NCBI GenBank assembly: GCA_045655005.1
Contig: JAZOOJ010000019.1
Location: 102,335-166,334, forward strand
Reading direction: 5' to 3'
Source: Clostridia bacterium
GTDB lineage: Bacteria > Bacillota > Clostridia > Christensenellales > UBA1242
DNA length: 64,000 bases
The first letter of the stretch is position 1. The number at the start of each line of letters is the position of its first letter. Below, in pieces: positions 1 through 64,000 of this stretch. Under the pieces are notes generated by a model that did no database searches, was not told the origin of the DNA, and saw only the letters and a list, made by a program, of their open reading frames with translations. A program made the translations under genes and the position numbers.

Positions 1-1063
1 GATAGTTGCAGAAAGAAAGGATTTGAAAGTTATTGGAATTACTGGAAGTTTTGGTAAAACTTCGGTAAAAAATATACTTGATACAATGCTTTCGATTAAG
101 TATAAAGTCTGCGCTACTCCATATAGTTATAATACACCGCTTGGATTGAGTAAAACCATTTTAAATAACTTGAAAGTTGATGATGAGATTTTGATTGCTG
201 AAATGGGCGCAAAGCATGTCGGAGATATAAAGTATTTAGTTGATATGGTACAACCATCAATTGGTATAATTACAGGTATTGGAAACCAACATCTTGCCAC
301 TTTTGGGAGTGTCGAAAATTTAAAGAATACAAAATTTGAATTGGTTGCAGGTTTAAGAGCAGGTGGAAAAGCCTACTTCAATTTAGACTCCGAACCAAAT
401 TTTGAATTGTTCGAAAAAGCCGAGTGTGATAAAATGGGTACAACCATCAAGGAGCAATTTGGCAAGGTTTACGCTTCTAATATTTCTGTGAACGAAAGAG
501 GGAGTGAGTTTGATTTGACTATTGATGGTGAAACGCTAAGAGTTCAAACGGTGTTGCTTGGAGTTCATAATATTTCAAATATATTACTTTGTGCAAGTGT
601 CGCGTATGAAATGGGAGTTAGTATTGGGGAGTTGCAAGTGGCAATTTCAAGACTTGTTCCGTCGGCTCATAGGCTTGCTATTGTTCCATCACAAAACTCA
701 TTAGTAGTTATTGATGATGCTTATAATGGCAGTGTTGAAGGGGCTCGTGCAGCGCTTCAAACAATAAAAGAATATAAGTCTAAAAAGATTGTTATTACGC
801 CGGGGTTGGTAGAACTTGGAAGTGAAGAGTTTAATAGTAATTTTATGTTTGGAAGAGAAATGGCGAGCGTATGTGACTATGTAATAATTAACGGCGTTGT
901 AAACTATGAAGCAATTTCTGCGGGTCTTGAATTTGGTGGATTTAATATGGAAAATGTATTGCGTTCGGGAAGTTTAAAGCAAGCAATTGAGGTCTTAAAT
1001 ACAATTGCTGAGCCGGGCGATGTGGTGCTTTTTGAAAATGATTTGCCAGACAATTATACTTAA
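1..1063 (+). CDS. murF: UDP-N-acetylmuramoyl-tripeptide--D-alanyl-D-alanine ligase (MurF), 5' end outside window
   Basis: Frame is open from nt 2, so the listed TTG at 23 is internal. Mur-ligase ATP site GITGSFGKTSVK, DDAYNGS, and a C-terminal Mur-ligase domain pattern. ddl follows. Confidence 0.85.
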   Translation, partial: IVAERKDLKVIGITGSFGKTSVKNILDTMLSIKYKVCATPYSYNTPLGLSKTILNNLKVDDEILIAEMGAKHVGDIKYLVDMVQPSIGIITGIGNQHLATFGSVENLKNTKFELVAGLRAGGKAYFNLDSEPNFELFEKAECDKMGTTIKEQFGKVYASNISVNERGSEFDLTIDGETLRVQTVLLGVHNISNILLCASVAYEMGVSIGELQVAISRLVPSAHRLAIVPSQNSLVVIDDAYNGSVEGARAALQTIKEYKSKKIVITPGLVELGSEEFNSNFMFGREMASVCDYVIINGVVNYEAISAGLEFGGFNMENVLRSGSLKQAIEVLNTIAEPGDVVLFENDLPDNYT

Positions 1064-1153
1064 AAATACATTTATTTGACGGGCTTTTTGCGACTTTCAA
1101 AAGATGGGCGAATATTGTTTCAAACTCTTGCAAAAGCGTCAAAAAAGCACAAA

Positions 1154-1186
1154 AGAACGGCTGATTTTAAAGCTGTTCTTTTTTAT
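1154..1186 (+). terminator. Rho-independent terminator after murF
   Basis: Hairpin agaacggct / agctgttct (one mismatch) followed by a T-run. It lies inside the ORF-track N-terminal extension of ddl (1076-1255), arguing that extension is not coding. Confidence 0.5.
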
Positions 1187-1255
1187 TTGGTACAAAATTG
1201 TCATTTTTACAACATTTTTCATAATTTATTAGTAGATATTAAAATGGGGGTAAAT

Positions 1256-2404
1256 ATGGCAAAAAATTTAATAATAGTTTACGGCGGAAGCTCGACTGAG
1301 CATGATGTTAGCATAATAACAGCATTGCAAATTTATAGGAGGTATAGTATAGAAAATGTATTCGTGCATTTGGTGTATATTGACCGAGAAGACAATTGGT
1401 ATATTGGAGAAGATTTAAATTCTTTTCAGTTTTACAGAAACAAGAATTTTACAAAGTTGAAGAAAGTTAAGCTTGAAGTTGGCTCGAATATTTTAATGCA
1501 TGATAAGGGTGTAGGTAGGTCAAAAAAATTATTTCAAGTTGACTTCGTTATTAACTGTTGCCATGGTGGATTTGGTGAATCTGGTGACTTGACAAGCCTT
1601 TTTGAAATGTGTAAGATTCCATCAAGCACAGGAGATAGCACATCTTTAAAAATTGCAATGGATAAGTATATGACGAAGTTGTTGTCTGTTTCTCTCGACA
1701 TCCCAACTATTGATTTTTTTGTGGTGACAAAAAAAGAGTGGCAGACTATTAGAGCGAAAATAAATGATCAGATTGAGCAATTTGGATACCCTGTTGTAGT
1801 GAAGCCGGCAAGGCAAGGAAGTAGTGTTGGTGTTTGTATCGCAAATAACTTTTTAGAGTTTGAAAGGGCTTTGAATTTTGCATATGATTTTGATGATAGG
1901 GTTATTGTTGAAAGAGCAATTGTTGATAAACGAGAGTTTAATTGTTGCTTGATTAAAAAAAATGAACGTGTAATTTCTGCAAGCATAGAAGAACCGAAGA
2001 CTTCAAGTGTGATTATATCGTTTAGCGATAAATATCTTGGCGGAAAAACTTCGAAATGTATAAAGGGTGGCGTTAAAAATTGTGGGGTTATAGGTGGTAT
2101 GGATAGTGCAGATAGGCAAATTCCTGCTGATATTCCAACAAAACTTAAAAATCAAATTATTAAATACGCAAAGACGATTTATCAAGCAATTGATATGTGT
2201 GGAGTTGTTCGGGTTGATTTCATAATGGATATTAATGCTGGGGAAATATATCTTGGTGAAATTAACAGCATACCGGGGTCTCTAGGTTTTTATTTCTGGG
2301 GAGATCTGAACATTCTAGAAATTCTTTATGAAAGTGGACTTTTGTATTGGAAACAAAAGTTTTTAAAGCAAAAATTTACGCCAATTGCTAAGATTTTTAA
2401 TTAA
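1256..2404 (+). CDS. ddl: D-alanine--D-alanine ligase (ATP-grasp)
   Basis: IIVYGGSSTEHDVS N-terminus, GYPVVVKPARQGSSVG, C-terminal GEINSIPG. Start set at ATG 1256 (GGGGG 5 nt upstream) instead of 1076. Confidence 0.85.
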   Translation: MAKNLIIVYGGSSTEHDVSIITALQIYRRYSIENVFVHLVYIDREDNWYIGEDLNSFQFYRNKNFTKLKKVKLEVGSNILMHDKGVGRSKKLFQVDFVINCCHGGFGESGDLTSLFEMCKIPSSTGDSTSLKIAMDKYMTKLLSVSLDIPTIDFFVVTKKEWQTIRAKINDQIEQFGYPVVVKPARQGSSVGVCIANNFLEFERALNFAYDFDDRVIVERAIVDKREFNCCLIKKNERVISASIEEPKTSSVIISFSDKYLGGKTSKCIKGGVKNCGVIGGMDSADRQIPADIPTKLKNQIIKYAKTIYQAIDMCGVVRVDFIMDINAGEIYLGEINSIPGSLGFYFWGDLNILEILYESGLLYWKQKFLKQKFTPIAKIFN

Positions 2405-2420
2405 AAACTTTATGATGTGA

Positions 2421-2455
2421 AAAAAGTTGAGTAAAAATGCTCGACTTTTTTATTT
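2421..2455 (+). terminator. Rho-independent terminator after ddl
   Basis: Hairpin aaaaagttgag / ctcgacttttt (one G-T pair) followed by a T-run. Confidence 0.5.
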
Positions 2456-2554
2456 TAAAAATATATTAATATAAGCGATTATTCCTTTGTATTTTATACT
2501 TATTTGATATATAATATTTATGTTAACTATTAAACTAGAATGGAGAAAGTATTG

Positions 2555-4909
2555 ATGCAAAAGATAAATCGCAACAAGATGGTGCTAAAATTTAACAAAC
2601 CTGCAAATTCGCTCAGTCCGTGGGAAAGTTCACTGCCTATTGGTAATGGAAGAGTGGGCGCATTAATTCAGGGTGGTGTTAGGTATGAAAGAATGATGAT
2701 TTCTAATGCCAACTCGGTTTGGCTTGGTCAAGTTGGGGTTCTGCCTGATATTTCTGACAAAATGAAAGAAGTCAGGAAATGCGTTGACTCTAAAAATCAA
2801 GTGCTTGCAGGATTGACTATTGAAAAGGCTTTTGAGATGAAAAAATATCAACCAACAGAAGCCTGTCCTTTGCCTATTGTGGATTTTTGTGTCGAGCAGT
2901 CGGTTGCTGGTAAACACGTAAGTCAATATTTTCGTCAAATCAATATGGATAATGGAGAAGCAACAGTTGCTTTTTCAGACGTAGGAACAAAGGTTGACAG
3001 GTCGACATTTGTTTCGAGTGATGATGGACTGATTTATTATGAAATTTCAAAAGTTGGAGCGGGGTCATTATCTCTTGAACTCTCTCTAAGGGCACACGAT
3101 AAATCTAAAATTTCTTTCAATGGGGAAATTGCGCCAGTTTTTGAAGAAGAGTCTGTTGAAATAGGAGCAACAACTCTTTGTTTTGATTCTTTGTATCATG
3201 GTGTTCATATAGGTGCCGTTGCAAGAGTTGTTGTCGACAATAAAGCAACATTGCAGTCATTTGAAAAATCTTTAAAAATTGACAATGCTGAAAGAGTGTT
3301 GGTAATAATAAAAACTTACATTGCTAAAACGAAAGATAAAGAATGGCAAATAATAAAATCAGATTTGCTAGGTATTAAACAGCCAAGTTATGAAAGGGCA
3401 TTTAGACAACATTTGAATGAATATGCGAAAAATATGAGCAAGTGTGAATTGTCAATCTCAAATGAGAAAGAAACAAGCATTGACAACTTGATTTCTGATT
3501 TCAATGAAAATAGTACTTTGATATATGAAAAACTTTTTCACTTTGCGAAATATTTAACCTGTATAGGCATATCTGAAGGTGACAATATTTCGTTTGTGAC
3601 CGGCTTGTGGTCATATCACTATGCAAATAATCGAGCAAATGCAGACAGTGCTTGTGCAATTCCTGCGATTTATGGTTCGCTTGGTGTTTTGGGGCAGACT
3701 GCGAAATACAAGTCTTTATTAGACTATTTTATCAAATATGCTGATGACTTAAAGAAAAATGCGTACAGAATTTACAAGTCAAAAGGTTTAATGGTCCCAT
3801 TTATTATGGCTCGTGATACGGGACTTACTGGAAACACGCAATCGAATAATGTGTCGGTGGTTTTAAGTGGTGCAGTAATTGCCAATATGTTCGGTGAATA
3901 TTTCTATTGGACAAAAGATGTGAAATTTTTAAAGAATGAAGCATTGCCATTTATGTGTGAAGTCACAAAGTTTTATATGAATTATTTTTATCAAAATCAA
4001 AATGGTGAACTTGTGAGTTGTCCGTCATATTCGCCTTATGGGAAAGCGAAGTATTTTGAGAATAAAAGTGTTGGCGTTTATAGGTCTTGTCCTGCGGATT
4101 TTGCAGTTGTTAGAACTTTGATTAATAATATTATCACGTTGTCAAACAACTATTCAATACCATTAAGTGATATTGTTGAATATCAAAAGTTTTTAAATTT
4201 ATTGCCACAAACAAAGGTTCAATCAAATGTTTTGGCAGAATATGCAGACGATGAAAACAGTAACAAAAGTGCTGGAATTATGCATTTGTATCCAGTATTT
4301 GGAACAAAAGATATTACTCTTCATTCAAGTGCTAATGTAATTGCACCATATTTAAATAGCGTGGTTCAAAAAATTGATAAGGCGTTATTTGCCCAAAATA
4401 TCGTATCAATAGGAAGACTTTCGGAAATTGCTAGCATACTTGGTCATGGCGATGCGTGTATAAGTATTTTAAGATATATGATTTCAAACTTTATGTCTAA
4501 TAACTTGATGTTTTTTAATAATGATAAAACGAATTTCTGTGCCTATGTTGATGGTGATAATTATTTCAATATCGCAGGAAACCAATTACTTCTTTCAAGT
4601 ATTGCAGATTGTCTAGTTTTATCAAGTGGAAAAAATATTTCAATACTTCCATCAAAACCTACGCTGTGGTCAAACGGAAGTATAAGTGGTGTTAATACAA
4701 CTCTTAATGTGTTGGTGGATTTGGCTTGGGATGATAAAAAGGGTGTTGCAAGCGTTACTTGTAAAGCACTTAAAAATACAATGTTTAATTTAATGCTTTT
4801 TAAAGGTGTAAAAAAAGTAAAAGGTTATGATGTTAATATTGCAAATCCTGTAATTGAGAATATCAATCTTTCAAATGGGAAATCGATTACCATTGAGATA
4901 AAATACTAA
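2555..4909 (+). CDS. Glycoside hydrolase, GH95-like (Glyco_hyd_65N_2-type N-terminus)
   Basis: N-terminal LKFNKPA..W..SLPIGNGRVGALIQGG resembles the GH95 N-terminal signature. No signal peptide. Start moved to ATG 2555 (GGAGA 8 nt upstream); ORF track gives 2540. Confidence 0.6.
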   Translation: MQKINRNKMVLKFNKPANSLSPWESSLPIGNGRVGALIQGGVRYERMMISNANSVWLGQVGVLPDISDKMKEVRKCVDSKNQVLAGLTIEKAFEMKKYQPTEACPLPIVDFCVEQSVAGKHVSQYFRQINMDNGEATVAFSDVGTKVDRSTFVSSDDGLIYYEISKVGAGSLSLELSLRAHDKSKISFNGEIAPVFEEESVEIGATTLCFDSLYHGVHIGAVARVVVDNKATLQSFEKSLKIDNAERVLVIIKTYIAKTKDKEWQIIKSDLLGIKQPSYERAFRQHLNEYAKNMSKCELSISNEKETSIDNLISDFNENSTLIYEKLFHFAKYLTCIGISEGDNISFVTGLWSYHYANNRANADSACAIPAIYGSLGVLGQTAKYKSLLDYFIKYADDLKKNAYRIYKSKGLMVPFIMARDTGLTGNTQSNNVSVVLSGAVIANMFGEYFYWTKDVKFLKNEALPFMCEVTKFYMNYFYQNQNGELVSCPSYSPYGKAKYFENKSVGVYRSCPADFAVVRTLINNIITLSNNYSIPLSDIVEYQKFLNLLPQTKVQSNVLAEYADDENSNKSAGIMHLYPVFGTKDITLHSSANVIAPYLNSVVQKIDKALFAQNIVSIGRLSEIASILGHGDACISILRYMISNFMSNNLMFFNNDKTNFCAYVDGDNYFNIAGNQLLLSSIADCLVLSSGKNISILPSKPTLWSNGSISGVNTTLNVLVDLAWDDKKGVASVTCKALKNTMFNLMLFKGVKKVKGYDVNIANPVIENINLSNGKSITIEIKY

Positions 4910-4923
4910 AAAGGGGAATTTGT

Positions 4924-5556
4924 ATGGGGTTGTTTTCTAAGAAAAAAAAGAAAAATAGCGATGATGGGTATTTTTCATCTGGCTCGTTTGAAAGTGCAGA
5001 TGCAAGTGATGATGCATTCTTAGTATCTGCTGTATCAAGTGGTGGAATTTCTGATGATGTTTTTGAAACCTCAGACGAAGTTCTTGACAAAACACGTGGA
5101 TATGGCTCAAATTCCGGACTTGCCTATGTGAATAAATATTCGGCTACAAACCAAAAACTGGCAACAACAAAAGTTGTAGATGTTGGTGTTTTCAAAAAGC
5201 CAGTAAAGGAAGTACCTAAACCGGTAGAATCTGAAAAAGGGTCTGCTCAAATACCATTGCTTGAAAAAGATAAAGACAAAAAAGATGATGTTTTGTTAGA
5301 GCCTTTATCAGATGATGAAGAAGAAAGTGATTTTGATAGTTTCTTTGAAGAGTTTATGAAAAAGACTGCAGACAAAGAAAAAGAACAAAAAGTTGAAGAG
5401 AAAAAGATTGAAGACAAAAAAGTAGAACCGATAAAAGAAACTCCAAAGATTGAAGTAAAATCAAAGGTTGTTTCAAAACCTGCTGTAAAAAAACCGAGAA
5501 AAAGGGCTATTGATATTGACATAATTTCTGGTGGTGTTGGGGGAGATATAATTTAA
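4924..5556 (+). CDS. Hypothetical low-complexity K/E/D/S-rich protein
   Basis: RBS AAGGGGA. 210-aa product without TM helices and with strongly biased composition. No family recognised. A8 tract at 4942-4949 near the 5' end. Confidence 0.5.
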   Translation: MGLFSKKKKKNSDDGYFSSGSFESADASDDAFLVSAVSSGGISDDVFETSDEVLDKTRGYGSNSGLAYVNKYSATNQKLATTKVVDVGVFKKPVKEVPKPVESEKGSAQIPLLEKDKDKKDDVLLEPLSDDEEESDFDSFFEEFMKKTADKEKEQKVEEKKIEDKKVEPIKETPKIEVKSKVVSKPAVKKPRKRAIDIDIISGGVGGDII

Positions 5557-5570
5557 AACAGGAATAATTT

Positions 5571-7097
5571 ATGTTACAAAAGTTAAAGTCGGTAAGTTTA
5601 TCTATGTTGCCAATTGTGGCAGTTGTATTGCTTATACATTTTACAATGTATGAGTTTACTACTGCCACTCTTTTTGATTTTGTAATTGGATTAGTTTTGT
5701 TGATTTTAGGTCAAGTTGTATTTATGGTTGGGCTTGATATAAGTATAGTGCCTATGGGTGAGTTCGTTGGGAACTCGGTAAATGACAAAAAGAAATTTTA
5801 TATTTTTATTATCTTTGGACTTGTTTTTGGTATCGTTTCAACAATTGCAGAGCCGGATTTTCAAGTTCTTGTTACAAAGATTTCTATTGCTGGGATAGGA
5901 ATTCCCAAGTGGTGGATTTTAATTGGTGCTGGTGTTGGTGTTGGTATTATGCTTGCAGTTGGAATGGTCAGGATTGTAATGGGCTATTCATTAAATTTGT
6001 TGTTATTTATAATGTATGCGTTACTAGCGGTTGTTTCTATATTCTTATCTGAAAAGTCATTTGCGGTAAGTTTAGATGCAGGGGCTGGAACGATTGGTGT
6101 TATTACGTCACCATTTTTGTTGGCTCTTGGCATTGGCGTTGCAAAGATTGTAACTCATTCAAGAAATACAGAGAGCGGGGCTGAAAATTTTGGTTTAATT
6201 TCGCTATCGGCAACTGGCTCGTTGGTTTTAATGGTGATTATGTCATTGATATTTGCAGGTGAAACAGGCGGTGTCGTTGGGGTTGAAAGTTCGACTCCTG
6301 TTTGGCTTTCTATCCTTTCGGATTGTGTATTATCGTTGTTTCCATTGGTTATTGTATTTTTTGTTTTTGAAGCACTCTTTATTAAAATATCATGGCACGA
6401 AAAAAGAAAGTTGTTGTTCGGCTCGGCTGTAACCTTTGTTGGTTTTTATATGTTTTTATTTGGCATAGAGTTCGGTTTTTCTAATATGGGATATGAGTTT
6501 GGAAATGCTTTATTAAAGCTGGATAATAAAATTTTAACGGTTGTGATTTGTGCTGTACTTGGATTTTTTATTGTATTTTGTGAACCGTCAATTAGAAACC
6601 TTGCCGAGCAAATTGAAAATGTTACAAACAGAAATATTCGCTCGGGATTGGTTGTTGTTGCGATTGCTTTTTCGGTTATAATTTCAAGTGTACTATGCGT
6701 GCTTAGAATATATTATGAATTTTCGATTTGGTGGATATTTGGCATTGGCTATGGACTAGTCTTTTTGCTTATGCCTTTTATACCAAAGTTGTTTAGTGCG
6801 ATAGCATTTGATTCGGGTGGAGTTACAAACGGAACACTGACTGTTGCTTTTGTATTGCCAATAATGATGGCGCTTGCTGGGAATGGAGCGACGGGGTTTG
6901 GTACTATTGGAGTTATGGTAATGACTCCTGTGCTTATTATTGAGATTTTAGGTTTTGTGTACAAAATATTGATTGATTCTGAGGTTAAGAAAAATCAGAA
7001 AATGTTGCTTAGACTTTCTAAAACCGAAGACCAATTCTCAAATATTGAAAAACTTAGAATTCAACATGAGCGAGAATTTGATGGGAGAGTGTTTTAG
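5571..7097 (+). CDS. DUF1538-type polytopic membrane protein (two fused halves)
   Basis: Many TM helices in two similar halves, each introduced by an AEP/CEP motif (TIAEPDFQVL, FCEPSIRNL). Followed directly by two PII-like genes, the usual DUF1538 context. Confidence 0.65.
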   Translation: MLQKLKSVSLSMLPIVAVVLLIHFTMYEFTTATLFDFVIGLVLLILGQVVFMVGLDISIVPMGEFVGNSVNDKKKFYIFIIFGLVFGIVSTIAEPDFQVLVTKISIAGIGIPKWWILIGAGVGVGIMLAVGMVRIVMGYSLNLLLFIMYALLAVVSIFLSEKSFAVSLDAGAGTIGVITSPFLLALGIGVAKIVTHSRNTESGAENFGLISLSATGSLVLMVIMSLIFAGETGGVVGVESSTPVWLSILSDCVLSLFPLVIVFFVFEALFIKISWHEKRKLLFGSAVTFVGFYMFLFGIEFGFSNMGYEFGNALLKLDNKILTVVICAVLGFFIVFCEPSIRNLAEQIENVTNRNIRSGLVVVAIAFSVIISSVLCVLRIYYEFSIWWIFGIGYGLVFLLMPFIPKLFSAIAFDSGGVTNGTLTVAFVLPIMMALAGNGATGFGTIGVMVMTPVLIIEILGFVYKILIDSEVKKNQKMLLRLSKTEDQFSNIEKLRIQHEREFDGRVF

Positions 7098-7100
7098 TTT

Positions 7101-7472
7101 ATGAAAAATAAAAAGAATAAAATGCAAAGTGTTACCCCAAAGTTTAAACTTGAAGATATAAATGAATTGAAGATAATATTGATAATCGCAAAAATAACAA
7201 TGGAAGAAGAAATTATTGAAAGACTTGAAAATCTTGGGGGGCAAGTGCTTTTAAGAGAGGTTGGCGAAGGTATTGGAAAAAATATGAGTCTTGAATTACT
7301 GGGCATTAACAATACACCTTACATTGTAATTTTAGCTACGGCAAGAAAAGAAGACGCTGACAACATTGTTGTTGCGATAGATAGTGAAGTGAATTTTTCG
7401 GCTCCTGGTGTGGGCTTGGGCTTGACTATTGATGTTGAAGGCTATATGGGTGCTAAGGGATTATTTTTATAG
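7101..7472 (+). CDS. PII-like (nitrogen regulatory protein P-II fold) small protein
   Basis: 123 aa, 3-nt gap from the DUF1538 gene. Alternating beta-alpha-beta pattern (IILIIAKITMEEEIIERLENLGG ... YIVILATARKEDADNIVVAID). Confidence 0.55.
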   Translation: MKNKKNKMQSVTPKFKLEDINELKIILIIAKITMEEEIIERLENLGGQVLLREVGEGIGKNMSLELLGINNTPYIVILATARKEDADNIVVAIDSEVNFSAPGVGLGLTIDVEGYMGAKGLFL

Positions 7473-7497
7473 AGTAATAGTTTTTAGGAGATATGAT

Positions 7498-7884
7498 ATG
7501 AAATTAACAGAAAAAGAAGTTATTGAAAAGCAAGTTGGTTTAGAATTCCCTTTAAATATTGGAGATGCTGGTAATGATGAGGTTCGTGAGATTGGCTCTA
7601 AACTTGTGATGGCTGTTGTAAAAAAAGGGTACGCCTACCAAGTCGTAAAGGTTGCAAATGAAAATGGTGCCAAAGGGGCTTTTATTTTGGACGGTAGGGG
7701 TACGTCAACTCATAAAAAAAGATTTTTTGGTTTTGATATAGCACCAGAAAAAGAAGTTGTTTTAATGGTTGTTAGCGATTCAATAGTTTATCCAGTAATT
7801 AAAAGCATTTACGCAATTGCAGATTTTAAAACAACGGTGAAAGGTGTGGTTTTTGCATTACCAATTTCTATGATATTAGATTAA
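7498..7884 (+). CDS. PII-like small protein, second copy
   Basis: Start at ATG 7498 with AGGAG 7 nt upstream (ORF track 7429 overlaps the previous gene). Pattern LVMAVVKKGYAYQVVKVANENGAKGAFILDGRG ... VVLMVVSDSIVYPVIKSI. Confidence 0.55.
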   Translation: MKLTEKEVIEKQVGLEFPLNIGDAGNDEVREIGSKLVMAVVKKGYAYQVVKVANENGAKGAFILDGRGTSTHKKRFFGFDIAPEKEVVLMVVSDSIVYPVIKSIYAIADFKTTVKGVVFALPISMILD

Positions 7885-7895
7885 TATAAAAAGCA

Positions 7896-7924
7896 AAAAG
7901 TGTATCAATTTTGATACACTTTTT
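7896..7924. terminator. Bidirectional terminator between convergent genes
   Basis: Perfect 12-bp stem aaaagtgtatca / tgatacactttt flanked by A-run and T-run, between the stops at 7884 (+) and 7931 (-). Confidence 0.7.
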
Positions 7925-7930
7925 AGTTTA

Positions 7931-9181
7931 TTAATTTTTAATACAACGGCCAACGTCGGTATTGTCAATATTTCTATTTTGTAAGTCTTTGCAAGGATTA
8001 GGCGTGTCTTCGTATCTGTAATCTTTGCCAAATTTTGTAATGTAAGTTGAAATAACGGCGTGAGAAGGAGTTTCTTCTACATTTTTATTCATTATTTTTT
8101 GAATGTTTGGATATCTGTCTGCTGAGTAATTGCAAGAGTCAACATATTCTTCAAATTCCGATGTATTATTAATGGTTTCAGCGATGACGTGTCTTATATA
8201 TTCTTTGTTTGGTTTAAAGTGTAGAAGTTTTGGGAACGCAGGCTTGGTGATAACTTCTTGCCAATCTCTCTTTTCATACTTCTTTAATAGGTCGGCAACT
8301 TTATGTAAGTGAGCAATTTCTTGTGTTAAATGTAGTTCCCAAACCTTTCTGATTTCTGGGTCGGATTCGTCTTGCAGGCACGAATAGTAAAGATAACACT
8401 CAGTATATTCGTGATTTAAACAATTTTCAAGGTAGGTAAGAGTAGGGTCTTTTAGTCCGCCATATCTTGTTACGTGTTGTTCTTCAATCATAGCGATTTC
8501 GCTGTACAATTTTCTACCTAAATCGTTTTTATAGAAACCGCCAATATTCATATAGTAGTTCATTGTTTGTTGTTCGGCAGCGGTGATAATGCAGGCGTGT
8601 AATTTTGTTAATGGGTCAGCAGTTTTGTTGTCAATCCAATAACTTAGTTCGTCGTAAGGGTGGCGGTGTTCTGATACGGTTGGGCGACCAGGGGTGATCT
8701 CGGTGTATTCGCCCACAAGTCTTTCTGCGTGAATTCCGTCGTCCATATCAAGAAGATTTGCGTATCTGTAAAGATGGTCAAAGTCTTCAAGCAAAGCAAA
8801 GTCTAATGCTTTTTTAACAACGGGGTCTTTTTCAACTTCTGCCATAATGGCTGTAAGGTCTACCGCAAGTTGTTCATAGCCAATTGTGGTTTCAAGGATT
8901 GTTTCGTTGATTGGCTTTAATGCAGAAATGCGTTTTTGTTGAACTTGTTCTACCTTTCTAATTAATGCTAAATCACGACGTAGGTCGTTGTCTGGGCAGT
9001 TCCTTGAAAAATTATGTCCGCCGTAAACTGATTCGTACTCGGTGCCATTCATCAAAATTACTCGGGTTTTGGTGTATGGGTCAGTAGAATCCTTATCATA
9101 ACTTTTTGGATACATTTTTGCAAAATCGCAAATACCCTTTTCGACTTTTTCAGGTTTTTCTTCAAATGGATTAAATGACAT
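7931..9181 (-). CDS. Ferritin-like / di-iron four-helix-bundle family protein (function unknown)
   Basis: Strong RBS (AAGGAGA). Spaced E..H-type pairs (AAEQQ, IEEQHVTRY, LTQEIAHLH) suggest a di-iron ferritin-like fold. Family not recognised further. Confidence 0.45.
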   Translation of the reverse strand: MSFNPFEEKPEKVEKGICDFAKMYPKSYDKDSTDPYTKTRVILMNGTEYESVYGGHNFSRNCPDNDLRRDLALIRKVEQVQQKRISALKPINETILETTIGYEQLAVDLTAIMAEVEKDPVVKKALDFALLEDFDHLYRYANLLDMDDGIHAERLVGEYTEITPGRPTVSEHRHPYDELSYWIDNKTADPLTKLHACIITAAEQQTMNYYMNIGGFYKNDLGRKLYSEIAMIEEQHVTRYGGLKDPTLTYLENCLNHEYTECYLYYSCLQDESDPEIRKVWELHLTQEIAHLHKVADLLKKYEKRDWQEVITKPAFPKLLHFKPNKEYIRHVIAETINNTSEFEEYVDSCNYSADRYPNIQKIMNKNVEETPSHAVISTYITKFGKDYRYEDTPNPCKDLQNRNIDNTDVGRCIKN

Positions 9182-9300
9182 TTTAATAATCTCCTTTTTT
9201 GGTTTTACTAAATGTAGTATGTGCTAAAATTAAAAATTTAAACAAGAAATAGCGGTTTAATAACGAGAAGTTTCTTATATTAAAAAATTGAATAAAACAC

Positions 9301-9329
9301 TTGCAAAAATAGAAAGTTTATGATATTAT
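9301..9329 (+). promoter_or_regulatory. Sigma-A-type promoter of tRNA-Leu
   Basis: TTGCAA (9301-9306), 17-nt spacer, TATTAT (9324-9329), about 35 nt upstream of the tRNA. Confidence 0.5.
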
Positions 9330-9366
9330 ATATTTTGTTCAATCCAATTGAACAAGACAACTTAAT

Positions 9367-9453
9367 GCCGAAGTGGTGGAATTGGCAGACGCGTCGGACT
9401 CAAAATCCGATATTGGAGACAATGTGCGGGTTCAAGTCCCGCCTTCGGCACCA
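9367..9453 (+). tRNA. tRNA-Leu (anticodon CAA), CCA encoded
   Basis: Acceptor GCCGAAG/CTTCGGC, anticodon arm TCGGA-CTCAAAA-TCCGA, long variable arm, T-arm GCGGG-TTCAAGT-CCCGC, discriminator A plus CCA. Confidence 0.9.
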
Positions 9454-9464
9454 TCAAAAATTCA

Positions 9465-9497
9465 AACCGAACCTGATTATAGGATCGGTTTTTTTGT
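9465..9497 (+). terminator. Terminator after tRNA-Leu
   Basis: Hairpin aaccgaacct / aggatcggtt (one mismatch) followed by T7. Confidence 0.6.
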
Positions 9498-9738
9498 TTG
9501 TCTAAGTTTTGTTTCTATGGAATCCATATTGCGTAGTATGTTTTTATAAAAGTTTCGAATAAATGAGGGGAAAGTAATTAAGAGTGGTTACAGTTATTAA
9601 AATGAACTCAATCGCAATTATTAAAATGGATGGCTTTTGTAAATAAAAAAGCACGAAAAATAATAAAAATTATCAAAACCCCTTTAAATTCGTTACATTA
9701 TGTGTTATAATATGACATAATAAAGAAGGGGGGATTTT

Positions 9739-11442
9739 ATGAAAAAATTATTTATAGCCTTATTAATAGTGTTGGTGGCGATTGTTGGTGTTGGGGTCTA
9801 TTTTGTGATGTCGGGAAGGTATTCTGAACCTAGTTTTACAATTTCAGTTATAGAAAGTGAAGGCGGCGGAACTGTATCGGTAGATAAAACGGACGCTAAT
9901 GCTGGGGATAAAGTGAAATTGACGATCACTCCTGAGTCGGGATATAAGTTAGTTGAGGGTTCTTTAAAATACGGAGATACTGAAATAGAATTAGATAAAG
10001 ACAATTCGTTTAAAATGCCAAGTGAAAATATCGTTATTAAGTATGAATTCGCTTTAATAGAGTATAACATTAATTACATGATTGATGAGCATACAAGTGT
10101 TGAAGGGCTTAAAACTACCTATACTAAAAAAAGCGAAACTCTTGAATTAGGTGAACCATCAAAGAGTGGGTATATATTTGACGGTTGGTATCTTGATAAT
10201 AATCATACTAAAAAAGTAACTTCTATTGAGTCTGGAACGACTGGTAATTATTATTTATATCCAAAGTTTATTGCATTGTTTCAAGTTTCAAACGGACATA
10301 TTGAAGGTTTTTCTGATTATTTAAAGAATTTAGAAAGAGTTGATGTTTTAGAGATTCCAGAAAGAATAGATGGTGTAACCATTGATGGGATTGCAGACGA
10401 GGCCCTGATTTCTGGTGCGAATATATCAAAATTGGAGATTCCGAATACTGTAAAATATTTTGGTGTAAATTGTTTTGGTTTTGGTATAGCAAACAACTTT
10501 AATGAAATTGAATATGTGGGGTCGTTAAATGATTGGGTGGAATCAACTTTTAAGGATTATCCAATTATTCATACCCAAACTTTAAAAATAGATGGAAAAG
10601 AAATCGGTGAATCGCTAAATTTACCAACATCGATTAAAAAAGTTTCAGCAAATGCATTTTATGGGTTCGAACAATTGGAATATGTATTTTATGATGGCTC
10701 AATTGATGAATATGCAAAAATTGAGTTTGAAAATGAATACGCAAGTCCAATGCATTGTGCGGAGAAATTGCACATTAATGGTTATTATGTTGCTGGTGAA
10801 ATAACAATTAGCGGAACAACTTCTATTTATCCAGGTGCGTTTGCCAATTGTGAAGGCATTACTTCTGTAAAGTTTAATATTGAGAGTCCTATGAAGATGG
10901 CAATTAAAAATTCTGCCTTTGAAAATTGCTCAAATCTTAAAGACGTTGAAATGGATAAAGTTATTTTTATTGAAGACAATGCATTTTTTAATTGTACAAA
11001 GCTTCAAGTAGAAACATTGTCATTTGTTGCGCATATAGGTGCGTATGCTTTTTACAATTGTGATAGTATTACCAAGTTAGAATTGGGCATAAGTGGAGGT
11101 GTAACTATTGGAGATTCGGCGTTCGATGATTGTTCGGCATTGAAAGATTTGGTTATTGTTAATGTTGCAACTATTGGTAAACGTTCTTTTAGAGATTGTG
11201 CTTTAACAGGTGTTATGGTTAATGGCGGTTTAACAACTATTGGAGATGGGGCATTCGCTGGGAATCAAGGCATTAGCGTTAATTTATCTAAATGCACAAG
11301 CACTATTCAAGCCGGCAAAAATGTTTTTGATGATTGTGGAAATTTTAAAGTTTGGTTTGCAAGCGAAGCTCTTGCTAATCAATATAAGACGGCTGAAAAT
11401 TGGTCAGAGTACGCCGACAAATTATTTTATATGGCTGGTTAA
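9739..11442 (+). CDS. Membrane-anchored surface protein with Listeria-Bacteroides-type repeat and BspA-like leucine-rich repeats
   Basis: N-terminal TM anchor. GYIFDGWYLD motif (Flg_new / InlB B-repeat type). Repeated xIPxxVxxIGxxAFxxCxxL units typical of BspA-type LRRs. RBS AAGGGGGG. Confidence 0.7.
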   Translation: MKKLFIALLIVLVAIVGVGVYFVMSGRYSEPSFTISVIESEGGGTVSVDKTDANAGDKVKLTITPESGYKLVEGSLKYGDTEIELDKDNSFKMPSENIVIKYEFALIEYNINYMIDEHTSVEGLKTTYTKKSETLELGEPSKSGYIFDGWYLDNNHTKKVTSIESGTTGNYYLYPKFIALFQVSNGHIEGFSDYLKNLERVDVLEIPERIDGVTIDGIADEALISGANISKLEIPNTVKYFGVNCFGFGIANNFNEIEYVGSLNDWVESTFKDYPIIHTQTLKIDGKEIGESLNLPTSIKKVSANAFYGFEQLEYVFYDGSIDEYAKIEFENEYASPMHCAEKLHINGYYVAGEITISGTTSIYPGAFANCEGITSVKFNIESPMKMAIKNSAFENCSNLKDVEMDKVIFIEDNAFFNCTKLQVETLSFVAHIGAYAFYNCDSITKLELGISGGVTIGDSAFDDCSALKDLVIVNVATIGKRSFRDCALTGVMVNGGLTTIGDGAFAGNQGISVNLSKCTSTIQAGKNVFDDCGNFKVWFASEALANQYKTAENWSEYADKLFYMAG

Positions 11443-11473
11443 TATTAAATAATAATTGAAAAAAGGAAATATA

Positions 11474-11505
11474 AAAACCGAATCAAATTAATGATTCGGT
11501 TTTTG
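11474..11505. terminator. Bidirectional terminator
   Basis: Perfect stem aaaaccgaatca / tgattcggtttt between convergent stops at 11442 (+) and 11508 (-). Confidence 0.7.
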
Positions 11506-11507
11506 TT

Positions 11508-12008
11508 TTATTGGTTTTCAGATGGAGATTCTGTATAAGGTTTGGCGTTTAACTCGTTATCTAAGCCTGAGATTTTTCGTTGTTGTAAGTCTATCAAGTT
11601 GTGATAGCTGTTGAAACATTCTTCGTATTTGCAATTTACAAAGTGAGTGTTCATAAATTCAAAAAATGATTTTGTTAAGTTTGGGTCTGTTGCATACAGT
11701 ATGGTGCCGGTGAATGAAAAACCAATATTGTATGTATTTGCTATTATTCGAATATCGATAGGAACAGTTTGAGGTTTTTTAGTAACAGCTTGCATATAGA
11801 GGTAAATATATTTTTGACCATCAATGCCTTGCTGTTTGAACAAACTAAGAGAGGTTGGGTCTAGTTCTAAGTGTGATGCGTCAATATCAAGGAAAGGAAG
11901 TTGTTTGTTTAAGGCTTTTGCGAGTGCAGGTTTTAGATGCTCAAATAATTCAACTTCATTGATGAATTCCATTATTGAAGTTAAATTTGTGTCGTTAAAT
12001 CTGTTCAT
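11508..12008 (-). CDS. Hypothetical protein (166 aa)
   Basis: RBS AGGAAA, bounded by a terminator. No recognisable motif. Confidence 0.55.
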   Translation of the reverse strand: MNRFNDTNLTSIMEFINEVELFEHLKPALAKALNKQLPFLDIDASHLELDPTSLSLFKQQGIDGQKYIYLYMQAVTKKPQTVPIDIRIIANTYNIGFSFTGTILYATDPNLTKSFFEFMNTHFVNCKYEECFNSYHNLIDLQQRKISGLDNELNAKPYTESPSENQ

Positions 12009-12152
12009 ATATTAATTTTTCCTAATGAAGTAATATATAGCATAGTTTATAATTAATGTCAATAGAAACATTTAAAATATAAAATGGAAATACTTGATTT
12101 TAAGTCTGATTTTTTGTAGAATATAAATAAAAAAGAATTGGAGAAAGTACAA

Positions 12153-12824
12153 ATGGATAAAAAGAATAAGTTTCCGTTGTTTTCATTAATTATGCTGTGC
12201 GTTGGGGTGGGGCTTATTTTATTTGGGGCAATTGCACCTGCTAAGATGTTTTCTGGTAATAATACATATGTGGTTGAATTTGATAGGTCTGGGTTTGATA
12301 ATATGAGGTTAAGGATAACTTTAAACACTGATGAGGCAATTAATCCAACAATAACGGCGTTAATACACGAAGAAGAAATTTATGTAATAGTTAAACAAAC
12401 CGAAACTGGGATGTATAAAGGAAGCGCGTCTATTGACAGAGATAAATATTTTATGTCAAGAGAAGATGATGTTAGTGTAATAGTGTCGGACAAAGAAGGC
12501 AAGACTATTAATTTTAAACAAAAAAATGAGTTTGGGGAGACGAGCGGAAGGATTATTTTAACAACATTACCAATATTCTTTGGAATTTTTATTACCATAC
12601 TTGCTCTTGTTTTAGGCGTTGCAGTAAAGCATAGAAATGGGTTGAAAAAGGCATTTAATGGAACAGTAAGTGCTGTTGCTGGTGCGGTTGGAACAATTTC
12701 GCAGGCAATAACGCCAAAAAATGATGAAAAATATTGTGAATATTGTGAGTGCTATAATGAAAAAGACGCTCAAAAATGCAAATATTGCGGAGCACCATTA
12801 AAAAATTATAAAAAGGAGAAATAA
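12153..12824 (+). CDS. Membrane protein with C-terminal zinc ribbon
   Basis: Start at ATG 12153 (GGAGA 8 nt upstream; ORF track TTG 12138). Two TM helices. C-terminal CEYC-x10-CKYC. Confidence 0.55.
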   Translation: MDKKNKFPLFSLIMLCVGVGLILFGAIAPAKMFSGNNTYVVEFDRSGFDNMRLRITLNTDEAINPTITALIHEEEIYVIVKQTETGMYKGSASIDRDKYFMSREDDVSVIVSDKEGKTINFKQKNEFGETSGRIILTTLPIFFGIFITILALVLGVAVKHRNGLKKAFNGTVSAVAGAVGTISQAITPKNDEKYCEYCECYNEKDAQKCKYCGAPLKNYKKEK

Positions 12825-12826
12825 TT

Positions 12827-13678
12827 ATGGAAAAAAGAACTTGTAAAAAGTGCGGAGTCAATTATTATTATGATTCAGAATATTGTTATGGGTGTTTAAG
12901 AAAGATGGAATTGGATGAAATATCGTCGTTGACGGATGATGAAATTCAGAATGAATATCTCAAAATTGCACATAAAATTATTGAAACAGGAGAGTTGGAC
13001 AAAGAGTTAAGAAAAAGATTAATCACATTAATGATGGCTTGTGAAAAAGTAAATCCGCAATTGCAGGTGGTGTGTGCTAAGTTTAAAATTTATGAAGTGC
13101 CGGAAGTATTTATCGGAGCAGAAAAGGTTGTTGTTGATAAACTTAACGAAATGTGGCTTGAAGACGGAAAGAAGGATTATAAATTAAGAACGGCGTTGGA
13201 AATGGCTACGGGTGAAGAAGAAAGTATAGCTAGATGTAGTAAAGAATGTTATGAATTAATCCTTGATGATTTTGAGATAGATGACTATGATATTTCAAAG
13301 ATAAAACTTAATATAGTTACACCAGATGGGGAAACAATTTCTATTAAAGACTTTTGGGGACCATTCATTGATGAAGATTGTCTGCCTTATGAGATGATGG
13401 GCAAAAAAAGGAAAGATAATGGCAAAGAGGCAACTTACAGAGTTGGTAAGCGAATTTCTGCATTCCTTCCAAGATTGTCTGAATTTGAAGAGGTTAATGC
13501 ATATGGTGGTTACGCTGCATGGGATTTTGACGATTTTGAAAGTTGTGAAAAATGCGATGGAGAGTTGGAACATATTGCTCAAATAAGTGGCGTGCCATTC
13601 CATTTTGATGATGGTAATTTCTTTATCTCTAAGTGTAAAGATTGTGGCAAGTATGTTGTTCAGTATTTTCAAACATAA
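12827..13678 (+). CDS. Hypothetical protein with N- and C-terminal CxxC zinc-ribbon pairs
   Basis: RBS AAGGAGA, 2-nt gap from the previous gene. CKKC-x12-CYGC at the N-terminus, CEKC ... CKDC at the C-terminus. Confidence 0.55.
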   Translation: MEKRTCKKCGVNYYYDSEYCYGCLRKMELDEISSLTDDEIQNEYLKIAHKIIETGELDKELRKRLITLMMACEKVNPQLQVVCAKFKIYEVPEVFIGAEKVVVDKLNEMWLEDGKKDYKLRTALEMATGEEESIARCSKECYELILDDFEIDDYDISKIKLNIVTPDGETISIKDFWGPFIDEDCLPYEMMGKKRKDNGKEATYRVGKRISAFLPRLSEFEEVNAYGGYAAWDFDDFESCEKCDGELEHIAQISGVPFHFDDGNFFISKCKDCGKYVVQYFQT

Positions 13679-13682
13679 AAAT

Positions 13683-13715
13683 AAAAACATCCGTTTATAA
13701 TTGGCGGATGTTTTT
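13683..13715 (+). terminator. Rho-independent terminator
   Basis: Perfect stem aaaaacatccg / cggatgttttt followed by a T-run. Confidence 0.7.
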
Positions 13716-13803
13716 ATTAATAAAATTTATGGAGAGTTTGAATTTATTTTTAAATGTTTAAATATTGTGATAAAATAATTGTAGTAAATTTGGAGGTGGC
13801 TAT

Positions 13804-14835
13804 ATGCAAAATAGGGTTACAAAAGAGGGCGATTTATTGGATGAAAAAGGGAGACTTGTTGAATGTGGATATGCAACAAGTCTTGTAAAAAAGTATGACA
13901 GGTCAAAGATTAAGGCGGGAAAACTTAGAATAAAAGAATGGGATTATTATTTAATTTACAACAATGATTATGCTGTTGCAATTACTGTTGATGACAATTC
14001 GTATATGGGATTAAACTCGCTTAGTTTAATTGATTTTAAAGAAGCAAAAGAAATAACTAAAAGTCCTATGGCTTTTATGACAAATGGTAAGACTAATTTT
14101 CCACCTACGTCTAAAATTGGAGATGTGAAAGTTGAGAATAAAAATTATAAGATTGAAATCCTAAATGATGGAATGACTAGAAAAATTTATGCCTTTATGA
14201 AAAATTTTAAAGATGGTAAAGATATTTCTTGTGAGTTTGTTTTAACTGATGAACCAAAAGATAGTATGGTTATTATGACGCCATTTAAAGAAAAAGAAAC
14301 GGCGTTCTATTACAATCAAAAAATTGTTGGAATGAAAGCGGTTGGAAGGGTTAGTCTTGGTAATGATGTAATAGAATTTGGCGAAAGTACCCGTGCTATT
14401 CTTGACTGGGGTAGAGGCGTTTGGTCCTATAAAAATACTTGGTATTGGGGAGCAGGATGTGGCGTTGTTGATGGCTGTGAAGTCGGTTTTAATATTGGCT
14501 ATGGATTTGGGGATACATCGAATGCAAGTGAGAATATGATTTTTGTAAATGGTGTTGCACATAAACTTGAAGATGTTGTGTTCAATATTCCAAAAGATAG
14601 CAAAGGGAAAGATGATTTTATGAGTCCTTGGACATTTACTTCAAGCGACGGAAGGTTTGAAATGTCTTTTAGGCCGATTATTGACAGGCATTCTAATGCT
14701 AATGTTGTAGTAATTAGCAGTAATCAGCATCAAGTGTTTGGTGAGTTTAGTGGGACAATGATTTTAGATGATGGTAGAAAAATTCAATTAGACAATTTTT
14801 TAGGTTTTGCTGAAAAAGTAGTTAATAAGTGGTAA
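13804..14835 (+). CDS. DUF2804-like protein
   Basis: RBS GGAGG. Size (343 aa) and the RIKEWDYYLI motif fit my memory of DUF2804 proteins. Unverified. Confidence 0.45.
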   Translation: MQNRVTKEGDLLDEKGRLVECGYATSLVKKYDRSKIKAGKLRIKEWDYYLIYNNDYAVAITVDDNSYMGLNSLSLIDFKEAKEITKSPMAFMTNGKTNFPPTSKIGDVKVENKNYKIEILNDGMTRKIYAFMKNFKDGKDISCEFVLTDEPKDSMVIMTPFKEKETAFYYNQKIVGMKAVGRVSLGNDVIEFGESTRAILDWGRGVWSYKNTWYWGAGCGVVDGCEVGFNIGYGFGDTSNASENMIFVNGVAHKLEDVVFNIPKDSKGKDDFMSPWTFTSSDGRFEMSFRPIIDRHSNANVVVISSNQHQVFGEFSGTMILDDGRKIQLDNFLGFAEKVVNKW

Positions 14836-14852
14836 GAGATATTAAAAAATTA

Positions 14853-14888
14853 AAAGAGAGCCTTGGTATTTTAGATGCTCTCTTTTTT
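14853..14888. terminator. Bidirectional terminator
   Basis: Stem aaagagagc / gctctcttt with T-run, between convergent stops at 14835 (+) and 14894 (-). Confidence 0.6.
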
Positions 14889-14893
14889 ATAAG

Positions 14894-15880
14894 TTAATAA
14901 ATCAAATATGGGTTGTTTATTGCAGATAAGCGTTCGTGCGCTATGTCTGTCATAAGTTGAATCTCCTCAATTTTTTTAGTAAAAAGCTCGGTAATAGTAG
15001 CTATATTTTTAATTATAAAGTTGTGGATATGATTTAAATTGCTGTTTGCAAATGAAGAATTTATATAAAGATTAAACAAGTTGTTGTATTGATCTACTAT
15101 TGATTTTGTTATGTCTTGTGCATTAATGTTATTTGGTATTACATTGGCATTAATAAAATACAAACAAAACATATTTTCAAGCGGGAAATATTTTTTACGA
15201 ACTTGGTTTATTTCGTTCATTGATGTGTGTACAGCGTCAATTATTGATGGAGTTATATATGAAGAATGTGTAAAAGGTACTAAAATCTTATTTTCTTGTA
15301 ATGAATTTAATAAATAGTCGTAAATAGATGTGAACAACAAAACCATTTTATGATTTTCGGTTGGCGGGGATTCAAGTCCTGAAAATAGTCGTTCTAAGTA
15401 ATTCTTTTGGTAAATGTATTGTCCATTTTTGTATACAGTGTCTAATAACTCGTAAGGAGTTGTTCGGATAGAGCCTATTTTAAATCTTTTATCTTTATCT
15501 TGCCAGTTTGGATTGTTGTTTAGGTAGTCGATAAAAATTTGCTCTTCGTGAAGTTTATTTTTATTGTCCTTGGTTGTACTATAAAATGCATTAACCCAGT
15601 TCTCGTGAAATCTATGGTGACAATCTAAGTTTATTTTGTGAATGGCAGAAAACCTGCTTTTGTTTATGCAAATATTGTTTTCTTTTATTACAGATGTCAA
15701 TTCAAAGTCGCCACTTTCAATAAACATAACTTTTGAAGTTGTATTACAGTTCTTACCAGTTAGGGCTGCTTGGTGGATTGAATTTAATAGTTGCTCAAGT
15801 GCTTTGAAGTCAAGAGTTATTGAATTAAAATAGTTGGTTAAAAATTCTTTTGCTCTGACATGAGATAAATTTGTATTCAT
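14894..15880 (-). CDS. Hypothetical protein (328 aa)
   Basis: RBS AAGGAAA. No TM helices and no recognisable motif. Confidence 0.55.
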   Translation of the reverse strand: MNTNLSHVRAKEFLTNYFNSITLDFKALEQLLNSIHQAALTGKNCNTTSKVMFIESGDFELTSVIKENNICINKSRFSAIHKINLDCHHRFHENWVNAFYSTTKDNKNKLHEEQIFIDYLNNNPNWQDKDKRFKIGSIRTTPYELLDTVYKNGQYIYQKNYLERLFSGLESPPTENHKMVLLFTSIYDYLLNSLQENKILVPFTHSSYITPSIIDAVHTSMNEINQVRKKYFPLENMFCLYFINANVIPNNINAQDITKSIVDQYNNLFNLYINSSFANSNLNHIHNFIIKNIATITELFTKKIEEIQLMTDIAHERLSAINNPYLIY

Positions 15881-16049
15881 AAAATTTTCCTTGTGAAATA
15901 GTGATATTATTATATCAAAAATTGGACGTTTTGTAAATAATTGTTGGGTGAAATCTGTGAATTTATAAAAACAACTTTTTAATTGTTGATTAAAGTGAAT
16001 GAATTAGATATACTTATTGTGTTAACTAATTTTATGGGGGTAACTAGTT

Positions 16050-16322
16050 ATGATACACTCACTTGCTGGTGGCGAGATTAGAGAACTTTTGTGTGCAGAT
16101 TTTGCAAAGGTTGAAATTGTTGAGGACGGTGCATTTAAAGGCAATAAGCTATGGTATATTTGCGAAATAAAAGATGCCAAGGCGGGGGATTTTGTGCTGG
16201 CTCCGATAGGTGCTTACAATCGTCTTTATAAAGCAAAGATTGAAAGAATTGATAAACAAGTTAATTCACAAGTTTCTCCAATTCCATTTAAAAGAGCAAA
16301 GAAAATCGTAAAGATAAAGTAA
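16050..16322 (+). CDS. Hypothetical small protein (90 aa)
   Basis: RBS GGGGG upstream of ATG, terminator immediately downstream. Confidence 0.5.
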   Translation: MIHSLAGGEIRELLCADFAKVEIVEDGAFKGNKLWYICEIKDAKAGDFVLAPIGAYNRLYKAKIERIDKQVNSQVSPIPFKRAKKIVKIK

Positions 16323-16360
16323 CAGCAAGCGAAATTTAATCGCTTGCTGTTATTTTGTTT
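16321..16360. terminator. Bidirectional terminator
   Basis: Perfect 11-bp stem aacagcaagcg / cgcttgctgtt followed by attttgtttt, between stops at 16322 (+) and 16386 (-). Confidence 0.7.
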
Positions 16361-16385
16361 TAAAACCATCTTATATGGTTGTTGA

Positions 16386-18155
16386 TTATACATCTTCGCT
16401 TTGCATAATTTCTTTCTTTTGCTTATCATAAAGGGCTTTGTATGTTTCGTTTGTTAGCATTAATTCTTTGTGTGTGCCGTGTGCTACAATAGAGCCTTTA
16501 TCTATATAGAAAATTTCATCGCAATCTTCAATTGTTGAAAGCCTGTGGGCAATAGTAATAATTGTTTTTTTGCTTTTTAATTTGTCAACTGAAGCAATAA
16601 CTTTTTCTTGTGAAAGATTATCTAATGAACTTGTTGCTTCGTCAAAAATTATGACTTTTGCATCTTTTAGTAATGCTCTTGCTATGCAAATTCTTTGTTT
16701 TTGACCGCCAGATAATCGTGTTCCACCTTCACCAAGGTAACTGTCTAAGCGATTTGGTAGTGCCCATACAAACTCGAATGCGTTACTTAGTTGTAAGACC
16801 TCGTAAATTTCTTCGTCTGTGGCATCAGGTTTTACAAGCTTCATATTTTCTCTAATTGTCATATTAAATAGGTATGGGAATTGGTTTATCATCGTGATTT
16901 GCTTGAAGAAATTTTCACTTAATGTTTCGTCGTTTTTGTTGTCATATTTAATATTACCACTTGTTGGGGTATAAAGTTTACAAATAAGGCTGACTATTGT
17001 AGATTTACCACAACCACTTTCGCCGACAAATGCAACATGGGTGTTGCGTTTAATTTTAAAACTTACGTTACTTAAAACATTAGAATGTGGAGTATAGCCA
17101 AAACTTACATTTTGGAATTCAATGTTGCCACGATATTCAGGAAGGTCTTCTGTTCCGTACTTGTTGAATTGATACTTAACACCGTCCTTTAAGTCAAAAA
17201 CACGCCAAGCAGAGACTTCGATTTCTTTTAAGTAGTTTTGTAAGTTCCCCAAGTGAACAGCAAATTCCATAACGTGAGATTTATATACATATGCGGTATA
17301 GAATATGGCAATTGCAATAAATCCTCTTTGCATCAGCGTTATGCAAAGCATTACGAATAGCAGGTTGCACACGATACTTACAAAACTTGCAAATGCACAC
17401 AGAGCAATTCCGACATACCATTCTTTATTGTCTGCATGCATAAATTCTGTTTGTTGAGTTTCTATTTGATTTAATAAACTTTGTTGCATATCAAGAGTCT
17501 TTATATCTTTGATGCCTCGAATAGTTTCGCCAATTGTGCTATTTACAGTTTCACTTTTTTTGTGAACGATTGGTTTTAATATTGAAAAGTAATGTATTCT
17601 TACTTGGTAAACATAATATCTCACAATTATAAATAAAAGTAGGAAAGCACCGAGCCAAATATTTATGATTGAAATATACACCAGAAAGCCAATCTTACTC
17701 ATAAATGAAACAATAGTTTCGCTGATTGATTTAAATGAGTTGGATAGTGAATTTAAATCGCTTGTAAGCCTTGTAATAAACACGCCGTTACCCAATTTTT
17801 CATATTGGCCAATGTTAATATTAAATGAACTGTTTACAATATCAATTTTTACATCAAGCTTAACCTTGTTTTCTAGCATTTTAAAAAATGGGGTTTGCAA
17901 AACGCTAAAAAATAAGTTTATAAATTCTAAACCAAACAAAGTCCAGGCGTAATTAAGTGCAGAATCAAAATTAGCACTTGCTATTTCACTTATAATATTA
18001 CCAAGTATCACTGGGATAAAAAATCCAATAACACCGCAAATAATAAGCATAGACCAAAAGCCCAAGCAAAGCCATTTATATTTTTTAAAATATTTTAGGT
18101 ATTTGCTTAGGTTTTTTAAACCTTTTATTCTTTCTTCTTTTGTAACAATTGCCAT
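16386..18155 (-). CDS. ABC exporter, fused permease/ATP-binding protein (MsbA/MdlB type)
   Basis: Six N-terminal TM helices. Walker A GESGCGKST, signature LSGGQKQRICIARAL, Walker B IIFDEATSSLD. Confidence 0.85.
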   Translation of the reverse strand: MAIVTKEERIKGLKNLSKYLKYFKKYKWLCLGFWSMLIICGVIGFFIPVILGNIISEIASANFDSALNYAWTLFGLEFINLFFSVLQTPFFKMLENKVKLDVKIDIVNSSFNINIGQYEKLGNGVFITRLTSDLNSLSNSFKSISETIVSFMSKIGFLVYISIINIWLGAFLLLFIIVRYYVYQVRIHYFSILKPIVHKKSETVNSTIGETIRGIKDIKTLDMQQSLLNQIETQQTEFMHADNKEWYVGIALCAFASFVSIVCNLLFVMLCITLMQRGFIAIAIFYTAYVYKSHVMEFAVHLGNLQNYLKEIEVSAWRVFDLKDGVKYQFNKYGTEDLPEYRGNIEFQNVSFGYTPHSNVLSNVSFKIKRNTHVAFVGESGCGKSTIVSLICKLYTPTSGNIKYDNKNDETLSENFFKQITMINQFPYLFNMTIRENMKLVKPDATDEEIYEVLQLSNAFEFVWALPNRLDSYLGEGGTRLSGGQKQRICIARALLKDAKVIIFDEATSSLDNLSQEKVIASVDKLKSKKTIITIAHRLSTIEDCDEIFYIDKGSIVAHGTHKELMLTNETYKALYDKQKKEIMQSEDV

Positions 18156-18263
18156 AATTCACCTATCTTTTATTATTAAGTAATAACAATAAAATGATGT
18201 TTTAACTATGATTTATTATAGCAAATTAAATCATGGTTTCAAAACACTTTTTGATGACAAAAT

Positions 18264-18300
18264 AAAAACTATGACATAAAATTTGTCATAGTTTTTATTT
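18264..18300 (-). terminator. Terminator after trmL
   Basis: Perfect 13-bp stem aaaaactatgaca / tgtcatagttttt flanked by A/T runs, just downstream of the trmL stop (18306). Confidence 0.65.
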
Positions 18301-18305
18301 TTTAT

Positions 18306-18794
18306 TTAATCAATTCTGCCGGTTAGGTGTCCTGTGTCTTTAAGGTTTGCAAAGTTGTTTTGGCGAAGTGCTTCGTAAAGAATAATTGCAACTGAATTTG
18401 AAAGATTTAAACTTCTTGCGGAGTCAATCATTGGTATTCTTATGCAATCTTCGTAATGCTCTTTTAAAATGCTTTCACGAATTCCAAAACTTTCTTTACC
18501 AAAAACAATGAAACAGTCGTCAGGGTAGTGAACATCGGCATAGGTTTTGTTTGACTTTGTGCTTGCAAAGAAAAATTGCTTGTCTTTGTTTTGTTCGTAC
18601 AAATCTTCAAAACTGTCAATTACAGTAAAATCAGCATCTTTTAAATAATCCATTCCGGCACGCTTGAAATGTTTGTCGTCAAGGACGAACCCCAAAGGTT
18701 TTACCATATAGAGCTTTGTGTTTGTTGCCATACATGTTCTTATAATATTTCCAGCATTTTGTGGAATTTCTGGTTCAATTAATACAATATTCAT
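18306..18794 (-). CDS. trmL: tRNA (cytidine/uridine-2'-O)-methyltransferase, SpoU/TrmL type
   Basis: MNIVLIEPEIPQNAGNIIRTC N-terminus and the C-terminal SLNLSNSVAI knot motif typical of TrmL (YibK). Confidence 0.75.
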   Translation of the reverse strand: MNIVLIEPEIPQNAGNIIRTCMATNTKLYMVKPLGFVLDDKHFKRAGMDYLKDADFTVIDSFEDLYEQNKDKQFFFASTKSNKTYADVHYPDDCFIVFGKESFGIRESILKEHYEDCIRIPMIDSARSLNLSNSVAIILYEALRQNNFANLKDTGHLTGRID

Positions 18795-18815
18795 TTTGAC
18801 TAATCCATTAACTAA

Positions 18816-20393
18816 TTAGAAATTTAGCAAGTTTAGATACATATCTTTATTTAACGCACCCAAGAATAGGTAAAGTCTTGGTCCAGACTCCTTTCCGATA
18901 AGAAGCATATATACATTTTGGAAGAACTTCTTTTGGAATGGTTGGTTTTCTTTATCTTTTAAGCCCTCTTGCTTTGGAATATCATATAGAAGTTGTTGCA
19001 AGTCTTCAAGAGAAATATCTTCGCTTGATAGTTTTGAGTAGAGTGTACGAATATCTTGTTGCTCACGTTCTGGAAGATTATTAAAGTATTCTTCGTTCTT
19101 TGAGTCAAGTAGGGTAGAAATACTTTCAGGGGAGTAGTTTTTAGCCCAATATTCGATGCGTCCAAGACGAGAAAGCAGGTCTTCCTTGTCAACATCTGGA
19201 TTTACCTTTTTATATAGAGAATATAGTAAATTTGGTTCAAAATTAACGATTGAGCCAAGAGAGAATAATAATTGTGCTGAAACTGAGCTTGGTTTTAATT
19301 CTTCTCTTTCAAAACGCACATATCTCATAACTTCTTTGATGTTTTGAGGACAGTTGTCGTTAAATGAAGCGGCAAGTGAACGGTCGAATTCGTGATATTG
19401 ACGCAAAATTTCATCGTCAAAACAGAATTGCCAACTTTGACGGGCTGGAACCTTAGAATATAACCATAAAATCATTTCTGGTGGGCATACCTTTAATAAC
19501 TCGGCTGGGGTGATTGATGTTCCGCTTGAACTACTCATTTTTCCACCGCCACCTTTAATTCCGATAAATTCATACATAACAAAGTCTGGCGCTGTATAAT
19601 TGTAAACCTTGTCTACAATAATTTTACCAACTGTGTATGAACTTCCTTCGGTTCCATGGTCTTTTCCGCCTGGTTCAAAAGTGACTTTTTCTTCATTCCA
19701 ACGCATTGGCCAGTCTGCCTTCCAAACAAGTTTAATGTTGTGGTATTCACGAATTTTAACAGTGTCGTGATGTCCACACTTACATTCATATGCGATTGTT
19801 TCACAATCGTCTGAAACATTTGTTACAACGGTTGAATCTTTGCCACATTTTTCACAATACACTGCGATAGGGACATATGATTCACGACCTTCTTCGGTTG
19901 CTTCTTGGCTTTTGTACTCATAAAGAATATCGTATATGGTTTTTCTTTCTTTAAGAGCCTTTATAATGCCTTCGTCATATCTGCCTTTGCGGTATTCTTG
20001 GGCTTGGGTGATGTATTCACATTCAATACCAAATTGCTTTACGGCTTCTTTGAATTGTTCTTCAAAGTGTTCTGCGTAAGATGAGTGACAGCCATATGGG
20101 TCTGGAATGTCTGCATATGGGGTGCCAATGTATTTATCATAAGAATCTCCGACAACTTGTTTAACAGCAAATGGAACTTTTCTTAAACGGTCAAAGTTGT
20201 CAAAAGACATTATAAATCTTGACTTTTTGCCTGCCATTTTAAGTCCTGTGTGAACAAAGTAACTTGTTAAAAATTCTCTAAAATTTCCGATGTGGATTGG
20301 TCCAGATGGGCTGATACCTGCAGCGCAGGTAAATTCTTCTTTTTCTGGATTGTCATTAATTAATTTCTGTACGGCTTCGTCTATCCAAAGCAT
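18816..20393 (-). CDS. lysK: Lysine--tRNA ligase, class I type
   Basis: GISPSGPIHIGNFRE (HIGH-type), FDNFDRLRKVP, and GGGKMSSSSG (KMSKS-type) match class I LysRS. Start at ATG 20393 (AAGGAGAA upstream), not ORF-track 20489. Confidence 0.85.
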   Translation of the reverse strand: MLWIDEAVQKLINDNPEKEEFTCAAGISPSGPIHIGNFREFLTSYFVHTGLKMAGKKSRFIMSFDNFDRLRKVPFAVKQVVGDSYDKYIGTPYADIPDPYGCHSSYAEHFEEQFKEAVKQFGIECEYITQAQEYRKGRYDEGIIKALKERKTIYDILYEYKSQEATEEGRESYVPIAVYCEKCGKDSTVVTNVSDDCETIAYECKCGHHDTVKIREYHNIKLVWKADWPMRWNEEKVTFEPGGKDHGTEGSSYTVGKIIVDKVYNYTAPDFVMYEFIGIKGGGGKMSSSSGTSITPAELLKVCPPEMILWLYSKVPARQSWQFCFDDEILRQYHEFDRSLAASFNDNCPQNIKEVMRYVRFEREELKPSSVSAQLLFSLGSIVNFEPNLLYSLYKKVNPDVDKEDLLSRLGRIEYWAKNYSPESISTLLDSKNEEYFNNLPEREQQDIRTLYSKLSSEDISLEDLQQLLYDIPKQEGLKDKENQPFQKKFFQNVYMLLIGKESGPRLYLFLGALNKDMYLNLLNF

Positions 20394-20496
20394 TTTAATT
20401 TTCTCCTTTTGTTGTAATATTTTATAGTTTACTATATTTGTGTACTTTTTGCAAGTGGGTATGGGTTGTTTTTTATAAAAATTATTCATTAAACTA

Positions 20497-20527
20497 TTAA
20501 AAAGAAGCCTGAAAATCAGACTTCTTT
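20497..20527 (-). terminator. Terminator after the 1228-aa surface protein gene
   Basis: On the minus strand: aaagaagtctga / tcaggcttcttt (one G-T pair) followed by a T-run, 10 nt after the stop at 20537. Confidence 0.6.
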
Positions 20528-20536
20528 AAAATATTT

Positions 20537-23500
20537 TTATACAAATCCGTGTCCATCGTCGTCGCTTGCTTTAACTTTATTTTTCATTCTTGGCTTCTTG
20601 CCTTTGCCTTTTAATACATTAACTCTTGTAAAGATAAGCGCAAAGATTATTGCTGCAACAAGTAGAAGTGAAGATAGTGTGGCGAATAAGATTTCAAGTG
20701 TTTTGCTTTCTTCTTCAATTGGTTCTTCGTCTTTGTTTTCATTTGATGTATTTCTTAAATCAACGGCTTTTGTGATGTCTTTATCTGTGATTGCTGAAGT
20801 TGCTGATTTATATGATGACTCATCAATCTTTGTTAGTTTAAGGCTGTCAACAATAATTTCACCACTTGCATCGATTAATTCAAGTACAAATTCTGATGTG
20901 ATTGCTTTTGATGTTGTTGCAACAAGGAATGTATAAGTTTTAAATTCGTTTGAAGTAATTGAAATTGTTTCGTTTAATTCGGTGAATGAAAGTGTTGCAT
21001 ATTTGCCTTCTTCAAGATTTAATGCCTTTGCAACAACTTCAAATTTATAGAATGAAGAAGCTGAAAGGGAATAACTTTGATATGGTTTAATCTTTGTAGA
21101 ATTTCCATTTGCGTTCTTGATTACCAATACATAAGGAGTTGTAGCTTTATCATAAATGTAATCTGCAAGTGCATCTTTATCTGTTGAAGTATCAAGAATT
21201 GATAGGCTTCCAGTAGAGTCATCAGTCTTTTCAATTGTTAACGATTCGTAATAACCATTTCCTAAACTTTCACCAACTTCAACGAATGATTCTCCGTCAA
21301 GTTGAACAAGTGTAATATTTTCTGCTTTTCTTTCGTCAACTGTTTTTTCATTTGCAAGGTCTGTAAAGATAGTTGCTGTAGAAGATTTAACGGTTGCTGT
21401 TTTGAATAATGCAGTGCCTGTTGTTGTCGATTCGCTTGAACCGTAGATAATTTCCAAATAAACTGTTGTTGCAGAAAGACCGTTCTTTAAATAGAATGAT
21501 ACTGTTTGCCAGTTGTTTTCAGAAGGAGTGATTACTTTCTTTGAAAGTTTTTGTGTTGCAAGAATCTTGTTGTTTGCGTTTAAAAGATTGATTGTAACAT
21601 CACCTTCAAAATTAGTGTCAAGATAGGTATAAAGTGAAATTAATTTGTGTGATGATGCTGTAATTGAAATTTTGTCTGATTTGTAAGTTGTTGTAAAGTT
21701 GTTTATTGTTTTGTCGTCACCAAGATTGCTTTTTACATTTGAAATTGCAAGATAGTTTTCATAGACATTGTTTGGGTTGATGAAAGAAATATCTTCGCTT
21801 AAAGTGATTGAGCCAGCACCATTTGTAAATACATTGTTATAATTGTAACCGTTAATTATTCCGTGGAAGAACTTTTTGTCTTCGATTGCTTTTTGGTTTA
21901 ACTTAAAGTCAGGATATAAGTCGCTTGTGAAAGCATCTTTTTCTTCATCAAAAGCAAAAGTAATATTTTTAGCAACTACGATTTTTTCAGTTGCTTCACG
22001 TGTGCTGTTTGAATCAGTTATTTTGTAGACATCTCCAGTGCCTGGTTCGGTGTAAATGAATGCACCTTCGCTTAAATTGTAAACATATTCTTTTCCTTCG
22101 TGAGTGAAGTTTCCGGCTGTGCTAATTTCTTCTGGCAAATAGATGTATTCAATTTCACCATATTGAGAACCGCCTGACGAATATTTTGTAAGTTTATATT
22201 TGTATGGCATATAAACAAAAGTTGTTTCGTCGTCTGATAATTGTTCAAACAATTTTTCGTCAAATTCGATTGTGTCATCATTTACTGTAAAGTCTGAATT
22301 GTTTAGAATTGATGTATATGTGCTGTCGCTTAAATCGTCAAAATATTTATAAACATCGGTTTTTGTTGTGATTGTGTTTGTCCAACCGCTTGCAGTATAA
22401 AGTGGGTTTAAGTCGTTTTTCTTGGTGTCTATTAAGTTGAAATGTCCGTTTGTAACTGTCTCTGTTGGTAGAGAAGTGGTTAGAGATAGTTTTGTTGCGT
22501 CTGAATCTTTGTATTCTGTGCTTGAAATCTTTTCAATTACAAAATTATCAAACATAAAACTTGACTCTTTTGGAATTGAAAGTGTAACCCATACATCAGT
22601 TGTGTAAATTGGGCAAGATTCAACCAATATAACGGTTTCTTTCCAATAGTTGTTTATTGATGATGGTTTATCTTTCTCGCTTTGACTGTCATAAGGTTTT
22701 ACAGTTAACTCTTTTGTTTTTACAGTTTTTGAGTTAAGTGTTGCATTTAAGAAAATTGTAAAACTTTGAGATGATGCATTTTTGTATGAATAATCACTTC
22801 TTGACCAAAGAGATACTCTGTAATAGTTAAATGGTTCAATTTGAGTCTTTTTTGAAGTTAAGCCAAGAGCTTTATCTCCGTAATTTTCAACAGTTAAAAT
22901 AGAATTTGTTTCGTTACCAAATGTTGAATAAATTTTTGTTGTGTTCTGTTCGTTTGCAATTTTTACATCTGCGCCAGTAGTGCCACCGTTGCGGTTGTCA
23001 ATTTCCCAATCAGATTCAGAAATGTGATTAATTCCATTAAAGTTTGAAATTACACGATAGTCATTTTCTGTTGTTTCACGATAATTTGCAATTGATATTG
23101 TATCGTCTGATGTAGAGTTTTTAACGGCTTCAAGATATGTTGAGTATTGAATCTTTTCGACTTTTGCGTCGTCAAAGAAAACAATACCGCTTGACTTTGT
23201 GCTTTCAGAACCCAAAGAAAGTTTTAAACTTGTTTTGTATTTACCAGCGTTATCAGCATTGTAATCGGTGCTTACATAAATTGAGTATTTTGTCCAAGCA
23301 GAATTGCTTGCTTCGTTTACATAACTGATTGTTGTTTGGTCGTGTGACCAGGTGTTTGAAGAACTGTCATAGGTATAAGTTGTGTTACCATCAACGTAAT
23401 CTTGGTCGATTATTGGTCGATTATCGTCGGTGTTTTCTTTATAGAAATAAGATGTAACGCCAGATGTAACTTTTTTATACAGTGATAAATTGTTTGTGTT

Positions 23501-24223
23501 GCTGTCTGCTTGAATGTCTGTGAAATATTCATTCTCTAAATCTTTGCCAAGAGCGATTGATGCAAGGGAGCCTTCGGTCTTTACCCAAACAGAAACTCTG
23601 TAATAAGAATATGCTTCAAGTGTAAAGTCGTTTGATACATAAGAATAATATACATTACGAGGACTTTCGGTGCAACTTGCGACATAATCGTTGTTGCCAT
23701 CATTTTGAATATCAAACTCTGTATAAGTTTTTCCAGCATTGATATAAAGAACACGCTTATTAGAAGCAAGTTTTTCAACTGAATCATGTGTCAATGGGTT
23801 TGTTGGAGGAGCGATTTGGTTTTCCAAATAACTATAAATTAATTGATAGTTTTCAATTGTTGAATAGTTACCTGTCCAATATGAAAGCCAGTTGGATTTG
23901 TATGAAGCATAGTTGGTTTCATAGTTTTCATATTCTGTATTCAATACGCCTGACATAGTTGTAGAATCTTTGTCTTTTTTGCCTTCGTCTTCTGAAGTAT
24001 AATCGGCGTCCCAAGAGTCTGGGGTTGTTGTTCCGTTTACCATTTCTTCAAAGTTAAGATTTTTAACCGATACTTCGTTCTCAGTATAAACAGACTTGAT
24101 TGTTTCGTCTGCCTTTGCTTTAAAGATTGTTGGAAGTTTTGCAAGTGGTAGGGCACCAAATGCCATTATTCCGCCCATTGCAAGTCCTATTATTGATTTT
24201 GTTAGTTTGTTGTTCTTTTTCAT
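20537..24223 (-). CDS. Large surface protein (1228 aa): signal peptide, repeated CBM4_9-like beta-sandwich modules, C-terminal TM anchor
   Basis: N-terminal signal-like segment. Recurrent module endings YYRVSVWVKTEG, YYRVSLWSRSDY, FYKFEVVAKAL. C-terminal hydrophobic helix plus basic tail (KGKGKKPRMKNK). No LPXTG. Confidence 0.7.
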   Translation of the reverse strand: MKKNNKLTKSIIGLAMGGIMAFGALPLAKLPTIFKAKADETIKSVYTENEVSVKNLNFEEMVNGTTTPDSWDADYTSEDEGKKDKDSTTMSGVLNTEYENYETNYASYKSNWLSYWTGNYSTIENYQLIYSYLENQIAPPTNPLTHDSVEKLASNKRVLYINAGKTYTEFDIQNDGNNDYVASCTESPRNVYYSYVSNDFTLEAYSYYRVSVWVKTEGSLASIALGKDLENEYFTDIQADSNTNNLSLYKKVTSGVTSYFYKENTDDNRPIIDQDYVDGNTTYTYDSSSNTWSHDQTTISYVNEASNSAWTKYSIYVSTDYNADNAGKYKTSLKLSLGSESTKSSGIVFFDDAKVEKIQYSTYLEAVKNSTSDDTISIANYRETTENDYRVISNFNGINHISESDWEIDNRNGGTTGADVKIANEQNTTKIYSTFGNETNSILTVENYGDKALGLTSKKTQIEPFNYYRVSLWSRSDYSYKNASSQSFTIFLNATLNSKTVKTKELTVKPYDSQSEKDKPSSINNYWKETVILVESCPIYTTDVWVTLSIPKESSFMFDNFVIEKISSTEYKDSDATKLSLTTSLPTETVTNGHFNLIDTKKNDLNPLYTASGWTNTITTKTDVYKYFDDLSDSTYTSILNNSDFTVNDDTIEFDEKLFEQLSDDETTFVYMPYKYKLTKYSSGGSQYGEIEYIYLPEEISTAGNFTHEGKEYVYNLSEGAFIYTEPGTGDVYKITDSNSTREATEKIVVAKNITFAFDEEKDAFTSDLYPDFKLNQKAIEDKKFFHGIINGYNYNNVFTNGAGSITLSEDISFINPNNVYENYLAISNVKSNLGDDKTINNFTTTYKSDKISITASSHKLISLYTYLDTNFEGDVTINLLNANNKILATQKLSKKVITPSENNWQTVSFYLKNGLSATTVYLEIIYGSSESTTTGTALFKTATVKSSTATIFTDLANEKTVDERKAENITLVQLDGESFVEVGESLGNGYYESLTIEKTDDSTGSLSILDTSTDKDALADYIYDKATTPYVLVIKNANGNSTKIKPYQSYSLSASSFYKFEVVAKALNLEEGKYATLSFTELNETISITSNEFKTYTFLVATTSKAITSEFVLELIDASGEIIVDSLKLTKIDESSYKSATSAITDKDITKAVDLRNTSNENKDEEPIEEESKTLEILFATLSSLLLVAAIIFALIFTRVNVLKGKGKKPRMKNKVKASDDDGHGFV

Positions 24224-24372
24224 TTTCTGCCACCTAAAAAATATTTATCTCTATTATTTTAATACACTGATAGATTTTTTGCAATAAAAAAATTAAAAAT
24301 TTTGTCTAATTACGCCATATCTTTGGTTTTAAAAGTTGATTATAGTCAGTTTTTATGCAAAAAACATAGATG

Positions 24373-24993
24373 CTATCTTGATTTATCACGTATTCGTCTT
24401 TTCATTTTTAATTTATAGAAGAAGCCGAGTTCACGTTTTGCTTGACGTTCAGATTCTTCATACCTATATAACATACTTCGCATTGTTGCTTGGTAATGCT
24501 CTTCATTTCGGAATCTATAACTGTGTTTTTCCATTTGTTTTATAGCATATTTTTGTGCGTCACGTTCAATTGGTTGCATACTGTAAATGGTTTTATCTTC
24601 TCTGCTTGATATGTAACCAGAATAGTTTTCACGCCATTTTTTTGCTTTAAAGTTGAATGGACTTATTCGCTTTTTTGTTATTTGTTCATATTGATAAGCA
24701 TGCCTGCCTTCGTGTAAAATCGTTTCAAGTGCATGATAGCGAAGTGCGGGGTTATCAATTAGATTAATACTTAAATATAATAGTCGTTTCCCATTGCTAT
24801 CAACTTCAAAACTTCCATAGCAATGCCAGTTTGGGTCGTTGTTAATTACAAGAGGTAATGATTTCCGGTCAAGTTTCTTTGCTTGTTTCTCTTCGATTCT
24901 TTCTAATACTTTTTCTCTTTGACCGGGCGTTAAGCCAATCCACTTGCGGTATTTGAATTTGTTGTATATACTAAACAGTCCAAATATGCACAT
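24373..24993 (-). CDS. Hypothetical protein with HEXXH zinc-metallopeptidase-like motif
   Basis: RBS AGGAGA. Motif ILHEGRHAYQ (HEGRH). Otherwise unrecognised. Confidence 0.45.
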   Translation of the reverse strand: MCIFGLFSIYNKFKYRKWIGLTPGQREKVLERIEEKQAKKLDRKSLPLVINNDPNWHCYGSFEVDSNGKRLLYLSINLIDNPALRYHALETILHEGRHAYQYEQITKKRISPFNFKAKKWRENYSGYISSREDKTIYSMQPIERDAQKYAIKQMEKHSYRFRNEEHYQATMRSMLYRYEESERQAKRELGFFYKLKMKRRIRDKSR

Positions 24994-25156
24994 AATATCT
25001 CCTATTGATTAAAGGGCATATACCCTTACTTTATTATTTTATCAAACCACAATGCTTTTTGTCTACTTATTTTTAGTGATAATTTTGTTATATAAACCAT
25101 TGACAATGTTTATTTTATGCAGATATAATTATTGTATCAATATTATAGGTGTAGGT

Positions 25157-25993
25157 ATGCAATATCAAGTTTTTAAAGGGAAGATTGAAATAATTGGGAA
25201 AGAAGAATTTAACCCTAAAGATATTTTAGAGTGTGGGCAGATTTTTAGATTTTACAAGAATAAAGATGATAATTATGTGGTTTTATCAAAAGATTTGAAA
25301 GCAACTATTGTAGAAAATGAAAAAGGGTATACAATTTTGTGCAGTGATTGTGACTATTTTGTTAAGTTTTTCAATCTTGACACCAATTACACAGCTATTA
25401 AAAATGAATTGAAAAAAGACGATTTTTTGGCGAGTGTGATTGAAAAGGGTGAAGGCATAAGAATTATAAAAAATGACCTTTTTGAAACCATTTGTTGCTT
25501 TATTATTTCGGCAAACAATAATATTAAAAGAATAAAACTAATATTAAATAGGTTGACAAAAGAAGTAGGGAGAAAACTTGACGAAGAAGATTTTTGCTTT
25601 CCAACTCTAGATGAGTTTAAATGTTTAGACGAAGATTTTTTTGTGAAAATTGGTGCGGGCTACAGAGCGAAATATTTGAGCGAGTTGGCTGTAAATTTTG
25701 AGAAATTGAAAGGAATTGATACAGATAAATTATCAACAGAAGAACTAAGAAAAGAACTTTTAAAGATTAAGGGGGTTGGGCCAAAAGTCGCAGATTGCAT
25801 AATGCTTTTTGCATATAATAGATATGATGTTTTCCCAGTTGATGTTTGGTCGGAAAGAATTTATTTAGAACATCTTGGTGGCGTTAAAACGGATAGAAAA
25901 AAAATAGCAAAAACATTGGTTGAAAGGTATGGTAATTTGGCGGGTTTTGCACAACAATATTTGTACTATTACAAGGCTATTGAAAAATTTTAA
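25157..25993 (+). CDS. ogg: 8-oxoguanine DNA glycosylase / AP lyase, OGG1 type (HhH-GPD)
   Basis: HhH-GPD motif IKGVGPKVADCIMLFAY with the catalytic Lys, and FPVDVW with the catalytic Asp. Start at ATG 25157; the ORF-track extension from 25052 is hydrophobic junk. Confidence 0.75.
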   Translation: MQYQVFKGKIEIIGKEEFNPKDILECGQIFRFYKNKDDNYVVLSKDLKATIVENEKGYTILCSDCDYFVKFFNLDTNYTAIKNELKKDDFLASVIEKGEGIRIIKNDLFETICCFIISANNNIKRIKLILNRLTKEVGRKLDEEDFCFPTLDEFKCLDEDFFVKIGAGYRAKYLSELAVNFEKLKGIDTDKLSTEELRKELLKIKGVGPKVADCIMLFAYNRYDVFPVDVWSERIYLEHLGGVKTDRKKIAKTLVERYGNLAGFAQQYLYYYKAIEKF

Positions 25994-26204
25994 AAAAATT
26001 TTAAAAATTTTTGAAAATCTGGTTGACTTAAAATTCATAAAGTGCTATTCTTGAAGTATGGGAAGCGAAGTCCCCCGATTTATGCTTCCTTGCCCTTTAT
26101 TAAGAGAGATTGGTTTCTATCAAGTGCCGTCTCTCTTTTCGTTTGTAAAATTATTATGAGCAAGGCTGTTTTTGTCTTGCTCATATTATATATTAAGGGA
26201 AGTA

Positions 26205-26232
26205 TTGACTTTTTGAGTTTTTGTGGTACAAT
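26205..26232 (+). promoter_or_regulatory. Sigma-A-type promoter of floA
   Basis: TTGACT (26205-26210), 16-nt spacer, extended -10 TGgTACAAT (TACAAT 26227-26232). Confidence 0.5.
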
Positions 26233-26320
26233 ATAGATACTAAAAATTTCGGCAATTTTTGATTTTGCTTTTATAAGTCGATAAGCATATAATAGGAATA
26301 TTAGTTTTGGGGGAAGACTA

Positions 26321-27400
26321 ATGCTATTACTACAAATGAGTGTTGTTGGAATAGTTTCTATAATCATAATTGAACTGTTGGTTGTTGGGGGAATTATTGC
26401 GTTCTTTTTAATCTATCCAATTAAGGTTTGGTGGAGAGCGTTAATTTCTGATGCCTATATACCTCTTAATAAATTGCTTGCAATGAAACTTAGGAAAGTT
26501 AATCTTAACAATGTTGTTGTTGCATATATAACCAGTCGAAAGTCTGGTATTGATTTAAAAATAGAAGACCTTGAAACACACGTTTTGGCGGGTGGTGATA
26601 TTGATAAGGTTATTAAGGCGATGATTTCAGCAAAAAGTGCTGGAATTAATTTACCGCTCCAAATGGCGAAGGCTATTGACCTTGCTGGGAAAGATGTTCA
26701 TTCAATTGTTCAGTCGTGTATTGTGCCTAAGGTTGTCGAAACTCCTTTGGTTACAAGTATCAGTAAAGACGGCATTGAACTTAAAGCAAAAGCAAGCATT
26801 ACTGTTAAAGCAAATATGGGAAGAATTCTTGGTGGCGCAGACGAAAACACTATTATCACAAGAGTTTCTGAATGTTTAGCGTCAACGATTGGTTCATCGG
26901 TAAATCATACAGCGGTTATTGAAAATCCTGATGTTATCTCTGATGTTATTATAAATAAAGGTTTGGACTATGAAACAGCCTACGAAATACTTTCAATTGA
27001 TATTTTTGATATATCAATAGGTAAAAATATTGCCGTTCAACTGCAACTTGAACAAGCAGAAATTGAGAAGAAGGCAAGTCAAGCCAAAATTGAAGAAAGG
27101 CGTATGGAAGCAAGCATTATTGAACAGCAAAACAAGGCGAAAATTCAAGAGGCGAAAATCAGAGCAATTGAAGCCGAAGCCGAGGTGCCAAAGGCGTTGG
27201 CGAATGCTTTAAAAGAGGGAAGAATTACCCCAATGGATTATTATGATATTAAAAATCTTGAAGCAGATACAAATTTACGAAATATGCTTAGCGGTAATAC
27301 TAAAAAGGCTGATGATTTTGGTGGTGAAGGTGGAAGTCAAGAACCATTTAGAAGGCCAATGCCAAGACCAAAACCAAAAAGAAATCCGTTTAACTTTTAA
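26321..27400 (+). CDS. floA: Flotillin-like protein FloA (YqfA/UPF0365 family)
   Basis: N-terminal TM, then YIPLNKLLAMKLRKVNLNNVVVAYITSRKSGIDL ... HVLAGGDIDKVIKAMISAKSAGINL, characteristic of FloA. Coiled A/E/K-rich C-terminus. Confidence 0.85.
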   Translation: MLLLQMSVVGIVSIIIIELLVVGGIIAFFLIYPIKVWWRALISDAYIPLNKLLAMKLRKVNLNNVVVAYITSRKSGIDLKIEDLETHVLAGGDIDKVIKAMISAKSAGINLPLQMAKAIDLAGKDVHSIVQSCIVPKVVETPLVTSISKDGIELKAKASITVKANMGRILGGADENTIITRVSECLASTIGSSVNHTAVIENPDVISDVIINKGLDYETAYEILSIDIFDISIGKNIAVQLQLEQAEIEKKASQAKIEERRMEASIIEQQNKAKIQEAKIRAIEAEAEVPKALANALKEGRITPMDYYDIKNLEADTNLRNMLSGNTKKADDFGGEGGSQEPFRRPMPRPKPKRNPFNF

Positions 27401-27414
27401 AGGAGAAATAGTAA

Positions 27415-28347
27415 ATGTCTACGATATTAATTGTCGCCGTTGTAGCAGTTTTGGGCTATTTTATCCTTTCTGCTAACGGTATAAAATTATTTGGCAAAAA
27501 AGAGCATAAGGTAAAAGCAAAGAAATCCAATGAAGAAAAATATAGCGATATTTTGCCAAAAGAGAAAAAAGAAAAAAGCGAAAAAAAAGTTGGCGTCAAG
27601 ATTTCTGATAGTGCAAAAAAAGAAAAACTAAAAGACGATATAAAAAAGGAAATCAGCGAAAAGACCGGCGTGACGACAAAACCTGCTGGGACTGGCACGG
27701 TATCCAAGATTACAAAAGAGGACTTTTTGAAAAATAATATTGAAGTCCCATCAACAAGTAATCTTTTAACAGAAGAAGAGAAAAAGGCGATGACGGCGAA
27801 ATCTTTGCCAAAGGCAAAAGAACAGCCATCAAAACCATATGACTTTGGGTTGCCAGATTTTTCTTCGCCTGTCGGGTTTTCAAGCCCATCAAAAGGGTTT
27901 CCTCTTGACGACCCACTTAATTCAAAAGACGACCCATTTGGCGATATTGATTTTGATGCGATATTAAATGGTACAAGTTCGTCAGATAAACCTTTTATGG
28001 ATAGTTTTTCGGATTTTGATTTGCCAGATAGTAGTTTTGGGGGCAATCCTAAGCCATTATCTCTTGGTTCAAGTCCTATAAGTGAATACAATCAAAAATC
28101 CAGTGCAGAATATTTTAATCCAAGTACAAGTTTTGATATGGACTCTCAAACTACTTTTGACGCAGACCCAATAATGATTCGGTCGTTAGACGAAAGATTT
28201 GAACAAGTATTTGGAGCAAATTATGCAAGTGTTGCAGGTTCAAAGATGGGAAAGGAAATTATTATTGGTGATATTTTAAAAGGTCCAAGAGTCAAAGAAG
28301 TCAGGGCAAGACGAAGCGAAAGAGAAAGACGACGTAAGTGGATGTAA
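27415..28347 (+). CDS. Membrane-anchored low-complexity K/S/D/P-rich protein
   Basis: RBS AAAGGAGAA. One N-terminal TM helix followed by a ~280-aa compositionally biased region. Follows floA by 14 nt. Confidence 0.55.
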   Translation: MSTILIVAVVAVLGYFILSANGIKLFGKKEHKVKAKKSNEEKYSDILPKEKKEKSEKKVGVKISDSAKKEKLKDDIKKEISEKTGVTTKPAGTGTVSKITKEDFLKNNIEVPSTSNLLTEEEKKAMTAKSLPKAKEQPSKPYDFGLPDFSSPVGFSSPSKGFPLDDPLNSKDDPFGDIDFDAILNGTSSSDKPFMDSFSDFDLPDSSFGGNPKPLSLGSSPISEYNQKSSAEYFNPSTSFDMDSQTTFDADPIMIRSLDERFEQVFGANYASVAGSKMGKEIIIGDILKGPRVKEVRARRSERERRRKWM

Positions 28348-28376
28348 AAATTTAAAGTATACAAATATAATCATAA

Positions 28377-28410
28377 TAAAAAATACCAGAACAATTACGT
28401 TCTGGTATTT
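28377..28410. terminator. Bidirectional terminator
   Basis: Perfect 10-bp stem ataccagaac / gttctggtat flanked by A6 and T4. Sits between the + gene ending at 28347 and the 3' end of the minus-strand tRNA-Glu. Confidence 0.7.
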
Positions 28411-28485
28411 TGGTACCACCACGGAGAATCGAACTCCGATTTCCAGCGTGAGAGGCTAGCGTCCTAACCGTTAGACGATGATGGC
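28411..28485 (-). tRNA. tRNA-Glu (anticodon CUC), CCA encoded
   Basis: Reverse complement folds as a cloverleaf: acceptor GCCATCA/TGGTGGT (two G-U pairs), D-arm GTCT-AACGGTTA-GGAC, anticodon arm CTAGC-CTCTCAC-GCTGG, T-arm CGGAG-TTCGATT-CTCCG, then A-CCA. Confidence 0.8.
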
Positions 28486-28500
28486 ATATTTATTTTTACT

Positions 28501-28529
28501 TTGACAAGTATAACACAATGAGTTATAAT
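28501..28529 (+). promoter_or_regulatory. Consensus sigma-A promoter of comEC-holA
   Basis: Perfect TTGACA (28501-28506), 17-nt spacer, perfect TATAAT (28524-28529). Confidence 0.65.
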
Positions 28530-28535
28530 ATGCAA
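28507..28535 (-). promoter_or_regulatory. Sigma-A-type promoter of tRNA-Glu
   Basis: Minus strand reads TTGCAT, 17-nt spacer, TATACT, about 21 nt upstream of the tRNA 5' end. Interleaved with the comEC promoter on the other strand. Confidence 0.5.
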
Positions 28536-28565
28536 GAGATTTAATTGAAATTTTTAGGAAATTTT

Positions 28566-30125
28566 ATGAAAAAGTTGTTCAATGTAAGGTACATCTTCAT
28601 ACATTTTATTTTGGTTATCTTGGGCATTTTGGTCGCAAGGGCTATTTCATATTGTTCAACTATTGATACATTAATATTAATTATTTTATCTTTTATGGCA
28701 GTTAATCTTTTAATTTTAACTATTTTGTTTGGGTTAAAATATGGAAATGTCTTTTTGCAGATTACAAATTGCTTAGTTGTGTTTGTAATGGCAATATCTT
28801 CTACTTTAAGTTATACATCGTATTTAAATAAAAATTTTGAAAATATAACTGATGGCGAATACTCATTGGTTGCAGAGGCTGTAAAGGTTGACTATGACAG
28901 AAATATTGTCTATTTGAAAAATGTGGAAATTGAAGAAATTAACAAATCGCTTCGTGGTGAGGTTAGGCTTTACATCTATAAAGATGAAGTTATAGAAGGT
29001 ATTGGGCGTGGCGATAGGTTGAGTGCATATTGCGATTTATATTCGATTAATATAAATGATAGGTTTGTTGGTTCAAACCAAACAGCGGTTGCATTTGCTT
29101 TCGATACCGATAAAATAGTGGTAGAAAAATCTGAGAGGTTGAAAGACAAGTTTAAGCAAAATGTTTGGGGAATTTTAGATACAACAAATTCAAGCACGAA
29201 AGTTAAAGAAATAGAGTTTGCTATGCTTTTTGGAGATAAAGACCGAATGGACTCTGACACAAGTGCGGTCTATTCTGAAACTGGCTTAGCACACATTTTA
29301 GCGGTATCTGGATTACATATTGGTTTTGTTGTGGCATTAGTCTATGCATTGATTAAAAGGATATTAAAGAATAAACATTGGACGTCGCTGGTTGTAACCT
29401 CAGTTTTTATAATTGTATATTTATATCTTTGCGATTTTGCAATTTCTGCCGTAAGAGCGGTTTTGATGACTATGGTTGTTTTATATTCAAAAGCAAAGGG
29501 TAAACAATACGACCCACTTTGTGGGCTGAGTATCGCGGGGGGTTTGATTTTATTAATTCACCCATTTGACTTGTTTAATGTCGGCTTTCAGTTAAGTTTT
29601 GCAGTTGTATTTGCACTGTTTTGCTTATCTCCGCCAATTGGTGGAATGTTATCAAAAATTATGCCAGAAAAACTTGCAAATTCTTTGGCTGTTTGTGTGT
29701 CTACATTTGTAGGGTCGATACTTATTATTGCATATTATTTTAAAAATTGCTCGCTTCTTGCAATTTTATCAAATTTGATTATAATACCAGTTGTAAGCAT
29801 CTCGTTTACACTTCTTTTGGTATTCGTAATTTTAGCTAGCATTTTCTCACCGTTAAAATTTTTACTTGTTGTTCCAAATTTGCTGTTTGAATGTATCAAT
29901 TCACTAGTTTATTCAATTGCGGAACTTGGCATGTCTGCGATATTGCTTTCTACAAATTTGCTTGGCGTAGTGTTAGGATTAATTTTAATTTTTGTTCTTA
30001 GTGATTATTTTTTCTTAAACAAACGACAGAAAATGGTTTTAGCAGGAGTGATGCTTTGTGTTATTTGTATGACGGTGGTACATAGTACTTACAGAATATT
30101 AGAAAATGGAGGTTATGCAATATGA
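28566..30125 (+). CDS. comEC: ComEC/Rec2 family DNA internalisation channel protein (competence domain only, no metallo-beta-lactamase domain)
   Basis: Polytopic. Signature YSETGLAHILAVSGLHIGFV. Start at ATG 28566 (AGGAA 5 nt upstream; ORF track TTG 28545). Only ~520 aa, so the C-terminal beta-lactamase-like domain of long ComEC proteins is absent. Confidence 0.8.
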   Translation: MKKLFNVRYIFIHFILVILGILVARAISYCSTIDTLILIILSFMAVNLLILTILFGLKYGNVFLQITNCLVVFVMAISSTLSYTSYLNKNFENITDGEYSLVAEAVKVDYDRNIVYLKNVEIEEINKSLRGEVRLYIYKDEVIEGIGRGDRLSAYCDLYSININDRFVGSNQTAVAFAFDTDKIVVEKSERLKDKFKQNVWGILDTTNSSTKVKEIEFAMLFGDKDRMDSDTSAVYSETGLAHILAVSGLHIGFVVALVYALIKRILKNKHWTSLVVTSVFIIVYLYLCDFAISAVRAVLMTMVVLYSKAKGKQYDPLCGLSIAGGLILLIHPFDLFNVGFQLSFAVVFALFCLSPPIGGMLSKIMPEKLANSLAVCVSTFVGSILIIAYYFKNCSLLAILSNLIIIPVVSISFTLLLVFVILASIFSPLKFLLVVPNLLFECINSLVYSIAELGMSAILLSTNLLGVVLGLILIFVLSDYFFLNKRQKMVLAGVMLCVICMTVVHSTYRILENGGYAI

Positions 30126-31099
30126 AATTTGTTGAATTAAAGTCAAGTTTAAAAGACAGTCTGGGAGCGATTTATCACTTGGACGGAAATGATAGGTATG
30201 TTTTATTAAACGCACTGGAACTGATTGAAAAGAGATTGGGGTTAAGTTACCCTGAAATGAATAAGACAGTATTTAATAATGAAAATAAATATAGTTTAGA
30301 TGACATTATTCAATCGGCGTCAAGTATGCCATTTTTCGATGAAAAGAGATTAGTTATTGTTTGGGATACTTCAATTAAGGCAAGTGATTACGCAAAATTT
30401 GAAAAGTTCGTACAGGGTGGTGGCTCAGAATCGTGCTTGTTTGTCTTTATTTCAAGCTCGCCAAACGATTTTTGCAAGAAATTGAAAAATTTAGCGGTGG
30501 TTGTTGACTGTAACAAACTGGACGAAATCACTCTAAAGAAGTGGATTGTGGCAAAGGTGGGCAGGACTGGGCTTCAAATTGAAGAAGGAGCGGTTGCTCT
30601 TTTGATTGAGTATTCTAATTCAAGCCTTGCAAGAATAAATTCAGAACTTGATAAACTTTTAACGATGGGAGAACAAGTAATATCGTCTAAGTTGATTGAA
30701 AAATATGTAATACCGGACAGAGAATATCAAATTTATGAACTTACAGATGCAATTTCCAAGGGAGAGAGTTCAAGGGTTTTTAATATTGTAGAAACAATTT
30801 TAGCACACGAAAAATATCCAATAGGGATTATTCAATATCTTTATCAAAGTTTTAGGAAGTTACTTTACATTGTGCTTTCTAAAAAAAGTGATGATGATTT
30901 GGCTGTAATATTCAAGGTTAAACCTTATGCTATTAAAATGAGTAGAATTCAGGCTTCAAAATTTAGTGCAAAAGAATTGAAAAAGATTAATGAACAACTA
31001 TCAAATTTGGAGTTTGACATAAAAGCGGGTAGGGCGAATTTACAAAATTCTGTAACTTACGCTATCTGTAAAATTTTACTAATAAGACAAGTGAAGTAA
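30122..31099 (+). CDS. holA: DNA polymerase III subunit delta
   Basis: ATGA start/stop overlap with comEC. Size and pattern (LIEYSNSSLARINSELDKL, YELTDAI) match HolA, as does the conserved position next to comEC and rpsT. Confidence 0.75.
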   Translation: MKFVELKSSLKDSLGAIYHLDGNDRYVLLNALELIEKRLGLSYPEMNKTVFNNENKYSLDDIIQSASSMPFFDEKRLVIVWDTSIKASDYAKFEKFVQGGGSESCLFVFISSSPNDFCKKLKNLAVVVDCNKLDEITLKKWIVAKVGRTGLQIEEGAVALLIEYSNSSLARINSELDKLLTMGEQVISSKLIEKYVIPDREYQIYELTDAISKGESSRVFNIVETILAHEKYPIGIIQYLYQSFRKLLYIVLSKKSDDDLAVIFKVKPYAIKMSRIQASKFSAKELKKINEQLSNLEFDIKAGRANLQNSVTYAICKILLIRQVK

Positions 31100-31110
31100 A
31101 AATTTTATGC

Positions 31111-31150
31111 AAAAAAACAGCGGGTCAAGATTTGACTCGCTTTATTTTTT
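31111..31150. terminator. Bidirectional terminator between holA and rpsT
   Basis: Stem agcgggtcaa / ttgactcgct (one G-T pair) flanked by A7 and a T-run. Confidence 0.65.
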
Positions 31151-31174
31151 ATATATTAAATTACTTCGATTGAA

Positions 31175-31447
31175 TTAGTTTGCTTTCTTTAATTTGTCTA
31201 ATTCGCTTGCAAGAATACCTTTTCTACGGTTAGCTTGGTTCTTGTGAATAGCACCCTTAGAAACAGTCTTGTCAATAACTTCAAAAGTCTTTGGAAGTAA
31301 TTCTTCTGCCTTTGCAACATCCTTAGCTTCAATTGCTTGGTTGTACTTTTTGATTTGGGTCTTCATACGAGTTTTGTTGCTTTTGTTTCTGGCAGTGTTT
31401 CTTTCAATTACATCAATTCTCTTTTCTGCTGATTTAATGTTTGCCAT
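31175..31447 (-). CDS. rpsT: 30S ribosomal protein S20
   Basis: MANIKSAEKRIDVIERNTARNKS is the canonical S20 N-terminus. Start at ATG 31447 (AGGAG 9 nt upstream). Confidence 0.9.
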   Translation of the reverse strand: MANIKSAEKRIDVIERNTARNKSNKTRMKTQIKKYNQAIEAKDVAKAEELLPKTFEVIDKTVSKGAIHKNQANRRKGILASELDKLKKAN

Positions 31448-31562
31448 CTTCATTCGCTCCTTTCTTTAATACATAGGAATTTTAACACATAAGTTTATTT
31501 ATTGCAAGTGTTTTTAAAAATTTTTTGTTTTATTTTATATAATGTTTGTAATAATTATATAT

Positions 31563-32393
31563 ATGAAAAATATTATATATAATTCAGATATGATTTTAGA
31601 CTTGATGGAGAGCGAAAATTCAAAACTTCTAAAACCACACAAAGATAATGTAAAAACTATTAATTCAAAGAACTCAACAAAAACCTGTGTTAACTTAAAA
31701 GAAGGAAATGAGTATGGAAAGCCCGAGGGGGAATATATAACCTACGAACTTAAGAATGATTTTATTGGGTCGGGTGAGGTGGTACACGGAATGATTGGTG
31801 ATTTTGAAAGGCTTTTTAAGGACAAGAAAAATATTCTTTTTGTGGGAGTTGGGAATGACAATTTGATAAGTGACTCTCTTGGCCCAAAGGTTATTGCAAA
31901 ACTTGACCCCCCGTCTAACTATAAAATTAAAGTGTCTAAGATAAGTCCTAATGTTCAAGGTAATACAGGAATTGAAAGCAACGACCTTGTAAGGCTTGCA
32001 ATTGACCTTGTAAAACCAGATTTGGTGGTTTGTATTGATAGTCTTGCAAGTAGAAATTTTAATAGAATAGGGAAGTCTTTTCAAATTTCAACCGGTGGAA
32101 TAGTGCCAGGTTCAGGGAGCGGTAAAAAAAGTCTTTTTGAGTTTTCAAAAGATACTTTGGGGGTTCCTGTTGTTGCAATCGGGGTCCCTATTGTAGTACA
32201 TTTTAAGTCGTACTTATGCGAACTGGTGTCACTTATGAAATTGCAAGAAAACTGTTTAGATAATGCCTATCAGTTTATTGGTGAAGATAAAAATCTTTCA
32301 GGGGTAATCCTTGCTCCAAAGGAAGTAGATGTAGTTGTAGATTTTTCGGCAAGTATTATTGCAAGTGCGATTAATAATGTTTTGGTTAGGTAA
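31563..32393 (+). CDS. gpr: Germination protease (GPR endopeptidase)
   Basis: Collinear with B. subtilis Gpr as I remember it: GKPEGEYITYE, VGVGNDNLISDSLGP, PNVQGNTGIESNDL..VKPDLVVCIDSLASR, QISTGGIVPGSGSGKK, LGVPVVAIGVPIVV, APKEVD. Start uncertain (31542 or 31563). Confidence 0.8.
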   Translation: MKNIIYNSDMILDLMESENSKLLKPHKDNVKTINSKNSTKTCVNLKEGNEYGKPEGEYITYELKNDFIGSGEVVHGMIGDFERLFKDKKNILFVGVGNDNLISDSLGPKVIAKLDPPSNYKIKVSKISPNVQGNTGIESNDLVRLAIDLVKPDLVVCIDSLASRNFNRIGKSFQISTGGIVPGSGSGKKSLFEFSKDTLGVPVVAIGVPIVVHFKSYLCELVSLMKLQENCLDNAYQFIGEDKNLSGVILAPKEVDVVVDFSASIIASAINNVLVR

Positions 32394-32395
32394 AG

Positions 32396-32430
32396 TAAAA
32401 GCGTTCTGGATTGATTCCAAAACGCTTACT
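32396..32430. terminator. Hairpin between convergent gpr and surface-protein genes
   Basis: Stem agcgtt-c-tgga / tcca-a-aacgct with one bulge pair. T-run only on the minus-strand side. Confidence 0.4.
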
Positions 32431-32434
32431 TGTA

Positions 32435-35335
32435 TTATTTAACTTTAAGACCTCTTTTAGATCTGAATATAAAGTAAATTAAGAATGCAAATCCAAATCC
32501 TGCAAGTATTATAAGTAAGATAAGTGCAAGGTTTGCTTTATAGAATTTTTCAATTTGAACATCGTATTGGTTGCCAAATTTGTCAATTAATCTAAATGTG
32601 TAAACACCTGTTTCGCTGAAAGAGGTTGAACCACCTAAGATATTTGCAAAACCACCCATGTCGCTTGGGGCGAACGAACTTTCAAACTTTCCATTTCTAT
32701 AAACTTCAACGGTTTGTATGTCAACGCCATTAACACCAGTAACTGAAACTTTTTCTGTGATGCTTGTTCCAGGAGAACCGGTTTCAAATGTAATTGAGAA
32801 GAATGGGTCAACGATTGAAAAGTTAATATAGTTTGTGATAGTTTGAGATGCCGACAATGTTCTTGTTGCACTATTTCCATTTTTTACATTGAAGTAGATT
32901 TTCTCACCATTTGTAACCTTAATTCGGTATGAACCAGCATCGGTCAGGTGATAACTTAATGCGCTTTCAAGTGGAACATAGCCATTTGTGTCTGTGTTTA
33001 ACGAATAAACAACTAATTCTTCATAATCTTCATGATAGTTAACTGAATACCCTTGATAACTTGAATCGGCGATAATGAAGGATGTTGACTTAATTACATT
33101 TTTATTTGCGTCAAGTACACAAACTTTCCAAGTTCCAATATTTGATGTTGTAAGTCCTGTTGCTGATTCAACTCCTGTGTGTACAAGATTGTTGTTTTGG
33201 TACACTTCAAACGTTTCATTAAATTCTTCACGGATTGTTACATTTATGCTAACTTGGTTTTGGGTATACATATTATTGGTAACAACAAGAGGGCTTCCGT
33301 CACTTGCAGTGCTTGTAACTGTTATGCTTGGGCCGTCAATTACAAATTCAAATCTTGAATAATAATTATAAAGAGAGATTTGTGTTGGCCAATATTCTAT
33401 AAAGTTTTTACAGAATTCATAGGTAGGGAAGGTGTAGAATTCTAATACATAGCTACCGTATTCGGTAAAAAGTACTTGGTCATTTGATGTCAAGGTGTAG
33501 AAATCTTCATAAACCTTTTCGTTATAAGTTACTTGCATATAAACTGGTATACAAGCGTCATTATAATTTTCAGACGCTTTAATCTCAGGACAATACGTCA
33601 AATCTTTGATTGTTGAGTTGTTTTGAAGTTTGTCAGTAAACTCGCTTGGGAACAACTGATAGATAAATGAGTCGACATTTTTTCCATAATATTTAACATT
33701 AAAATTAAATGTATAGAAATTCTTGAATGCTTCGTCATTAGTAATTGAGTCTTGAGTTGTGTGAATTCTTACATCGTAATTTACAATACCGCTTGCAGAC
33801 TGCTCAATTAATTGAATGCTTGTGTTAGAACCCATTGTGCTTTTGGTTCCGTTTATTGTGTAGTAGTATTTCATATTTTGGTCTGAGACTTGAAGGGCTG
33901 TTGCAGAACTTTGTGTATGAATGGTTACTTCATCAAACAAATAGCCATTATAACAAGTGTTGATATAGTTCAATTTTTCATTTGTTTTGTCGTCAGTTAA
34001 GAAAATTGCACAGTCATATTTATTTTGAATTGAACGAGGCACTTTTGTAATAATTTTAAAGTTAAGAGCAGAGTTGTCGATGGTGGTTAATTCTGAAAAA
34101 CTTAATGCCGTTGTCATTTTAAATGTTGAGTGGTCAACAGCATTAAAATCAACTGACCACATTGGACCTTCTGGAGTTTCAACCATTTTACGGCTTTGGG
34201 TAGAAACCTTATTTGGATTATTGGTTTGGTCCATTACTGTTTCGGTTGAATATAGATTCAAAAGGCTAACACAGTCAATTTTTGCTTGATTCAATTCTTC
34301 TTGTGAAAGTTCATTATATCTTATATTGTCTGTATTAAATAAGTCGTCGCTAATAGTTACATTTAATGTTACTTTGCTGTTGAATACATAATAATCGTCA
34401 ACGTATACGTCTTGACCACTACCATCTTTAACTTCGTCTTTAATTCGTTTACCAAAAGCATAGTCGTTGAAGTTGTTGGTGGTTGGATTTCCGTCTTTGT
34501 CATACAAAGTAAATGAATGCTTGTATTGTGGATTGATTACAATAATTTCAATTGTTCTTGAAATAAATCCTTTTTTTGAAGAGAAAGTTAAAAGTAATTT
34601 GCCATAGCAATTTACTGGAATATTTACTACAAAGTAATTGCTTTGAGCGGTTTCAAAACTGTCACGATTATTTATTTTTAAGTTGTAAAGTTCGGTGTTG
34701 AAGCAAATAAATTGTTTAATTGATTCTCTGCCATTTCCAACCATATAATATTTGCCGTTTATATATTGGACATTCTCAAGTCTTCTGGTTGTCATTTTGC
34801 CTTGCAAAATTTCTTCGTTGATTTCTGGAGAGAAGAAGCATTGAGCGGTGTGTTCAGTTTCACCTTTTTTGTAACTTACAATATACGTCGCTTGACGAGT
34901 AAATTTGTAAGTAACTCCAATATCATCGGTAATTACTTTCCCGTCAGAGCCATCAACATAACTTTCGTCAGTTGATAGGTTGTATGTAAGTGAGCCAATT
35001 GCACGTTTGATTTTAAAGTCTGTTGCACCAGCTTTAAAAGATATAGTAAGGTATGAAATAAGCCCCTCGTGTTGTTTATTTGTGCTTGGGTCAAGTTTTG
35101 TGTCAAAAACCTTAGTAAAGGTTACTGCTGGAACATCTTCGGTTGAAATGACTTCTAACTTTGTTTTATCAACAGAGTTAGAACTTTGGGGAGTGGTTGC
35201 AGCAATGGCTGATTGAGTAGAATTATCTATGTTTGAAGATTTTTCAAACATATTAGAAGATAGTGCTGTCCCAATGCTAAGTGCTGAAACAGACATAATT
35301 AAAATGATAATAAATGAGATTAATTTATTTTTCAT
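32435..35335 (-). CDS. Large surface protein (966 aa): signal peptide and C-terminal TM anchor, adjacent to the T4SS-like locus
   Basis: N-terminal signal-like helix, long Asn/Thr/Ser/Tyr-rich beta-type sequence, C-terminal helix LALILLIILAGFGFAFLIYFIF plus basic tail RSKRGLKVK. No LPXTG. Confidence 0.7.
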   Translation of the reverse strand: MKNKLISFIIILIMSVSALSIGTALSSNMFEKSSNIDNSTQSAIAATTPQSSNSVDKTKLEVISTEDVPAVTFTKVFDTKLDPSTNKQHEGLISYLTISFKAGATDFKIKRAIGSLTYNLSTDESYVDGSDGKVITDDIGVTYKFTRQATYIVSYKKGETEHTAQCFFSPEINEEILQGKMTTRRLENVQYINGKYYMVGNGRESIKQFICFNTELYNLKINNRDSFETAQSNYFVVNIPVNCYGKLLLTFSSKKGFISRTIEIIVINPQYKHSFTLYDKDGNPTTNNFNDYAFGKRIKDEVKDGSGQDVYVDDYYVFNSKVTLNVTISDDLFNTDNIRYNELSQEELNQAKIDCVSLLNLYSTETVMDQTNNPNKVSTQSRKMVETPEGPMWSVDFNAVDHSTFKMTTALSFSELTTIDNSALNFKIITKVPRSIQNKYDCAIFLTDDKTNEKLNYINTCYNGYLFDEVTIHTQSSATALQVSDQNMKYYYTINGTKSTMGSNTSIQLIEQSASGIVNYDVRIHTTQDSITNDEAFKNFYTFNFNVKYYGKNVDSFIYQLFPSEFTDKLQNNSTIKDLTYCPEIKASENYNDACIPVYMQVTYNEKVYEDFYTLTSNDQVLFTEYGSYVLEFYTFPTYEFCKNFIEYWPTQISLYNYYSRFEFVIDGPSITVTSTASDGSPLVVTNNMYTQNQVSINVTIREEFNETFEVYQNNNLVHTGVESATGLTTSNIGTWKVCVLDANKNVIKSTSFIIADSSYQGYSVNYHEDYEELVVYSLNTDTNGYVPLESALSYHLTDAGSYRIKVTNGEKIYFNVKNGNSATRTLSASQTITNYINFSIVDPFFSITFETGSPGTSITEKVSVTGVNGVDIQTVEVYRNGKFESSFAPSDMGGFANILGGSTSFSETGVYTFRLIDKFGNQYDVQIEKFYKANLALILLIILAGFGFAFLIYFIFRSKRGLKVK

Positions 35336-35401
35336 TAGAACAAAACTCCATTATCTCGGGGTAAAGACAAAATCCCAAGACTTATATTTATTATGTGTAT
35401 A

Positions 35402-35430
35402 ATTATATTAATTATTTTCATTATTTGCAA
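35402..35430 (-). promoter_or_regulatory. Sigma-A-type promoter of the 966-aa surface protein gene
   Basis: Minus strand reads TTGCAA, 17-nt spacer, TATAAT, about 65 nt upstream of ATG 35335. Confidence 0.5.
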
Positions 35431-35724
35431 ACAATTATGGGCGAATTTGAAAAAAAAATTTTTTGCGACCATCTACCGAGCGGTCGCAATAACTTGTCCG
35501 CATAAATATTCATCTTTTAGGTAAAAACGCATAAAACAGAACCGCCGTGTAAAAATACTACGCCGAACCTGTTTTATGTGTTTTTTCTCTAAAATCTAAA
35601 CATTTCTGCTACAAAAAGTATAGCTGTTGATGAAAATAGAAATTTAATTTTCGGGGGATGATAATGAAAAGTGAATGGCAAATAGTGCATTTTGTTATTA
35701 ATTAATAATAAAACATAAAGTAAA

Positions 35725-35756
35725 AGCAGAGATAAATAAGTTATCTCTGCTTTTTG
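35725..35756 (-). terminator. Terminator after the coupling-protein gene
   Basis: Perfect 10-bp stem agcagagata / tatctctgct with T-runs on both strands, 11 nt after the stop at 35767. Confidence 0.6.
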
Positions 35757-35766
35757 TATGCTATAA

Positions 35767-37764
35767 TTAGCCGTTTAGGACTTTGCGATTACGCTCTTTA
35801 ATGTCGTAATAAACTTCTTGCTCGTTAAGTCTTCGTCCTGGGATATACGGCATATCCATTTGACCAATTTTGTAGATATCTGGGCATTTCCAATATTGCG
35901 TCATCGTTGAATTTATTGGATAGTTACCAAAAATTTTAACAATGATGTTACCTTCTTTTAGTTTGTCAAGGTCAGAAGGGAATAGAAGTGGACGGCTTTG
36001 AAGTGATGTTGATGTGCTTGCACCTCCGCCTCCATCTTTTTTATCGCCTTCAGATTTTGATTTACTTGATACTTTAACGTGGTAGTTACCAAGTTCTTTA
36101 CTGAATGTTTCACGGGTTTCTTGCGATGGGGTACCAAGGAAAAGTTTTGAGTTACAGTTATCCATAACGATTGATGCAGTTGCTTTACCGTAAACGTTTT
36201 CAAGCTGAGCATAACTTTGAATAATCATATTTAAGAAAATTTTTCTTGAACGTGCGACTGTAATAATTTTGTCAAGGTTTGCAACTGGTGGCATATTCGC
36301 AAACTCATCCATGATATAGAATACTGGGCGTTTAAGGGATGCGTTTCTTGCTTTTGATTTATCTTTGCTTATTACTTCATTATCTCTTGCTTTTTTAACG
36401 AATGCTTTATAACTTTGAGTAATACATACGGTGGCTAAGCCATAACGAGTTTGTCTTTCATCAGGAATTTTAATGAAGAATGCTGTTGGTCCATCGTCAA
36501 AAGTAGCAAAGTCAATTTCATTTCCTGCCGTTAAATAGCAGATGCCATTGTCGGCAAATAATGAAAGTTTTTGGGCTAGGGTAGACATATATGAGTCACG
36601 AGTTTGCTTAGCATTTGAATAAACGATGTGAGAACATAATTGAACGGTTTTTGAAAGAGGGCTTCTTCCAGCGAAATAATCTTTTGCGTCTTCGAAATCG
36701 TTTTCTTTGTTCATCGCTATCTTATACATATTATAGAAATTGAACCTTTCTTTTGTCATTCCAAGTTGTGGGTTTTCGCTGTCTTCAAGCATTGCAATCA
36801 ATACAGCAAGCATATAATCTCTGGCACCTTGCTCCCAGCTTGCATTCTTTGGGTCGGTTGTTGGGCAAAGGGCAGAAGAAATGTCATTTAATTCTTCAAT
36901 ACATTCGTCACGAATTTTGGTTTTTTCAACTTCAACTTCTAAGAATGCGTCACGAAGTGAAGCAAAAGCCTTTCCGTCAAATTCGTACCATTCTTCGTTT
37001 TTAATATCGCCAACTTTAATTAAATCATATTGCTTAATATCATCATTAGTATGCTTTAATATTTCTTCTTCCATATGTAATGCACGTTGATAGTTTTCAA
37101 AAACTGGTTCAAGCGGATTCCAGCGGAGTGAGTTGTAAGGGTTCATTAAGTCTAATACCAAAACACGATAGCCATTTTTCTTTAACTTTTCACTGTGGTG
37201 AGCGAAAAGTTCACCTTTTGGGTCGGTTATGAATAGAGATGGGTGGTTTTTAAGTTCGGAAATGATTTGAATGTTTGGTTCAACAAAACAAGTACCTTTA
37301 CCAACACCAGTGGTACCAACAATAAGTGCGTGGTAGTTTGGTGTGAAGTGAATTCGCATATCGCCTTTTTTATAAATAGACCTAAATGCAATTCCTTCGT
37401 GCGAAACGTTTTTAAGCTCTGACCAAAGATAATTTTTGTAGGCTTTGTCAAGGTCTTTGCCTTCAAGCCAATGAACATTTTCAAGGTCTTTTTCGCCTTT
37501 AAATCCATCGTCGCTCTTTTTCTTATCAGAAGTGAAGAATATAAGTAGAAAAATAAATGCAACGCCAACAACCAAAATGAAAAGGTTGTTTACCTCTTCG
37601 TCCCCAATATATTCAAGGATTGACGAAACTTCACCACCGCCAATACTTCTGTCAAATAAAAACATTTGAAGCAAGATTGCAATAATGTAGCAAGTTGGAA
37701 TGCCAATTGCTAAAACAATCAAAAGCTTGATAAAGGTGCTACTTAAATCTTTTTTTTCTGCCAT
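35767..37764 (-). CDS. Type IV secretion coupling protein (TraG/TraD/VirD4 family ATPase)
   Basis: Two N-terminal TM helices. Walker A VGTTGVGKGT followed by FITDPKGELF. Walker B FYIMDEFANM. 665 aa with a single ATPase domain. Confidence 0.85.
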   Translation of the reverse strand: MAEKKDLSSTFIKLLIVLAIGIPTCYIIAILLQMFLFDRSIGGGEVSSILEYIGDEEVNNLFILVVGVAFIFLLIFFTSDKKKSDDGFKGEKDLENVHWLEGKDLDKAYKNYLWSELKNVSHEGIAFRSIYKKGDMRIHFTPNYHALIVGTTGVGKGTCFVEPNIQIISELKNHPSLFITDPKGELFAHHSEKLKKNGYRVLVLDLMNPYNSLRWNPLEPVFENYQRALHMEEEILKHTNDDIKQYDLIKVGDIKNEEWYEFDGKAFASLRDAFLEVEVEKTKIRDECIEELNDISSALCPTTDPKNASWEQGARDYMLAVLIAMLEDSENPQLGMTKERFNFYNMYKIAMNKENDFEDAKDYFAGRSPLSKTVQLCSHIVYSNAKQTRDSYMSTLAQKLSLFADNGICYLTAGNEIDFATFDDGPTAFFIKIPDERQTRYGLATVCITQSYKAFVKKARDNEVISKDKSKARNASLKRPVFYIMDEFANMPPVANLDKIITVARSRKIFLNMIIQSYAQLENVYGKATASIVMDNCNSKLFLGTPSQETRETFSKELGNYHVKVSSKSKSEGDKKDGGGGASTSTSLQSRPLLFPSDLDKLKEGNIIVKIFGNYPINSTMTQYWKCPDIYKIGQMDMPYIPGRRLNEQEVYYDIKERNRKVLNG

Positions 37765-37989
37765 ATTCTTTTAATTCCTTTGTTGTTGTTATGAATTAAT
37801 AATCAAAAAGAGTGATCAAATGTAAAAAGTTATATTATTAGTTTCATTATATCAGATATAATTTATACCGCAAATGATATTTTGACTTTTTTTTTAAAGT
37901 TATGCAACAAATTTTAAAAAATAGTCAAATTTATTAGACATCGAATAAAAAGTTTGCTAAACTTAAAACTATACTAAAAGGGAAGAAAT

Positions 37990-38328
37990 GTGAAAATGAA
38001 GAGTTTGTTTTGTAATTTATTTAATCCGAATTTTTTAATAATGGCGTCGCAGGCGGTTGATAAAGATTATAACTCGTCGGTAAGTCCATTGTATGAGTTT
38101 ATCGATGTTTGGGGACCATTTTTAATTGGAATGATAACAGGTCTTTGTGTTATCTATTCAGTAGTTTTGATGGTTCAATATGTAAAAGCGGAAGATGCGA
38201 GTGCAAGAGATGCTCAAAAGAAGAAAGTTGTCAACGCAATCATAAGTATGGTCGTTGTAATTGTGCTTTTAGTCTTGCTTTATGGGCTTCGTGATACTTT
38301 TGTTGAACTCATGAACGACACAAATTGA
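37990..38328 (+). CDS. Small two-TM hairpin protein, VirB2/TrbC-like candidate (paralog 1)
   Basis: 112 aa. TM1 - charged loop (YVKAEDASARDAQKKKVVNAI) - TM2. The loop is alignable with that of the next gene. Start GTG 37990 or ATG 37996. Confidence 0.45.
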   Translation: MKMKSLFCNLFNPNFLIMASQAVDKDYNSSVSPLYEFIDVWGPFLIGMITGLCVIYSVVLMVQYVKAEDASARDAQKKKVVNAIISMVVVIVLLVLLYGLRDTFVELMNDTN

Positions 38329-38419
38329 TAAAATTTTCAAAAAAGTGATAAAATCGTTTGTAAGTTGTAAAATTTTTGTGATAGACTAATATTAGTTTAC
38401 AAAATAAGGAGGAAGAACA

Positions 38420-38776
38420 ATGAGATTTCTAACTAACTTAGTTATGAACGCTAAAAGATTGTTGGCTGACGGATCTTCATTTATGGATTCAAGCGAAGGT
38501 GCTGGTGTTAAGAATTTTACAGACACAATGAAAAACACTTTCACAGATGTTATGAAGATTGTTATGCCTATCGTGTTTGGTGTTGTAACCGCTATGGGTG
38601 TTTTCTTTGCAGTTAAACTTGGTATTGGCTATGCTCAAACCGAAACAACTGAAAAGAGAGAAGAAGCTAAGAAGCGTCTTATTGGTGCTATTGTAGGTTT
38701 CGGTATCGGAATCGTTGCTGCTGCATTAATGTGGTGGTTGTTTACGAGCGGAATTGTAGAAGACCTATTCAAGTAA
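38420..38776 (+). CDS. Small two-TM hairpin protein, VirB2/TrbC-like candidate (paralog 2)
   Basis: Very strong RBS AAGGAGGAAG. 118 aa. TM1 - loop (YAQTETTEKREEAKKRLIGAI) - TM2, the topology of TrbC/VirB2-type subunits. Confidence 0.45.
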   Translation: MRFLTNLVMNAKRLLADGSSFMDSSEGAGVKNFTDTMKNTFTDVMKIVMPIVFGVVTAMGVFFAVKLGIGYAQTETTEKREEAKKRLIGAIVGFGIGIVAAALMWWLFTSGIVEDLFK

Positions 38777-38879
38777 TAGTGATTAAAAACATTCGTGGGG
38801 TGTGTATGCAATTTTAAGCACCCTGCGAGTGTTTTTTGTTTTTTTAAAAATTTAAGTTTTAACAAATTTCAAAAAAAAT

Positions 38880-38909
38880 GCACAAATTTTTCGTTTGTGC
38901 CTTTTTTAT
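38880..38909 (+). terminator. Terminator closing the two-gene mini-protein operon
   Basis: Stem gcacaaa / tttgtgc followed by cTTTTTTaTTT. A weaker hairpin plus T-run lies at about 38795-38845. Confidence 0.6.
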
Positions 38910-39069
38910 TTGGTTAAATTTATTAACTATGCTAAACTTTAGTTAGTTTATATATTTATTTGCTAATTAGAATTTTTAATTATTATGTTTTAATAATAAA
39001 AGCCGAACGAAATTCACAAAATACTAATGATTTTATTCAATACTTACGAGAGAAAGGAAAGGGGAAGAA

Positions 39070-42000
39070 TTGATGTACAGTAGTTTTATGATGAAATTAA
39101 TGAATATTTTACCAATGGTAGCCAATAATGGTGCAGGACGTGCAAATGGTAGTGGCGGAAGTGGAAACTTTGCCGGTGGGTTTGCAAATGTTTTGGCTTG
39201 GCTTGGTAATTTATTGGTTGATATTGTAACAACAGTTTGGGGTTGGATAATCTCACTTTTGTACGGGGTTGTAAAACTTGTACTGAATGTTATGGATATT
39301 CTTCAATTCTTCGTAAATAAACTTGTAGGTATTGATATTTATAACAATCCAGACTGGTCGGACTTAGTAACTTTACAAGAAAGCGATTTGATTGTTAAAC
39401 TTATTACAAGCCCAACAGTGTTAAGGCTTTTTAGAGCGGTTTTAATTCTGGCTGGTGTGTTGCTTATAATCTTTTGCATTATCGCAATTGTAAAATCAAA
39501 CTTCAATTCCGCCATTGGTGCAGAAGAAGAAAAAGAAGGGCATGCTCAAAAGGTTTTGAAAAGAGCAGTTAAATCGATATTCTTCTGCTTCTTAACCCCA
39601 TTTTTATTGATTGTTGGTATTCTTGGTTCAAATGTAATTCTTGCAAGTATATGCAATGCAATCAATGGTGACAATAATTTATCTTTGGGCGGTATAATTT
39701 TTACAACATCAGCCTATGACGCAAACAAATATAGAGTTTATGCGAAGAATAGTCAGCGTGTTCCAATGTATTATAGTAACGCAACAAGAATTATCAATAT
39801 GGGTGATTATCGTGAAGATGCAGATATGAGAAACTTGTTCTACTATATGGCAAAAGGCGAAGTCTATATGGAAGGAATCACCGAGGCAACGATTGCAAAG
39901 CGTGAGGCAGGTGAGTATAACGATTGGTATTCAGACATAATCACGATGGATAAAAATAGTTATATGTATAACCCGGTTCCAGTTAGGGGTATTACAAACG
40001 GAATTGCCGGATCTAGTGACAGCGACAATGTTTCAATTAGTGGTAACAAGTTAGCTTTCTCAATCGGAAATGTCTTTGATGAAGATGCTGTTGGAATGAG
40101 TACTGTTGCAGCTGCATTTGAAAGCGATTTCCAAGAATGGTATTCAGAATATTTCCAAAGCACACCTTTAAACGATTTTGGCGTAAGCAGTGATATAAAT
40201 AAAAAAATCCACGGATTTGGCAACTCTGCTTCAAACTGGAATTGGAATTGGCAAATTGATACAATGTCTATGGACTTCTCATCAACATACTATGTTTCGG
40301 CAGACAATCTTTACTTTAACAGCACAGGTGCTTATGTTGATATACTTGATAATACAGAAGCTTATTCACAGTATGAAACATTTGCAACAACTCCTCTTGA
40401 ATATTATGTTATGGCAGATGTATTAGATTTTGCTATTGAATATAATTTAGAATTGTTTTATGTAAATGCTGATAATGCATACATTCAATGGGAAAACATT
40501 CCAATCACTGATGACGAAGAAGATAATGTTGATGTTTCAACTTATTGCAGAGAATATGTGATATTTAGATATTATGAGGACGGAAATCCAAAATATTATA
40601 CCTATTACGGGACGGTTGATGAAGCTGTAACGGCAGGTGTAATAGACAGGCAGATTGTAAGGGAAAATATTACTTATACATTAAAATCAAATAATCACGA
40701 ATTAGATCTTTTATCTACCGATGCATTCTATGTTAGTTATTATGACGGAACAAACAGACTTTATTGGTCAGAAGATGGCGAAACTCGTGAACGTGACGGC
40801 TCAACTTATATCGTTTGTTACAAGAACTCAGACACGGGATATTTTGTTCCAATTACACAAGAAACAACAAAATTTAAATCAGACTTTTTAACCGAAGAAT
40901 ATGACGGGCCAGTTGTTGCAAGAGGTATTTTTGCAAAAACATCGGTTATACCACAAGCGACTCCTCAACCAACAGCGATTCGTGAGCAATTTGTTGATGA
41001 AAATGGGAATGAGGTTGCAATAGTTGAAAACAATGATGCATTAAGTTTGAAGGTTGTAAATTACACACAAGGCAATCCTATTTCAAATCAAACACTTTCC
41101 AATTTTATAGGTCATATCGATGATGAAGGCAATGGGATTAAAGGGAATTTAAGTGTTGAAGATGGCAATACGACTAATAATGGCATTTTAAATAATTCGC
41201 TTAACTATTTGTATATTGGTGAAGGAATTTTTCCAAATTTATACATAAATAGCAATGTCAAAAATTATAAAATATTTGAAGCAGACTCAGCAAAATATGT
41301 ATCTTTCTATGACAGTAATGGTTATGTAATGCCTTATGGCGGAGAACCGGTCGAGCAAGCAGATGGAAGTATGGCAACAAATGTTGAAACAGCTATGGAG
41401 ATAATTCCTGACGAATCTAACGAAAATGTATTTTTATACTACATTTATGGAAAAGGCGGGGCTTATCAGCCAATTGTAAGTTATAAAAGTCCAAATGCTA
41501 ATGATATTGATGAATTGCTTGAGGATTATAAGAAGTCTATTAATAATGTTGACGATATTATATTACTTGACGAATTGATAATTATTCAATATAAAGCACA
41601 GTTGTTGACATTTAAACCAAAGGGTGGAGAGGATAGCGAAAAACTTTCGATGCTTGTAGGAGCACAAGCGGTTGGTATTTCACAAAATGGTAGTCCGTTT
41701 AAAAAGGATGGAAATTTTGAACTTGCTTATACTTATGGCTCAGGCATTGCACAACAACAAAAAGCCGCAGAGCGTGATCCAGATAACCCAGAGGGCGAGC
41801 CTGGTGAACAATATGTTGTAGTAAATCGTTATGCAAACAATGCTGATGCTGGCGGATATATGATTGACTATGTTGAATCTCATACAAATTTTGATGTGGA
41901 TATGCATGGTTCAAAAATTGTAAATCTTTTCATAAAAAATGGTTCGGTTTATTATGCAAATGGAAGTAATAGATTTTTAAATCTTGATGATAACATCAAA

Positions 42001-45000
42001 AATTATTACAACTATGCATTAGATTTTGAACCAATAAGTACTGAAATGGTTGCAAATATTTTCTATGAGGTTGTTAAAGAGGAAAGTTCAATTGGTGGTC
42101 TTGGTGGTTATTACAAGAGCAAATTTGAAGAACTTGTGTTAAGTGTTGATGGACAAAATCCTCAGGCTAGAGTAGCCGCGGATACATTAACTCCTCAAGG
42201 CTGGTATACTTATTTCACAGGAGCTGGAAGTGGAATTCTTGACGAAGCCAAGTCGGCGGTTTATGCAATGCTTTACGGACAAGAGTTTTTGATTGGTATG
42301 GCATCGTCAATTCAACCTTTACAAGCTAAATTCTTTGGATATGTTCAAGATAAAACTAATTTAGATAATGTTGTACTTTCATTTTACGATAACAACAACA
42401 GAGAAACAGCAAGTGCAGTTCAAGAGAACGTGAAGATTTCTGAAATCAATAGTCCTTACGATGCTGACACAAAATGCGGCGCAAGAAGTGCAATTGTTGA
42501 AATTCCAATTACTGTTGTTTTGAAAAATGATGCTAGTGCCAATGTTGAAGCTGTGTTTGTTAATTCAACATCAGCAAATGGATACAGCGCAGATTTTACG
42601 ACATATACATATACCTTATCATTTACTGTTAATTACATTCAATGTGCAGGTTATGCTTTTGGTGGTGCAATCTCAAACATTCAATTAATTGCACCAGAAC
42701 TAATTGGAAACAATATATTTATTCAAATCAAAAATGGTTCGGTATACTGCCCAAGTTTAAGAAGCTATGTTCTTGGACTTGACGGAATGAAAGAAATTGC
42801 TAATACAGTATTAGCAAATAACGAAGTGTGGAGCCAAGATGTAATTAACTCACAATATCTTTTTGATTTAACAACCATTTCTAATTACAGCAATGTGTAT
42901 ATTTATTTTGAAAGAGGCGAAATTTTATTTGATTTGCCGATTGATGCAACTCTTCATATGAAAGGTGCTAATCTTTTCACCGACATCGTATTTAGATTTG
43001 CAATTGATTTTGTAAGAACTTATAATGTAAATGTTATATATAGGCTTGAAGGCGGAAGTTGTTTATTAAATTACAACTTTAATAAAAACACAGCGATTGA
43101 AATTGGAAACTTATACGAAATGAGATTTATTAATCCAATTATATTGTTGTTCTCAACAGCCATTGTCTTTGGAATGTTGTGGAATATGGTTTGGAACTTG
43201 ATAACAAGAATATATGAAATAGGAATCAGATTTATTATTTTACCAGCAGTGTTGTCTGTTGACGTGCTGTCTGATGGTAAATTTAAAGCATGGAAAGATG
43301 CGGTCGTTGAAAAAGTACTGTCAGCGTATTCGGTACTCATAATGCTGAATTTATACTTTGCGTTGATTCCATCTATTGGTGAAATCACTGAGGGACTTAT
43401 TTCTTGGGATGAACTTCCAACCACATTTACTGGACTATTTAGCGCAATAGGTATAAATAAAGGTGGTGCAATGATTTCAAATATTGGTGCAAATCTTGGT
43501 GGATTTGCTAGTGGTATTATAACAAGTTTGATTGCAGAACTTAAAGAAACTACAATCATTACAGTTACTGGTTGGCTTAATAAGTTAATATTTATGATGT
43601 TTTTCTTAGTATTGACCACACTTGTTAAACAAGGTCCAAAGATTCTTGGTAAGTTTATTGGAACAGATGCAGATATCGCAGACGAAAGTACAAAGAATAA
43701 AGTAGGCGAAATAAAGAAAAAGGCTGCGGAAGTAGGAGAAACTGGCGGAAAAATTATAAAAGGCGGTACAAATCTTGCTACTGGCGTTGGTAAAAAGTTG
43801 TTCAGCGGTGCAAGTAATTTGTTGCTTTCGCGTTATATGAGCATTTTACCAGTTAATATGCAAAATATTGGTGAATATAAATTTTCGGGCGATACGGGTG
43901 ATTTACGAGGAAGTTCTTTTGCAAGTGGTTCGCCAATGACTACAAGGACAACGTCCATTCGTGGAAGCAGATATGGTGCAGGTGGTCGTGCTATTGTACC
44001 GGATACTGGTGTTAGTGGTGGTTCAACAGACGAAGAAACAAGAGAAACAACAACTTCAACCCGTGGTGGAGGTGCTATGGATATGGCACATATGGATTCT
44101 GTTGTTGAAACCGATACTCCAATCGAAAGAGGTGGCGGTGGTTCATCGGTTGTCTATGTTTCAGCGGGTGGCGATGCTGGCGCTGGCGGAAGTTATGACG
44201 AAATTGAAGAACCAATTAAGATTGAAGACAATTTAAGTTCTGTTCAATTGCTTGAAAGGTCTGAAAACTTAATGAATGAAGCTATGGATAAACGCGGTCA
44301 AGCAGATGCGTTGCGTGAAATGGCAAAAGATAAATTTACAAAAACTGATGAAACAGAAATGTATAATTATGAAATAGAGCTTAAGATGACGGAAGAGAAA
44401 CTTGCTAGGGCTCAACAACGTCGTGGAGAAGCTTATGACTTGAAACGTGGTGCACAAGCTAGGGGTGAAAGAACTGACCAAGTTGAAGTTGTTGATGAAA
44501 AGGGCAACAAAAAGATTGTTAACGCTCAACAAGACTGGCAAGATGCAACTGATGAAGTTCATTCTATTCAAGCTGAAATCGAAGCACTTAAGTCTGTTAT
44601 TCACGAATACGAGGCTAAGAAGCAAGCACAAGCTGACTTCTTATCTGAAGCTGAAAGACTTGAAAATGATGCTAAGGTAGACGACCAACACGCTGCTGAA
44701 TACTTTGAAGCCGCACAAGATAAAGAATTACTTGAAGCTGCAATCACTAAAGAAGAATTTGAAAAATACAAGAGTGAAGCAGCTGCTCAATTTGCACAAA
44801 AAGGTGACATTGATCAGTACGGAGCTAAATTTGACGAAAAACTTGCAACAAAAGCCGATGATGAAGTATTGGAAGCTGTTTGGGATTATGTTGATGAGTT
44901 AGAGGGCTCTATTGAACAAGAACTTGGAACAACGCTTCAAAGTGCGTACGAGGCTGTTGATACTAAGGCTGATGCAGACCTTACACAAAAGGCTCTTGAC

Positions 45001-47814
45001 GAAAAAGCTGATGCAGGGGCAGTTGAATCATTTGCACAAGATGCAGGTAAAGCAATAAATGCGGCTAACAGATTTAAGTTCGGAAGACGTGGTAATGGCA
45101 ATGATGGCGACGACGATGATGACCCAAGTGGTGGCGGAGGCTCTGGCAGACGTTCAAATGGCGGTAGTCAAGATGGCTGGGTAACGGCAAGCACCGCTCA
45201 TAACCAACCAAGAACAAACACATCAGCTCAAAATCAAGCAACAAATGTTGACAATAGAAGCTCTCGACAAGAAAAAATGAGTTGGGCTGAATTTGCATCA
45301 AGTGGCGATGTTGATAAAGTATTAACAGAATTTAAATCAGTAATACAAAATGAGGCAACTAGCACAACAGCACTACAATCTGCAAAGCAAAACATAGTAA
45401 GCGAAACTGCACAATTGCAAACATCAATTCAACAAAGACAAGCTAATCTTGCAGAAACAGAGCAGAGTGATGCTAAAGAAGTGAAACATTTAAATGCTGA
45501 AATTACAAACAATGAAGGCGAGTTAAAGCATAGACAAGAAAAATTAGCAGAAACAGAGGCTATGATTGCTGACCTTGAGAGTAGAAAGAAAGAACGTAAG
45601 AAAGACAGCGACCTTGAAGCAAAATATCAAGCATCGTTAAAGAAGCAAGAAGAATTAACACAAAAAATTCAAGCGCAAATGCAAAATATTGAAGCAATGA
45701 AATCAAAAGTGTCTGAAATTCAAACAAGAAGAAGTAGTTCAGAAGAAAGTATTAAGAAAGACTCTCAAACTGTGATCGTAATGCAAAGACTTGCAAATGA
45801 TGTTGACAGAGAGTTACATCGTAGGTCAACCACAGACCCAGACGATACTCCACCTAGTGGTGGTGGAGGTGGCGCTCCGATTAAAGGCGGTTCAAATGGC
45901 GGTGCTGGTGCGACTCATTTAGCAGGTAGAGACAACACAACCCCAACAGAAACAACTGATGGAAAGCCTAAGAATACGTCAAACGACTCAACAGAAAATC
46001 AAAAATCCTCTAAGAAAACAGGTAGTGAAGGAGATGCTGTCGAACACAACGACAGCACCCCACCTACGGGGGTAATTGAACCTGTAATTGTGGCAGAAGA
46101 AAATGGTGCGGGCACGTTGTCAGATGTGGCTGAACCTCAGAAAAAAGAAAAAAGAAAATTTAGCATCTTCGGATTTGGGAAACGTGGAAAACAAGGAAAT
46201 GATAACTCCGCCGCTCCAGGCGATACACACGAAGAAGTTGTAGAAGTCCCTGTAACTCCCGTTGTGGAACAATCAAATGATGGAGTTATGCAACAAGCAG
46301 CAGAAACTCCTGTAAATCCTGCGAACACCAAAGTTAAACAAGGCGATAGGGCGGTAAGTGAAAATAATCCTGAAACAGTTCTCACTGAAGTTTCAACGAG
46401 TGAAAAAGCCGCAGAAATACCTGTTACACCTGTTGTAGAACAATCAAATGATGGTGCTGGACAACAAGCAACAGAAATTCCTGTAACACCTCAGCAAACA
46501 ACAGCGGACAAGCCTGAAACGGCAAAACAAAATAGTGCACAATCAGTCGCAGAAAGCGTGAAAAAAGATGAAGGGTTAACAATCAGTTCGGTTGAAGATG
46601 TAGTTGAACTTGTTTCAAAAAAGGTTAAGCCGGCTGATTTAGGCGGACAACTTGATGGAAAGACAATGGCGGAATTATTTGATATGGAAAATATGGCGTT
46701 GCGTGCATCAAAGAAGGTTGAAGGTGCAGATGTTAGAACGGTACTTGAATATCAAGGAGAAATGCAAGAAGCTGAATATGCAATGTGTCAAAGGCATTTA
46801 AGTGAAAACACAAGTAGTGAACAAATTAGAAAAGACTTGGGGATTGTTGGAGAAGATATGTGGTCGATAACTTACGAAATGGAAAAACATATTGAAACTT
46901 TGCGAATGCGTGCAAATGCGGAAGAACAACGATTGACTCAAGAAATATCTGAACTGCAAGGAAGTATTAAGGACGAGGGTGATAGAATATTACTTGCTGA
47001 AAAACAAGAAGAATTAAAGAAAGTTCAAGCAGCACAACAAATGTCAGACAGATATATTGAGGAATGTAGAAGGGCGTTGGCAGAAGATAGGGGAAGAGAG
47101 TATAATCCTGATGACTATAATCCGGAAGATGAGAGAAATCCAGTTTCTGCTGTAACTCCAGAACAGATTGCAAGTGTAACAGCATATGTTCAAGATGCGA
47201 TGATGGGTTCTAGTGGAGAACTAGATGTTGCGAAGTTAATAAGTTCTTTAGAATCACAAGATAAGACAGAGGTTGTTATAGCTGAAGATCATGAGCATTG
47301 GGAGAAGCGTACAACAAGAAGTTATGAGCATAGAAGTGAGATTGAAAAGAACTTTGCAACATATATCAGAAATCAAACACTTGTAGAAGCCGAAAGGATT
47401 AGGAAAAAATTAGAAGAGTCAACGCCAGGATACTTTAATAGTGGCACAGTAACAGGGATGGAAAGAGCCGCAAAAGAGAGAATTGAAGAGATTGCTCATC
47501 AACGAAGGTCTGGTGATGCTACGGCTGATGCTGCAAAGGTGGCTGAACAGTTTGGAGCGGAAGGTTTAACTGATGAACAATTGCAAGAGTATAAAGCAAA
47601 AATTGATGAGTTTATTGCATCGGTTCCTGCTCGTATTGAATCAAATGTACAATATTGGATTAAACAATCACAAGAAGCAGACAATATTGATGACGCTGAA
47701 CTCTATCGTGATAATGTAGATAGATCGAGACAATATCACACAAATACCTTACAAAATGTTACTGATATGCAAACCGCAATTGCAAGGGAACTTGAAAAAC
47801 GAGGCGTTAAGTAA
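39070..47814 (+). CDS. Giant polytopic membrane protein (2914 aa), VirB6-position paralog 1, with a ~1400-aa hydrophilic coiled/low-complexity tail
   Basis: RBS GGGGAAG, TTG 39070 / ATG 39073. Three N-terminal TMs, ~1150-aa loop, a C-terminal TM bundle (nt ~43130-43625), then an A/E/K/Q-rich tail. Shares conserved blocks with the ORFs at 50891 and 57854. The VirB6 role is inferred from position and topology only. Confidence 0.6.
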   Translation: MMYSSFMMKLMNILPMVANNGAGRANGSGGSGNFAGGFANVLAWLGNLLVDIVTTVWGWIISLLYGVVKLVLNVMDILQFFVNKLVGIDIYNNPDWSDLVTLQESDLIVKLITSPTVLRLFRAVLILAGVLLIIFCIIAIVKSNFNSAIGAEEEKEGHAQKVLKRAVKSIFFCFLTPFLLIVGILGSNVILASICNAINGDNNLSLGGIIFTTSAYDANKYRVYAKNSQRVPMYYSNATRIINMGDYREDADMRNLFYYMAKGEVYMEGITEATIAKREAGEYNDWYSDIITMDKNSYMYNPVPVRGITNGIAGSSDSDNVSISGNKLAFSIGNVFDEDAVGMSTVAAAFESDFQEWYSEYFQSTPLNDFGVSSDINKKIHGFGNSASNWNWNWQIDTMSMDFSSTYYVSADNLYFNSTGAYVDILDNTEAYSQYETFATTPLEYYVMADVLDFAIEYNLELFYVNADNAYIQWENIPITDDEEDNVDVSTYCREYVIFRYYEDGNPKYYTYYGTVDEAVTAGVIDRQIVRENITYTLKSNNHELDLLSTDAFYVSYYDGTNRLYWSEDGETRERDGSTYIVCYKNSDTGYFVPITQETTKFKSDFLTEEYDGPVVARGIFAKTSVIPQATPQPTAIREQFVDENGNEVAIVENNDALSLKVVNYTQGNPISNQTLSNFIGHIDDEGNGIKGNLSVEDGNTTNNGILNNSLNYLYIGEGIFPNLYINSNVKNYKIFEADSAKYVSFYDSNGYVMPYGGEPVEQADGSMATNVETAMEIIPDESNENVFLYYIYGKGGAYQPIVSYKSPNANDIDELLEDYKKSINNVDDIILLDELIIIQYKAQLLTFKPKGGEDSEKLSMLVGAQAVGISQNGSPFKKDGNFELAYTYGSGIAQQQKAAERDPDNPEGEPGEQYVVVNRYANNADAGGYMIDYVESHTNFDVDMHGSKIVNLFIKNGSVYYANGSNRFLNLDDNIKNYYNYALDFEPISTEMVANIFYEVVKEESSIGGLGGYYKSKFEELVLSVDGQNPQARVAADTLTPQGWYTYFTGAGSGILDEAKSAVYAMLYGQEFLIGMASSIQPLQAKFFGYVQDKTNLDNVVLSFYDNNNRETASAVQENVKISEINSPYDADTKCGARSAIVEIPITVVLKNDASANVEAVFVNSTSANGYSADFTTYTYTLSFTVNYIQCAGYAFGGAISNIQLIAPELIGNNIFIQIKNGSVYCPSLRSYVLGLDGMKEIANTVLANNEVWSQDVINSQYLFDLTTISNYSNVYIYFERGEILFDLPIDATLHMKGANLFTDIVFRFAIDFVRTYNVNVIYRLEGGSCLLNYNFNKNTAIEIGNLYEMRFINPIILLFSTAIVFGMLWNMVWNLITRIYEIGIRFIILPAVLSVDVLSDGKFKAWKDAVVEKVLSAYSVLIMLNLYFALIPSIGEITEGLISWDELPTTFTGLFSAIGINKGGAMISNIGANLGGFASGIITSLIAELKETTIITVTGWLNKLIFMMFFLVLTTLVKQGPKILGKFIGTDADIADESTKNKVGEIKKKAAEVGETGGKIIKGGTNLATGVGKKLFSGASNLLLSRYMSILPVNMQNIGEYKFSGDTGDLRGSSFASGSPMTTRTTSIRGSRYGAGGRAIVPDTGVSGGSTDEETRETTTSTRGGGAMDMAHMDSVVETDTPIERGGGGSSVVYVSAGGDAGAGGSYDEIEEPIKIEDNLSSVQLLERSENLMNEAMDKRGQADALREMAKDKFTKTDETEMYNYEIELKMTEEKLARAQQRRGEAYDLKRGAQARGERTDQVEVVDEKGNKKIVNAQQDWQDATDEVHSIQAEIEALKSVIHEYEAKKQAQADFLSEAERLENDAKVDDQHAAEYFEAAQDKELLEAAITKEEFEKYKSEAAAQFAQKGDIDQYGAKFDEKLATKADDEVLEAVWDYVDELEGSIEQELGTTLQSAYEAVDTKADADLTQKALDEKADAGAVESFAQDAGKAINAANRFKFGRRGNGNDGDDDDDPSGGGGSGRRSNGGSQDGWVTASTAHNQPRTNTSAQNQATNVDNRSSRQEKMSWAEFASSGDVDKVLTEFKSVIQNEATSTTALQSAKQNIVSETAQLQTSIQQRQANLAETEQSDAKEVKHLNAEITNNEGELKHRQEKLAETEAMIADLESRKKERKKDSDLEAKYQASLKKQEELTQKIQAQMQNIEAMKSKVSEIQTRRSSSEESIKKDSQTVIVMQRLANDVDRELHRRSTTDPDDTPPSGGGGGAPIKGGSNGGAGATHLAGRDNTTPTETTDGKPKNTSNDSTENQKSSKKTGSEGDAVEHNDSTPPTGVIEPVIVAEENGAGTLSDVAEPQKKEKRKFSIFGFGKRGKQGNDNSAAPGDTHEEVVEVPVTPVVEQSNDGVMQQAAETPVNPANTKVKQGDRAVSENNPETVLTEVSTSEKAAEIPVTPVVEQSNDGAGQQATEIPVTPQQTTADKPETAKQNSAQSVAESVKKDEGLTISSVEDVVELVSKKVKPADLGGQLDGKTMAELFDMENMALRASKKVEGADVRTVLEYQGEMQEAEYAMCQRHLSENTSSEQIRKDLGIVGEDMWSITYEMEKHIETLRMRANAEEQRLTQEISELQGSIKDEGDRILLAEKQEELKKVQAAQQMSDRYIEECRRALAEDRGREYNPDDYNPEDERNPVSAVTPEQIASVTAYVQDAMMGSSGELDVAKLISSLESQDKTEVVIAEDHEHWEKRTTRSYEHRSEIEKNFATYIRNQTLVEAERIRKKLEESTPGYFNSGTVTGMERAAKERIEEIAHQRRSGDATADAAKVAEQFGAEGLTDEQLQEYKAKIDEFIASVPARIESNVQYWIKQSQEADNIDDAELYRDNVDRSRQYHTNTLQNVTDMQTAIARELEKRGVK
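46243..46491 (+). repeat. Internal coding repeat in the tail of the 2914-aa protein
   Basis: EVPVTPVVEQSNDGVMQQAAETPV (from 46243) recurs as EIPVTPVVEQSNDGAGQQATEIPV (from 46414), 171 nt apart, with similar nucleotide sequence. Confidence 0.8.
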
Positions 47815-47846
47815 TTGTAAACAATTCGATTTATAACCTTGAAAGT

Positions 47847-47873
47847 GGGGTGGGAAGGTTAAACTCCCGCCCC
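47847..47873 (+). other. GC-rich stem-loop in the gap between the giant gene and the VirB4 gene
   Basis: ggggtggga / tcccgcccc (9 bp, one G-T pair) with a 9-nt loop and no T-run. An overlapping pairing aacctt (47835-47840) / aaggtt (47855-47860) also exists. Confidence 0.4.
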
Positions 47874-47934
47874 GCTGGAAAAGGTATAAAAATATAAGTG
47901 GCGACTTTAAACGCATTTGAACAAGGAGAAAATT

Positions 47935-50835
47935 ATGGCAAGATTAATTCCAAGAAAGACCAAGGTCAAAATTCAGTTTTATAAGAATTTTTCACTGACA
48001 GACGTTTTGGTGGCTTTATGTTGTGTGGCAGTCGTTGCCTTAGCTGCTTTAAGTGGTCTTCAATTCAGACTTATTTTGGCGGCAGGGTTAGGACTTGTAT
48101 CGCTAAGCTTATTTGTTAGCGTTGCACCAGAAACAAGGTTGTATCAATCGATTGGACATACGTGTAGATTTTTGTTTGCTAATAAGGTCTATACAAAAAC
48201 TGCGCCTAAGGTGTCTCAAAATGTAAAGCTTATTACACCTTATGAAGGGTTTGTTGATTTTTCTATGCACGATGGCTCGGGCGATCCTGACAGCATAAGT
48301 TTTATTGATTATGGTTCATATCTTGCAGCGGTTGTAGAAATTAGACCAGTTCAATTCTATATGCTTAGCGAACAACGTCAGAACCAATTTATTACTGCTG
48401 TAGATAATGCACTTAAAACTATTGCCGGAGACCAAATTGTTTCTATTGTCAAAACTGAAAAACCTTTGGTTTTGGACTCGTATTTAGAGCACGAAAAGAA
48501 AAAAGCCGAAGATTTGCTTAAATCTGCGGAGCGTGGCGACGTAACTGAAAATGAACTTGACCCAAGACTTGATATTATTGAGAGTCGTATGGTCGGTTTA
48601 GAAAACTGCAACGTTGGGTCACCTAACACAATAATGAAAGAACACTATTATTTCATTATTTATGGGACTGGTAAAGAATCTTTAAAAAGTTCTGCAAATC
48701 TTGTTGCAACAACTCTTGAAGGTGGAACAAACAACTCTCTTCAATGTAAAGTTTTAAACAAAGAAGAACTTGCAATATTCTTAAAGAGTACCTATACAGA
48801 TGATTTCGATGAAAGAGAAATCTATAAACTTAAACCAGAAGAATATATGAATTGGCTTTTACCTGACAAGGTTACTTTTAATACAAGAGGTTTTGTAATT
48901 GATGGCGTTGCTCAATCATCACTTATTATCGCAGACTATCCTCTTGCTGCAAGAAACGCTTGGGGTAATTATTTCTTTAATATACCCGGTTCTAAAGTTA
49001 TCGTAAAGTTTAAGAGTGTTGGTATTGATGAAGCCGAAAGACGAATAGACAACGCCGTTATGGAAATGGAAGCTCAATATATGAACGGTGGTAAATCTTC
49101 TAAGATGCTTCAATTACAAACACACATTCAAACATTAAACGAACTTTTAGTTTCGCTTAAAAATGGTAACGAAGCGTTTTTTGATACCTCAATTGCAATT
49201 ATTTGTAAACAAGATATCAAGAAAAATGTTAAAACTATGCTTCGTCGTGGCGGTTTCAAATTTAATGATTTGTTCTGCTCACAAATTGATGGTTTTATTG
49301 CTGGTAACATCGGTAGAAAGATGGTTTTAGGTCAATACGACCGTGGTATTAACTCATCTTCACTTGCGGCGATATTCCCATTTATTTCAGACGCTGTTCA
49401 AGATGAAAAGGGATTTTTCCTTGGATATAACTCAGAACCTCTATTCCTAGATTTCTTTAAACGTGATAAAGAAAGAATTAATAGTAATATGGTTATCATC
49501 GGTAAGTCTGGTTCTGGTAAATCATATGCAACGAAGGGTATTCTTTCTCACCTTGCATCAGATAACAGTAAAATTTACGTACTTGACCCGGAAAAAGAGT
49601 ATGACAACCTTGTACACAATCTTGGTGGAAAACTTATTGACGTAGGTTCTGCGAAGATGGGACGACTAAATCCATTCCAAGTATTTACAACGCTTGATGA
49701 TGAAGGTGAAGAAGGACAGAACACTTCGCTTGCAACTCACTTACAGTTCTTGGAACAATTCTTTAAAATTATTCTTGATGGTATTACAACCGACGCGCTT
49801 GAAATTTTGAACGACTGCGTAAAACAAGTTTATGATAAATTTAATATTAATGCTAATACTGAAATTCAAAACCTGGACGCTACACAGTTCCCAATTTTCC
49901 AAGACGTTTACAACTTTATCGTTCGTAAATTTAACGAAACAAAAGATGATTTCTATAAAAATAACTTACGTGTCATCATAACCTACTTAAATAAGTTCGT
50001 TTCTGGTGGACGTAACAGTATGCTTTGGAATGGATATTCGTCAATTACAGCAGAAGAAAACTTCATTGACTTTAACTTCCAATCATTGCTTGCTAACAAA
50101 AACGGTGATATCGCCAACGCACAAATGCTTTTGGTACTTCGTTGGATTGATAACGAAATCATTAAAAACAAAGACTATAACGCTAAATATAACACTAAGC
50201 GTAAAGTAGTCGTTGCTATCGATGAAGCGCACGTATTCATCGACCCTAAAAAAGACGTCGCACTTGACTTTATGTACAACCTTGCTAAGCGTATTCGTAA
50301 GTATGAGGGAATGCAGATTATTATTACACAGAACTTGAAAGACTTCGTTGGTACGCCGTCTATTGCTCGTAAATCTACGGCTATTATCAACGCTTCACAA
50401 TATTCATTCATATTCTCTCTTGCTCCTCACGATATTAATGACTTGGTTGAACTTTATGAAAAGGCTGGTCGAATTAACGAAGCCGAACAAGAAAGTATTG
50501 TTTCGAGCCCAAGAGGTCGTGCGTTCTTGATTACTGGACCATACAGCAGAACAACTTGTGATGTCGCTCTTTCTGATTTGGTTATTGCTACATTTGAAAA
50601 ACCAGATATTAAAGAATATAAGCGTCAACAAGAAGAACTTGCAACGAAGGCTTCTCAGCCAGTAGAAGGCGTTGTAGAAGAGGCGATTGAAGAAGAACCT
50701 TATGAACCAGTTCAAGAATATGGTGCAGAAGAAGAAATTGCAGAAGAAGAATTTGATGAAGAAATCCCAAGCGAACCAGTTGAGGTTGACCCAATTGCAA
50801 GTTTGCCAAAACCTGTAAACCGTAGCGAAAATTAA
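47935..50835 (+). CDS. VirB4-family T4SS ATPase with fused N-terminal PrgI/VirB3-like membrane domain
   Basis: Start at ATG 47935 (AAGGAG 6 nt upstream). N-terminus IPRKTKVKIQFYKNFSLTDVLV plus two TMs (PrgI-like). Walker A IIGKSGSGKSYATKG followed by VLDPEKEY. Walker B VVVAIDEAHVFID. Acidic C-terminal tail. Confidence 0.85.
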   Translation: MARLIPRKTKVKIQFYKNFSLTDVLVALCCVAVVALAALSGLQFRLILAAGLGLVSLSLFVSVAPETRLYQSIGHTCRFLFANKVYTKTAPKVSQNVKLITPYEGFVDFSMHDGSGDPDSISFIDYGSYLAAVVEIRPVQFYMLSEQRQNQFITAVDNALKTIAGDQIVSIVKTEKPLVLDSYLEHEKKKAEDLLKSAERGDVTENELDPRLDIIESRMVGLENCNVGSPNTIMKEHYYFIIYGTGKESLKSSANLVATTLEGGTNNSLQCKVLNKEELAIFLKSTYTDDFDEREIYKLKPEEYMNWLLPDKVTFNTRGFVIDGVAQSSLIIADYPLAARNAWGNYFFNIPGSKVIVKFKSVGIDEAERRIDNAVMEMEAQYMNGGKSSKMLQLQTHIQTLNELLVSLKNGNEAFFDTSIAIICKQDIKKNVKTMLRRGGFKFNDLFCSQIDGFIAGNIGRKMVLGQYDRGINSSSLAAIFPFISDAVQDEKGFFLGYNSEPLFLDFFKRDKERINSNMVIIGKSGSGKSYATKGILSHLASDNSKIYVLDPEKEYDNLVHNLGGKLIDVGSAKMGRLNPFQVFTTLDDEGEEGQNTSLATHLQFLEQFFKIILDGITTDALEILNDCVKQVYDKFNINANTEIQNLDATQFPIFQDVYNFIVRKFNETKDDFYKNNLRVIITYLNKFVSGGRNSMLWNGYSSITAEENFIDFNFQSLLANKNGDIANAQMLLVLRWIDNEIIKNKDYNAKYNTKRKVVVAIDEAHVFIDPKKDVALDFMYNLAKRIRKYEGMQIIITQNLKDFVGTPSIARKSTAIINASQYSFIFSLAPHDINDLVELYEKAGRINEAEQESIVSSPRGRAFLITGPYSRTTCDVALSDLVIATFEKPDIKEYKRQQEELATKASQPVEGVVEEAIEEEPYEPVQEYGAEEEIAEEEFDEEIPSEPVEVDPIASLPKPVNRSEN

Positions 50836-50890
50836 AAAGCTAAAATTAAAACTAGTTAAATAGAAAATAAACTAGAAGGACAAAAGATAT

Positions 50891-53800
50891 ATGCAAATGA
50901 TGGTAACATTTATGAAAAATATCATTGGAGTAGGTGCACAAAAAATTGGTGCATCTACTCTTCACGCCCTTCATTTGCAGAATGTTTTGCCTGTTCTAGC
51001 ATCTACTAGTGCTGAGGGAACGGTTGATGTTGGTGGATTGTTAAGTCCAATAACATCGCTTATTGAAGGTGTTTGGGGATTAATTATTTCGTGGTTTTAC
51101 TTTATTTCTAAATTTGTTTTCCAAATAGTAGATTTAATTCAATATTTGCTTTATAAACTCGCTGGAATTAATTTATCGTCAGAAATGACATTTGACCTAC
51201 CAATTTACAGAGTTTTACTTTCTGAAACAATATTAAAGATATTTATTTCGTTGTTTGTTATTGGATTAATATTGCTAATTGCACTCACAATAATTTCTAT
51301 TGTAAAGTCAGAGTACTCTATTGCTGTCGGTCTTGAAACCGATCCTAAAAAAGTCAAAGGTGCTTCAAGTAAGGTCGTAAAATCTACACTTACAGCATCG
51401 ATTTTGATGTTTGTTGTTCCATTCTTAGTTATTGTCTCATTGGCGTTTGGATCGGTCTTTTTGACAAGTATTAATTCGCTTTTAAACCCAAACGGCACAA
51501 GTGGTACAACTCTTGGTGGGCAGGTGTTTGTTGCGTCTGCACAGAAAGCAAACAAGTATAGAATTTACGCAGACAACAATCAAAGAATTCCTATTCTTTA
51601 TAATTTTTATGACCCAATGACAAATGGCACTGCTCAAAACTATACCGAAGAAGAACTTGAAAGGGAATATGCAGATTGGGCGAATGGAAGTAAATATTAT
51701 TCAGACCAAAGGTCAAAAAATTACAATAGTTTCAGCAGTACTTTGGTATATAAAAATAATAGACTTTATAATAAAGCAGACACATTCGGCGATTATGAAC
51801 AATGGGTGTCGACACCTGAGCAATATTATATAATGGCTGATTTTATTGATTATGCCGTTAAAAATAATCTTGAATTTTATATCAAAGACTCATCAGACAA
51901 CAATATTGATTGGACAAATATGTCAAGCGAAATAAAGCTATCTGATGGTGTTTATGACCCAGCAACGGGAACCTTTAAACTTTCTTATAAAGATATCTCC
52001 AATGTTAATAAGTATGAAGATGTTTATAATATGGTTTTAGATGCTAATGAATTTATAGCATCAAGCCCTATTGCAGATACAACAAAGACTATTGCTGAAC
52101 TTTTGTCTATTGCGCTAAATGAAGAAGATATAGAAGATACAAAATCAAGAATGTTTAGAATGCTTGAAAGGGTGGAAGGTAGTACCAACATTGTAAAATG
52201 GAAAACCGAGTATATAGCTTATGGACAAGACACCTTTTCAATTTACCAATTAACAAAAAGATATTTTAATCCTTTAACTGGACGAGTTGAAGCACGTGCA
52301 ACGGTACCGGTGGCAAGAAAGCAATCGGCTGGATCATATTACATTTTAAAACAAAATGGAAATGGGAATTATGAATATACCAATCAAGTTATTGAATATA
52401 ACAATGATGGGAAGTTGTACCGTGACCAATTGGAACCGGTTTATGTTTATGGTAATTGGCCTGAAAAACTTTATAACGATTTAAAAGTTATTTACGATGA
52501 TATAAATATTGATAACTATATTAATTACGACAATTGGGCAGATATGCTTGGTGAGTATTATACAGTTGGTGAAAACATCTCATCTGACCAAGTTGTAACT
52601 TTTGCAACTACTTTAATTCATCCTCTTGGACTGATTATGTCAGAATTGTTTTTGGGTGTGACTTTTGAATCGGATAATCAAATAACAGATATTTCGTTCA
52701 CTTCGCAATATTTGGAAGAAACAATACAAGCATTATGTTTTGCTGTTGGCGGTGAGGAAAAATATTGGCAATTAAAATGCGAAATTGAATCATTTGTTGA
52801 TATGTTCAATGGGTTGTTTACTCCAATTGTTGAGGAATTGCAAAAAATTGAAGGTTTTGACCTTTATGATGAAGACGAATATTCAGTTCAAGGATACGTT
52901 TATAAAGCATATCTTGCAAGCATTATGCTTTCAGATAGTGCTAATGATTATTTTGAAACATTGGGCTATGAAATCTTAAACCTTAACAACCTTGCTGCGG
53001 TGATTTATAACAATACTACAAATTATGTTTACGATTCAAATGGCGATATAGTATATAAAGTGGTTTATAGCACCGATGAAGATGGGAATAAAATTCAAAA
53101 AACTTACACATCAACCAAAGAAAATGGTTTTGGTAATGTTACAGGTAAATATGTTTACAACCAAAGTGGGGAGTTGGTTGTAGTATGTGATAATAAAGGT
53201 GTTGCAAGCGAAACTTCTCAATATGTTCCGATGGGCGGTATATTTAAAGATAACGTCAAGTTTGACGAAGAAAATGGAATTTATAGAATTAAATATGACA
53301 AGAAATTTTATTCTTATGACGAATATAATCAATATTTAATAAAAGAGAAAGAGAAGCATCCAGATGCTAATCACCCAGCTTGGGAAGCACTTTTCTATTC
53401 TTATTTTCAAACGTACTATGAATTCAAGTATGACCACGAAAAAACTTTTGATGCAAAAGTGGAAGATGAAATAAAAACATATTCAGTTGTTTGTAATGGA
53501 CTTGGACAAATTGTTTTTGAGTATAGAAATGGAGTGTTTTATCCTGTTGACGAAGATTTATGTACTGATGATGGAATATACTTTATTCCTAAAGATAGTT
53601 CAAATATTGTTGTAGATGGTGTTAATGGTTTAAGCTATAAAGAAGCGGTGATAGATGGCGACAATAAGCGTTATGTTGATATTGCGGTAACCCAAAAGGT
53701 AACAAATAAAGATGGATCGGTATCAATAGTAGTTGATGAACGTTTCGAGAGAGCAAAAATTAGGCTAAATGTATATGACCATTTAATAGGCACTAATCCT

Positions 53801-56800
53801 AATTCAAAAATAGGGTTAACTGAAGCAGAACAGATTATTCTTTCGGTAGATGATGATAAGCAAGATGATATTGTTTATGATTTTGCATTGGACTATTCTT
53901 TGAAAAAGCAAAGTCCTAGCGATTATATGGTGGTTAATAATTCGTTAATCATTAATTCTCAATTGAATATCATAGCGCAAGATTTTTATCAATATGAGAA
54001 AAAATATTCTCCAATGGAACAATATGATTATGCTATTTATCAAAACTTACCAGAAAACAGCAAGAAAATTTTAGATGATGCAATTGCTTATATGCATAAG
54101 ATTGCAGAAAAAGACCCTAATCAAAAAAATCAAACATTTTTACCATATCTTGAAAGTTATCAACAAGGGTTTATAGCGTGTGGTTCGGGCAATGAGTTTA
54201 TAATTCAAATGGAATATATTTTCTCTGCTCCTATGGTGTCTGCTTTAATTGCTGAAAATTATAAAAGTGAACTAAGTGAAAATATTGAATATTTACAAAA
54301 AAACGCTAATAAATCTACAAAGATTAAATATCAAAAGAAATTTGAGGCTGTTTGTAGTTACTACAAGTACAAAATCATTAAATCAATTCAAGAATATATG
54401 TCTTATCGGATTTCAAGCGGATATAATGTAGTTGTTAATAGTCAGCAATTTACATTACATCAAGCGATGTCATCAACACAGTTTATGGAAATTGTGTTTG
54501 GTAATCAGTTGACTTATGAATCGCTTATTGGACAACTTGAAGTTGGTTCGTTATATAACGATTTAACAAAGTTTAATCAAGGCGCAATGTTTTTACTTTC
54601 AAGTTATATTCGTCAAGACCTTTCTGAACTTAATCAAATTATTGAAAAATTAAAATTATACAGATTTTTAAATGGTGCAATTTACAACATTTTAGCATAT
54701 CAAGTTGATTTTAATTTAACTGCTCGTGAACTTGAAATAATTAATACATTCTATGAAGTTCAAACAGGTGATGCCTTAAATGTGAATTCTAAAATGATGT
54801 TTAATTATTTAAAACTTGCAACAATGAATGAGCTTGGAAAGCCTGCGTCATATAATTCATTGATGTATGACTCAATATTGGCTGAACTTAGCAAAGTTGC
54901 TGATAATCTTGGATATATTTTAGATGAATTTATGGCTGGCTCGTCAGATATTCACTCAACTGCTGGTGATATTACTAATCTTGACGCAACAAGAATGCTT
55001 GCAAGATATATAAAGAATATTAAAAGTGATATTGAATTGTCATACGTTGACCCAGATTATACTGGTATTATTGACCCATCTGGACTTTGGGGTGAACTTA
55101 GACAATTTTTGAAAGATTTTGGACGCTTGTGTTTTGACCTTGAAACTAAATCAAATTTTGGCTCGTTAACTGTTGGTAAAAGCGACTCGGAAACAATTGT
55201 TGGTGCAACTTCAAGTTATGTGAATGAGCTTCTTGATATGCTTAACGGTATGCTTGCAGAAGTTGATTTTGGAAGCACAGGAACATCAATTACTAAAATT
55301 AATAACTTTAGTGATTTAATTGCAGAGTACTTCAATGAAGAAAATGAACAATTTGAATATCGACCAGTTGATGGCGAAACTAAATATGAGAACCTAACAA
55401 GCGAAGCAAAATATTATATTGCAATACTTTGTGATTATTTTGAGAAGGCAACTGCTGAATATAACTCTATAATCAACAATGCAAAAGATGCTTATAATAT
55501 GGTTGTGAAGTTTAAAACTGGCAGATATACAATTCAACCGAATTCGTTAATCTTCACCAAATATTTAAAAGAATACATTGAATACTTTAAATATAATGTA
55601 GATTCATCGGATACAAGTCTTCAAAATGATTTTGCAAAGAATTATATCTTTGACGGATATTATTTAGAGGTCAATCCAGATTTAGAGTTTGGCAACGCCG
55701 GATTAAGTATGGCGGATAGGCTTAATTATTACTTCAAATATATTGAGTCATTTGATAATTTTCAATTCGCAAACAGTGGTAATTATTATTCAGATTTGAC
55801 GGATTTGCAACAAAAGGTCGTTGATGATTGTGTTAAATACTATCTAGCGATATATGAAGATGCACAGGATCAATTAGAAGAAAAGTTTGCAGTTGCGAAT
55901 GAAAGTTTTGCAAAGCTAACGCTTTTCATATTTGGCGATGAGCATGGAAATTTTTCGACCATTAGCGAATCAGGTGTTGACTTGATAATTGCGAACAATA
56001 TTGACATTTTAAATCTTTATAATGTACTTGATTTTATGGGACTTGAATTTGATATAAATAAAAATCTTAGAGATTACAGAATTGATGCTATAAATAGTTT
56101 AGTTGATTTCCGTGAATATAGCGGTGAAAGTTCGGCGTCTATTCAAAGTAGATTCCTATCTCTTTTATATCTTGCTTGCTCAGATTATACCGAAAATAAT
56201 ATTGGTACTTCATATATCGGATATGATGATAACTCTAAACAGATTATTTTAACTCTTGCTGGGATTCAAGACCAAGCAGATGAAAAACTTGTAAATCTTG
56301 AATATGAAGGGAATTATTCAAATTCGGTTGCTGATGAAAAGTATGGAAGTATATTTATTATTTGTACATATAACGCAGAAACAGAGTTATACGAACCATT
56401 TATCTTTGCGTCTGCTCCAAATAAACACAATATTCCATATTCAAATTATTATCAATCAATTAATGGTCAAGTTACATATTATCCAATTATTGCAAAAGGT
56501 ATTTTTGATAGAAATGGAAATCCTACAGCAATAAGAGAGGTTAATGGGTATATTGAATTTTATCGTGATGAAGTGTACAGATTTTCTTTCAACAAAATGG
56601 CGATGGACATCTATGCTGTGGCAGAAGAAGAAATTGCCGAGAACCACGGAATTGTTGGGAATATTGTAAGTACAATTAAGCAGACAATAAGTAGATTTTT
56701 AATAGCAGATACAGTTTCAGATATGATTTCATACATTGATGTTGACTTAGCACCTGAAACATATTGTGGAACATTTACCAAGTATGAATATCACTTAGAA

Positions 56801-57823
56801 GGTGGTTATTGCAATCTTAACTATATGTTCTTTAATTCTACCGGTATCGACGTTAAACATTTGTATGATATATCCCAACTTAATATAATTATTCTTGTTA
56901 TTGCTTCGGTGGTAATTCTTAAAGCTATGTGGAATATCTTGTATGGCGTCGTGGGTTCAATCTATCAAATTGGAATATTGTTTGCAATTTCTCCAACTGT
57001 AATTGGAATCTATCCAATGAAGAGCGATGCATTCAAAAGTTGGGTCAAAGCCTTTGTTAAACAATTCTTTATAATGTATGGCTATATCGTAGCATTAAAT
57101 TCTTACTTTATTATATTGTCACTAATAGACCAAATGGGGCCATTGATTGACAAATTGTCGCCTGGAAGTGAAAGAATTTTACAAGATACATTTATCTTTA
57201 ATGGTATTGATTTGTTCTCAATTGTATCATTCTTAATTACAACAACATTACTTTTAACTGCTACAACAATGCTTAGCACTATGAGTGAAGAGTTCTCAAT
57301 CAATCTGTTTGGTGGAGATAATGCAGAATCGGCTGGTTCTAAGGCTAAAAAGCAAATGGAATCTAACCTTAATGAAGCAGAGTACTTTACAAGTGGTTAT
57401 ATGTTAAAAGATAGCGTTGCAAATGAGCTTCAACAAGGTGTTAAAACTTGGGCACCATTACTCCCAGATATTTCTAATTATGTACAAGACAAGTATCATA
57501 ATAAGCACAATGAAAAGCTTGCAGAGAAATATAAAAACGACTTGCTTGCACAAGGTGTTAGTGCTACGAAGGCAGAAGAAGCTAAGAATGCTTATAAGGC
57601 TACACTTGAAGCAAGACAAAAAGCTAAGAAAGATCACATTAAAGCAGAAGAACAAAGAAGAGAGAATAGGCAAGCGTCACTTAAATCTGGCGGTGAGACT
57701 TGGGCTTCAAAGAAGAAAGACGACAAAGTTTCTTGTGATCAATGTGGAGCAAAATTCCCTAAGAGTTATGTCAAAGGGGCTACTCATTGTCCAATCTGCA
57801 GACGAAAAGCTAAGTTTAAATAA
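50891..57823 (+). CDS. Giant polytopic membrane protein (2310 aa), paralog 2, with a ~1800-aa extracytoplasmic loop and C-terminal zinc ribbon
   Basis: Three N-terminal TMs, conserved blocks ANKYRIYADNNQRIPILY, YYIMADFIDYAVKNN, AKGIFDRNGNPTAIRE, a TM bundle at nt ~56880-57285, and a tail ending CDQC-x14-CPIC. Confidence 0.6.
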   Translation: MQMMVTFMKNIIGVGAQKIGASTLHALHLQNVLPVLASTSAEGTVDVGGLLSPITSLIEGVWGLIISWFYFISKFVFQIVDLIQYLLYKLAGINLSSEMTFDLPIYRVLLSETILKIFISLFVIGLILLIALTIISIVKSEYSIAVGLETDPKKVKGASSKVVKSTLTASILMFVVPFLVIVSLAFGSVFLTSINSLLNPNGTSGTTLGGQVFVASAQKANKYRIYADNNQRIPILYNFYDPMTNGTAQNYTEEELEREYADWANGSKYYSDQRSKNYNSFSSTLVYKNNRLYNKADTFGDYEQWVSTPEQYYIMADFIDYAVKNNLEFYIKDSSDNNIDWTNMSSEIKLSDGVYDPATGTFKLSYKDISNVNKYEDVYNMVLDANEFIASSPIADTTKTIAELLSIALNEEDIEDTKSRMFRMLERVEGSTNIVKWKTEYIAYGQDTFSIYQLTKRYFNPLTGRVEARATVPVARKQSAGSYYILKQNGNGNYEYTNQVIEYNNDGKLYRDQLEPVYVYGNWPEKLYNDLKVIYDDINIDNYINYDNWADMLGEYYTVGENISSDQVVTFATTLIHPLGLIMSELFLGVTFESDNQITDISFTSQYLEETIQALCFAVGGEEKYWQLKCEIESFVDMFNGLFTPIVEELQKIEGFDLYDEDEYSVQGYVYKAYLASIMLSDSANDYFETLGYEILNLNNLAAVIYNNTTNYVYDSNGDIVYKVVYSTDEDGNKIQKTYTSTKENGFGNVTGKYVYNQSGELVVVCDNKGVASETSQYVPMGGIFKDNVKFDEENGIYRIKYDKKFYSYDEYNQYLIKEKEKHPDANHPAWEALFYSYFQTYYEFKYDHEKTFDAKVEDEIKTYSVVCNGLGQIVFEYRNGVFYPVDEDLCTDDGIYFIPKDSSNIVVDGVNGLSYKEAVIDGDNKRYVDIAVTQKVTNKDGSVSIVVDERFERAKIRLNVYDHLIGTNPNSKIGLTEAEQIILSVDDDKQDDIVYDFALDYSLKKQSPSDYMVVNNSLIINSQLNIIAQDFYQYEKKYSPMEQYDYAIYQNLPENSKKILDDAIAYMHKIAEKDPNQKNQTFLPYLESYQQGFIACGSGNEFIIQMEYIFSAPMVSALIAENYKSELSENIEYLQKNANKSTKIKYQKKFEAVCSYYKYKIIKSIQEYMSYRISSGYNVVVNSQQFTLHQAMSSTQFMEIVFGNQLTYESLIGQLEVGSLYNDLTKFNQGAMFLLSSYIRQDLSELNQIIEKLKLYRFLNGAIYNILAYQVDFNLTARELEIINTFYEVQTGDALNVNSKMMFNYLKLATMNELGKPASYNSLMYDSILAELSKVADNLGYILDEFMAGSSDIHSTAGDITNLDATRMLARYIKNIKSDIELSYVDPDYTGIIDPSGLWGELRQFLKDFGRLCFDLETKSNFGSLTVGKSDSETIVGATSSYVNELLDMLNGMLAEVDFGSTGTSITKINNFSDLIAEYFNEENEQFEYRPVDGETKYENLTSEAKYYIAILCDYFEKATAEYNSIINNAKDAYNMVVKFKTGRYTIQPNSLIFTKYLKEYIEYFKYNVDSSDTSLQNDFAKNYIFDGYYLEVNPDLEFGNAGLSMADRLNYYFKYIESFDNFQFANSGNYYSDLTDLQQKVVDDCVKYYLAIYEDAQDQLEEKFAVANESFAKLTLFIFGDEHGNFSTISESGVDLIIANNIDILNLYNVLDFMGLEFDINKNLRDYRIDAINSLVDFREYSGESSASIQSRFLSLLYLACSDYTENNIGTSYIGYDDNSKQIILTLAGIQDQADEKLVNLEYEGNYSNSVADEKYGSIFIICTYNAETELYEPFIFASAPNKHNIPYSNYYQSINGQVTYYPIIAKGIFDRNGNPTAIREVNGYIEFYRDEVYRFSFNKMAMDIYAVAEEEIAENHGIVGNIVSTIKQTISRFLIADTVSDMISYIDVDLAPETYCGTFTKYEYHLEGGYCNLNYMFFNSTGIDVKHLYDISQLNIIILVIASVVILKAMWNILYGVVGSIYQIGILFAISPTVIGIYPMKSDAFKSWVKAFVKQFFIMYGYIVALNSYFIILSLIDQMGPLIDKLSPGSERILQDTFIFNGIDLFSIVSFLITTTLLLTATTMLSTMSEEFSINLFGGDNAESAGSKAKKQMESNLNEAEYFTSGYMLKDSVANELQQGVKTWAPLLPDISNYVQDKYHNKHNEKLAEKYKNDLLAQGVSATKAEEAKNAYKATLEARQKAKKDHIKAEEQRRENRQASLKSGGETWASKKKDDKVSCDQCGAKFPKSYVKGATHCPICRRKAKFK

Positions 57824-57853
57824 TTTAATTTTTAATAATTTATTGGTGAGTCT

Positions 57854-60703
57854 ATGAAATTGATAAGTTTTATGAACAACTTAATATTTAAATTCAACAG
57901 CCAGCACTTGCTTAAAAATGGTGCTGGCAAGGCTCACAGCGACTTGTTTAGTTTATCGAGCGAGAGTGTTGGATTTTTTCAAACAATTTTGAATTCTATT
58001 GCTGATACTTTTGCTGATGTTACAAATTTTTTACTTAGAATACTTTACAGACTTGTTTATTTTATCGTAATGCTTGCTTTGAACATTATGGACTTTTTAA
58101 TGGTTATTGTAACAGAGCTTTCGGGTAAAGCACAATCTTTTGACCTTTCAACGGCGAATTCGAATCTTGAAAGTTCAGATATAATTTTTAAATTCTTCTT
58201 TAATTCGCTTACGATGAAGATTTTAAAAAGAGTATTTATTTACTCAATACTTTTACTTATCATCATTTCAATTATTGCAATTGTCAAAAATGAATGGGCA
58301 AGGGCTACTGACGAAAAAGCAAGAGATGCAAAGCAGATTATTGTAAAAAGTTTGAAAAGTTTATTTATGATGTTTGTAATTCCATTTTTCTGTATCGTCG
58401 GAATTGTCTTTTCTAATGTACTACTGACCTCTGCATTGAATGCAATAAGTGGGGATAGAGATAATTTCAGTGTTGGCTCGATTATTTTTATGTCGGGGAC
58501 ATACAATGCAAACTGGTATCGGGTGTATGCAGATAATAATGATAAAATCCCAATATTGTTTGATTTTAATGGTGGATTTTATAACGCCGACAATGGGACG
58601 GCAGATAATGGAAATTATTTTGATGTAGAAGACGAGATTAATGCATTAAAAAACAATAGTTACCTAACAAGTGGATATAGTACCTATTCAATGTTTCAAA
58701 AGCAGGCGTATTTTACATTTAATGAAGTTCCTGAAAATAGTTCTTATTATGCGTTCTATGATGGCGACTTTATTAAAACTAATCGAATAGAGTATTATGT
58801 AATGGCGGACTTTGTTGACTATGCTATGGAAACCGGACAAGAGTATTATATAAAGAATGTCGAAGATGTTTATAACACGGCCTATGATGCAGTTGTTGCA
58901 TCAGAAAGAGCGGGGGCTTGTTTGTATCCATATATTGCAGAAGGCGAAGAATCTCCTGATGATCCATACTATAAATATTTTGAAGAAATCTTTAATAACA
59001 TTTCGGTTTATAGTGATGAAGTTGATGATGATGGCAAGAATGTACAACTTCCAGTATATAGCGCGGGAGAAGATGGTCAAATAGGTTTAAATTACGACCG
59101 AAAAGATTCTGAGTATTTCTCCTTTAAAGTTTATTATGATGGTACACTTTTAAATGCTTGCGGTGATGTCGAGGTTGAAAGCGAAGAAGTCGCAGTAGAT
59201 GGGGAAATCAAAGAAGTTTATAAAGATAAGGCAATTGAATATCAAGCACTTTCGGGTGCAGATGACGAAGCTTATGGTGCTAAATATGTTTATTGTTATA
59301 AAGTTTCGGTTCCAATAAGCGAGGACGGAAGCCAAAAGACTACTATTTATGTGCCTATCTTGCAACATTCAAGCAATAATACATTCTTTAATTTTGAAAG
59401 TGAGTATTTGGCAGATGTCACAATTGGTCGACCTTATGAATCAATGTTTTTGGCAAGAGGGGCGTTTAATGTATCGGGCTATCCAACAGCGATAAAAGAG
59501 GCCGGTTCAGACATTGTGTTTTATCGTCACGATGCCGAACAAAAAAGTTATTTTAAGGTAAAACCGCAGTCAAGTTATACCGAAACTGATGATAATGGAA
59601 ATGAAACGGTAATTGAGGCTGAGGGAGACTTCTTTTCAAAGGTTCTTGGGTTTGACCAATCAAAGGTTCAAATGGGGCTTGACATAAAAGGTAAGTCAAT
59701 GCCAGTATTTTCAAAGTCTGTTTTAAATATAACAACATTAAACAAAGGTCAATTTAAACTTAATTACAGTTTTGTGAATACACGACTTACTCTTGGAAAT
59801 GTTTATGATTTATTGAATATTAACTTTGTAATTTTGGCAATTGCTTGTTTGCAATTAATGAGTACATTGTTCTATATCATATTTGCACTAATGCGAAGGC
59901 TTCTTGAACTGACGGTATTTTGGTTTACCTATCCTGCGTGGCTGGTTAAATTTCCACTTGAATCAACAGATAGTGTGCTGGAAACCAATGGTATGTGGAG
60001 AGCAAACTTTATTGACAGAGTGCTTGCAGTTTATACAACTTATATCGGTTTAGCGTTTTTCTTCACATTGGTGCCAATTGTGGTGGAAATAGACTTTGCC
60101 GGCTCGATTATTAATTCGATTAACTCAAGCAATTTGTATTGGTTTAACTATTTGCCACCGACTTTGATTTCTTGGGTTATCAGAACGATGTTTATCTTAG
60201 TGTTATTTACTATGATGTCAAGCATTAATCAAATCATTGATGATTTTGCAAGTGGCGGAAGGCTTTCAGGATTTGGTGCTGATCAAGGTAAAGAAGTATT
60301 TAAAAATATTAAAGGGAATGTTAAAGGAGGGTTTGAAACATTTAGCATTAGGGCTAATCTAAAGAATGCAAAGGAAACAATTAAAAACACGGCTCACGAT
60401 GCGACAATGTTTATTCCTGGTGTTGGATTCTTAGATACAGGTGTCACTGCTGTCAGAAATAAGGTGAACGATGTTCAAGCGAAGCGTGCTATTGACGCAC
60501 TTGTTTCTTCTGACCATACAAGAGGTGCAACTGATGCAAGCGTTACAACAGACATTGATTCGATGAAGAGAGTTATGGATGGATATGATGTGACTAGTCG
60601 AGGTAAAACAACACACGTTGACGGCTTTAAAGATAAATCTAAAAAGATTGAAGAAAGTGCAGATAAGCGTGGAAGACTTCATATCAAACCTCCAAAGAAA
60701 TAA
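57854..60703 (+). CDS. Polytopic membrane protein (949 aa), paralog 3, near-minimal core of the giant family
   Basis: Same N-terminal three-TM module. Blocks ANWYRVYADNNDKIPILF, YYVMADFVDYAMETGQEYYIK, ARGAFNVSGYPTAIKE. TM bundle at nt ~59815-60225 and a short basic tail. Confidence 0.6.
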   Translation: MKLISFMNNLIFKFNSQHLLKNGAGKAHSDLFSLSSESVGFFQTILNSIADTFADVTNFLLRILYRLVYFIVMLALNIMDFLMVIVTELSGKAQSFDLSTANSNLESSDIIFKFFFNSLTMKILKRVFIYSILLLIIISIIAIVKNEWARATDEKARDAKQIIVKSLKSLFMMFVIPFFCIVGIVFSNVLLTSALNAISGDRDNFSVGSIIFMSGTYNANWYRVYADNNDKIPILFDFNGGFYNADNGTADNGNYFDVEDEINALKNNSYLTSGYSTYSMFQKQAYFTFNEVPENSSYYAFYDGDFIKTNRIEYYVMADFVDYAMETGQEYYIKNVEDVYNTAYDAVVASERAGACLYPYIAEGEESPDDPYYKYFEEIFNNISVYSDEVDDDGKNVQLPVYSAGEDGQIGLNYDRKDSEYFSFKVYYDGTLLNACGDVEVESEEVAVDGEIKEVYKDKAIEYQALSGADDEAYGAKYVYCYKVSVPISEDGSQKTTIYVPILQHSSNNTFFNFESEYLADVTIGRPYESMFLARGAFNVSGYPTAIKEAGSDIVFYRHDAEQKSYFKVKPQSSYTETDDNGNETVIEAEGDFFSKVLGFDQSKVQMGLDIKGKSMPVFSKSVLNITTLNKGQFKLNYSFVNTRLTLGNVYDLLNINFVILAIACLQLMSTLFYIIFALMRRLLELTVFWFTYPAWLVKFPLESTDSVLETNGMWRANFIDRVLAVYTTYIGLAFFFTLVPIVVEIDFAGSIINSINSSNLYWFNYLPPTLISWVIRTMFILVLFTMMSSINQIIDDFASGGRLSGFGADQGKEVFKNIKGNVKGGFETFSIRANLKNAKETIKNTAHDATMFIPGVGFLDTGVTAVRNKVNDVQAKRAIDALVSSDHTRGATDASVTTDIDSMKRVMDGYDVTSRGKTTHVDGFKDKSKKIEESADKRGRLHIKPPKK

Positions 60704-60707
60704 CAAA

Positions 60708-60737
60708 AGAGCAGATATTTTATCTGCTCTTTCATTA
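60708..60737 (+). terminator. Terminator closing the T4SS-like operon
   Basis: Perfect stem agagcagata / tatctgctct right after the stop at 60703, followed by a T-rich stretch. Confidence 0.6.
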
Positions 60738-60964
60738 TTGTGTTTTGAAGTAAAGATTATGAACTGTTGCAATATTTTCATATTGCACTTTAAGTATACA
60801 CTGCAAAAATTATAAATCAAATTTTTGTGTCAAAATTAATTAAAAACTTTTTATAAACTCAAAACAAAATATTTTATTATGTTAAAACAAGATGCTTATG
60901 GTATAATATAACGTATATTACATAAAAATCTTATTGATAAAAATAAAAAAATTTTAAACAGGTA

Positions 60965-60995
60965 TTGACTCTATAGTTTACTATAATGTTATACT
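60965..60995 (+). promoter_or_regulatory. MerR-type promoter/operator
   Basis: TTGACT (60965-60970), 19-nt spacer, TATACT (60990-60995). The spacer contains the perfect palindrome TATAGT-tt-ACTATA (60972-60985). Sits directly upstream of a MerR-family gene. Confidence 0.6.
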
Positions 60996-61017
60996 GCAAG
61001 CACGAAAGGAGAAAGTT

Positions 61018-62040
61018 ATGATAAAAATTGGTGAGTTAGCTAATATTACTGGAATTTCAATTCAAACGATACGCTATTATGAAAGTGAGGGGTTGATTAG
61101 TCCTGTTGAGGTTGACCGTTGGACCAATTATCGTTATTACGATGAAGGTAGCATCGTTAGATTAAGCGAAATTGCTTATTTAAAAGATTTAGGCTTTTCT
61201 TTGAAAGAAATAAAAAATTTAAGCGAAGAAGTCATTAAAGAAAAAATTGCACAAGTTAAATTCAATATAAAAAAACTTAGTGAAAACATCAAAGAACTTT
61301 CTACCATTCGTAAAGAAAATGGAGGGTTTTTTATGAAAAATTTTGTTAATGATGTAAGAGTTATTGGTAAATGGAAAAGGATGGGGGTTGTTAAAACTAA
61401 AGAAAACTTTAATGTTGGATGCTATGAAGAAGATGATATATTTGATTTTGAAAATATTTATTTTCTTCCAAACGGCAAAAGATATTGGGTTTTCAGTTGG
61501 ACAAAAGATGTCTTGTTTTTAAGTGAAAGAGATTTAGACAGGGCTATGCCTTATGAAATTATTGACGGCAAGCTTTTCATTGGTGTTGTTGACTTTAAAA
61601 CTAATACTGTTGACAACTATGCAGTTTATGAAAAAGTTGATGATAAACATTATACAAAAGATGAAATCGCAATCAAAGATAATACAAACATTCCATTTAT
61701 TATCGACGAAAAAGTTGTAGGCTTTTGGGATTGTGTTGATTATGTGCACGAGTTTGACGAGTTTAAAGTAGGGCAAAAGTTTTGGGAAGATAATTTACTT
61801 TTCTCAAAATATATTTTTGAAAACGATGGGAAACTTTTTGTTGGCTATAATGGCGATGACTTATTGTATCCAATTAATTGGAGCAAAGATGTAGTTATAA
61901 ATAAAAAAGTAAGTACGGTAAGTGAATATACTATTAAAGAGATAAACAACGAGACCATTATGTTTATTGAATGGAAATCCGGAGATTATACCTTTGGTGG
62001 TGAAGTTTATGGGTATTATGTATTTAAAAAGAGAAAATAA
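61018..62040 (+). CDS. MerR family transcriptional regulator with a ~230-aa C-terminal domain of unknown type
   Basis: N-terminal HTH IKIGELANITGISIQTIRYYESEGLI, then a coiled dimerisation helix, then an unrecognised domain. Confidence 0.8.
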   Translation: MIKIGELANITGISIQTIRYYESEGLISPVEVDRWTNYRYYDEGSIVRLSEIAYLKDLGFSLKEIKNLSEEVIKEKIAQVKFNIKKLSENIKELSTIRKENGGFFMKNFVNDVRVIGKWKRMGVVKTKENFNVGCYEEDDIFDFENIYFLPNGKRYWVFSWTKDVLFLSERDLDRAMPYEIIDGKLFIGVVDFKTNTVDNYAVYEKVDDKHYTKDEIAIKDNTNIPFIIDEKVVGFWDCVDYVHEFDEFKVGQKFWEDNLLFSKYIFENDGKLFVGYNGDDLLYPINWSKDVVINKKVSTVSEYTIKEINNETIMFIEWKSGDYTFGGEVYGYYVFKKRK

Positions 62041-62066
62041 TAAATAGAATATGGGGGAAAAAGATT

Positions 62067-62732
62067 GTGGACTTAAAATATAGGGCATTAAATCCAAGAA
62101 ATTATGAAGATATTATAAAGTATATTAAACTTGTAAAAGCATTAGGTATGTATTGTAATGATTACAATGATTATATTGATGATGAATTTATAAAGTGGGC
62201 TAGATTTCATATGGGGGCTGTTGAAGTTGTTAACGCACAATATCAAGGGAAACAGTTGCCGGATTTGGAAGAGTTTGCAGATGAGTTTGTGTTTGTGTGT
62301 GAAGATGGTGACAAGTTTATTGGTTATGTTGAGGTGTGTTCATACCATATTGAAAACGGCGATAGGCCTGATGATGATATTGGGATTTTGCACGAGATTT
62401 TCGTTCTTGATGAGTATAGAAATGGATTTATAGCCTATACATTGTTGCAATTGGCAGTAAGCAAATTACAAAACAAAGGGAAAATAAGAGCGATTTGTAA
62501 CGTTCAAGAAGATAATCCAAACAGATTTTTGCATTTTGCCATGGCAGATAATAATGTAATTAAAAGTGAAGCGTGTCAAAGAGGTGATGGAAGTGTTACA
62601 ACTGATTATACATTGTTGGTAGAACTAGAAAAGTTGAAAAATACATCATTTAAAGAATTGGTAATGAAAACAGTACAACTTCAAAAAAATAATAATGATA
62701 AACATTTAATTATTGATAACTATTGTGAATAA
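62067..62732 (+). CDS. GNAT-like acetyltransferase (tentative)
   Basis: GTG start with GGGGGA upstream. Central pattern IGYVEV...ILHEIFVLDEYRNGFIAYTLLQLAV resembles the GNAT motif A region. Confidence 0.4.
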   Translation: MDLKYRALNPRNYEDIIKYIKLVKALGMYCNDYNDYIDDEFIKWARFHMGAVEVVNAQYQGKQLPDLEEFADEFVFVCEDGDKFIGYVEVCSYHIENGDRPDDDIGILHEIFVLDEYRNGFIAYTLLQLAVSKLQNKGKIRAICNVQEDNPNRFLHFAMADNNVIKSEACQRGDGSVTTDYTLLVELEKLKNTSFKELVMKTVQLQKNNNDKHLIIDNYCE

Positions 62733-62762
62733 AAACGTGCACACAACATAGAATGTGTATAT

Positions 62763-62798
62763 AAAAAAGAATTAGAGTGTTAGTCTAATTCTTTTTTT
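62763..62798. terminator. Bidirectional terminator
   Basis: Perfect 10-bp stem aagaattaga / tctaattctt flanked by A6 and T7, between stops at 62732 (+) and 62820 (-). Confidence 0.7.
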
Positions 62799-62819
62799 GT
62801 CTTGTGTTGAAGTAATTAA

Positions 62820-63728
62820 CTACGCTTTGAAAAGCGACATACATTCCTTTACATATTCGGTAATTTGTTTTGATGCATAGCCTAAAATTTTTCGTGGGTC
62901 AAATTGGGTTGGATTGTTTGCTAAGAATTCACGAATGGCACCAGCAAAGCAAATTCTCAAATCTGTGTCGCAGTTAATTTTAACGATTGGCGAGTTGATT
63001 GACATCTGTCTTATGGCATCGGTTGGGATCCCTTGGGCTTTGTCGATTTGTCCGCCATATGCTTTAAATTTATCTACCAACTTTTTGTCTACTCTGCTTG
63101 CTCCATGGCACACAAGAGGGAAGGACGGAAGTTCTTTATCTAATTCTTCTAAGATATCAAAACGGATTTTTGGTTCGGTTGCTCCCTTGTTTGCCCCGTG
63201 GGCTGTTCCAATGCTTACAGCAAGGCTTGTAATTCCTGTGCGTTCAACAAACTCTTTTGCTTTTTTAGGGTCTGTAAAATGCGAAACCGCAGACACCTGT
63301 TCGTCTTCAACTCCAATAATTTCGCCAAGTTCAGATTCGACAGATACGTTATGTTTCTTTGCATATTCTACAACTTCTTTTGTGCCATTAATGTTTTCTT
63401 CAAAAGATAATCCACTTAGGTCAATCATAACTGACGAAAATCCTGCGTCAATTGCTTTTTTGCAGACATCAATAGATTTTCCGTGGTCTAGGTGTAGGGC
63501 TATTTTTGATGGGCTTTTATCAGCCATTGTTTTAACCATTGCAACAAGTTCTTCGTAACCTGCATATTTGCAAGCAGATTCACTTGCTTGCAAGATTACA
63601 GGCATTTGCATTTCTTCGCTTGCTTTAATAATTGCTTGTGCGAACTCCAAATTTGAAATATTAAATGCTCCGATTGCATAGTTATTTTTCCTTGCGTCTT
63701 GAAGCATTTCGTCGGTATTACAATACAT
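62820..63728 (-). CDS. fba: Class II fructose/ketose-bisphosphate aldolase
   Basis: NYAIGAFNISNLE, ALHLDHGKS (zinc ligand), SIGTAHG, CHGASR pattern of class II aldolases. RBS AAGGAGAA. Confidence 0.85.
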   Translation of the reverse strand: MYCNTDEMLQDARKNNYAIGAFNISNLEFAQAIIKASEEMQMPVILQASESACKYAGYEELVAMVKTMADKSPSKIALHLDHGKSIDVCKKAIDAGFSSVMIDLSGLSFEENINGTKEVVEYAKKHNVSVESELGEIIGVEDEQVSAVSHFTDPKKAKEFVERTGITSLAVSIGTAHGANKGATEPKIRFDILEELDKELPSFPLVCHGASRVDKKLVDKFKAYGGQIDKAQGIPTDAIRQMSINSPIVKINCDTDLRICFAGAIREFLANNPTQFDPRKILGYASKQITEYVKECMSLFKA

Positions 63729-64000
63729 ATTTTTTATTCTCCTTGATAATTATTTCGTATATAATTATAAGACTTTCAAAAGATATTTGGCAACTTATTT
63801 TAGTGGTTTTTAATATATTGAGGGTTTTAAAAGTACATAAAGGAATTATTGTTGACAAAATAATCCGTTGAGTTTTTAAATTAAATACATATAATTTGAT
63901 GCAAAATGTATTGTTGTTGTTGGCGTAACAGCGAAGTCTAATCAAAGGGCGATAAAATACTTGTCGGGTGCCGATGTTGTCAAAAATGCGGTAAATATGG

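What the first reader, a model, noticed from the sequence alone, without database searches (positions are those of the whole stretch)
35767..60737. Relaxase-less, chromosomally embedded type IV secretion-like locus dominated by giant membrane proteins
Seen in sequence:
- A minus-strand 665-aa ATPase has two N-terminal TMs, GTTGVGKGT, DPKGEL and IMDEF.
- It is divergent from a plus-strand set: two ~115-aa two-TM hairpin proteins with their own terminator, a 2914-aa polytopic protein, a PrgI/VirB3-VirB4 fusion (GKSGSGKSY, DPEKEY, IDEAH), and 2310-aa and 949-aa paralogs of the first giant.
- A terminator at 60708 closes the set.

Established: VirD4/TraG coupling proteins and VirB4 ATPases are the signature energisers of type IV secretion. 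Monoderm systems (pCF10 Prg/Pcf, pCW3 Tcp) also carry a relaxase, a cell-wall hydrolase and a VirB8/TcpC-like protein.

Not seen anywhere in the 64 kb: relaxase, integrase/transposase, replication or partition genes, a recognisable hydrolase, or a VirB8-like ORF. The flanks are core genes (gpr, rpsT, holA; fba).

Inference: this is not an ordinary ICE transfer module. It looks like a domesticated contact/effector or DNA-exchange machine whose extracellular part comes from the giant proteins. The huge ORFs are intact in an AT-rich background where off-frame ORFs in the supplied track never exceed 214 aa, which argues for selection.
Basis: partly seen in the sequence, partly recalled or inferred. 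Interest (0 to 1): 0.9.

Follow-up and report, generated by a model that had tools for sequence, protein, structure and literature searches.

The report
Chromosome-fixed type IV secretion system, gut Clostridia
An uncultured gut Clostridia lineage keeps a conjugation-type secretion machine, with pilin-like proteins and three giant channel proteins, as an ordinary inherited chromosomal locus without any mobile-element genes, so the host appears to use it for itself.

Summary
The locus (32435-60732, slightly larger than reported) encodes:
- a VirD4 coupling ATPase;
- two VirB2-like pilins;
- a VirB4 ATPase with an N-terminal TM hairpin;
- three paralogous extended VirB6-like proteins (2914, 2310 and 949 aa);
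- a tail-anchored surface protein.

Its nearest named relatives are the Mollicutes ICE families (Mbov_0395/0396/0397).

No relaxase, recombinase or att repeat was found in the window or in relatives' flanks. A related mobile element (L078) does carry a MobL relaxase beside VirD4.

The locus sits at the same site (comEC-holA-rpsT-gpr | locus | fba) in relatives. VirB4-fba adjacency persists down to 42% VirB4 identity. VirB4 and Fba distances co-vary (r 0.96, Mantel p<=2e-4). dN/dS is 0.01-0.05, except in the termini of pilin 2.

Verdict: a vertically inherited, domesticated monoderm T4SS. Cargo is unproven; I favour DNA exchange, as in archaeal Ced/Ted or mycoplasma chromosomal transfer, over effector delivery. 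It is a new variant of a known kind, and I found no description of it in the searchable literature.

The parts
32435..35335 (-). 966-aa surface protein (S966) with an N-terminal signal-like helix and a C-terminal TM anchor (aa 938-956). Candidate adhesin.
   Evidence: TM scan. No Pfam or NCBIfam match. Same position, between gpr and VirD4, in L001, L083, L086 and L087. dN/dS 0.050. The AF2 model is poor (pLDDT 47) and mostly beta. Same architecture, and the position expected after an inversion of the VirD4-adhesin segment, as the Ig-repeat tail-anchored protein f33 of mobile relatives; similarity is only weak (E 0.008-0.05).
35722..35754 (-). Terminator-like hairpin after VirD4.
   Evidence: 14-pair stem.
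35767..37764 (-). VirD4/TraG-type coupling ATPase with two N-terminal TMs and Walker A/B motifs.
   Evidence: dN/dS 0.014.
37765..37989 (.). Divergent intergenic control region. A conserved TTAGACA...TAAACT promoter-like site lies upstream of the pilin genes.
   Evidence: Promoter-like site at 37935-37963. The GAC core and flanking bases are invariant in five relatives.
37990..38328 (+). Pilin-like protein 1 (112 aa), VirB2-type two-helix hairpin. Conserved.
   Evidence: PF18895 23.2 bits (below cutoff) and NF045849 Mbov_0395 31.7 bits (below cutoff). dN/dS 0.021.
38420..38776 (+). Pilin-like protein 2 (118 aa). The hairpin core is conserved; the N-terminal segment (aa 14-46, nt 38459-38557) and the C-terminal end are hypervariable.
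   Evidence: PF18895 35.9 bits, above the 26.6 cutoff. Alignment. pN/pS is 1.06 in the N-terminal segment against 0.15 in the core.
38880..38900 (.). Bidirectional hairpin terminator or attenuator after the pilin pair.
39070..47814 (+). Extended VirB6-like protein 1 (2914 aa). Layout: N-terminal TM block (about aa 50-185), central loop (about 1160 aa), C-terminal TM block (aa 1353-1514), then a 1400-aa acidic, low-complexity tail (nt 43612-47814).
   Evidence: NF045848 MMCAP2_0566 94.7 bits (cutoff 90) and NF045889 Mbov_0396 64.6 bits. TM scan and composition. TM blocks are conserved, while the loop and tail are variable in 26 orthologs.
47917..50835 (+). VirB4 ATPase (972 aa) with an N-terminal TM hairpin (aa 30-70).
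   Evidence: dN/dS 0.041. Walker motifs are invariant across all relatives examined.
50891..57823 (+). Extended VirB6-like protein 2 (2310 aa). The central loop is about 1800 aa. The C-terminal tail ends in a CxxC...CxxC zinc ribbon (aa 2282-2303, nt 57734-57799).
   Evidence: The zinc ribbon is present in the window, L001-L004 and L019; most other orthologs have strongly basic K/R-rich tails. No Pfam domain was found in the 21 orthologs beyond one marginal Big_8 hit in one member, and no significant PDB sequence match.
57854..60703 (+). Extended VirB6-like protein 3 (949 aa). This is the compact form of the same plan, with a central loop of about 460 aa.
   Evidence: AF2 model: pLDDT 65.7 overall and 80-94 in the central domain, with 3+3 long TM helices. 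Foldseek found no significant PDB match; the only suggestive hits are weak ones to R388 TrwI/VirB6 (8rtd_I, probability 0.54).
60706..60732 (+). Terminator closing the plus-strand operon.
   Evidence: 12-pair stem.

Best explanation
The locus is a domesticated monoderm type IV secretion system. It derives from the same conjugation-machinery lineage as Mollicutes ICEs and related Firmicute conjugative elements. It has lost the element's relaxase, recombinase and maintenance genes, is fixed at one chromosomal site, and has been inherited vertically across a deep clade of uncultured gut Clostridia.

Proposed working:
- The membrane-anchored VirB4 ATPase and the VirD4 coupling protein energise a translocon built from the N- and C-terminal TM blocks of three paralogous VirB6-like proteins.
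- The long central loops of these proteins (about 460, 1160 and 1800 aa) lie outside the membrane. They supply the wall-spanning part that VirB8- and VirB1-like proteins provide in other Gram-positive systems.
- Their C-terminal tails (acidic 1400 aa; basic with a zinc ribbon) are cytoplasmic docking surfaces.
- The two VirB2-like pilins polymerise on this platform into a short pilus or conduit. Pilin 2 forms the exposed, fast-evolving surface.
- The tail-anchored 966-aa protein mediates contact with a partner cell.
- Cargo recruited by VirD4 is passed to or from another cell. I commit to DNA as the more likely cargo: chromosomal exchange without a dedicated linked relaxase, as in archaeal Ced/Ted and mycoplasma chromosomal transfer.

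Shown: component identities, paralogy, absence of detectable mobility genes, conserved site, co-divergence and purifying selection.
Inferred: membrane topology, wall-spanning role of the loops, pilus formation, adhesin role and cargo.

My confidence in 'vertically inherited, host-retained T4SS' is about 0.85-0.9. My confidence in the full statement including DNA cargo is about 0.4.
For: Component identities.

Mollicutes affinity:
- VirB4 scores 583.5 bits on Mbov_0397, with Mbov_0395 and Mbov_0396/MMCAP2_0566 hits on the neighbouring genes.
- The best plasmid-database relatives are Spiroplasma and Mycoplasma, at 25-32% identity.

Fixed site:
- L001, L083 and L084/L085 have comEC-holA-rpsT-gpr | S966-like, VirD4, 2 pilins, giant, VirB4, giant, about 950 aa | fba-gap.
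- VirB4...fba(-) adjacency holds in 21 of 81 loci, down to 42% VirB4 identity. comEC-holA lies upstream in five distant loci.

Co-divergence and selection:
- Pairwise VirB4 and Fba distances across 19 genomes give Pearson 0.96 and Mantel p<=2e-4. In the window versus L006, VirB4 is 71% identical and Fba 54%.
- Against a relative about 96% identical: VirD4 0.014, pil1 0.021, VirB4 0.041, S966 0.050, compared with gpr 0.040.
- G+C of the locus equals that of the flanks, except in the tail-coding region.

No mobility genes:
-.
- No MobL-like sequence by tblastn.
- No border repeats beyond chance.
- Positive control: the mobile relative L078 has MobL (7e-29) abutting VirD4, and L070 has ArdC and a primase-polymerase.

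Topology: the zinc ribbon and K/R-rich C-terminal tails, with a 3+3 TM helix plan, place the tails inside and the loops outside.

Exposed pilus: pilin 2 termini have pN/pS about 1, while the hairpin core is nearly identical (2 of 62 residues differ).

DNA cargo, weak support only:
- VirD4 passes the equivalog cutoff of a conjugative T4CP family.
- The channel subunit has basic or zinc-ribbon cytoplasmic tails.
- Precedents are the domesticated, relaxase-less VirB2/VirB6/VirB4 systems Ced/Ted, which import DNA (PMC9905601), and ICE-dependent chromosomal transfer in mycoplasmas, where the review lists no VirB1 or VirB8 (PMC12857230).
Against: - No cargo evidence exists. A relaxase or effectors could be encoded elsewhere in the genome, which I could not scan.
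- Several window ORFs have no family match at all.
- No peptidoglycan hydrolase or VirB8-like fold was found, so the idea that the loops replace them is conjecture.
- The central-domain fold has no PDB match. The S966 model is too poor to call it an adhesin.
- The VirB4 tree does not resolve whether the mobile class D branches outside the chromosomal classes (A+D 48%, A+B+C 15% bootstrap). A single domestication is therefore inferred from shared fba linkage, not from phylogeny.
- In classes B and C, VirD4 and pilins are not near VirB4, so the system may be reduced or dispersed there.
- Most known vertically inherited T4SSs translocate proteins rather than DNA.
Confidence: 0.4

Rival explanations
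1. The same domesticated T4SS translocates proteins or other molecules rather than DNA. Possible uses are effector delivery into neighbouring bacteria or host cells, interbacterial antagonism, or nutrient and signal exchange as proposed for Patescibacteria.
For: - No relaxase was found in the locus, in over 30 class A loci by window-protein and MobL tblastn, or in the annotated flanks of relatives.
- Multiple giant VirB6 paralogs are otherwise a hallmark of the effector-translocating Rickettsiales rvh system (PMC7648143).
- The Patescibacteria chromosomal relaxase-less T4SS with PF18895 pilins is essential for epibiotic growth and is judged non-conjugative (PMC12102498, PMC12857230).
- The hypervariable pilin 2 fits interaction with varied targets.
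Against: - No effector-like, toxin or immunity genes lie in or next to the locus. The flanks are housekeeping genes.
- The window genome looks like that of a free-living spore-former with fucosidase, Mur ligase/Ddl and gpr, not an obligate epibiont.
- Protein-translocating T4SSs are barely documented in Gram-positives (PMC12857230).
Confidence: 0.3
2. The system acts on DNA or surfaces without cell-to-cell delivery. It could be a DNA uptake or release device (like ComB or the gonococcal genetic island), or a pilus used mainly for adhesion and aggregation.
For: - The locus lies just downstream of the comEC-holA block in classes A and C.
- A chromosomal pilin/VirB6-like/VirB4 cluster in M. hyorhinis lies next to dprA.
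- Pilins and a surface protein are present.
Against: - comEC-holA-rpsT-gpr is standard Firmicute synteny (own knowledge), so the adjacency is probably incidental.
- ComB-type uptake systems lack VirD4 (own knowledge), whereas VirD4 here is the most strongly constrained gene of the locus (dN/dS 0.014).
Confidence: 0.12
3. The locus is the transfer module of an ordinary ICE or other mobile element, and its relaxase and integrase lie outside the region examined.
For: - Related T4SS gene sets do occur on true conjugative elements (class D: MobL, ArdC, primase-polymerase).
- VirD4 matches a conjugative T4CP family.
Against: - Core genes abut both ends, and the same junctions occur in several relatives.
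- There are no att-like repeats.
- Nothing in the 64 kb matches a mobility domain.
- VirB4 co-diverges with Fba.
- G+C matches the host.
Confidence: 0.04
4. The locus is a decaying remnant of an integrated element with no current function.
For: - Loss of relaxase and recombinase genes is what a remnant would show.
- Classes B and C look reduced.
Against: - All eight genes are intact, including ORFs of 2914 and 2310 codons (P about 1e-83 and 1e-66 by chance).
- dN/dS is 0.01-0.05.
- Walker motifs are invariant across all classes.
- The gene order is kept across genomes whose Fba is only about 54% identical.
Confidence: 0.02

Closest known systems
Mollicutes ICE (MICE) conjugation module: CDS5/VirD4, CDS16/VirB6-like, CDS17/VirB4 and a pilin-like protein (NCBIfam Mbov_0395/0396/0397, MMCAP2_0565/0566)
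   Same: - It gives the best family-level matches for VirB4 (full length, 583.5 bits), the VirB6-like TM domain and the pilin-like proteins.
- Gene order is the same: pilin, TM protein, VirB4.
- Neither has a recognisable VirB1 or VirB8 (PMC12857230).
- Each has a surface protein that could make contact; the MICE CDS14 lipoprotein is needed for mating (PMC6030558).
   Different: - Only 24-32% VirB4 identity.
- The VirB4 score is just under the family cutoff (583.5 against 590).
- The host is walled and spore-forming.
- No DDE recombinase CDS22, CDS1, CDS30 or ParA-like CDSG was found.
- The site is fixed, whereas MICEs have no preferential insertion site (PMC6030558).
- The VirB6-like gene is triplicated and enormously extended.
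Patescibacteria (CPR) chromosomal T4SS (PMC12102498; Wang et al. 2023 as cited in PMC12857230)
   Same: - A monoderm, chromosomal, MPF-FATA-type system.
- Mostly without a relaxase.
- Carries VirB2-like pilins detected with the same Pfam model, PF18895.
- Interpreted as co-opted for host biology.
   Different: - The Patescibacteria loci keep VirB1-, VirB3- and VirB8-like genes and about six pilins.
- They have no triple giant VirB6.
- The hosts are ultrasmall epibionts.
- I could not test the sequence relationship to that clade.
Archaeal Ced/Ted DNA-import systems (PMC9905601)
   Same: - Conjugation machinery domesticated on the chromosome.
- Reduced to a VirB2-like pilin, a VirB6-like channel and a VirB4-like ATPase.
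- No relaxase.
- Used for cellular DNA exchange.
   Different: - Archaeal, with no VirD4.
- No significant sequence similarity shown; there is only a weak CedD hit (9e-5) far below cutoff.
- DNA-damage regulation and repair-gene linkage are not seen here.
Rickettsiales rvh T4SS with tandem extended VirB6 paralogs (PMC7648143, PMC2653234)
   Same: - Chromosomal and vertically inherited.
- Several tandem VirB6 paralogs carry huge hydrophilic extensions, up to 4322 aa in Anaplasma VirB6-4.
   Different: - A diderm MPF-T system with VirB8-11.
- An effector translocator of obligate intracellular bacteria.
- The paralog expansion is convergent, not homologous beyond the VirB6 core.
Gram-positive conjugative T4SSs (pCF10 Prg/Pcf, pCW3 Tcp, ICEBs1, C. 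difficile CTn types; NCBIfam conju_CD1115/CD1110, pLS20_p028)
   Same: - VirD4 passes the CD1115 equivalog cutoff.
- VirB4 hits CD1110 at 152 bits.
- The VirB6-like domain of a mobile relative also hits pLS20_p028.
- Class D relatives of this T4SS are true conjugative elements with MobL.
   Different: - No relaxase, hydrolase or VirB8/TcpC-like protein was found.
- Pilin-like genes are present.
- The locus is chromosomally fixed and vertically inherited.

Membership tests
Type IV secretion system (monoderm, MPF-FATA-like) | VirB4-family ATPase with intact Walker A/B motifs | tested here: met
   Pfam P-loop_TraG 4.8e-20; NCBIfam VirB4_plasma 5.9e-175; PDB 4AG5 9e-47; motifs invariant.
Type IV secretion system (monoderm, MPF-FATA-like) | VirD4/T4CP coupling ATPase | tested here: met
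   T4SS-DNA_transf 6.4e-46; TraG-D_C 1.6e-32; conju_CD1115 283.5 bits against a cutoff of 250.
Type IV secretion system (monoderm, MPF-FATA-like) | Polytopic VirB6-like channel protein | tested here: met
   MMCAP2_0566 family scores 94.7 bits (cutoff 90) in the 2914-aa protein, and sub-cutoff in the two paralogs. A mobile relative's copy also hits pLS20_p028. There is a weak structural match to TrwI/VirB6.
Type IV secretion system (monoderm, MPF-FATA-like) | VirB8-like (PrgL/TcpC) and VirB1-like (cell-wall hydrolase) components, usual in walled Gram-positives | tested here: not met
   No such Pfam or NCBIfam domain in any ORF of the locus or in 21 orthologs of the 2310-aa protein. No PDB sequence or fold match. 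These are usual rather than universal components; MICE lacks them too (PMC12857230).
Type IV secretion system (monoderm, MPF-FATA-like) | VirB3/PrgI-like small TM component (here claimed as a fusion to VirB4) | tested here: inconclusive
   A TM hairpin at aa 30-70 is present and conserved. No PrgI or VirB3 profile hit on aa 1-140 even at E<=1.
VirB2/TrbC-type T4SS pilin | About 100-aa protein with two hydrophobic helices joined by a basic loop, matching a pilin profile | tested here: met
   pil2 scores 35.9 bits on PF18895 (cutoff 26.6). pil1 scores 23.2, below cutoff, but is a clear paralog. The hairpin and K/R-rich loop are visible in the alignment. Actual pilus assembly is not testable here.
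Integrative and conjugative element (ICE) | Integrase or DDE recombinase for excision and integration | tested here: not met
   None in the 64-kb window, and none in the annotated flanks of relatives.
Integrative and conjugative element (ICE) | Relaxase (MOB) and oriT | tested here: not met
   No relaxase domain in the window. tblastn with the MobL of relative L078 finds nothing (best E 2.7). MobL is readily found in L078 itself. The rest of the genome was not available.
Integrative and conjugative element (ICE) | Flanking att direct repeats, and variable presence or insertion site | tested here: not met
   The longest border repeat is 11 bp, against a shuffled mean of 11.8. The same flanking genes occur in L001, L083 and L084/L085. 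fba linkage holds in 21 loci. VirB4-Fba distance correlation is 0.96.
Mollicutes ICE (MICE) family | Backbone of CDS5, CDS17, CDS19 and CDS22 (DDE), with CDS1, CDS14 and CDS16 (PMC6030558) | tested here: not met
   Homologs of CDS5/VirD4, CDS16-like and CDS17/VirB4 are present. No DDE transposase was found. NCBIfam returned no other Mollicutes-ICE family for any scanned protein. VirB4 falls just below the family cutoff. The module is homologous, but the locus is not a MICE.

The most novel reading that the evidence does not exclude
A whole deep-branching clade of uncultured gut Clostridia carries a bacterial counterpart of the archaeal Ced/Ted systems. This would be a conjugation apparatus captured by the host and used for relaxase-independent exchange of chromosomal DNA between cells. 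It would build a genuine VirB2-type pilus in a walled Gram-positive, and use the giant extracellular loops of three VirB6 paralogs, instead of VirB8 and VirB1, to cross the wall.
Probability: 0.3. Interest if true: 0.85.

Novelty: new variant of a known kind. Interest (0 to 1): 0.7.

Why it matters
[quoted passage not shown] It also says VirB2-type pilins are absent from Gram-positive T4SSs, with Patescibacteria as the one exception (PMC12857230).
- The Ced/Ted authors knew of no other domesticated conjugation apparatus for DNA transfer (PMC9905601).
- This locus would add a second bacterial lineage, common in human and animal guts. At least 208 species-level genomes encode a VirB4 relative. 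About 1,900 clusters at 50% identity match the 949-aa VirB6-like profile.
- In this lineage a T4SS has become a vertically inherited host organelle. Its VirB4 is at least as conserved as a glycolytic enzyme.
- It also offers a natural experiment in T4SS architecture: triple extended VirB6 proteins, no detectable VirB8 or VirB1, and one conserved plus one hypervariable pilin.
- If the cargo is DNA, it would imply a built-in gene-exchange system in abundant gut anaerobes.

Tried and rejected
- Exact-sequence look-ups of the window's VirD4 and of P0121 (100% identical to the 949-aa protein) found no contig, so the source genome stayed unnamed.
- I searched for hidden hydrolase, VirB8 or adhesin domains in the giants. 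Pfam and NCBIfam on all three found only the VirB6-like TM families. Pfam on 21 orthologs gave nothing beyond one marginal Big_8 hit in one member. Ortholog profiles against PDB sequences gave nothing significant. AF2 plus Foldseek of the 949-aa paralog gave no hit at E<=1e-3.
- The AF2 model of the 966-aa surface protein was too poor (pLDDT 47) to search with.
- I tested whether the pilins are homologous to the N-terminal block of the VirB6-like proteins, as reported for CedA1/CedA. hhalign gave probability 1%.
- I tested whether the soluble partners of VirB4 in classes B and C (f4, f26, f23, f40) are diverged VirB6 or pilins. hhalign probabilities were below 1%, and they have no Pfam or NCBIfam match.
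- I looked for att-like repeats at the borders. There are none beyond chance.
- Tandem repeats in the tail-coding DNA are negligible.
- The NJ tree could not place the mobile class D relative to the chromosomal classes.
- Literature searches for this system in Christensenellales or Clostridia found nothing relevant.
- I considered a sporulation-channel role because of the gpr adjacency. I rejected it: that adjacency is absent from the class B and C loci, and no Spo-related match was returned.

Full report
**1. What is there**

The window has about 33% G+C and reads as an ordinary Firmicute chromosome. The region holds the following features.
- 32435-35335 (-): a 966-aa protein (S966) with a signal-like N-terminus and a C-terminal TM anchor.
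- 35767-37764 (-): VirD4.
- 37765-37989: a 225-bp divergent intergenic region.
- 37990-38328 and 38420-38776 (+): two small hairpin proteins of 112 and 118 aa.
- 38880-38900: a hairpin terminator.
- 39070-47814 (+): a 2914-aa protein.
- 47917-50835 (+): VirB4.
- 50891-57823 (+): a 2310-aa protein.
- 57854-60703 (+): a 949-aa protein.
- 60706-60732: a terminator.

The left flank is comEC, holA, rpsT and gpr. The right flank is a MerR-like gene, a GNAT gene and fba. Open frames this long cannot arise by chance at the window's stop-codon frequency of 0.064 (P about 1e-83 for 2914 codons).

**2. Component identities**

- VirD4 matches T4SS-DNA_transf (6e-46) and TraG-D_C. It passes the NCBIfam equivalog cutoff of the CD1115 conjugative T4CP family (283.5 against 250 bits).
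- VirB4 matches the Mollicutes model VirB4_plasma (Mbov_0397) over nearly its whole length at 583.5 bits (cutoff 590). Its C-terminal half matches the solved VirB4 structure 4AG5 (9e-47).
- VirB4 has a conserved N-terminal TM hairpin. No PrgI or VirB3 profile matches it, so the 'fusion' label is unproven.
- The two small proteins match Pfam T4SS_pilin PF18895 (pil2 35.9 bits, above the 26.6 cutoff). They also match the Mollicutes 'Mbov_0395 pilin-like conjugal transfer protein'.
- The three large proteins carry the MMCAP2_0566/Mbov_0396 ICE transmembrane domain. It scores 94.7 bits (cutoff 90) in the 2914-aa protein. In a relative the same domain also hits the pLS20_p028 conjugation TM family. 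This is the VirB6-equivalent of monoderm systems.

**3. Architecture of the giants**

All three large proteins are paralogs built on one plan.
- An N-terminal block of about three long TM helices.
- A central loop of about 460, 1160 or 1800 aa.
- A C-terminal block of about three TM helices.
- A tail of about 165, 1400 or 186 aa.

Across 13-26 orthologs the TM blocks and the membrane-proximal parts of the loops are conserved. The middle of the loops and the tails vary widely.

The 2310-aa protein ends in a CxxC...CxxC zinc ribbon in the window's sub-clade. Most other orthologs end in extremely basic K/R-rich tails. With three TM helices in the C-terminal block, this places the tails in the cytoplasm and the central loops outside. 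This topology is an inference.

AF2 models the 949-aa paralog at pLDDT 65.7 overall and 80-94 in the central domain. Foldseek finds no significant PDB neighbour. The only suggestive hits are weak ones to R388 TrwI/VirB6.

No hydrolase, VirB8-like or adhesin domain was detectable by Pfam, by profile-to-PDB search or by fold. The family is large: 1892 clusters at 50% identity match the profile, with members up to 3852 aa.

**4. Is it a mobile element?**

No.

- *No mobility genes.* No mobility, replication or partition domain occurs among the scanned ORFs of the 64 kb. The borders share no repeats beyond chance. G+C matches the flanks.
- *Same site in relatives.* They have comEC-holA-rpsT-gpr | S966-like | VirD4 | pilins | giant (L083, L086) and VirB4 | 2280 aa | 950 aa | fba-gap (L084, L085). 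L001 shows the whole module up to fba.
- *Breadth.* A scan of one genome per GTDB species found 208 genomes encoding a VirB4 relative; the 80 kept are almost all labelled uncultured Clostridia or Christensenella-like gut MAGs.

Mapping the 81 loci gave four architectures.
- **Class A** (window-like, VirB4 50-86% identical): VirD4(-) | two pilins, giant, VirB4, giant, a third paralog of about 800-1200 aa, then fba(-).
- **Class C** (42%): comEC, holA, phosphoesterase, VirB6-like (about 740 aa), VirB4, a soluble 770-1124-aa protein, fba(-).
- **Class B** (about 45%): rpoA, rplQ, VirB4, a soluble protein of about 600 aa, fba(-).
- **Class D** (40-44%): VirD4, an Ig-repeat tail-anchored protein, one pilin, VirB6-like (450-550 aa), VirB4, then many small genes.

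Class D consists of real conjugative elements. L078 has a MobL relaxase (7e-29) abutting VirD4. L070 has ArdC and a primase-polymerase. The tools therefore detect a relaxase where one exists, and MobL has no counterpart in the window.

An inversion of the class D 'VirD4, adhesin' segment would give the window's 'S966(-), VirD4(-)' order. S966 shares the tail-anchored architecture with that adhesin, but only weak similarity.

**5. Vertical inheritance and selection**

- Over 19 genomes with complete VirB4 and Fba, pairwise distances correlate at r 0.96 (Mantel p<=2e-4).
- VirB4 is at least as conserved as Fba. For the window against L006, VirB4 is 71% identical and Fba 54%.
- Walker motifs and the TM hairpin are intact in every class.
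- Against a relative about 96% identical, dN/dS is 0.014 for VirD4, 0.021 for pil1, 0.041 for VirB4 and 0.050 for S966. The neighbouring gpr gives 0.040.
- The exception is pilin 2 (0.59). Its hairpin core is nearly identical (2 of 62 residues differ), but the N-terminal segment (aa 14-46) has pN/pS 1.06 and the C-terminal end also differs. In known VirB2-type pili the termini form the outer surface (own knowledge). This is the pattern expected of an exposed filament subunit.
- The NJ tree supports classes A, B and C individually (99-100% bootstrap) and B+C together (95%). It does not place class D. A single ancestral capture is therefore inferred from the shared fba linkage, not from the tree.

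**6. Comparison with known systems**

- The nearest named families are those of Mollicutes ICEs. Identity is low: 24-32% to Spiroplasma and Mycoplasma VirB4, which are the best hits in the plasmid database.
- MICEs need a DDE recombinase (CDS22), have no preferential insertion site, and lack VirB1 and VirB8 (PMC6030558, PMC12857230). This locus shares the minimal channel module but fails the element-defining features.
- By function and architecture, the closest analogues are three. The Patescibacteria chromosomal, mostly relaxase-less T4SS has PF18895 pilins (PMC12102498). The archaeal Ced/Ted systems are domesticated VirB2/VirB6/VirB4 machines that import DNA (PMC9905601). The Rickettsiales rvh system has tandem giant VirB6 paralogs (PMC7648143).
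- Searches of the held literature found no description of this Clostridia system.

**7. Mechanism**

*Shown:*
- a complete energising pair (VirB4 and VirD4);
- three VirB6-like polytopic proteins;
- two pilin-like proteins;
- a tail-anchored surface protein;
- all under purifying selection, in a fixed, vertically inherited locus without detectable mobility genes.

*Inferred:*
- the TM blocks form the translocon;
- the extracytoplasmic loops form the wall-spanning part, since the host makes peptidoglycan (Mur ligase and Ddl in the window) and no VirB8 or VirB1 is present;
- the pilins form a short pilus;
- S966 mediates contact;
- the cytoplasmic tails dock ATPases or cargo.

*Cargo* is unknown. 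I favour DNA exchange (about 0.4) over protein or other cargo (about 0.3). The reasons are the strongly constrained conjugative-type T4CP, the basic and zinc-ribbon tails, and the Ced/Ted and mycoplasma chromosomal-transfer precedents. Nothing here tests cargo directly.

**8. Verdict**

The locus is a new variant of a known kind: a host-fixed monoderm T4SS with an unusual component set. Its interest is high for T4SS and gut-microbiome specialists, but limited by the lack of functional evidence and of cultured hosts.

Noticed in passing
window 38459-38557 (pilin 2, aa 14-46) and the last ~10 codons of 38420-38776: Pilin 2 is hypervariable at its N-terminal segment and C-terminal end (pN/pS about 1.06; 74% identity to a relative whose neighbouring genes are 95-99% identical). 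Its two-helix core is nearly identical, and pilin 1 is conserved.
   Followed up: yes
window 57734-57799 (aa 2282-2303 of the 2310-aa protein): There is a C-terminal CxxC...CxxC zinc ribbon. It is conserved in the window's sub-clade (L001-L004, L019). Most other orthologs have extremely basic K/R-rich tails instead. This hints at nucleic-acid or membrane binding on the cytoplasmic side.
   Followed up: partly
loci L036, L040-L042, L045, L051-L058, L076 (class B): An intact VirB4 (Walker motifs and TM hairpin) sits between the rpoA-rplQ operon end and fba. Its only partners are a soluble protein of about 600 aa of unknown family and, in some loci, a small one of about 175 aa. No VirB6-like, pilin or VirD4 gene lies within 10 kb. 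The role of such an 'orphan' VirB4 is unexplained.
   Followed up: partly
L089 (Mesomycoplasma hyorhinis NZ_LR214949.1, locus 12045-20454): A four-gene cluster (Mbov_0395 pilin-like, Mbov_0396 TM, Mbov_0397 VirB4, Mbov_0399) lies between dprA and HAD hydrolase, 5'-3' exonuclease and DNA polymerase III alpha. No VirD4 or transposase is annotated nearby. It could be a vestigial ICE or a second chromosomally retained module.
   Followed up: partly
window 61018-62732: A MerR-family regulator (340 aa) and a GNAT acetyltransferase (221 aa) lie between the T4SS terminator and fba in this genome only. In L001, L084 and L085, fba follows the third VirB6 paralog directly.
   Followed up: partly
window 18816-20489 (-): The lysyl-tRNA synthetase here is class I type (PF01921, 3e-110). 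To my knowledge that is the minority form in bacteria.
   Followed up: no
window 20537-24223 (-): A second large orphan surface protein (1228 aa) has the same design as S966, with a signal-like N-terminus and a C-terminal TM anchor. It has no Pfam match and no BLAST similarity to S966.
   Followed up: no
window 59510-59740 (aa 553-629 of the 949-aa protein): The AF2 model shows two unusually long beta strands (26 and 25 residues) forming a hairpin just before the C-terminal TM block. Confidence there is moderate to low. If it oligomerises, it could contribute to a tube.
   Followed up: no
window 9739-11442; loci L037, L040, L049, L057: BspA-type leucine-rich-repeat surface proteins (LRR_5) occur in the window. 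Members of the same family directly flank VirB4 in several class B loci.
   Followed up: no
window 43612-47814: The DNA encoding the 1400-aa tail of the 2914-aa protein has raised G+C (0.40 against 0.33) and strong AT skew. This reflects an E/A/G/K-rich, low-complexity composition. The tail is the least conserved part of the locus (mean 14% identity among orthologs).
   Followed up: partly

Follow-up and report, generated by a model that had tools for sequence, protein, structure and literature searches.

The window, i.e., the whole stretch of 64,000 nucleotides of Clostridia DNA that was analysed, contains a type IV secretion system (T4SS) locus in which a VirD4, two VirB2-like pilins, the giant protein G1, a mycoplasma-type VirB4 and two further giants, G2 and G3, are encoded in this order. 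The VirD4-type coupling protein (665 aa with two N-terminal TMs; 35767..37764, minus strand) is recognised by Pfam (T4SS-DNA_transf, E = 6e-46; TraG-D_C, 1.6e-32) and by the NCBIfam model conju_CD1115 (E = 3e-84), whose cut-off it exceeds. The genes that follow lie on the plus strand, starting with those of two VirB2-like pilin-like proteins of 112 aa (37990..38328) and 118 aa (38420..38776). Both match PF18895 (T4SS_pilin) and NF045849 (Mbov_0395 pilin-like), with E-values of 7.6e-5 and 9e-8 for the first protein, and of 7.9e-9, which exceeds the cut-off, and 2e-9 for the second one, where a basic loop separates two hydrophobic helices. Next come G1 (2914 aa; 39070..47814, with a TTG start that probably lies a few codons 5′ of the true one), a 972-aa VirB4-type ATPase with two N-terminal TM helices (47917..50835), G2 (2310 aa; 50891..57823) and G3 (949 aa; 57854..60703), the three giants being CDS16-family paralogs matched by NF045848. 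The ATPase is detected by the Pfam models P-loop_TraG and DUF87 and by NF045975 (VirB4_plasma, the Mbov_0397 family), with E = 6e-175 and 583.5 bits against a cut-off of 590 bits.

On the other side of the coupling protein gene, a 966-aa surface protein (u966; 32435..35335, minus strand) has a signal-like helix at its N-terminus and, after a body rich in Tyr and Asn, a C-terminal TM anchor with a basic stub behind it, and no family match was found for it. A minus-strand ORF of 700-830 aa, comparable in size to u966 and likewise of no family, adjoins VirD4 in two related loci (L007 and L008). Judging from its position, u966 may be part of the secretion system. BLASTP comparisons among the loops of the giants, u966 and a 1228-aa surface protein revealed no common modules beyond the four blocks described below. 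VirB5, VirB7, VirB9 and VirB10 were not recognised at the locus, where no wall hydrolase was seen either. The window also contains Mur ligase and Ddl genes, which show that the host organism makes peptidoglycan and is walled.

As anticipated by the original prediction, the three giant ORFs are paralogs with four collinear blocks, and every motif quoted for them was located at the residue and nucleotide claimed. All have in common a membrane block of three helices at the N-terminus, another membrane block at the C-terminus and four collinear motifs in the predicted extracellular part; these motifs are found in G1, G2 and G3, respectively, at aa 218, 220 and 219 for block i (nt 39721, 51548 and 58508), aa 445, 312 and 314 for block ii (YYVMADF; nt 40402, 51824 and 58793), aa 617-639, 1868 and 534 for block iii (PTAIRE; nt 40918, 56492 and 59453), and aa 1333, 1976 and 636 for block iv (LNYxF). 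Pairwise BLASTP aligned the N-terminal block over 235-287 aa with 32-37% identity (E = 2e-25 to 7e-36), the C-terminal membrane block with E = 3e-12 to 2e-22 and block ii with E = 9e-8; block iii is collinear and, taken alone, weak (E = 0.002-0.02). Each giant protein has 6-7 hydrophobic helices. What had been described as a C-terminal bundle of 4-5 TMs is better read as three long helices, the first of which spans ~35-41 residues and has K/R-rich sequence flanking its second half on both sides, and G1 carries one additional Gly-rich hydrophobic segment. The TM2-TM3 loop is K/R-rich, the large loops are acidic and Tyr/Asn-rich and the tails K-rich; the large TM3-TM4 loops are predicted to be extracellular and the tails cytoplasmic. 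Pfam detected nothing in G1, G2 or G3 at E ≤ 0.1, and sequence-profile searches of the PDB with full-family and core-only alignments returned chance matches only.

The sizes of the insertions differ between paralogs in the way first described, with ~1536 aa between blocks ii and iii in G2 and ~694 aa between blocks iii and iv plus a long tail in G1, which also has ~135 additional aa between blocks i and ii. The early estimates for the loop linking hydrophobic helices 3 and 4 held as well, at ~1150, ~1790 and ~450 aa for G1, G2 and G3. In G1, the N-terminal three-helix block (aa 39-235) leads into the predicted extracellular loop (~aa 200-1350; nt 39667-43119), the C-terminal membrane block (aa 1325-1525; nt 43042-43644) and a charged, low-complexity tail of ~1390 aa that is predicted to be cytoplasmic (nt 43645-47811), 1389 of them beyond the last hydrophobic helix. 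G2 comprises an N block (aa 53-239), a loop (~aa 199-1989; nt 51485-56857) that holds a subfamily-specific insert of ~1490 aa (aa 340-1830; nt 51908-56380), a C block (aa 1968-2133; nt 56792-57289) and a K-rich tail of ~177 aa with a terminal CxxC...CxxC Zn-ribbon motif (nt 57734-57799). Its insert is restricted to G2-like proteins of 1767-2335 aa, none of which shows a Pfam domain. G3 consists of an N block (aa 41-240; nt 57974-58573), an ectodomain (~aa 200-650; nt 58451-59803), a C block (aa 626-798; nt 59729-60247) and a basic tail of ~150 aa.

A profile search yielded ~1,900 representative relatives, which belong to no Pfam family and form three architectural classes corresponding to G1, G2 and G3; the loop and tail lengths of 173 sequences sort them likewise into G3-, G1- and G2-like classes. 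Among the 28 G3 orthologs found, all of which share invariant columns, blocks i and ii are ~70% identical to those of G3, compared with 44-52% for the TM helices, 21% for residues 341-465 and 23% for the tail. Across related loci, identity reaches 72-88% for VirB4, 54-84% for fba, 30-59% for G2 and 33-58% for G3; VirB4 is at least as conserved as the aldolase, and the giants diverge fast. The comparison set is made of related loci from uncultured genomes, and all those examined keep the order next to housekeeping genes, the same arrangement being seen beside fba, GAPDH or tRNA-synthetase genes in L001-L011, L014, L018 and L019. Co-occurrence with a T4SS ATPase was also borne out, with VirB4 as the neighbour in each of the loci whose sequence includes the upstream side. 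It is thus very likely that the giants represent three subfamilies, each of them conserved, and that their locus is fixed in the chromosome. L008 and L018, both divergent relatives, carry an SSB gene next to the pilins.

Almost certainly, G1, G2 and G3 are T4SS subunits of the CDS16 family, whose mycoplasma members (NF045889, Mbov_0396; NF045848, MMCAP2_0566) are polytopic proteins of ~300 aa needed for conjugation, homologous to the giants across the whole 3+3-helix core. NF045848 matches G1, G2 and G3 with E-values of 6e-27, 1.5e-20 and 1.5e-13, the N block mapping to profile positions ~6-161 and the C block to ~172-314; in G1, one part of the match covers aa 53-228 and the other the C-terminal block. 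Measured against the curated NCBI cut-offs (90 bits for NF045848 and 70 bits for NF045889), G1 passes the first one with 94.7 bits, G2 and G3 fall below it with 73.8 and 50.7 bits, and all three stay under the second one (64.6, 47.7 and 33.9 bits). Once its loop is deleted, the G3 core matches NF045848 in a single stretch (positions 8-298 of 322; E = 7e-16), and the 30 loop-deleted cores prepared from diverse relatives all match both NF045848 (best 9.6e-38) and NF045889 (best 1.6e-22). A word-indexed search with the hydrophobic core profile recovered at least two proteins. Two short natural members, P0173 (464 aa) and P0174 (387 aa), match the giant-core profile (E = 1.6e-22) and also NF045848, at ~1e-43 and in a collinear alignment, passing both curated cut-offs; on this sequence evidence, they link the giants to the CDS16 group. 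The 949-aa protein had been regarded as the minimal core of the family, a view that must be abandoned because these natural members of 387-464 aa exist. A tblastn search of 72,556 plasmids with P0174 gave no match.

In mycoplasmas, CDS16 is regarded as a likely VirB6-like subunit (PMC12857230), and CDS15, CDS16 and CDS17 are each necessary for ICEA transfer, as transposon mutagenesis showed for CDS16 (PMC6030558). The locus keeps the order of the mycoplasma ICE, with a Mbov_0395-type pilin-like gene, a CDS16-type gene (here G1) and a Mbov_0397-type VirB4, and the pilin-like, Mbov_0396 and Mbov_0397 genes of M. hyopneumoniae are in matching order. The 750-aa CDS16 protein of this species combines a short loop with a long basic C-terminal tail, and basic tails are also present in the giants. 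What sets the giants apart is the extracellular module nested in the TM3-TM4 loop, which measures 386-1729 aa compared with ~50-70 aa in M. hyopneumoniae, P0173 and P0174, together with added tails of 150-1475 aa, predicted to be cytoplasmic. Moreover, there are three paralogs per locus here and one in the mycoplasma ICE, and, unlike mycoplasma CDS16, the giants occur in a walled Clostridia host and outside any recognisable ICE. Two other candidates, Mbov_0399 (CDS19) and a Spiroplasma protein of 1136 aa, were considered as further paralogs and discarded, as the core HMM matched neither. The 1136-aa protein of a Spiroplasma citri plasmid, encoded upstream of VirB4, shows the same architecture of signal and C-terminal anchor as u966.

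Regarding the VirB6/TrbL identity put forward in the original prediction, its type IV secretion part is sustained by the CDS16 homology and by the pilin, VirB4 and VirD4 neighbours, whereas the sequence models of VirB6/TrbL gave no consistent match. The Pfam family TrbL_4 (PF19597) was detected in only one of the 28 orthologs (E = 0.002) and one of the 30 cores (E = 1e-5), and an hhalign comparison of the family with a single TrwI sequence gave no signal. VirB6/TrbL proteins (A. tumefaciens VirB6; R388 TrwI, PDB 7O3V/8RTD), characterised by a pentameric platform on which VirB5 docks and VirB2 is polymerised, are also polytopic and encoded beside VirB4 and pilin genes, but the giants are three to nine times larger, and their sequence or profile match is not significant, with a fold match of E ~0.4. 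This last value comes from a model of P0174, built from a mixed alignment, in which the natural short member stands in for the loop-deleted core. With Foldseek, TrwI chains, assigned as such by their length, rank 1, 2, 4 and 20 for this model, at non-significant values (E = 0.38-3.8, probability ≤ 0.82, TM ≤ 0.42; 8rtd_L reaches 0.82 and 0.42), and DotA appears at rank 43. The AF2 model of G3, with an ectodomain pLDDT of 80-94, has 8rtd_I and 7o3v_G as best-probability matches in the PDB and an entry named "TrbL/VirB6" in BFVD (probability 0.80), none of them at E ≤ 0.001. The highest-probability matches are thus TrbL/VirB6 proteins in three Foldseek runs. It may also be kept in mind that, as R388 has shown, not every hydrophobic helix of VirB6 has to lie within the membrane (PMC12857230). 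Altogether, we lean towards the giants working like VirB6.

On balance, we favour, as a somewhat probable account of origin and function together, that G1, G2 and G3 are three ancient paralogs of the mycoplasma-ICE-type channel subunit CDS16 (Mbov_0396/MMCAP2_0566), the presumed VirB6 equivalent. The ancestral unit would have been a bundle of ~300 aa with 3+3 long hydrophobic helices and an outside loop of 50-70 aa, into which a conserved extracellular module bearing blocks ii (YYVMADF) and iii (PTAIRE) would have become nested in this Clostridia lineage. Blocks i and iv would flank the insertion site of the module, and G3 would represent this state. Later, subfamily-specific inserts may have been added inside the module, in G2 between blocks ii and iii, in G1 both between i and ii and between iii and iv, with tails that presumably stay cytoplasmic: charged, low-complexity and ~1400 aa long in G1, a Zn-ribbon in G2, and short and basic in G3. 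In a joint assembly above the VirB4 ATPase, the three proteins may be accompanied by VirD4 and both VirB2-like pilins; the conserved blocks near the membrane would act as an assembly or channel interface, and the large, fast-evolving distal parts would project through and beyond the peptidoglycan for wall crossing and target contact. That the ectodomains form such a wall-crossing or contact structure is a tentative proposal, to which we give slightly less than even chances. A wall-spanning role of the giants is plausible from the comparison of loop sizes, which has few short-loop examples (a single protein confirmed as Mollicute and two from metagenomes), and in this role they might stand in for VirB7/9/10. 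A far more speculative extension, which is unlikely to hold in full, is that walled gut Clostridia, widespread and uncultured, carry a core-genome T4SS of the mycoplasma/Patescibacteria kind where the conserved extracellular blocks of the three giant VirB6-like paralogs assemble them into a hetero-oligomeric tube or stalk; this structure would cross the peptidoglycan with neither wall hydrolase nor VirB8, take the place of the outer-membrane complex of diderms and, together with the VirB2-like pilins, serve a host- or partner-directed function distinct from ICE transfer.

One of the alternatives is that the locus is an ICE transfer module, or a domesticated remnant of it, in which the giants act as CDS16 does in conjugation or chromosomal transfer, with nothing new about them. 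The VirD4 coupling protein, the SSB genes beside the pilins of L008 and L018 and the fact that the closest named relatives are ICE genes speak for it, and no recognisable relaxase is present in mycoplasma ICEs either, in the literature surveyed. Yet no integrase, DDE transposase or relaxase was found in the 28 kb of the locus or in its flanks, the base composition is uniform over the locus and does not differ from that of the flanks, the chromosomal neighbours persist unchanged even between genomes whose aldolases are only 54% identical, and VirB4 is conserved at least to the degree of a glycolytic enzyme. We regard this explanation as possible but less than likely, and propose that this chromosomal machine has been inherited vertically and is not a recently mobile element. 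Much less room is left for an unrelated polytopic family (YhgE/Pip/EsaA, MMPL/RND or ABC permease) located by coincidence within a T4SS, whose only appeal is a general likeness, in that both ends have few TMs and the external loop is large. The original prediction had named YhgE/EsaA, MMPL/RND and ABC permeases as matches that would speak against it, and Pfam and NCBIfam gave no such match at E ≤ 0.1, nor at E ≤ 10 across the 28 and 30 relatives; besides, all 30 cores match the ICE CDS16 models and the location between pilins and VirB4 never changes, so that this very improbable reading is effectively refuted. An equally slight chance attaches to decaying or mis-assembled ORFs without function, an idea suggested by the unusual size and the low-complexity G1 tail and by nothing else, and opposed by ORFs that are intact in a low-GC genome, by orthologs of each class in many independent assemblies and by the invariant columns across 28 orthologs.

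A different kind of alternative accepts the same channel subunit but views the giant loops mainly as adhesins or specificity determinants, and not as a conduit. Their task would be to recognise target cells, stabilise mating pairs or mediate surface exclusion, and they would have been diversified by selection from partners, phages or host immunity. This is a minority possibility, with about the same standing as the ICE module. Distal loop segments and the whole of G2 and G3 evolve much faster than VirB4, the Tyr/Asn-rich loops resemble many surface proteins, and the weak fold matches of the G3 ectodomain in Foldseek are jelly-roll, CBM or phage-tail-like. A precedent of this type is TraG of the F plasmid, where a VirB6-like domain is joined to a mating-pair-stabilisation and exclusion domain. 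On the other hand, no part of the protein is better conserved than blocks i and ii of the ectodomain, a sign that at least the base of the ectodomain is structural, the locus already encodes a separate anchored surface protein (u966), and neither Pfam nor NCBIfam gave an adhesin family match. Since Foldseek searches of the PDB and BFVD with the full G3 model assigned no fold to the ectodomain at E ≤ 0.001, the fold data favour neither conduit nor adhesin. An adhesin role and our preferred reading of the giants as CDS16-derived channel subunits are compatible, not mutually exclusive.

With regard to known systems, how monoderm T4SSs cross the wall and contact their targets, and what extended VirB6 proteins are for, are largely unsettled questions (PMC12857230). 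The extended-VirB6 architecture, a class defined in the same work, fits the giants in its hydrophobic core, large hydrophilic domains and tandem triplication, as a resemblance in design. A similar likeness in design is offered by the Rickettsiales Rvh system, a chromosomal, non-conjugative-looking T4SS that also has several tandem, greatly enlarged VirB6-type paralogs, such as Anaplasma VirB6-4 with 4322 aa (PMC7648143), and long, repetitive and charged C-terminal extensions as in G1. Unlike the locus described here, Rvh is a diderm alphaproteobacterial P-type system with VirB7-11, and its expansion is mainly C-terminal, whereas that of the giants is nested in the central outside loop. The extended VirB6 proteins of the Gram-positive MPF_FA/pLS20 type (TcpH, ConG and pLS20 gene 49; 700-900 aa) are also monoderm and combine an N-terminal TM bundle with a large hydrophilic part, but all their TMs are N-terminal and followed by one domain, while in the giants the hydrophilic part splits the bundle 3+3; in addition, those systems have VirB1 and VirB8 homologues and lack pilins. 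Five of the 30 cores weakly match NF045890, another pLS20 protein family. A lead to pLS20 "gene 28" was dropped, this gene being an antiterminator unrelated to the name of the NCBIfam model pLS20_p028.

The natural series formed on one 3+3-helix core, from a 50-aa loop in Mollicutes through the ~400-aa module of G3 to the 1100-1700-aa elaborations of G1 and G2, together with the retention of all three large forms in one operon, brings the wall-crossing question within reach of structure prediction and cryo-ET. The T4SS of Patescibacteria (Saccharibacteria) is also monoderm and chromosomal, with PF18895-type pilin genes beside VirB4, and it usually has no relaxase, often lacks VirB1 and is conserved like a core function (PMC12102498, PMC12857230). 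These bacteria differ in phylum and lifestyle, essentiality has been shown for their T4SS, and their VirB6 is found by the standard VirB6 profile, with no triplicated or giant forms reported. In the literature surveyed, monoderm VirB2-like pilins and a fixed, relaxase-less T4SS were known from Patescibacteria only; the present locus extends both the pilins and this relaxase-less, chromosomally fixed T4SS, conserved in a housekeeping-like manner, into ordinary walled gut Firmicutes.

The three giant polytopic paralogs of the type IV secretion (T4SS) locus, here G1 (39070-47814, 2914 aa), G2 (50891-57823, 2310 aa) and G3 (57854-60703, 949 aa), are encoded on the same strand, and the four collinear motifs they had been predicted to share, blocks i to iv, were all found at the residues and nucleotides originally assigned to them. 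Pairwise BLASTP established this common core as real paralogy: the N-terminal block aligns with 32-37% identity across 235-287 aa (E = 2e-25 to 7e-36), the C-terminal membrane block with E = 3e-12 to 2e-22 and the YYVMADF block (ii) with E = 9e-8, while the PTAIRE block (iii) is collinear, though weak by itself. Hydropathy likewise recovered the three N-terminal transmembrane (TM) helices, loops of ~1150, ~1790 and ~450 aa (G1, G2 and G3, respectively) and a second hydrophobic block, and the insert positions are paralog-specific as proposed, with ~135 additional residues between blocks i and ii in G1. The annotated TTG start of G1 (39070-39120) is probably upstream of the true one, for which alignment to the conserved G2 and G3 N-termini points to Met7 or Met8 (MMKLMNIL...); the exact 2914-aa sequence is absent from the protein collection, where those of G2 and G3 are present.

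A Pfam search of the three proteins gave no family match. Two NCBIfam models match all of them, the 322-position NF045848 (MMCAP2_0566 family conjugal transfer protein) and the 306-position NF045889 (Mbov_0396 family ICE element transmembrane protein), with the first half of the models covered by the N-terminal helices and the second by the C-terminal ones; G1 reaches 94.7 bits on NF045848, above the curated cut-off of 90. The N and C blocks were then located in 173 family members and the loops removed: 30/30 sampled cores matched NF045848 (best 9.6e-38) and NF045889 (best 1.6e-22), with a single continuous match for the G3 core, the sole one shown in detail. A profile built from the cores retrieved two natural short proteins, P0173 (464 aa) and P0174 (387 aa), which are full-length, above-cut-off members of both families and align collinearly with the giant cores. 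The core family is that of CDS16 of mycoplasma integrative conjugative elements, already known from NCBI annotation and, under that name, from the mycoplasma literature. Transposon insertion in CDS15, CDS16 or CDS17 abolished ICEA transfer (PMC6030558), and a 2025 review considered CDS16 "likely the VirB6-like component" (PMC12857230). G1, G2 and G3 are homologous to this conjugation-channel subunit, essential in the mycoplasma element.

Sequence comparison did not support placing the giants in the VirB6/TrbL type. None of the three matches TrbL, TrbL_4 was matched by 1/28 and 1/30 relatives, profile searches of the PDB with the family returned no match, and hhalign against TrwI, the VirB6 of R388, yielded nothing. 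Against the whole PDB, the P0174 model retrieved R388 stalk chains at ranks 1, 2, 4 and 20 (best chain 8rtd_L, prob 0.82, TM 0.42, non-significant E = 0.42) and DotA at rank 43; the stalk chains of 260-268 residues correspond to TrwI/VirB6, because TrwJ/VirB5 has only 226 aa. The fold search suggested for the 949-aa protein again gave R388 stalk chains as top-probability matches in the PDB, one of which, 7o3v_G, has the length needed for TrwI; in BFVD the top-probability match was a protein named TrbL/VirB6 (prob 0.80). None of them was significant. The modelled structures lean toward VirB6 each time, below significance. Since the sequence tests fail and the structural ones are consistent but non-significant, G1-G3 likely work like VirB6, and their membership in the VirB6/TrbL family is unproven.

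The AF2 model of P0174 shows 3+3 long helices (TM helices at pLDDT 80-88) joined by a disordered loop, residues 129-195, which is the exact insert site in the giants; its 41-residue helix 4 is equivalent to residues 658-691 of the G3 model. Lys/Arg counts in 167 cores give a cytoplasmic location for the TM2-TM3 loop and for either side of the helix-4 distal half. The large loops are acidic, with much Tyr and Asn, and the tails are basic, that of G2 ending in CxxC...CxxC. From sequence we infer a topology with the N-terminus in, the loop out and the tail in, which may fail, since in the assembled machine of R388 hydrophobic helices of VirB6 can lie outside the bilayer (PMC12857230). Blocks i and iv (the latter LNYxF) lie on either side of the insertion site, and reduced versions of both can be recognised in P0173 and P0174; blocks ii and iii are parts of the inserted module. 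Identity between G3 and its orthologs is highest in blocks i and ii (~70%), falling to 44-52% in the TM helices, 21% in residues 341-465 and 23% in the tail. The G3 ectodomain is modelled at pLDDT 80-94 with two ~25-residue beta-hairpins and has no significant structural neighbour. On this picture, the loops grew by nested insertions, a conserved membrane-proximal scaffold being acquired first and variable distal modules later, at paralog-specific points. The region of the G1 tail (44000-48000) has a GC content of 0.40 and an AT skew of ~0.27, against ~0.33 and ~0 elsewhere, because this tail is Glu/Lys/Ala/Gln-rich; the motif PVTPVVEQSNDG occurs in it twice, at aa 2394 and 2451.

A word-indexed search with G3 found only 29 relatives, labelled at most "Clostridia bacterium" MAG. 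The broader family search that had been called for, done as an exhaustive profile search, recovered 1892 representatives (50% clustering, E ≤ 1e-3), 390 of them at E ≤ 1e-30, with lengths from 360 to 3852 aa. Placing blocks i to iv on G1-G3 and the 171 best matches revealed three architectural classes: G3-like proteins with a minimal ectodomain (loop 257-490 aa), G1-like proteins with a 640-1540 aa loop, block ii shifted to ~residue 400-560 and a tail mostly of 850-2470 aa, and G2-like proteins with a 1180-2025 aa loop, block ii at ~residue 300, block iii just ahead of the C bundle and a tail of 110-280 aa. G1, G2 and G3 therefore represent three old, conserved subfamilies. The G2 insert of ~1490 aa is confined to G2-like proteins, and no Pfam domain was found in those carrying it.

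The locus starts on the minus strand with an anchored 966-aa surface protein and VirD4 (T4SS-DNA_transf, E = 6e-46), followed by two VirB2-like pilin-like proteins (PF18895; NF045849, Mbov_0395 family), G1, VirB4 (mycoplasma-type model NF045975, 583.5 bits against a cut-off of 590), G2 and finally G3. From VirD4 on, this order, VirD4 being on the minus strand, is kept in all readable related loci, which come from nine or more MAGs and from metagenome contigs, with VirB4 next to the giants wherever the upstream side is covered; fba, GAPDH or tRNA-synthetase genes usually lie downstream. Identity to the window copy is 72-88% for VirB4, 54-84% for fba, 30-59% for G2 and 33-58% for G3, with VirB4 better conserved than fba in every locus allowing comparison of both. 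This pattern fits a machine that is inherited vertically and under strong constraint, its exposed parts evolving fast, and does not fit a recently mobile element. Base composition is uniform over the locus, housekeeping genes flank it, one side carrying comEC, holA, rpsT and gpr and the other MerR, GNAT and fba, and neither the 28-kb locus nor the remaining window yielded a relaxase, integrase, transposase, VirB8 or wall hydrolase. The VirB4 N-terminus (47917-48140) carries two TM helices (aa 23-72) inside the mycoplasma-type model match, which may be a built-in VirB3-like anchor; no gene of its own was recognised for VirB3.

With T4SS context, triplication into conserved subfamilies, insert positions and locus conservation established, G1, G2 and G3 may be proposed to co-assemble above VirB4 in a complex that also contains VirD4 and the pilins. 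In it, the interface for assembly or for the channel would be formed by the conserved extracellular blocks, the variable distal segments would cross the wall and project past it, serving passage and contact, and the tails would act in the cytoplasm. Short loops in wall-less Mollicutes versus long loops in walled Clostridia fit a wall-spanning role, with very few short-loop examples; Mur ligase and D-Ala-D-Ala ligase genes at the 5' end of the window indicate that this organism makes peptidoglycan. In two more divergent relatives (L008:7433-8869 and L018:1-426) an SSB gene lies directly upstream of two pilin genes, and L008 has a polysaccharide (peptidoglycan-type) deacetylase gene there too; the window has neither gene at that position. 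VirD4 in the window and SSB beside the pilins in these relatives hint at DNA as cargo, SSB specifically at single-stranded DNA; the L008 deacetylase hints at local wall modification. The locus, fixed in the chromosome and lacking a relaxase, resembles in these respects the non-conjugative T4SS of Patescibacteria.

Elsewhere in the window, a 1228-aa ORF (20537-24223, minus strand) has the architecture of the 966-aa protein, with a signal-like N-terminal helix and, at the C-terminal end, a TM anchor plus basic stub, but neither a family match nor BLASTP similarity to that protein or to the loops. A 206-aa ORF (24373-24993, minus strand) with an HEGRH (HExxH-like) motif and no family match above noise may encode a small zincin-like protein. 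The lysyl-tRNA synthetase (18816-20489, minus strand; PF01921, E = 3e-110) is of class I type, the rarer form among bacteria. Listeria-Bacteroides repeats occur in a BspA-type leucine-rich-repeat surface protein (9739-11442, plus strand) that neighbours a GH95 fucosidase-like gene (2540-4909), in keeping with a gut organism associated with the host mucosa.

Among plasmid-borne or annotated proteins, the closest relatives of VirB4 are from Spiroplasma and Mycoplasma. In the Spiroplasma citri plasmid pSciBLHMB-2 (L017:2104-5514), a 1136-aa gene directly upstream of VirB4 is not a CDS16 relative. Its product has a signal peptide and a C-terminal TM anchor; the design is that of the 966-aa protein, and a conserved accessory surface protein in these T4SSs is possible. 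Mesomycoplasma hyopneumoniae NZ_LR214993.1 (L016:2358-12441) carries a set of pilin-like, Mbov_0396, Mbov_0397 VirB4 and Mbov_0399 genes between eno/serS/dprA and rpsT/aspS, rpsT also bordering the window locus (31175-31453). VirD4 and transposase were not seen in this 14-kb stretch, and the four-gene set resembles either a remnant embedded in the chromosome or a minimal system.

Literature searches found no description of a loop-expanded, triplicated CDS16 form, and none of walled Clostridia having a mycoplasma-type T4SS that is fixed in the chromosome and includes VirB2-like pilins; the giant paralogs should matter to T4SS specialists. From Rickettsiales, VirB6 proteins that are extended and multiplied are known (PMC7648143). 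The order pilin-like, Mbov_0396, Mbov_0397 in M. hyopneumoniae is that of the window locus, its 750-aa Mbov_0396 combining a short-loop core with a ~420-aa basic tail.
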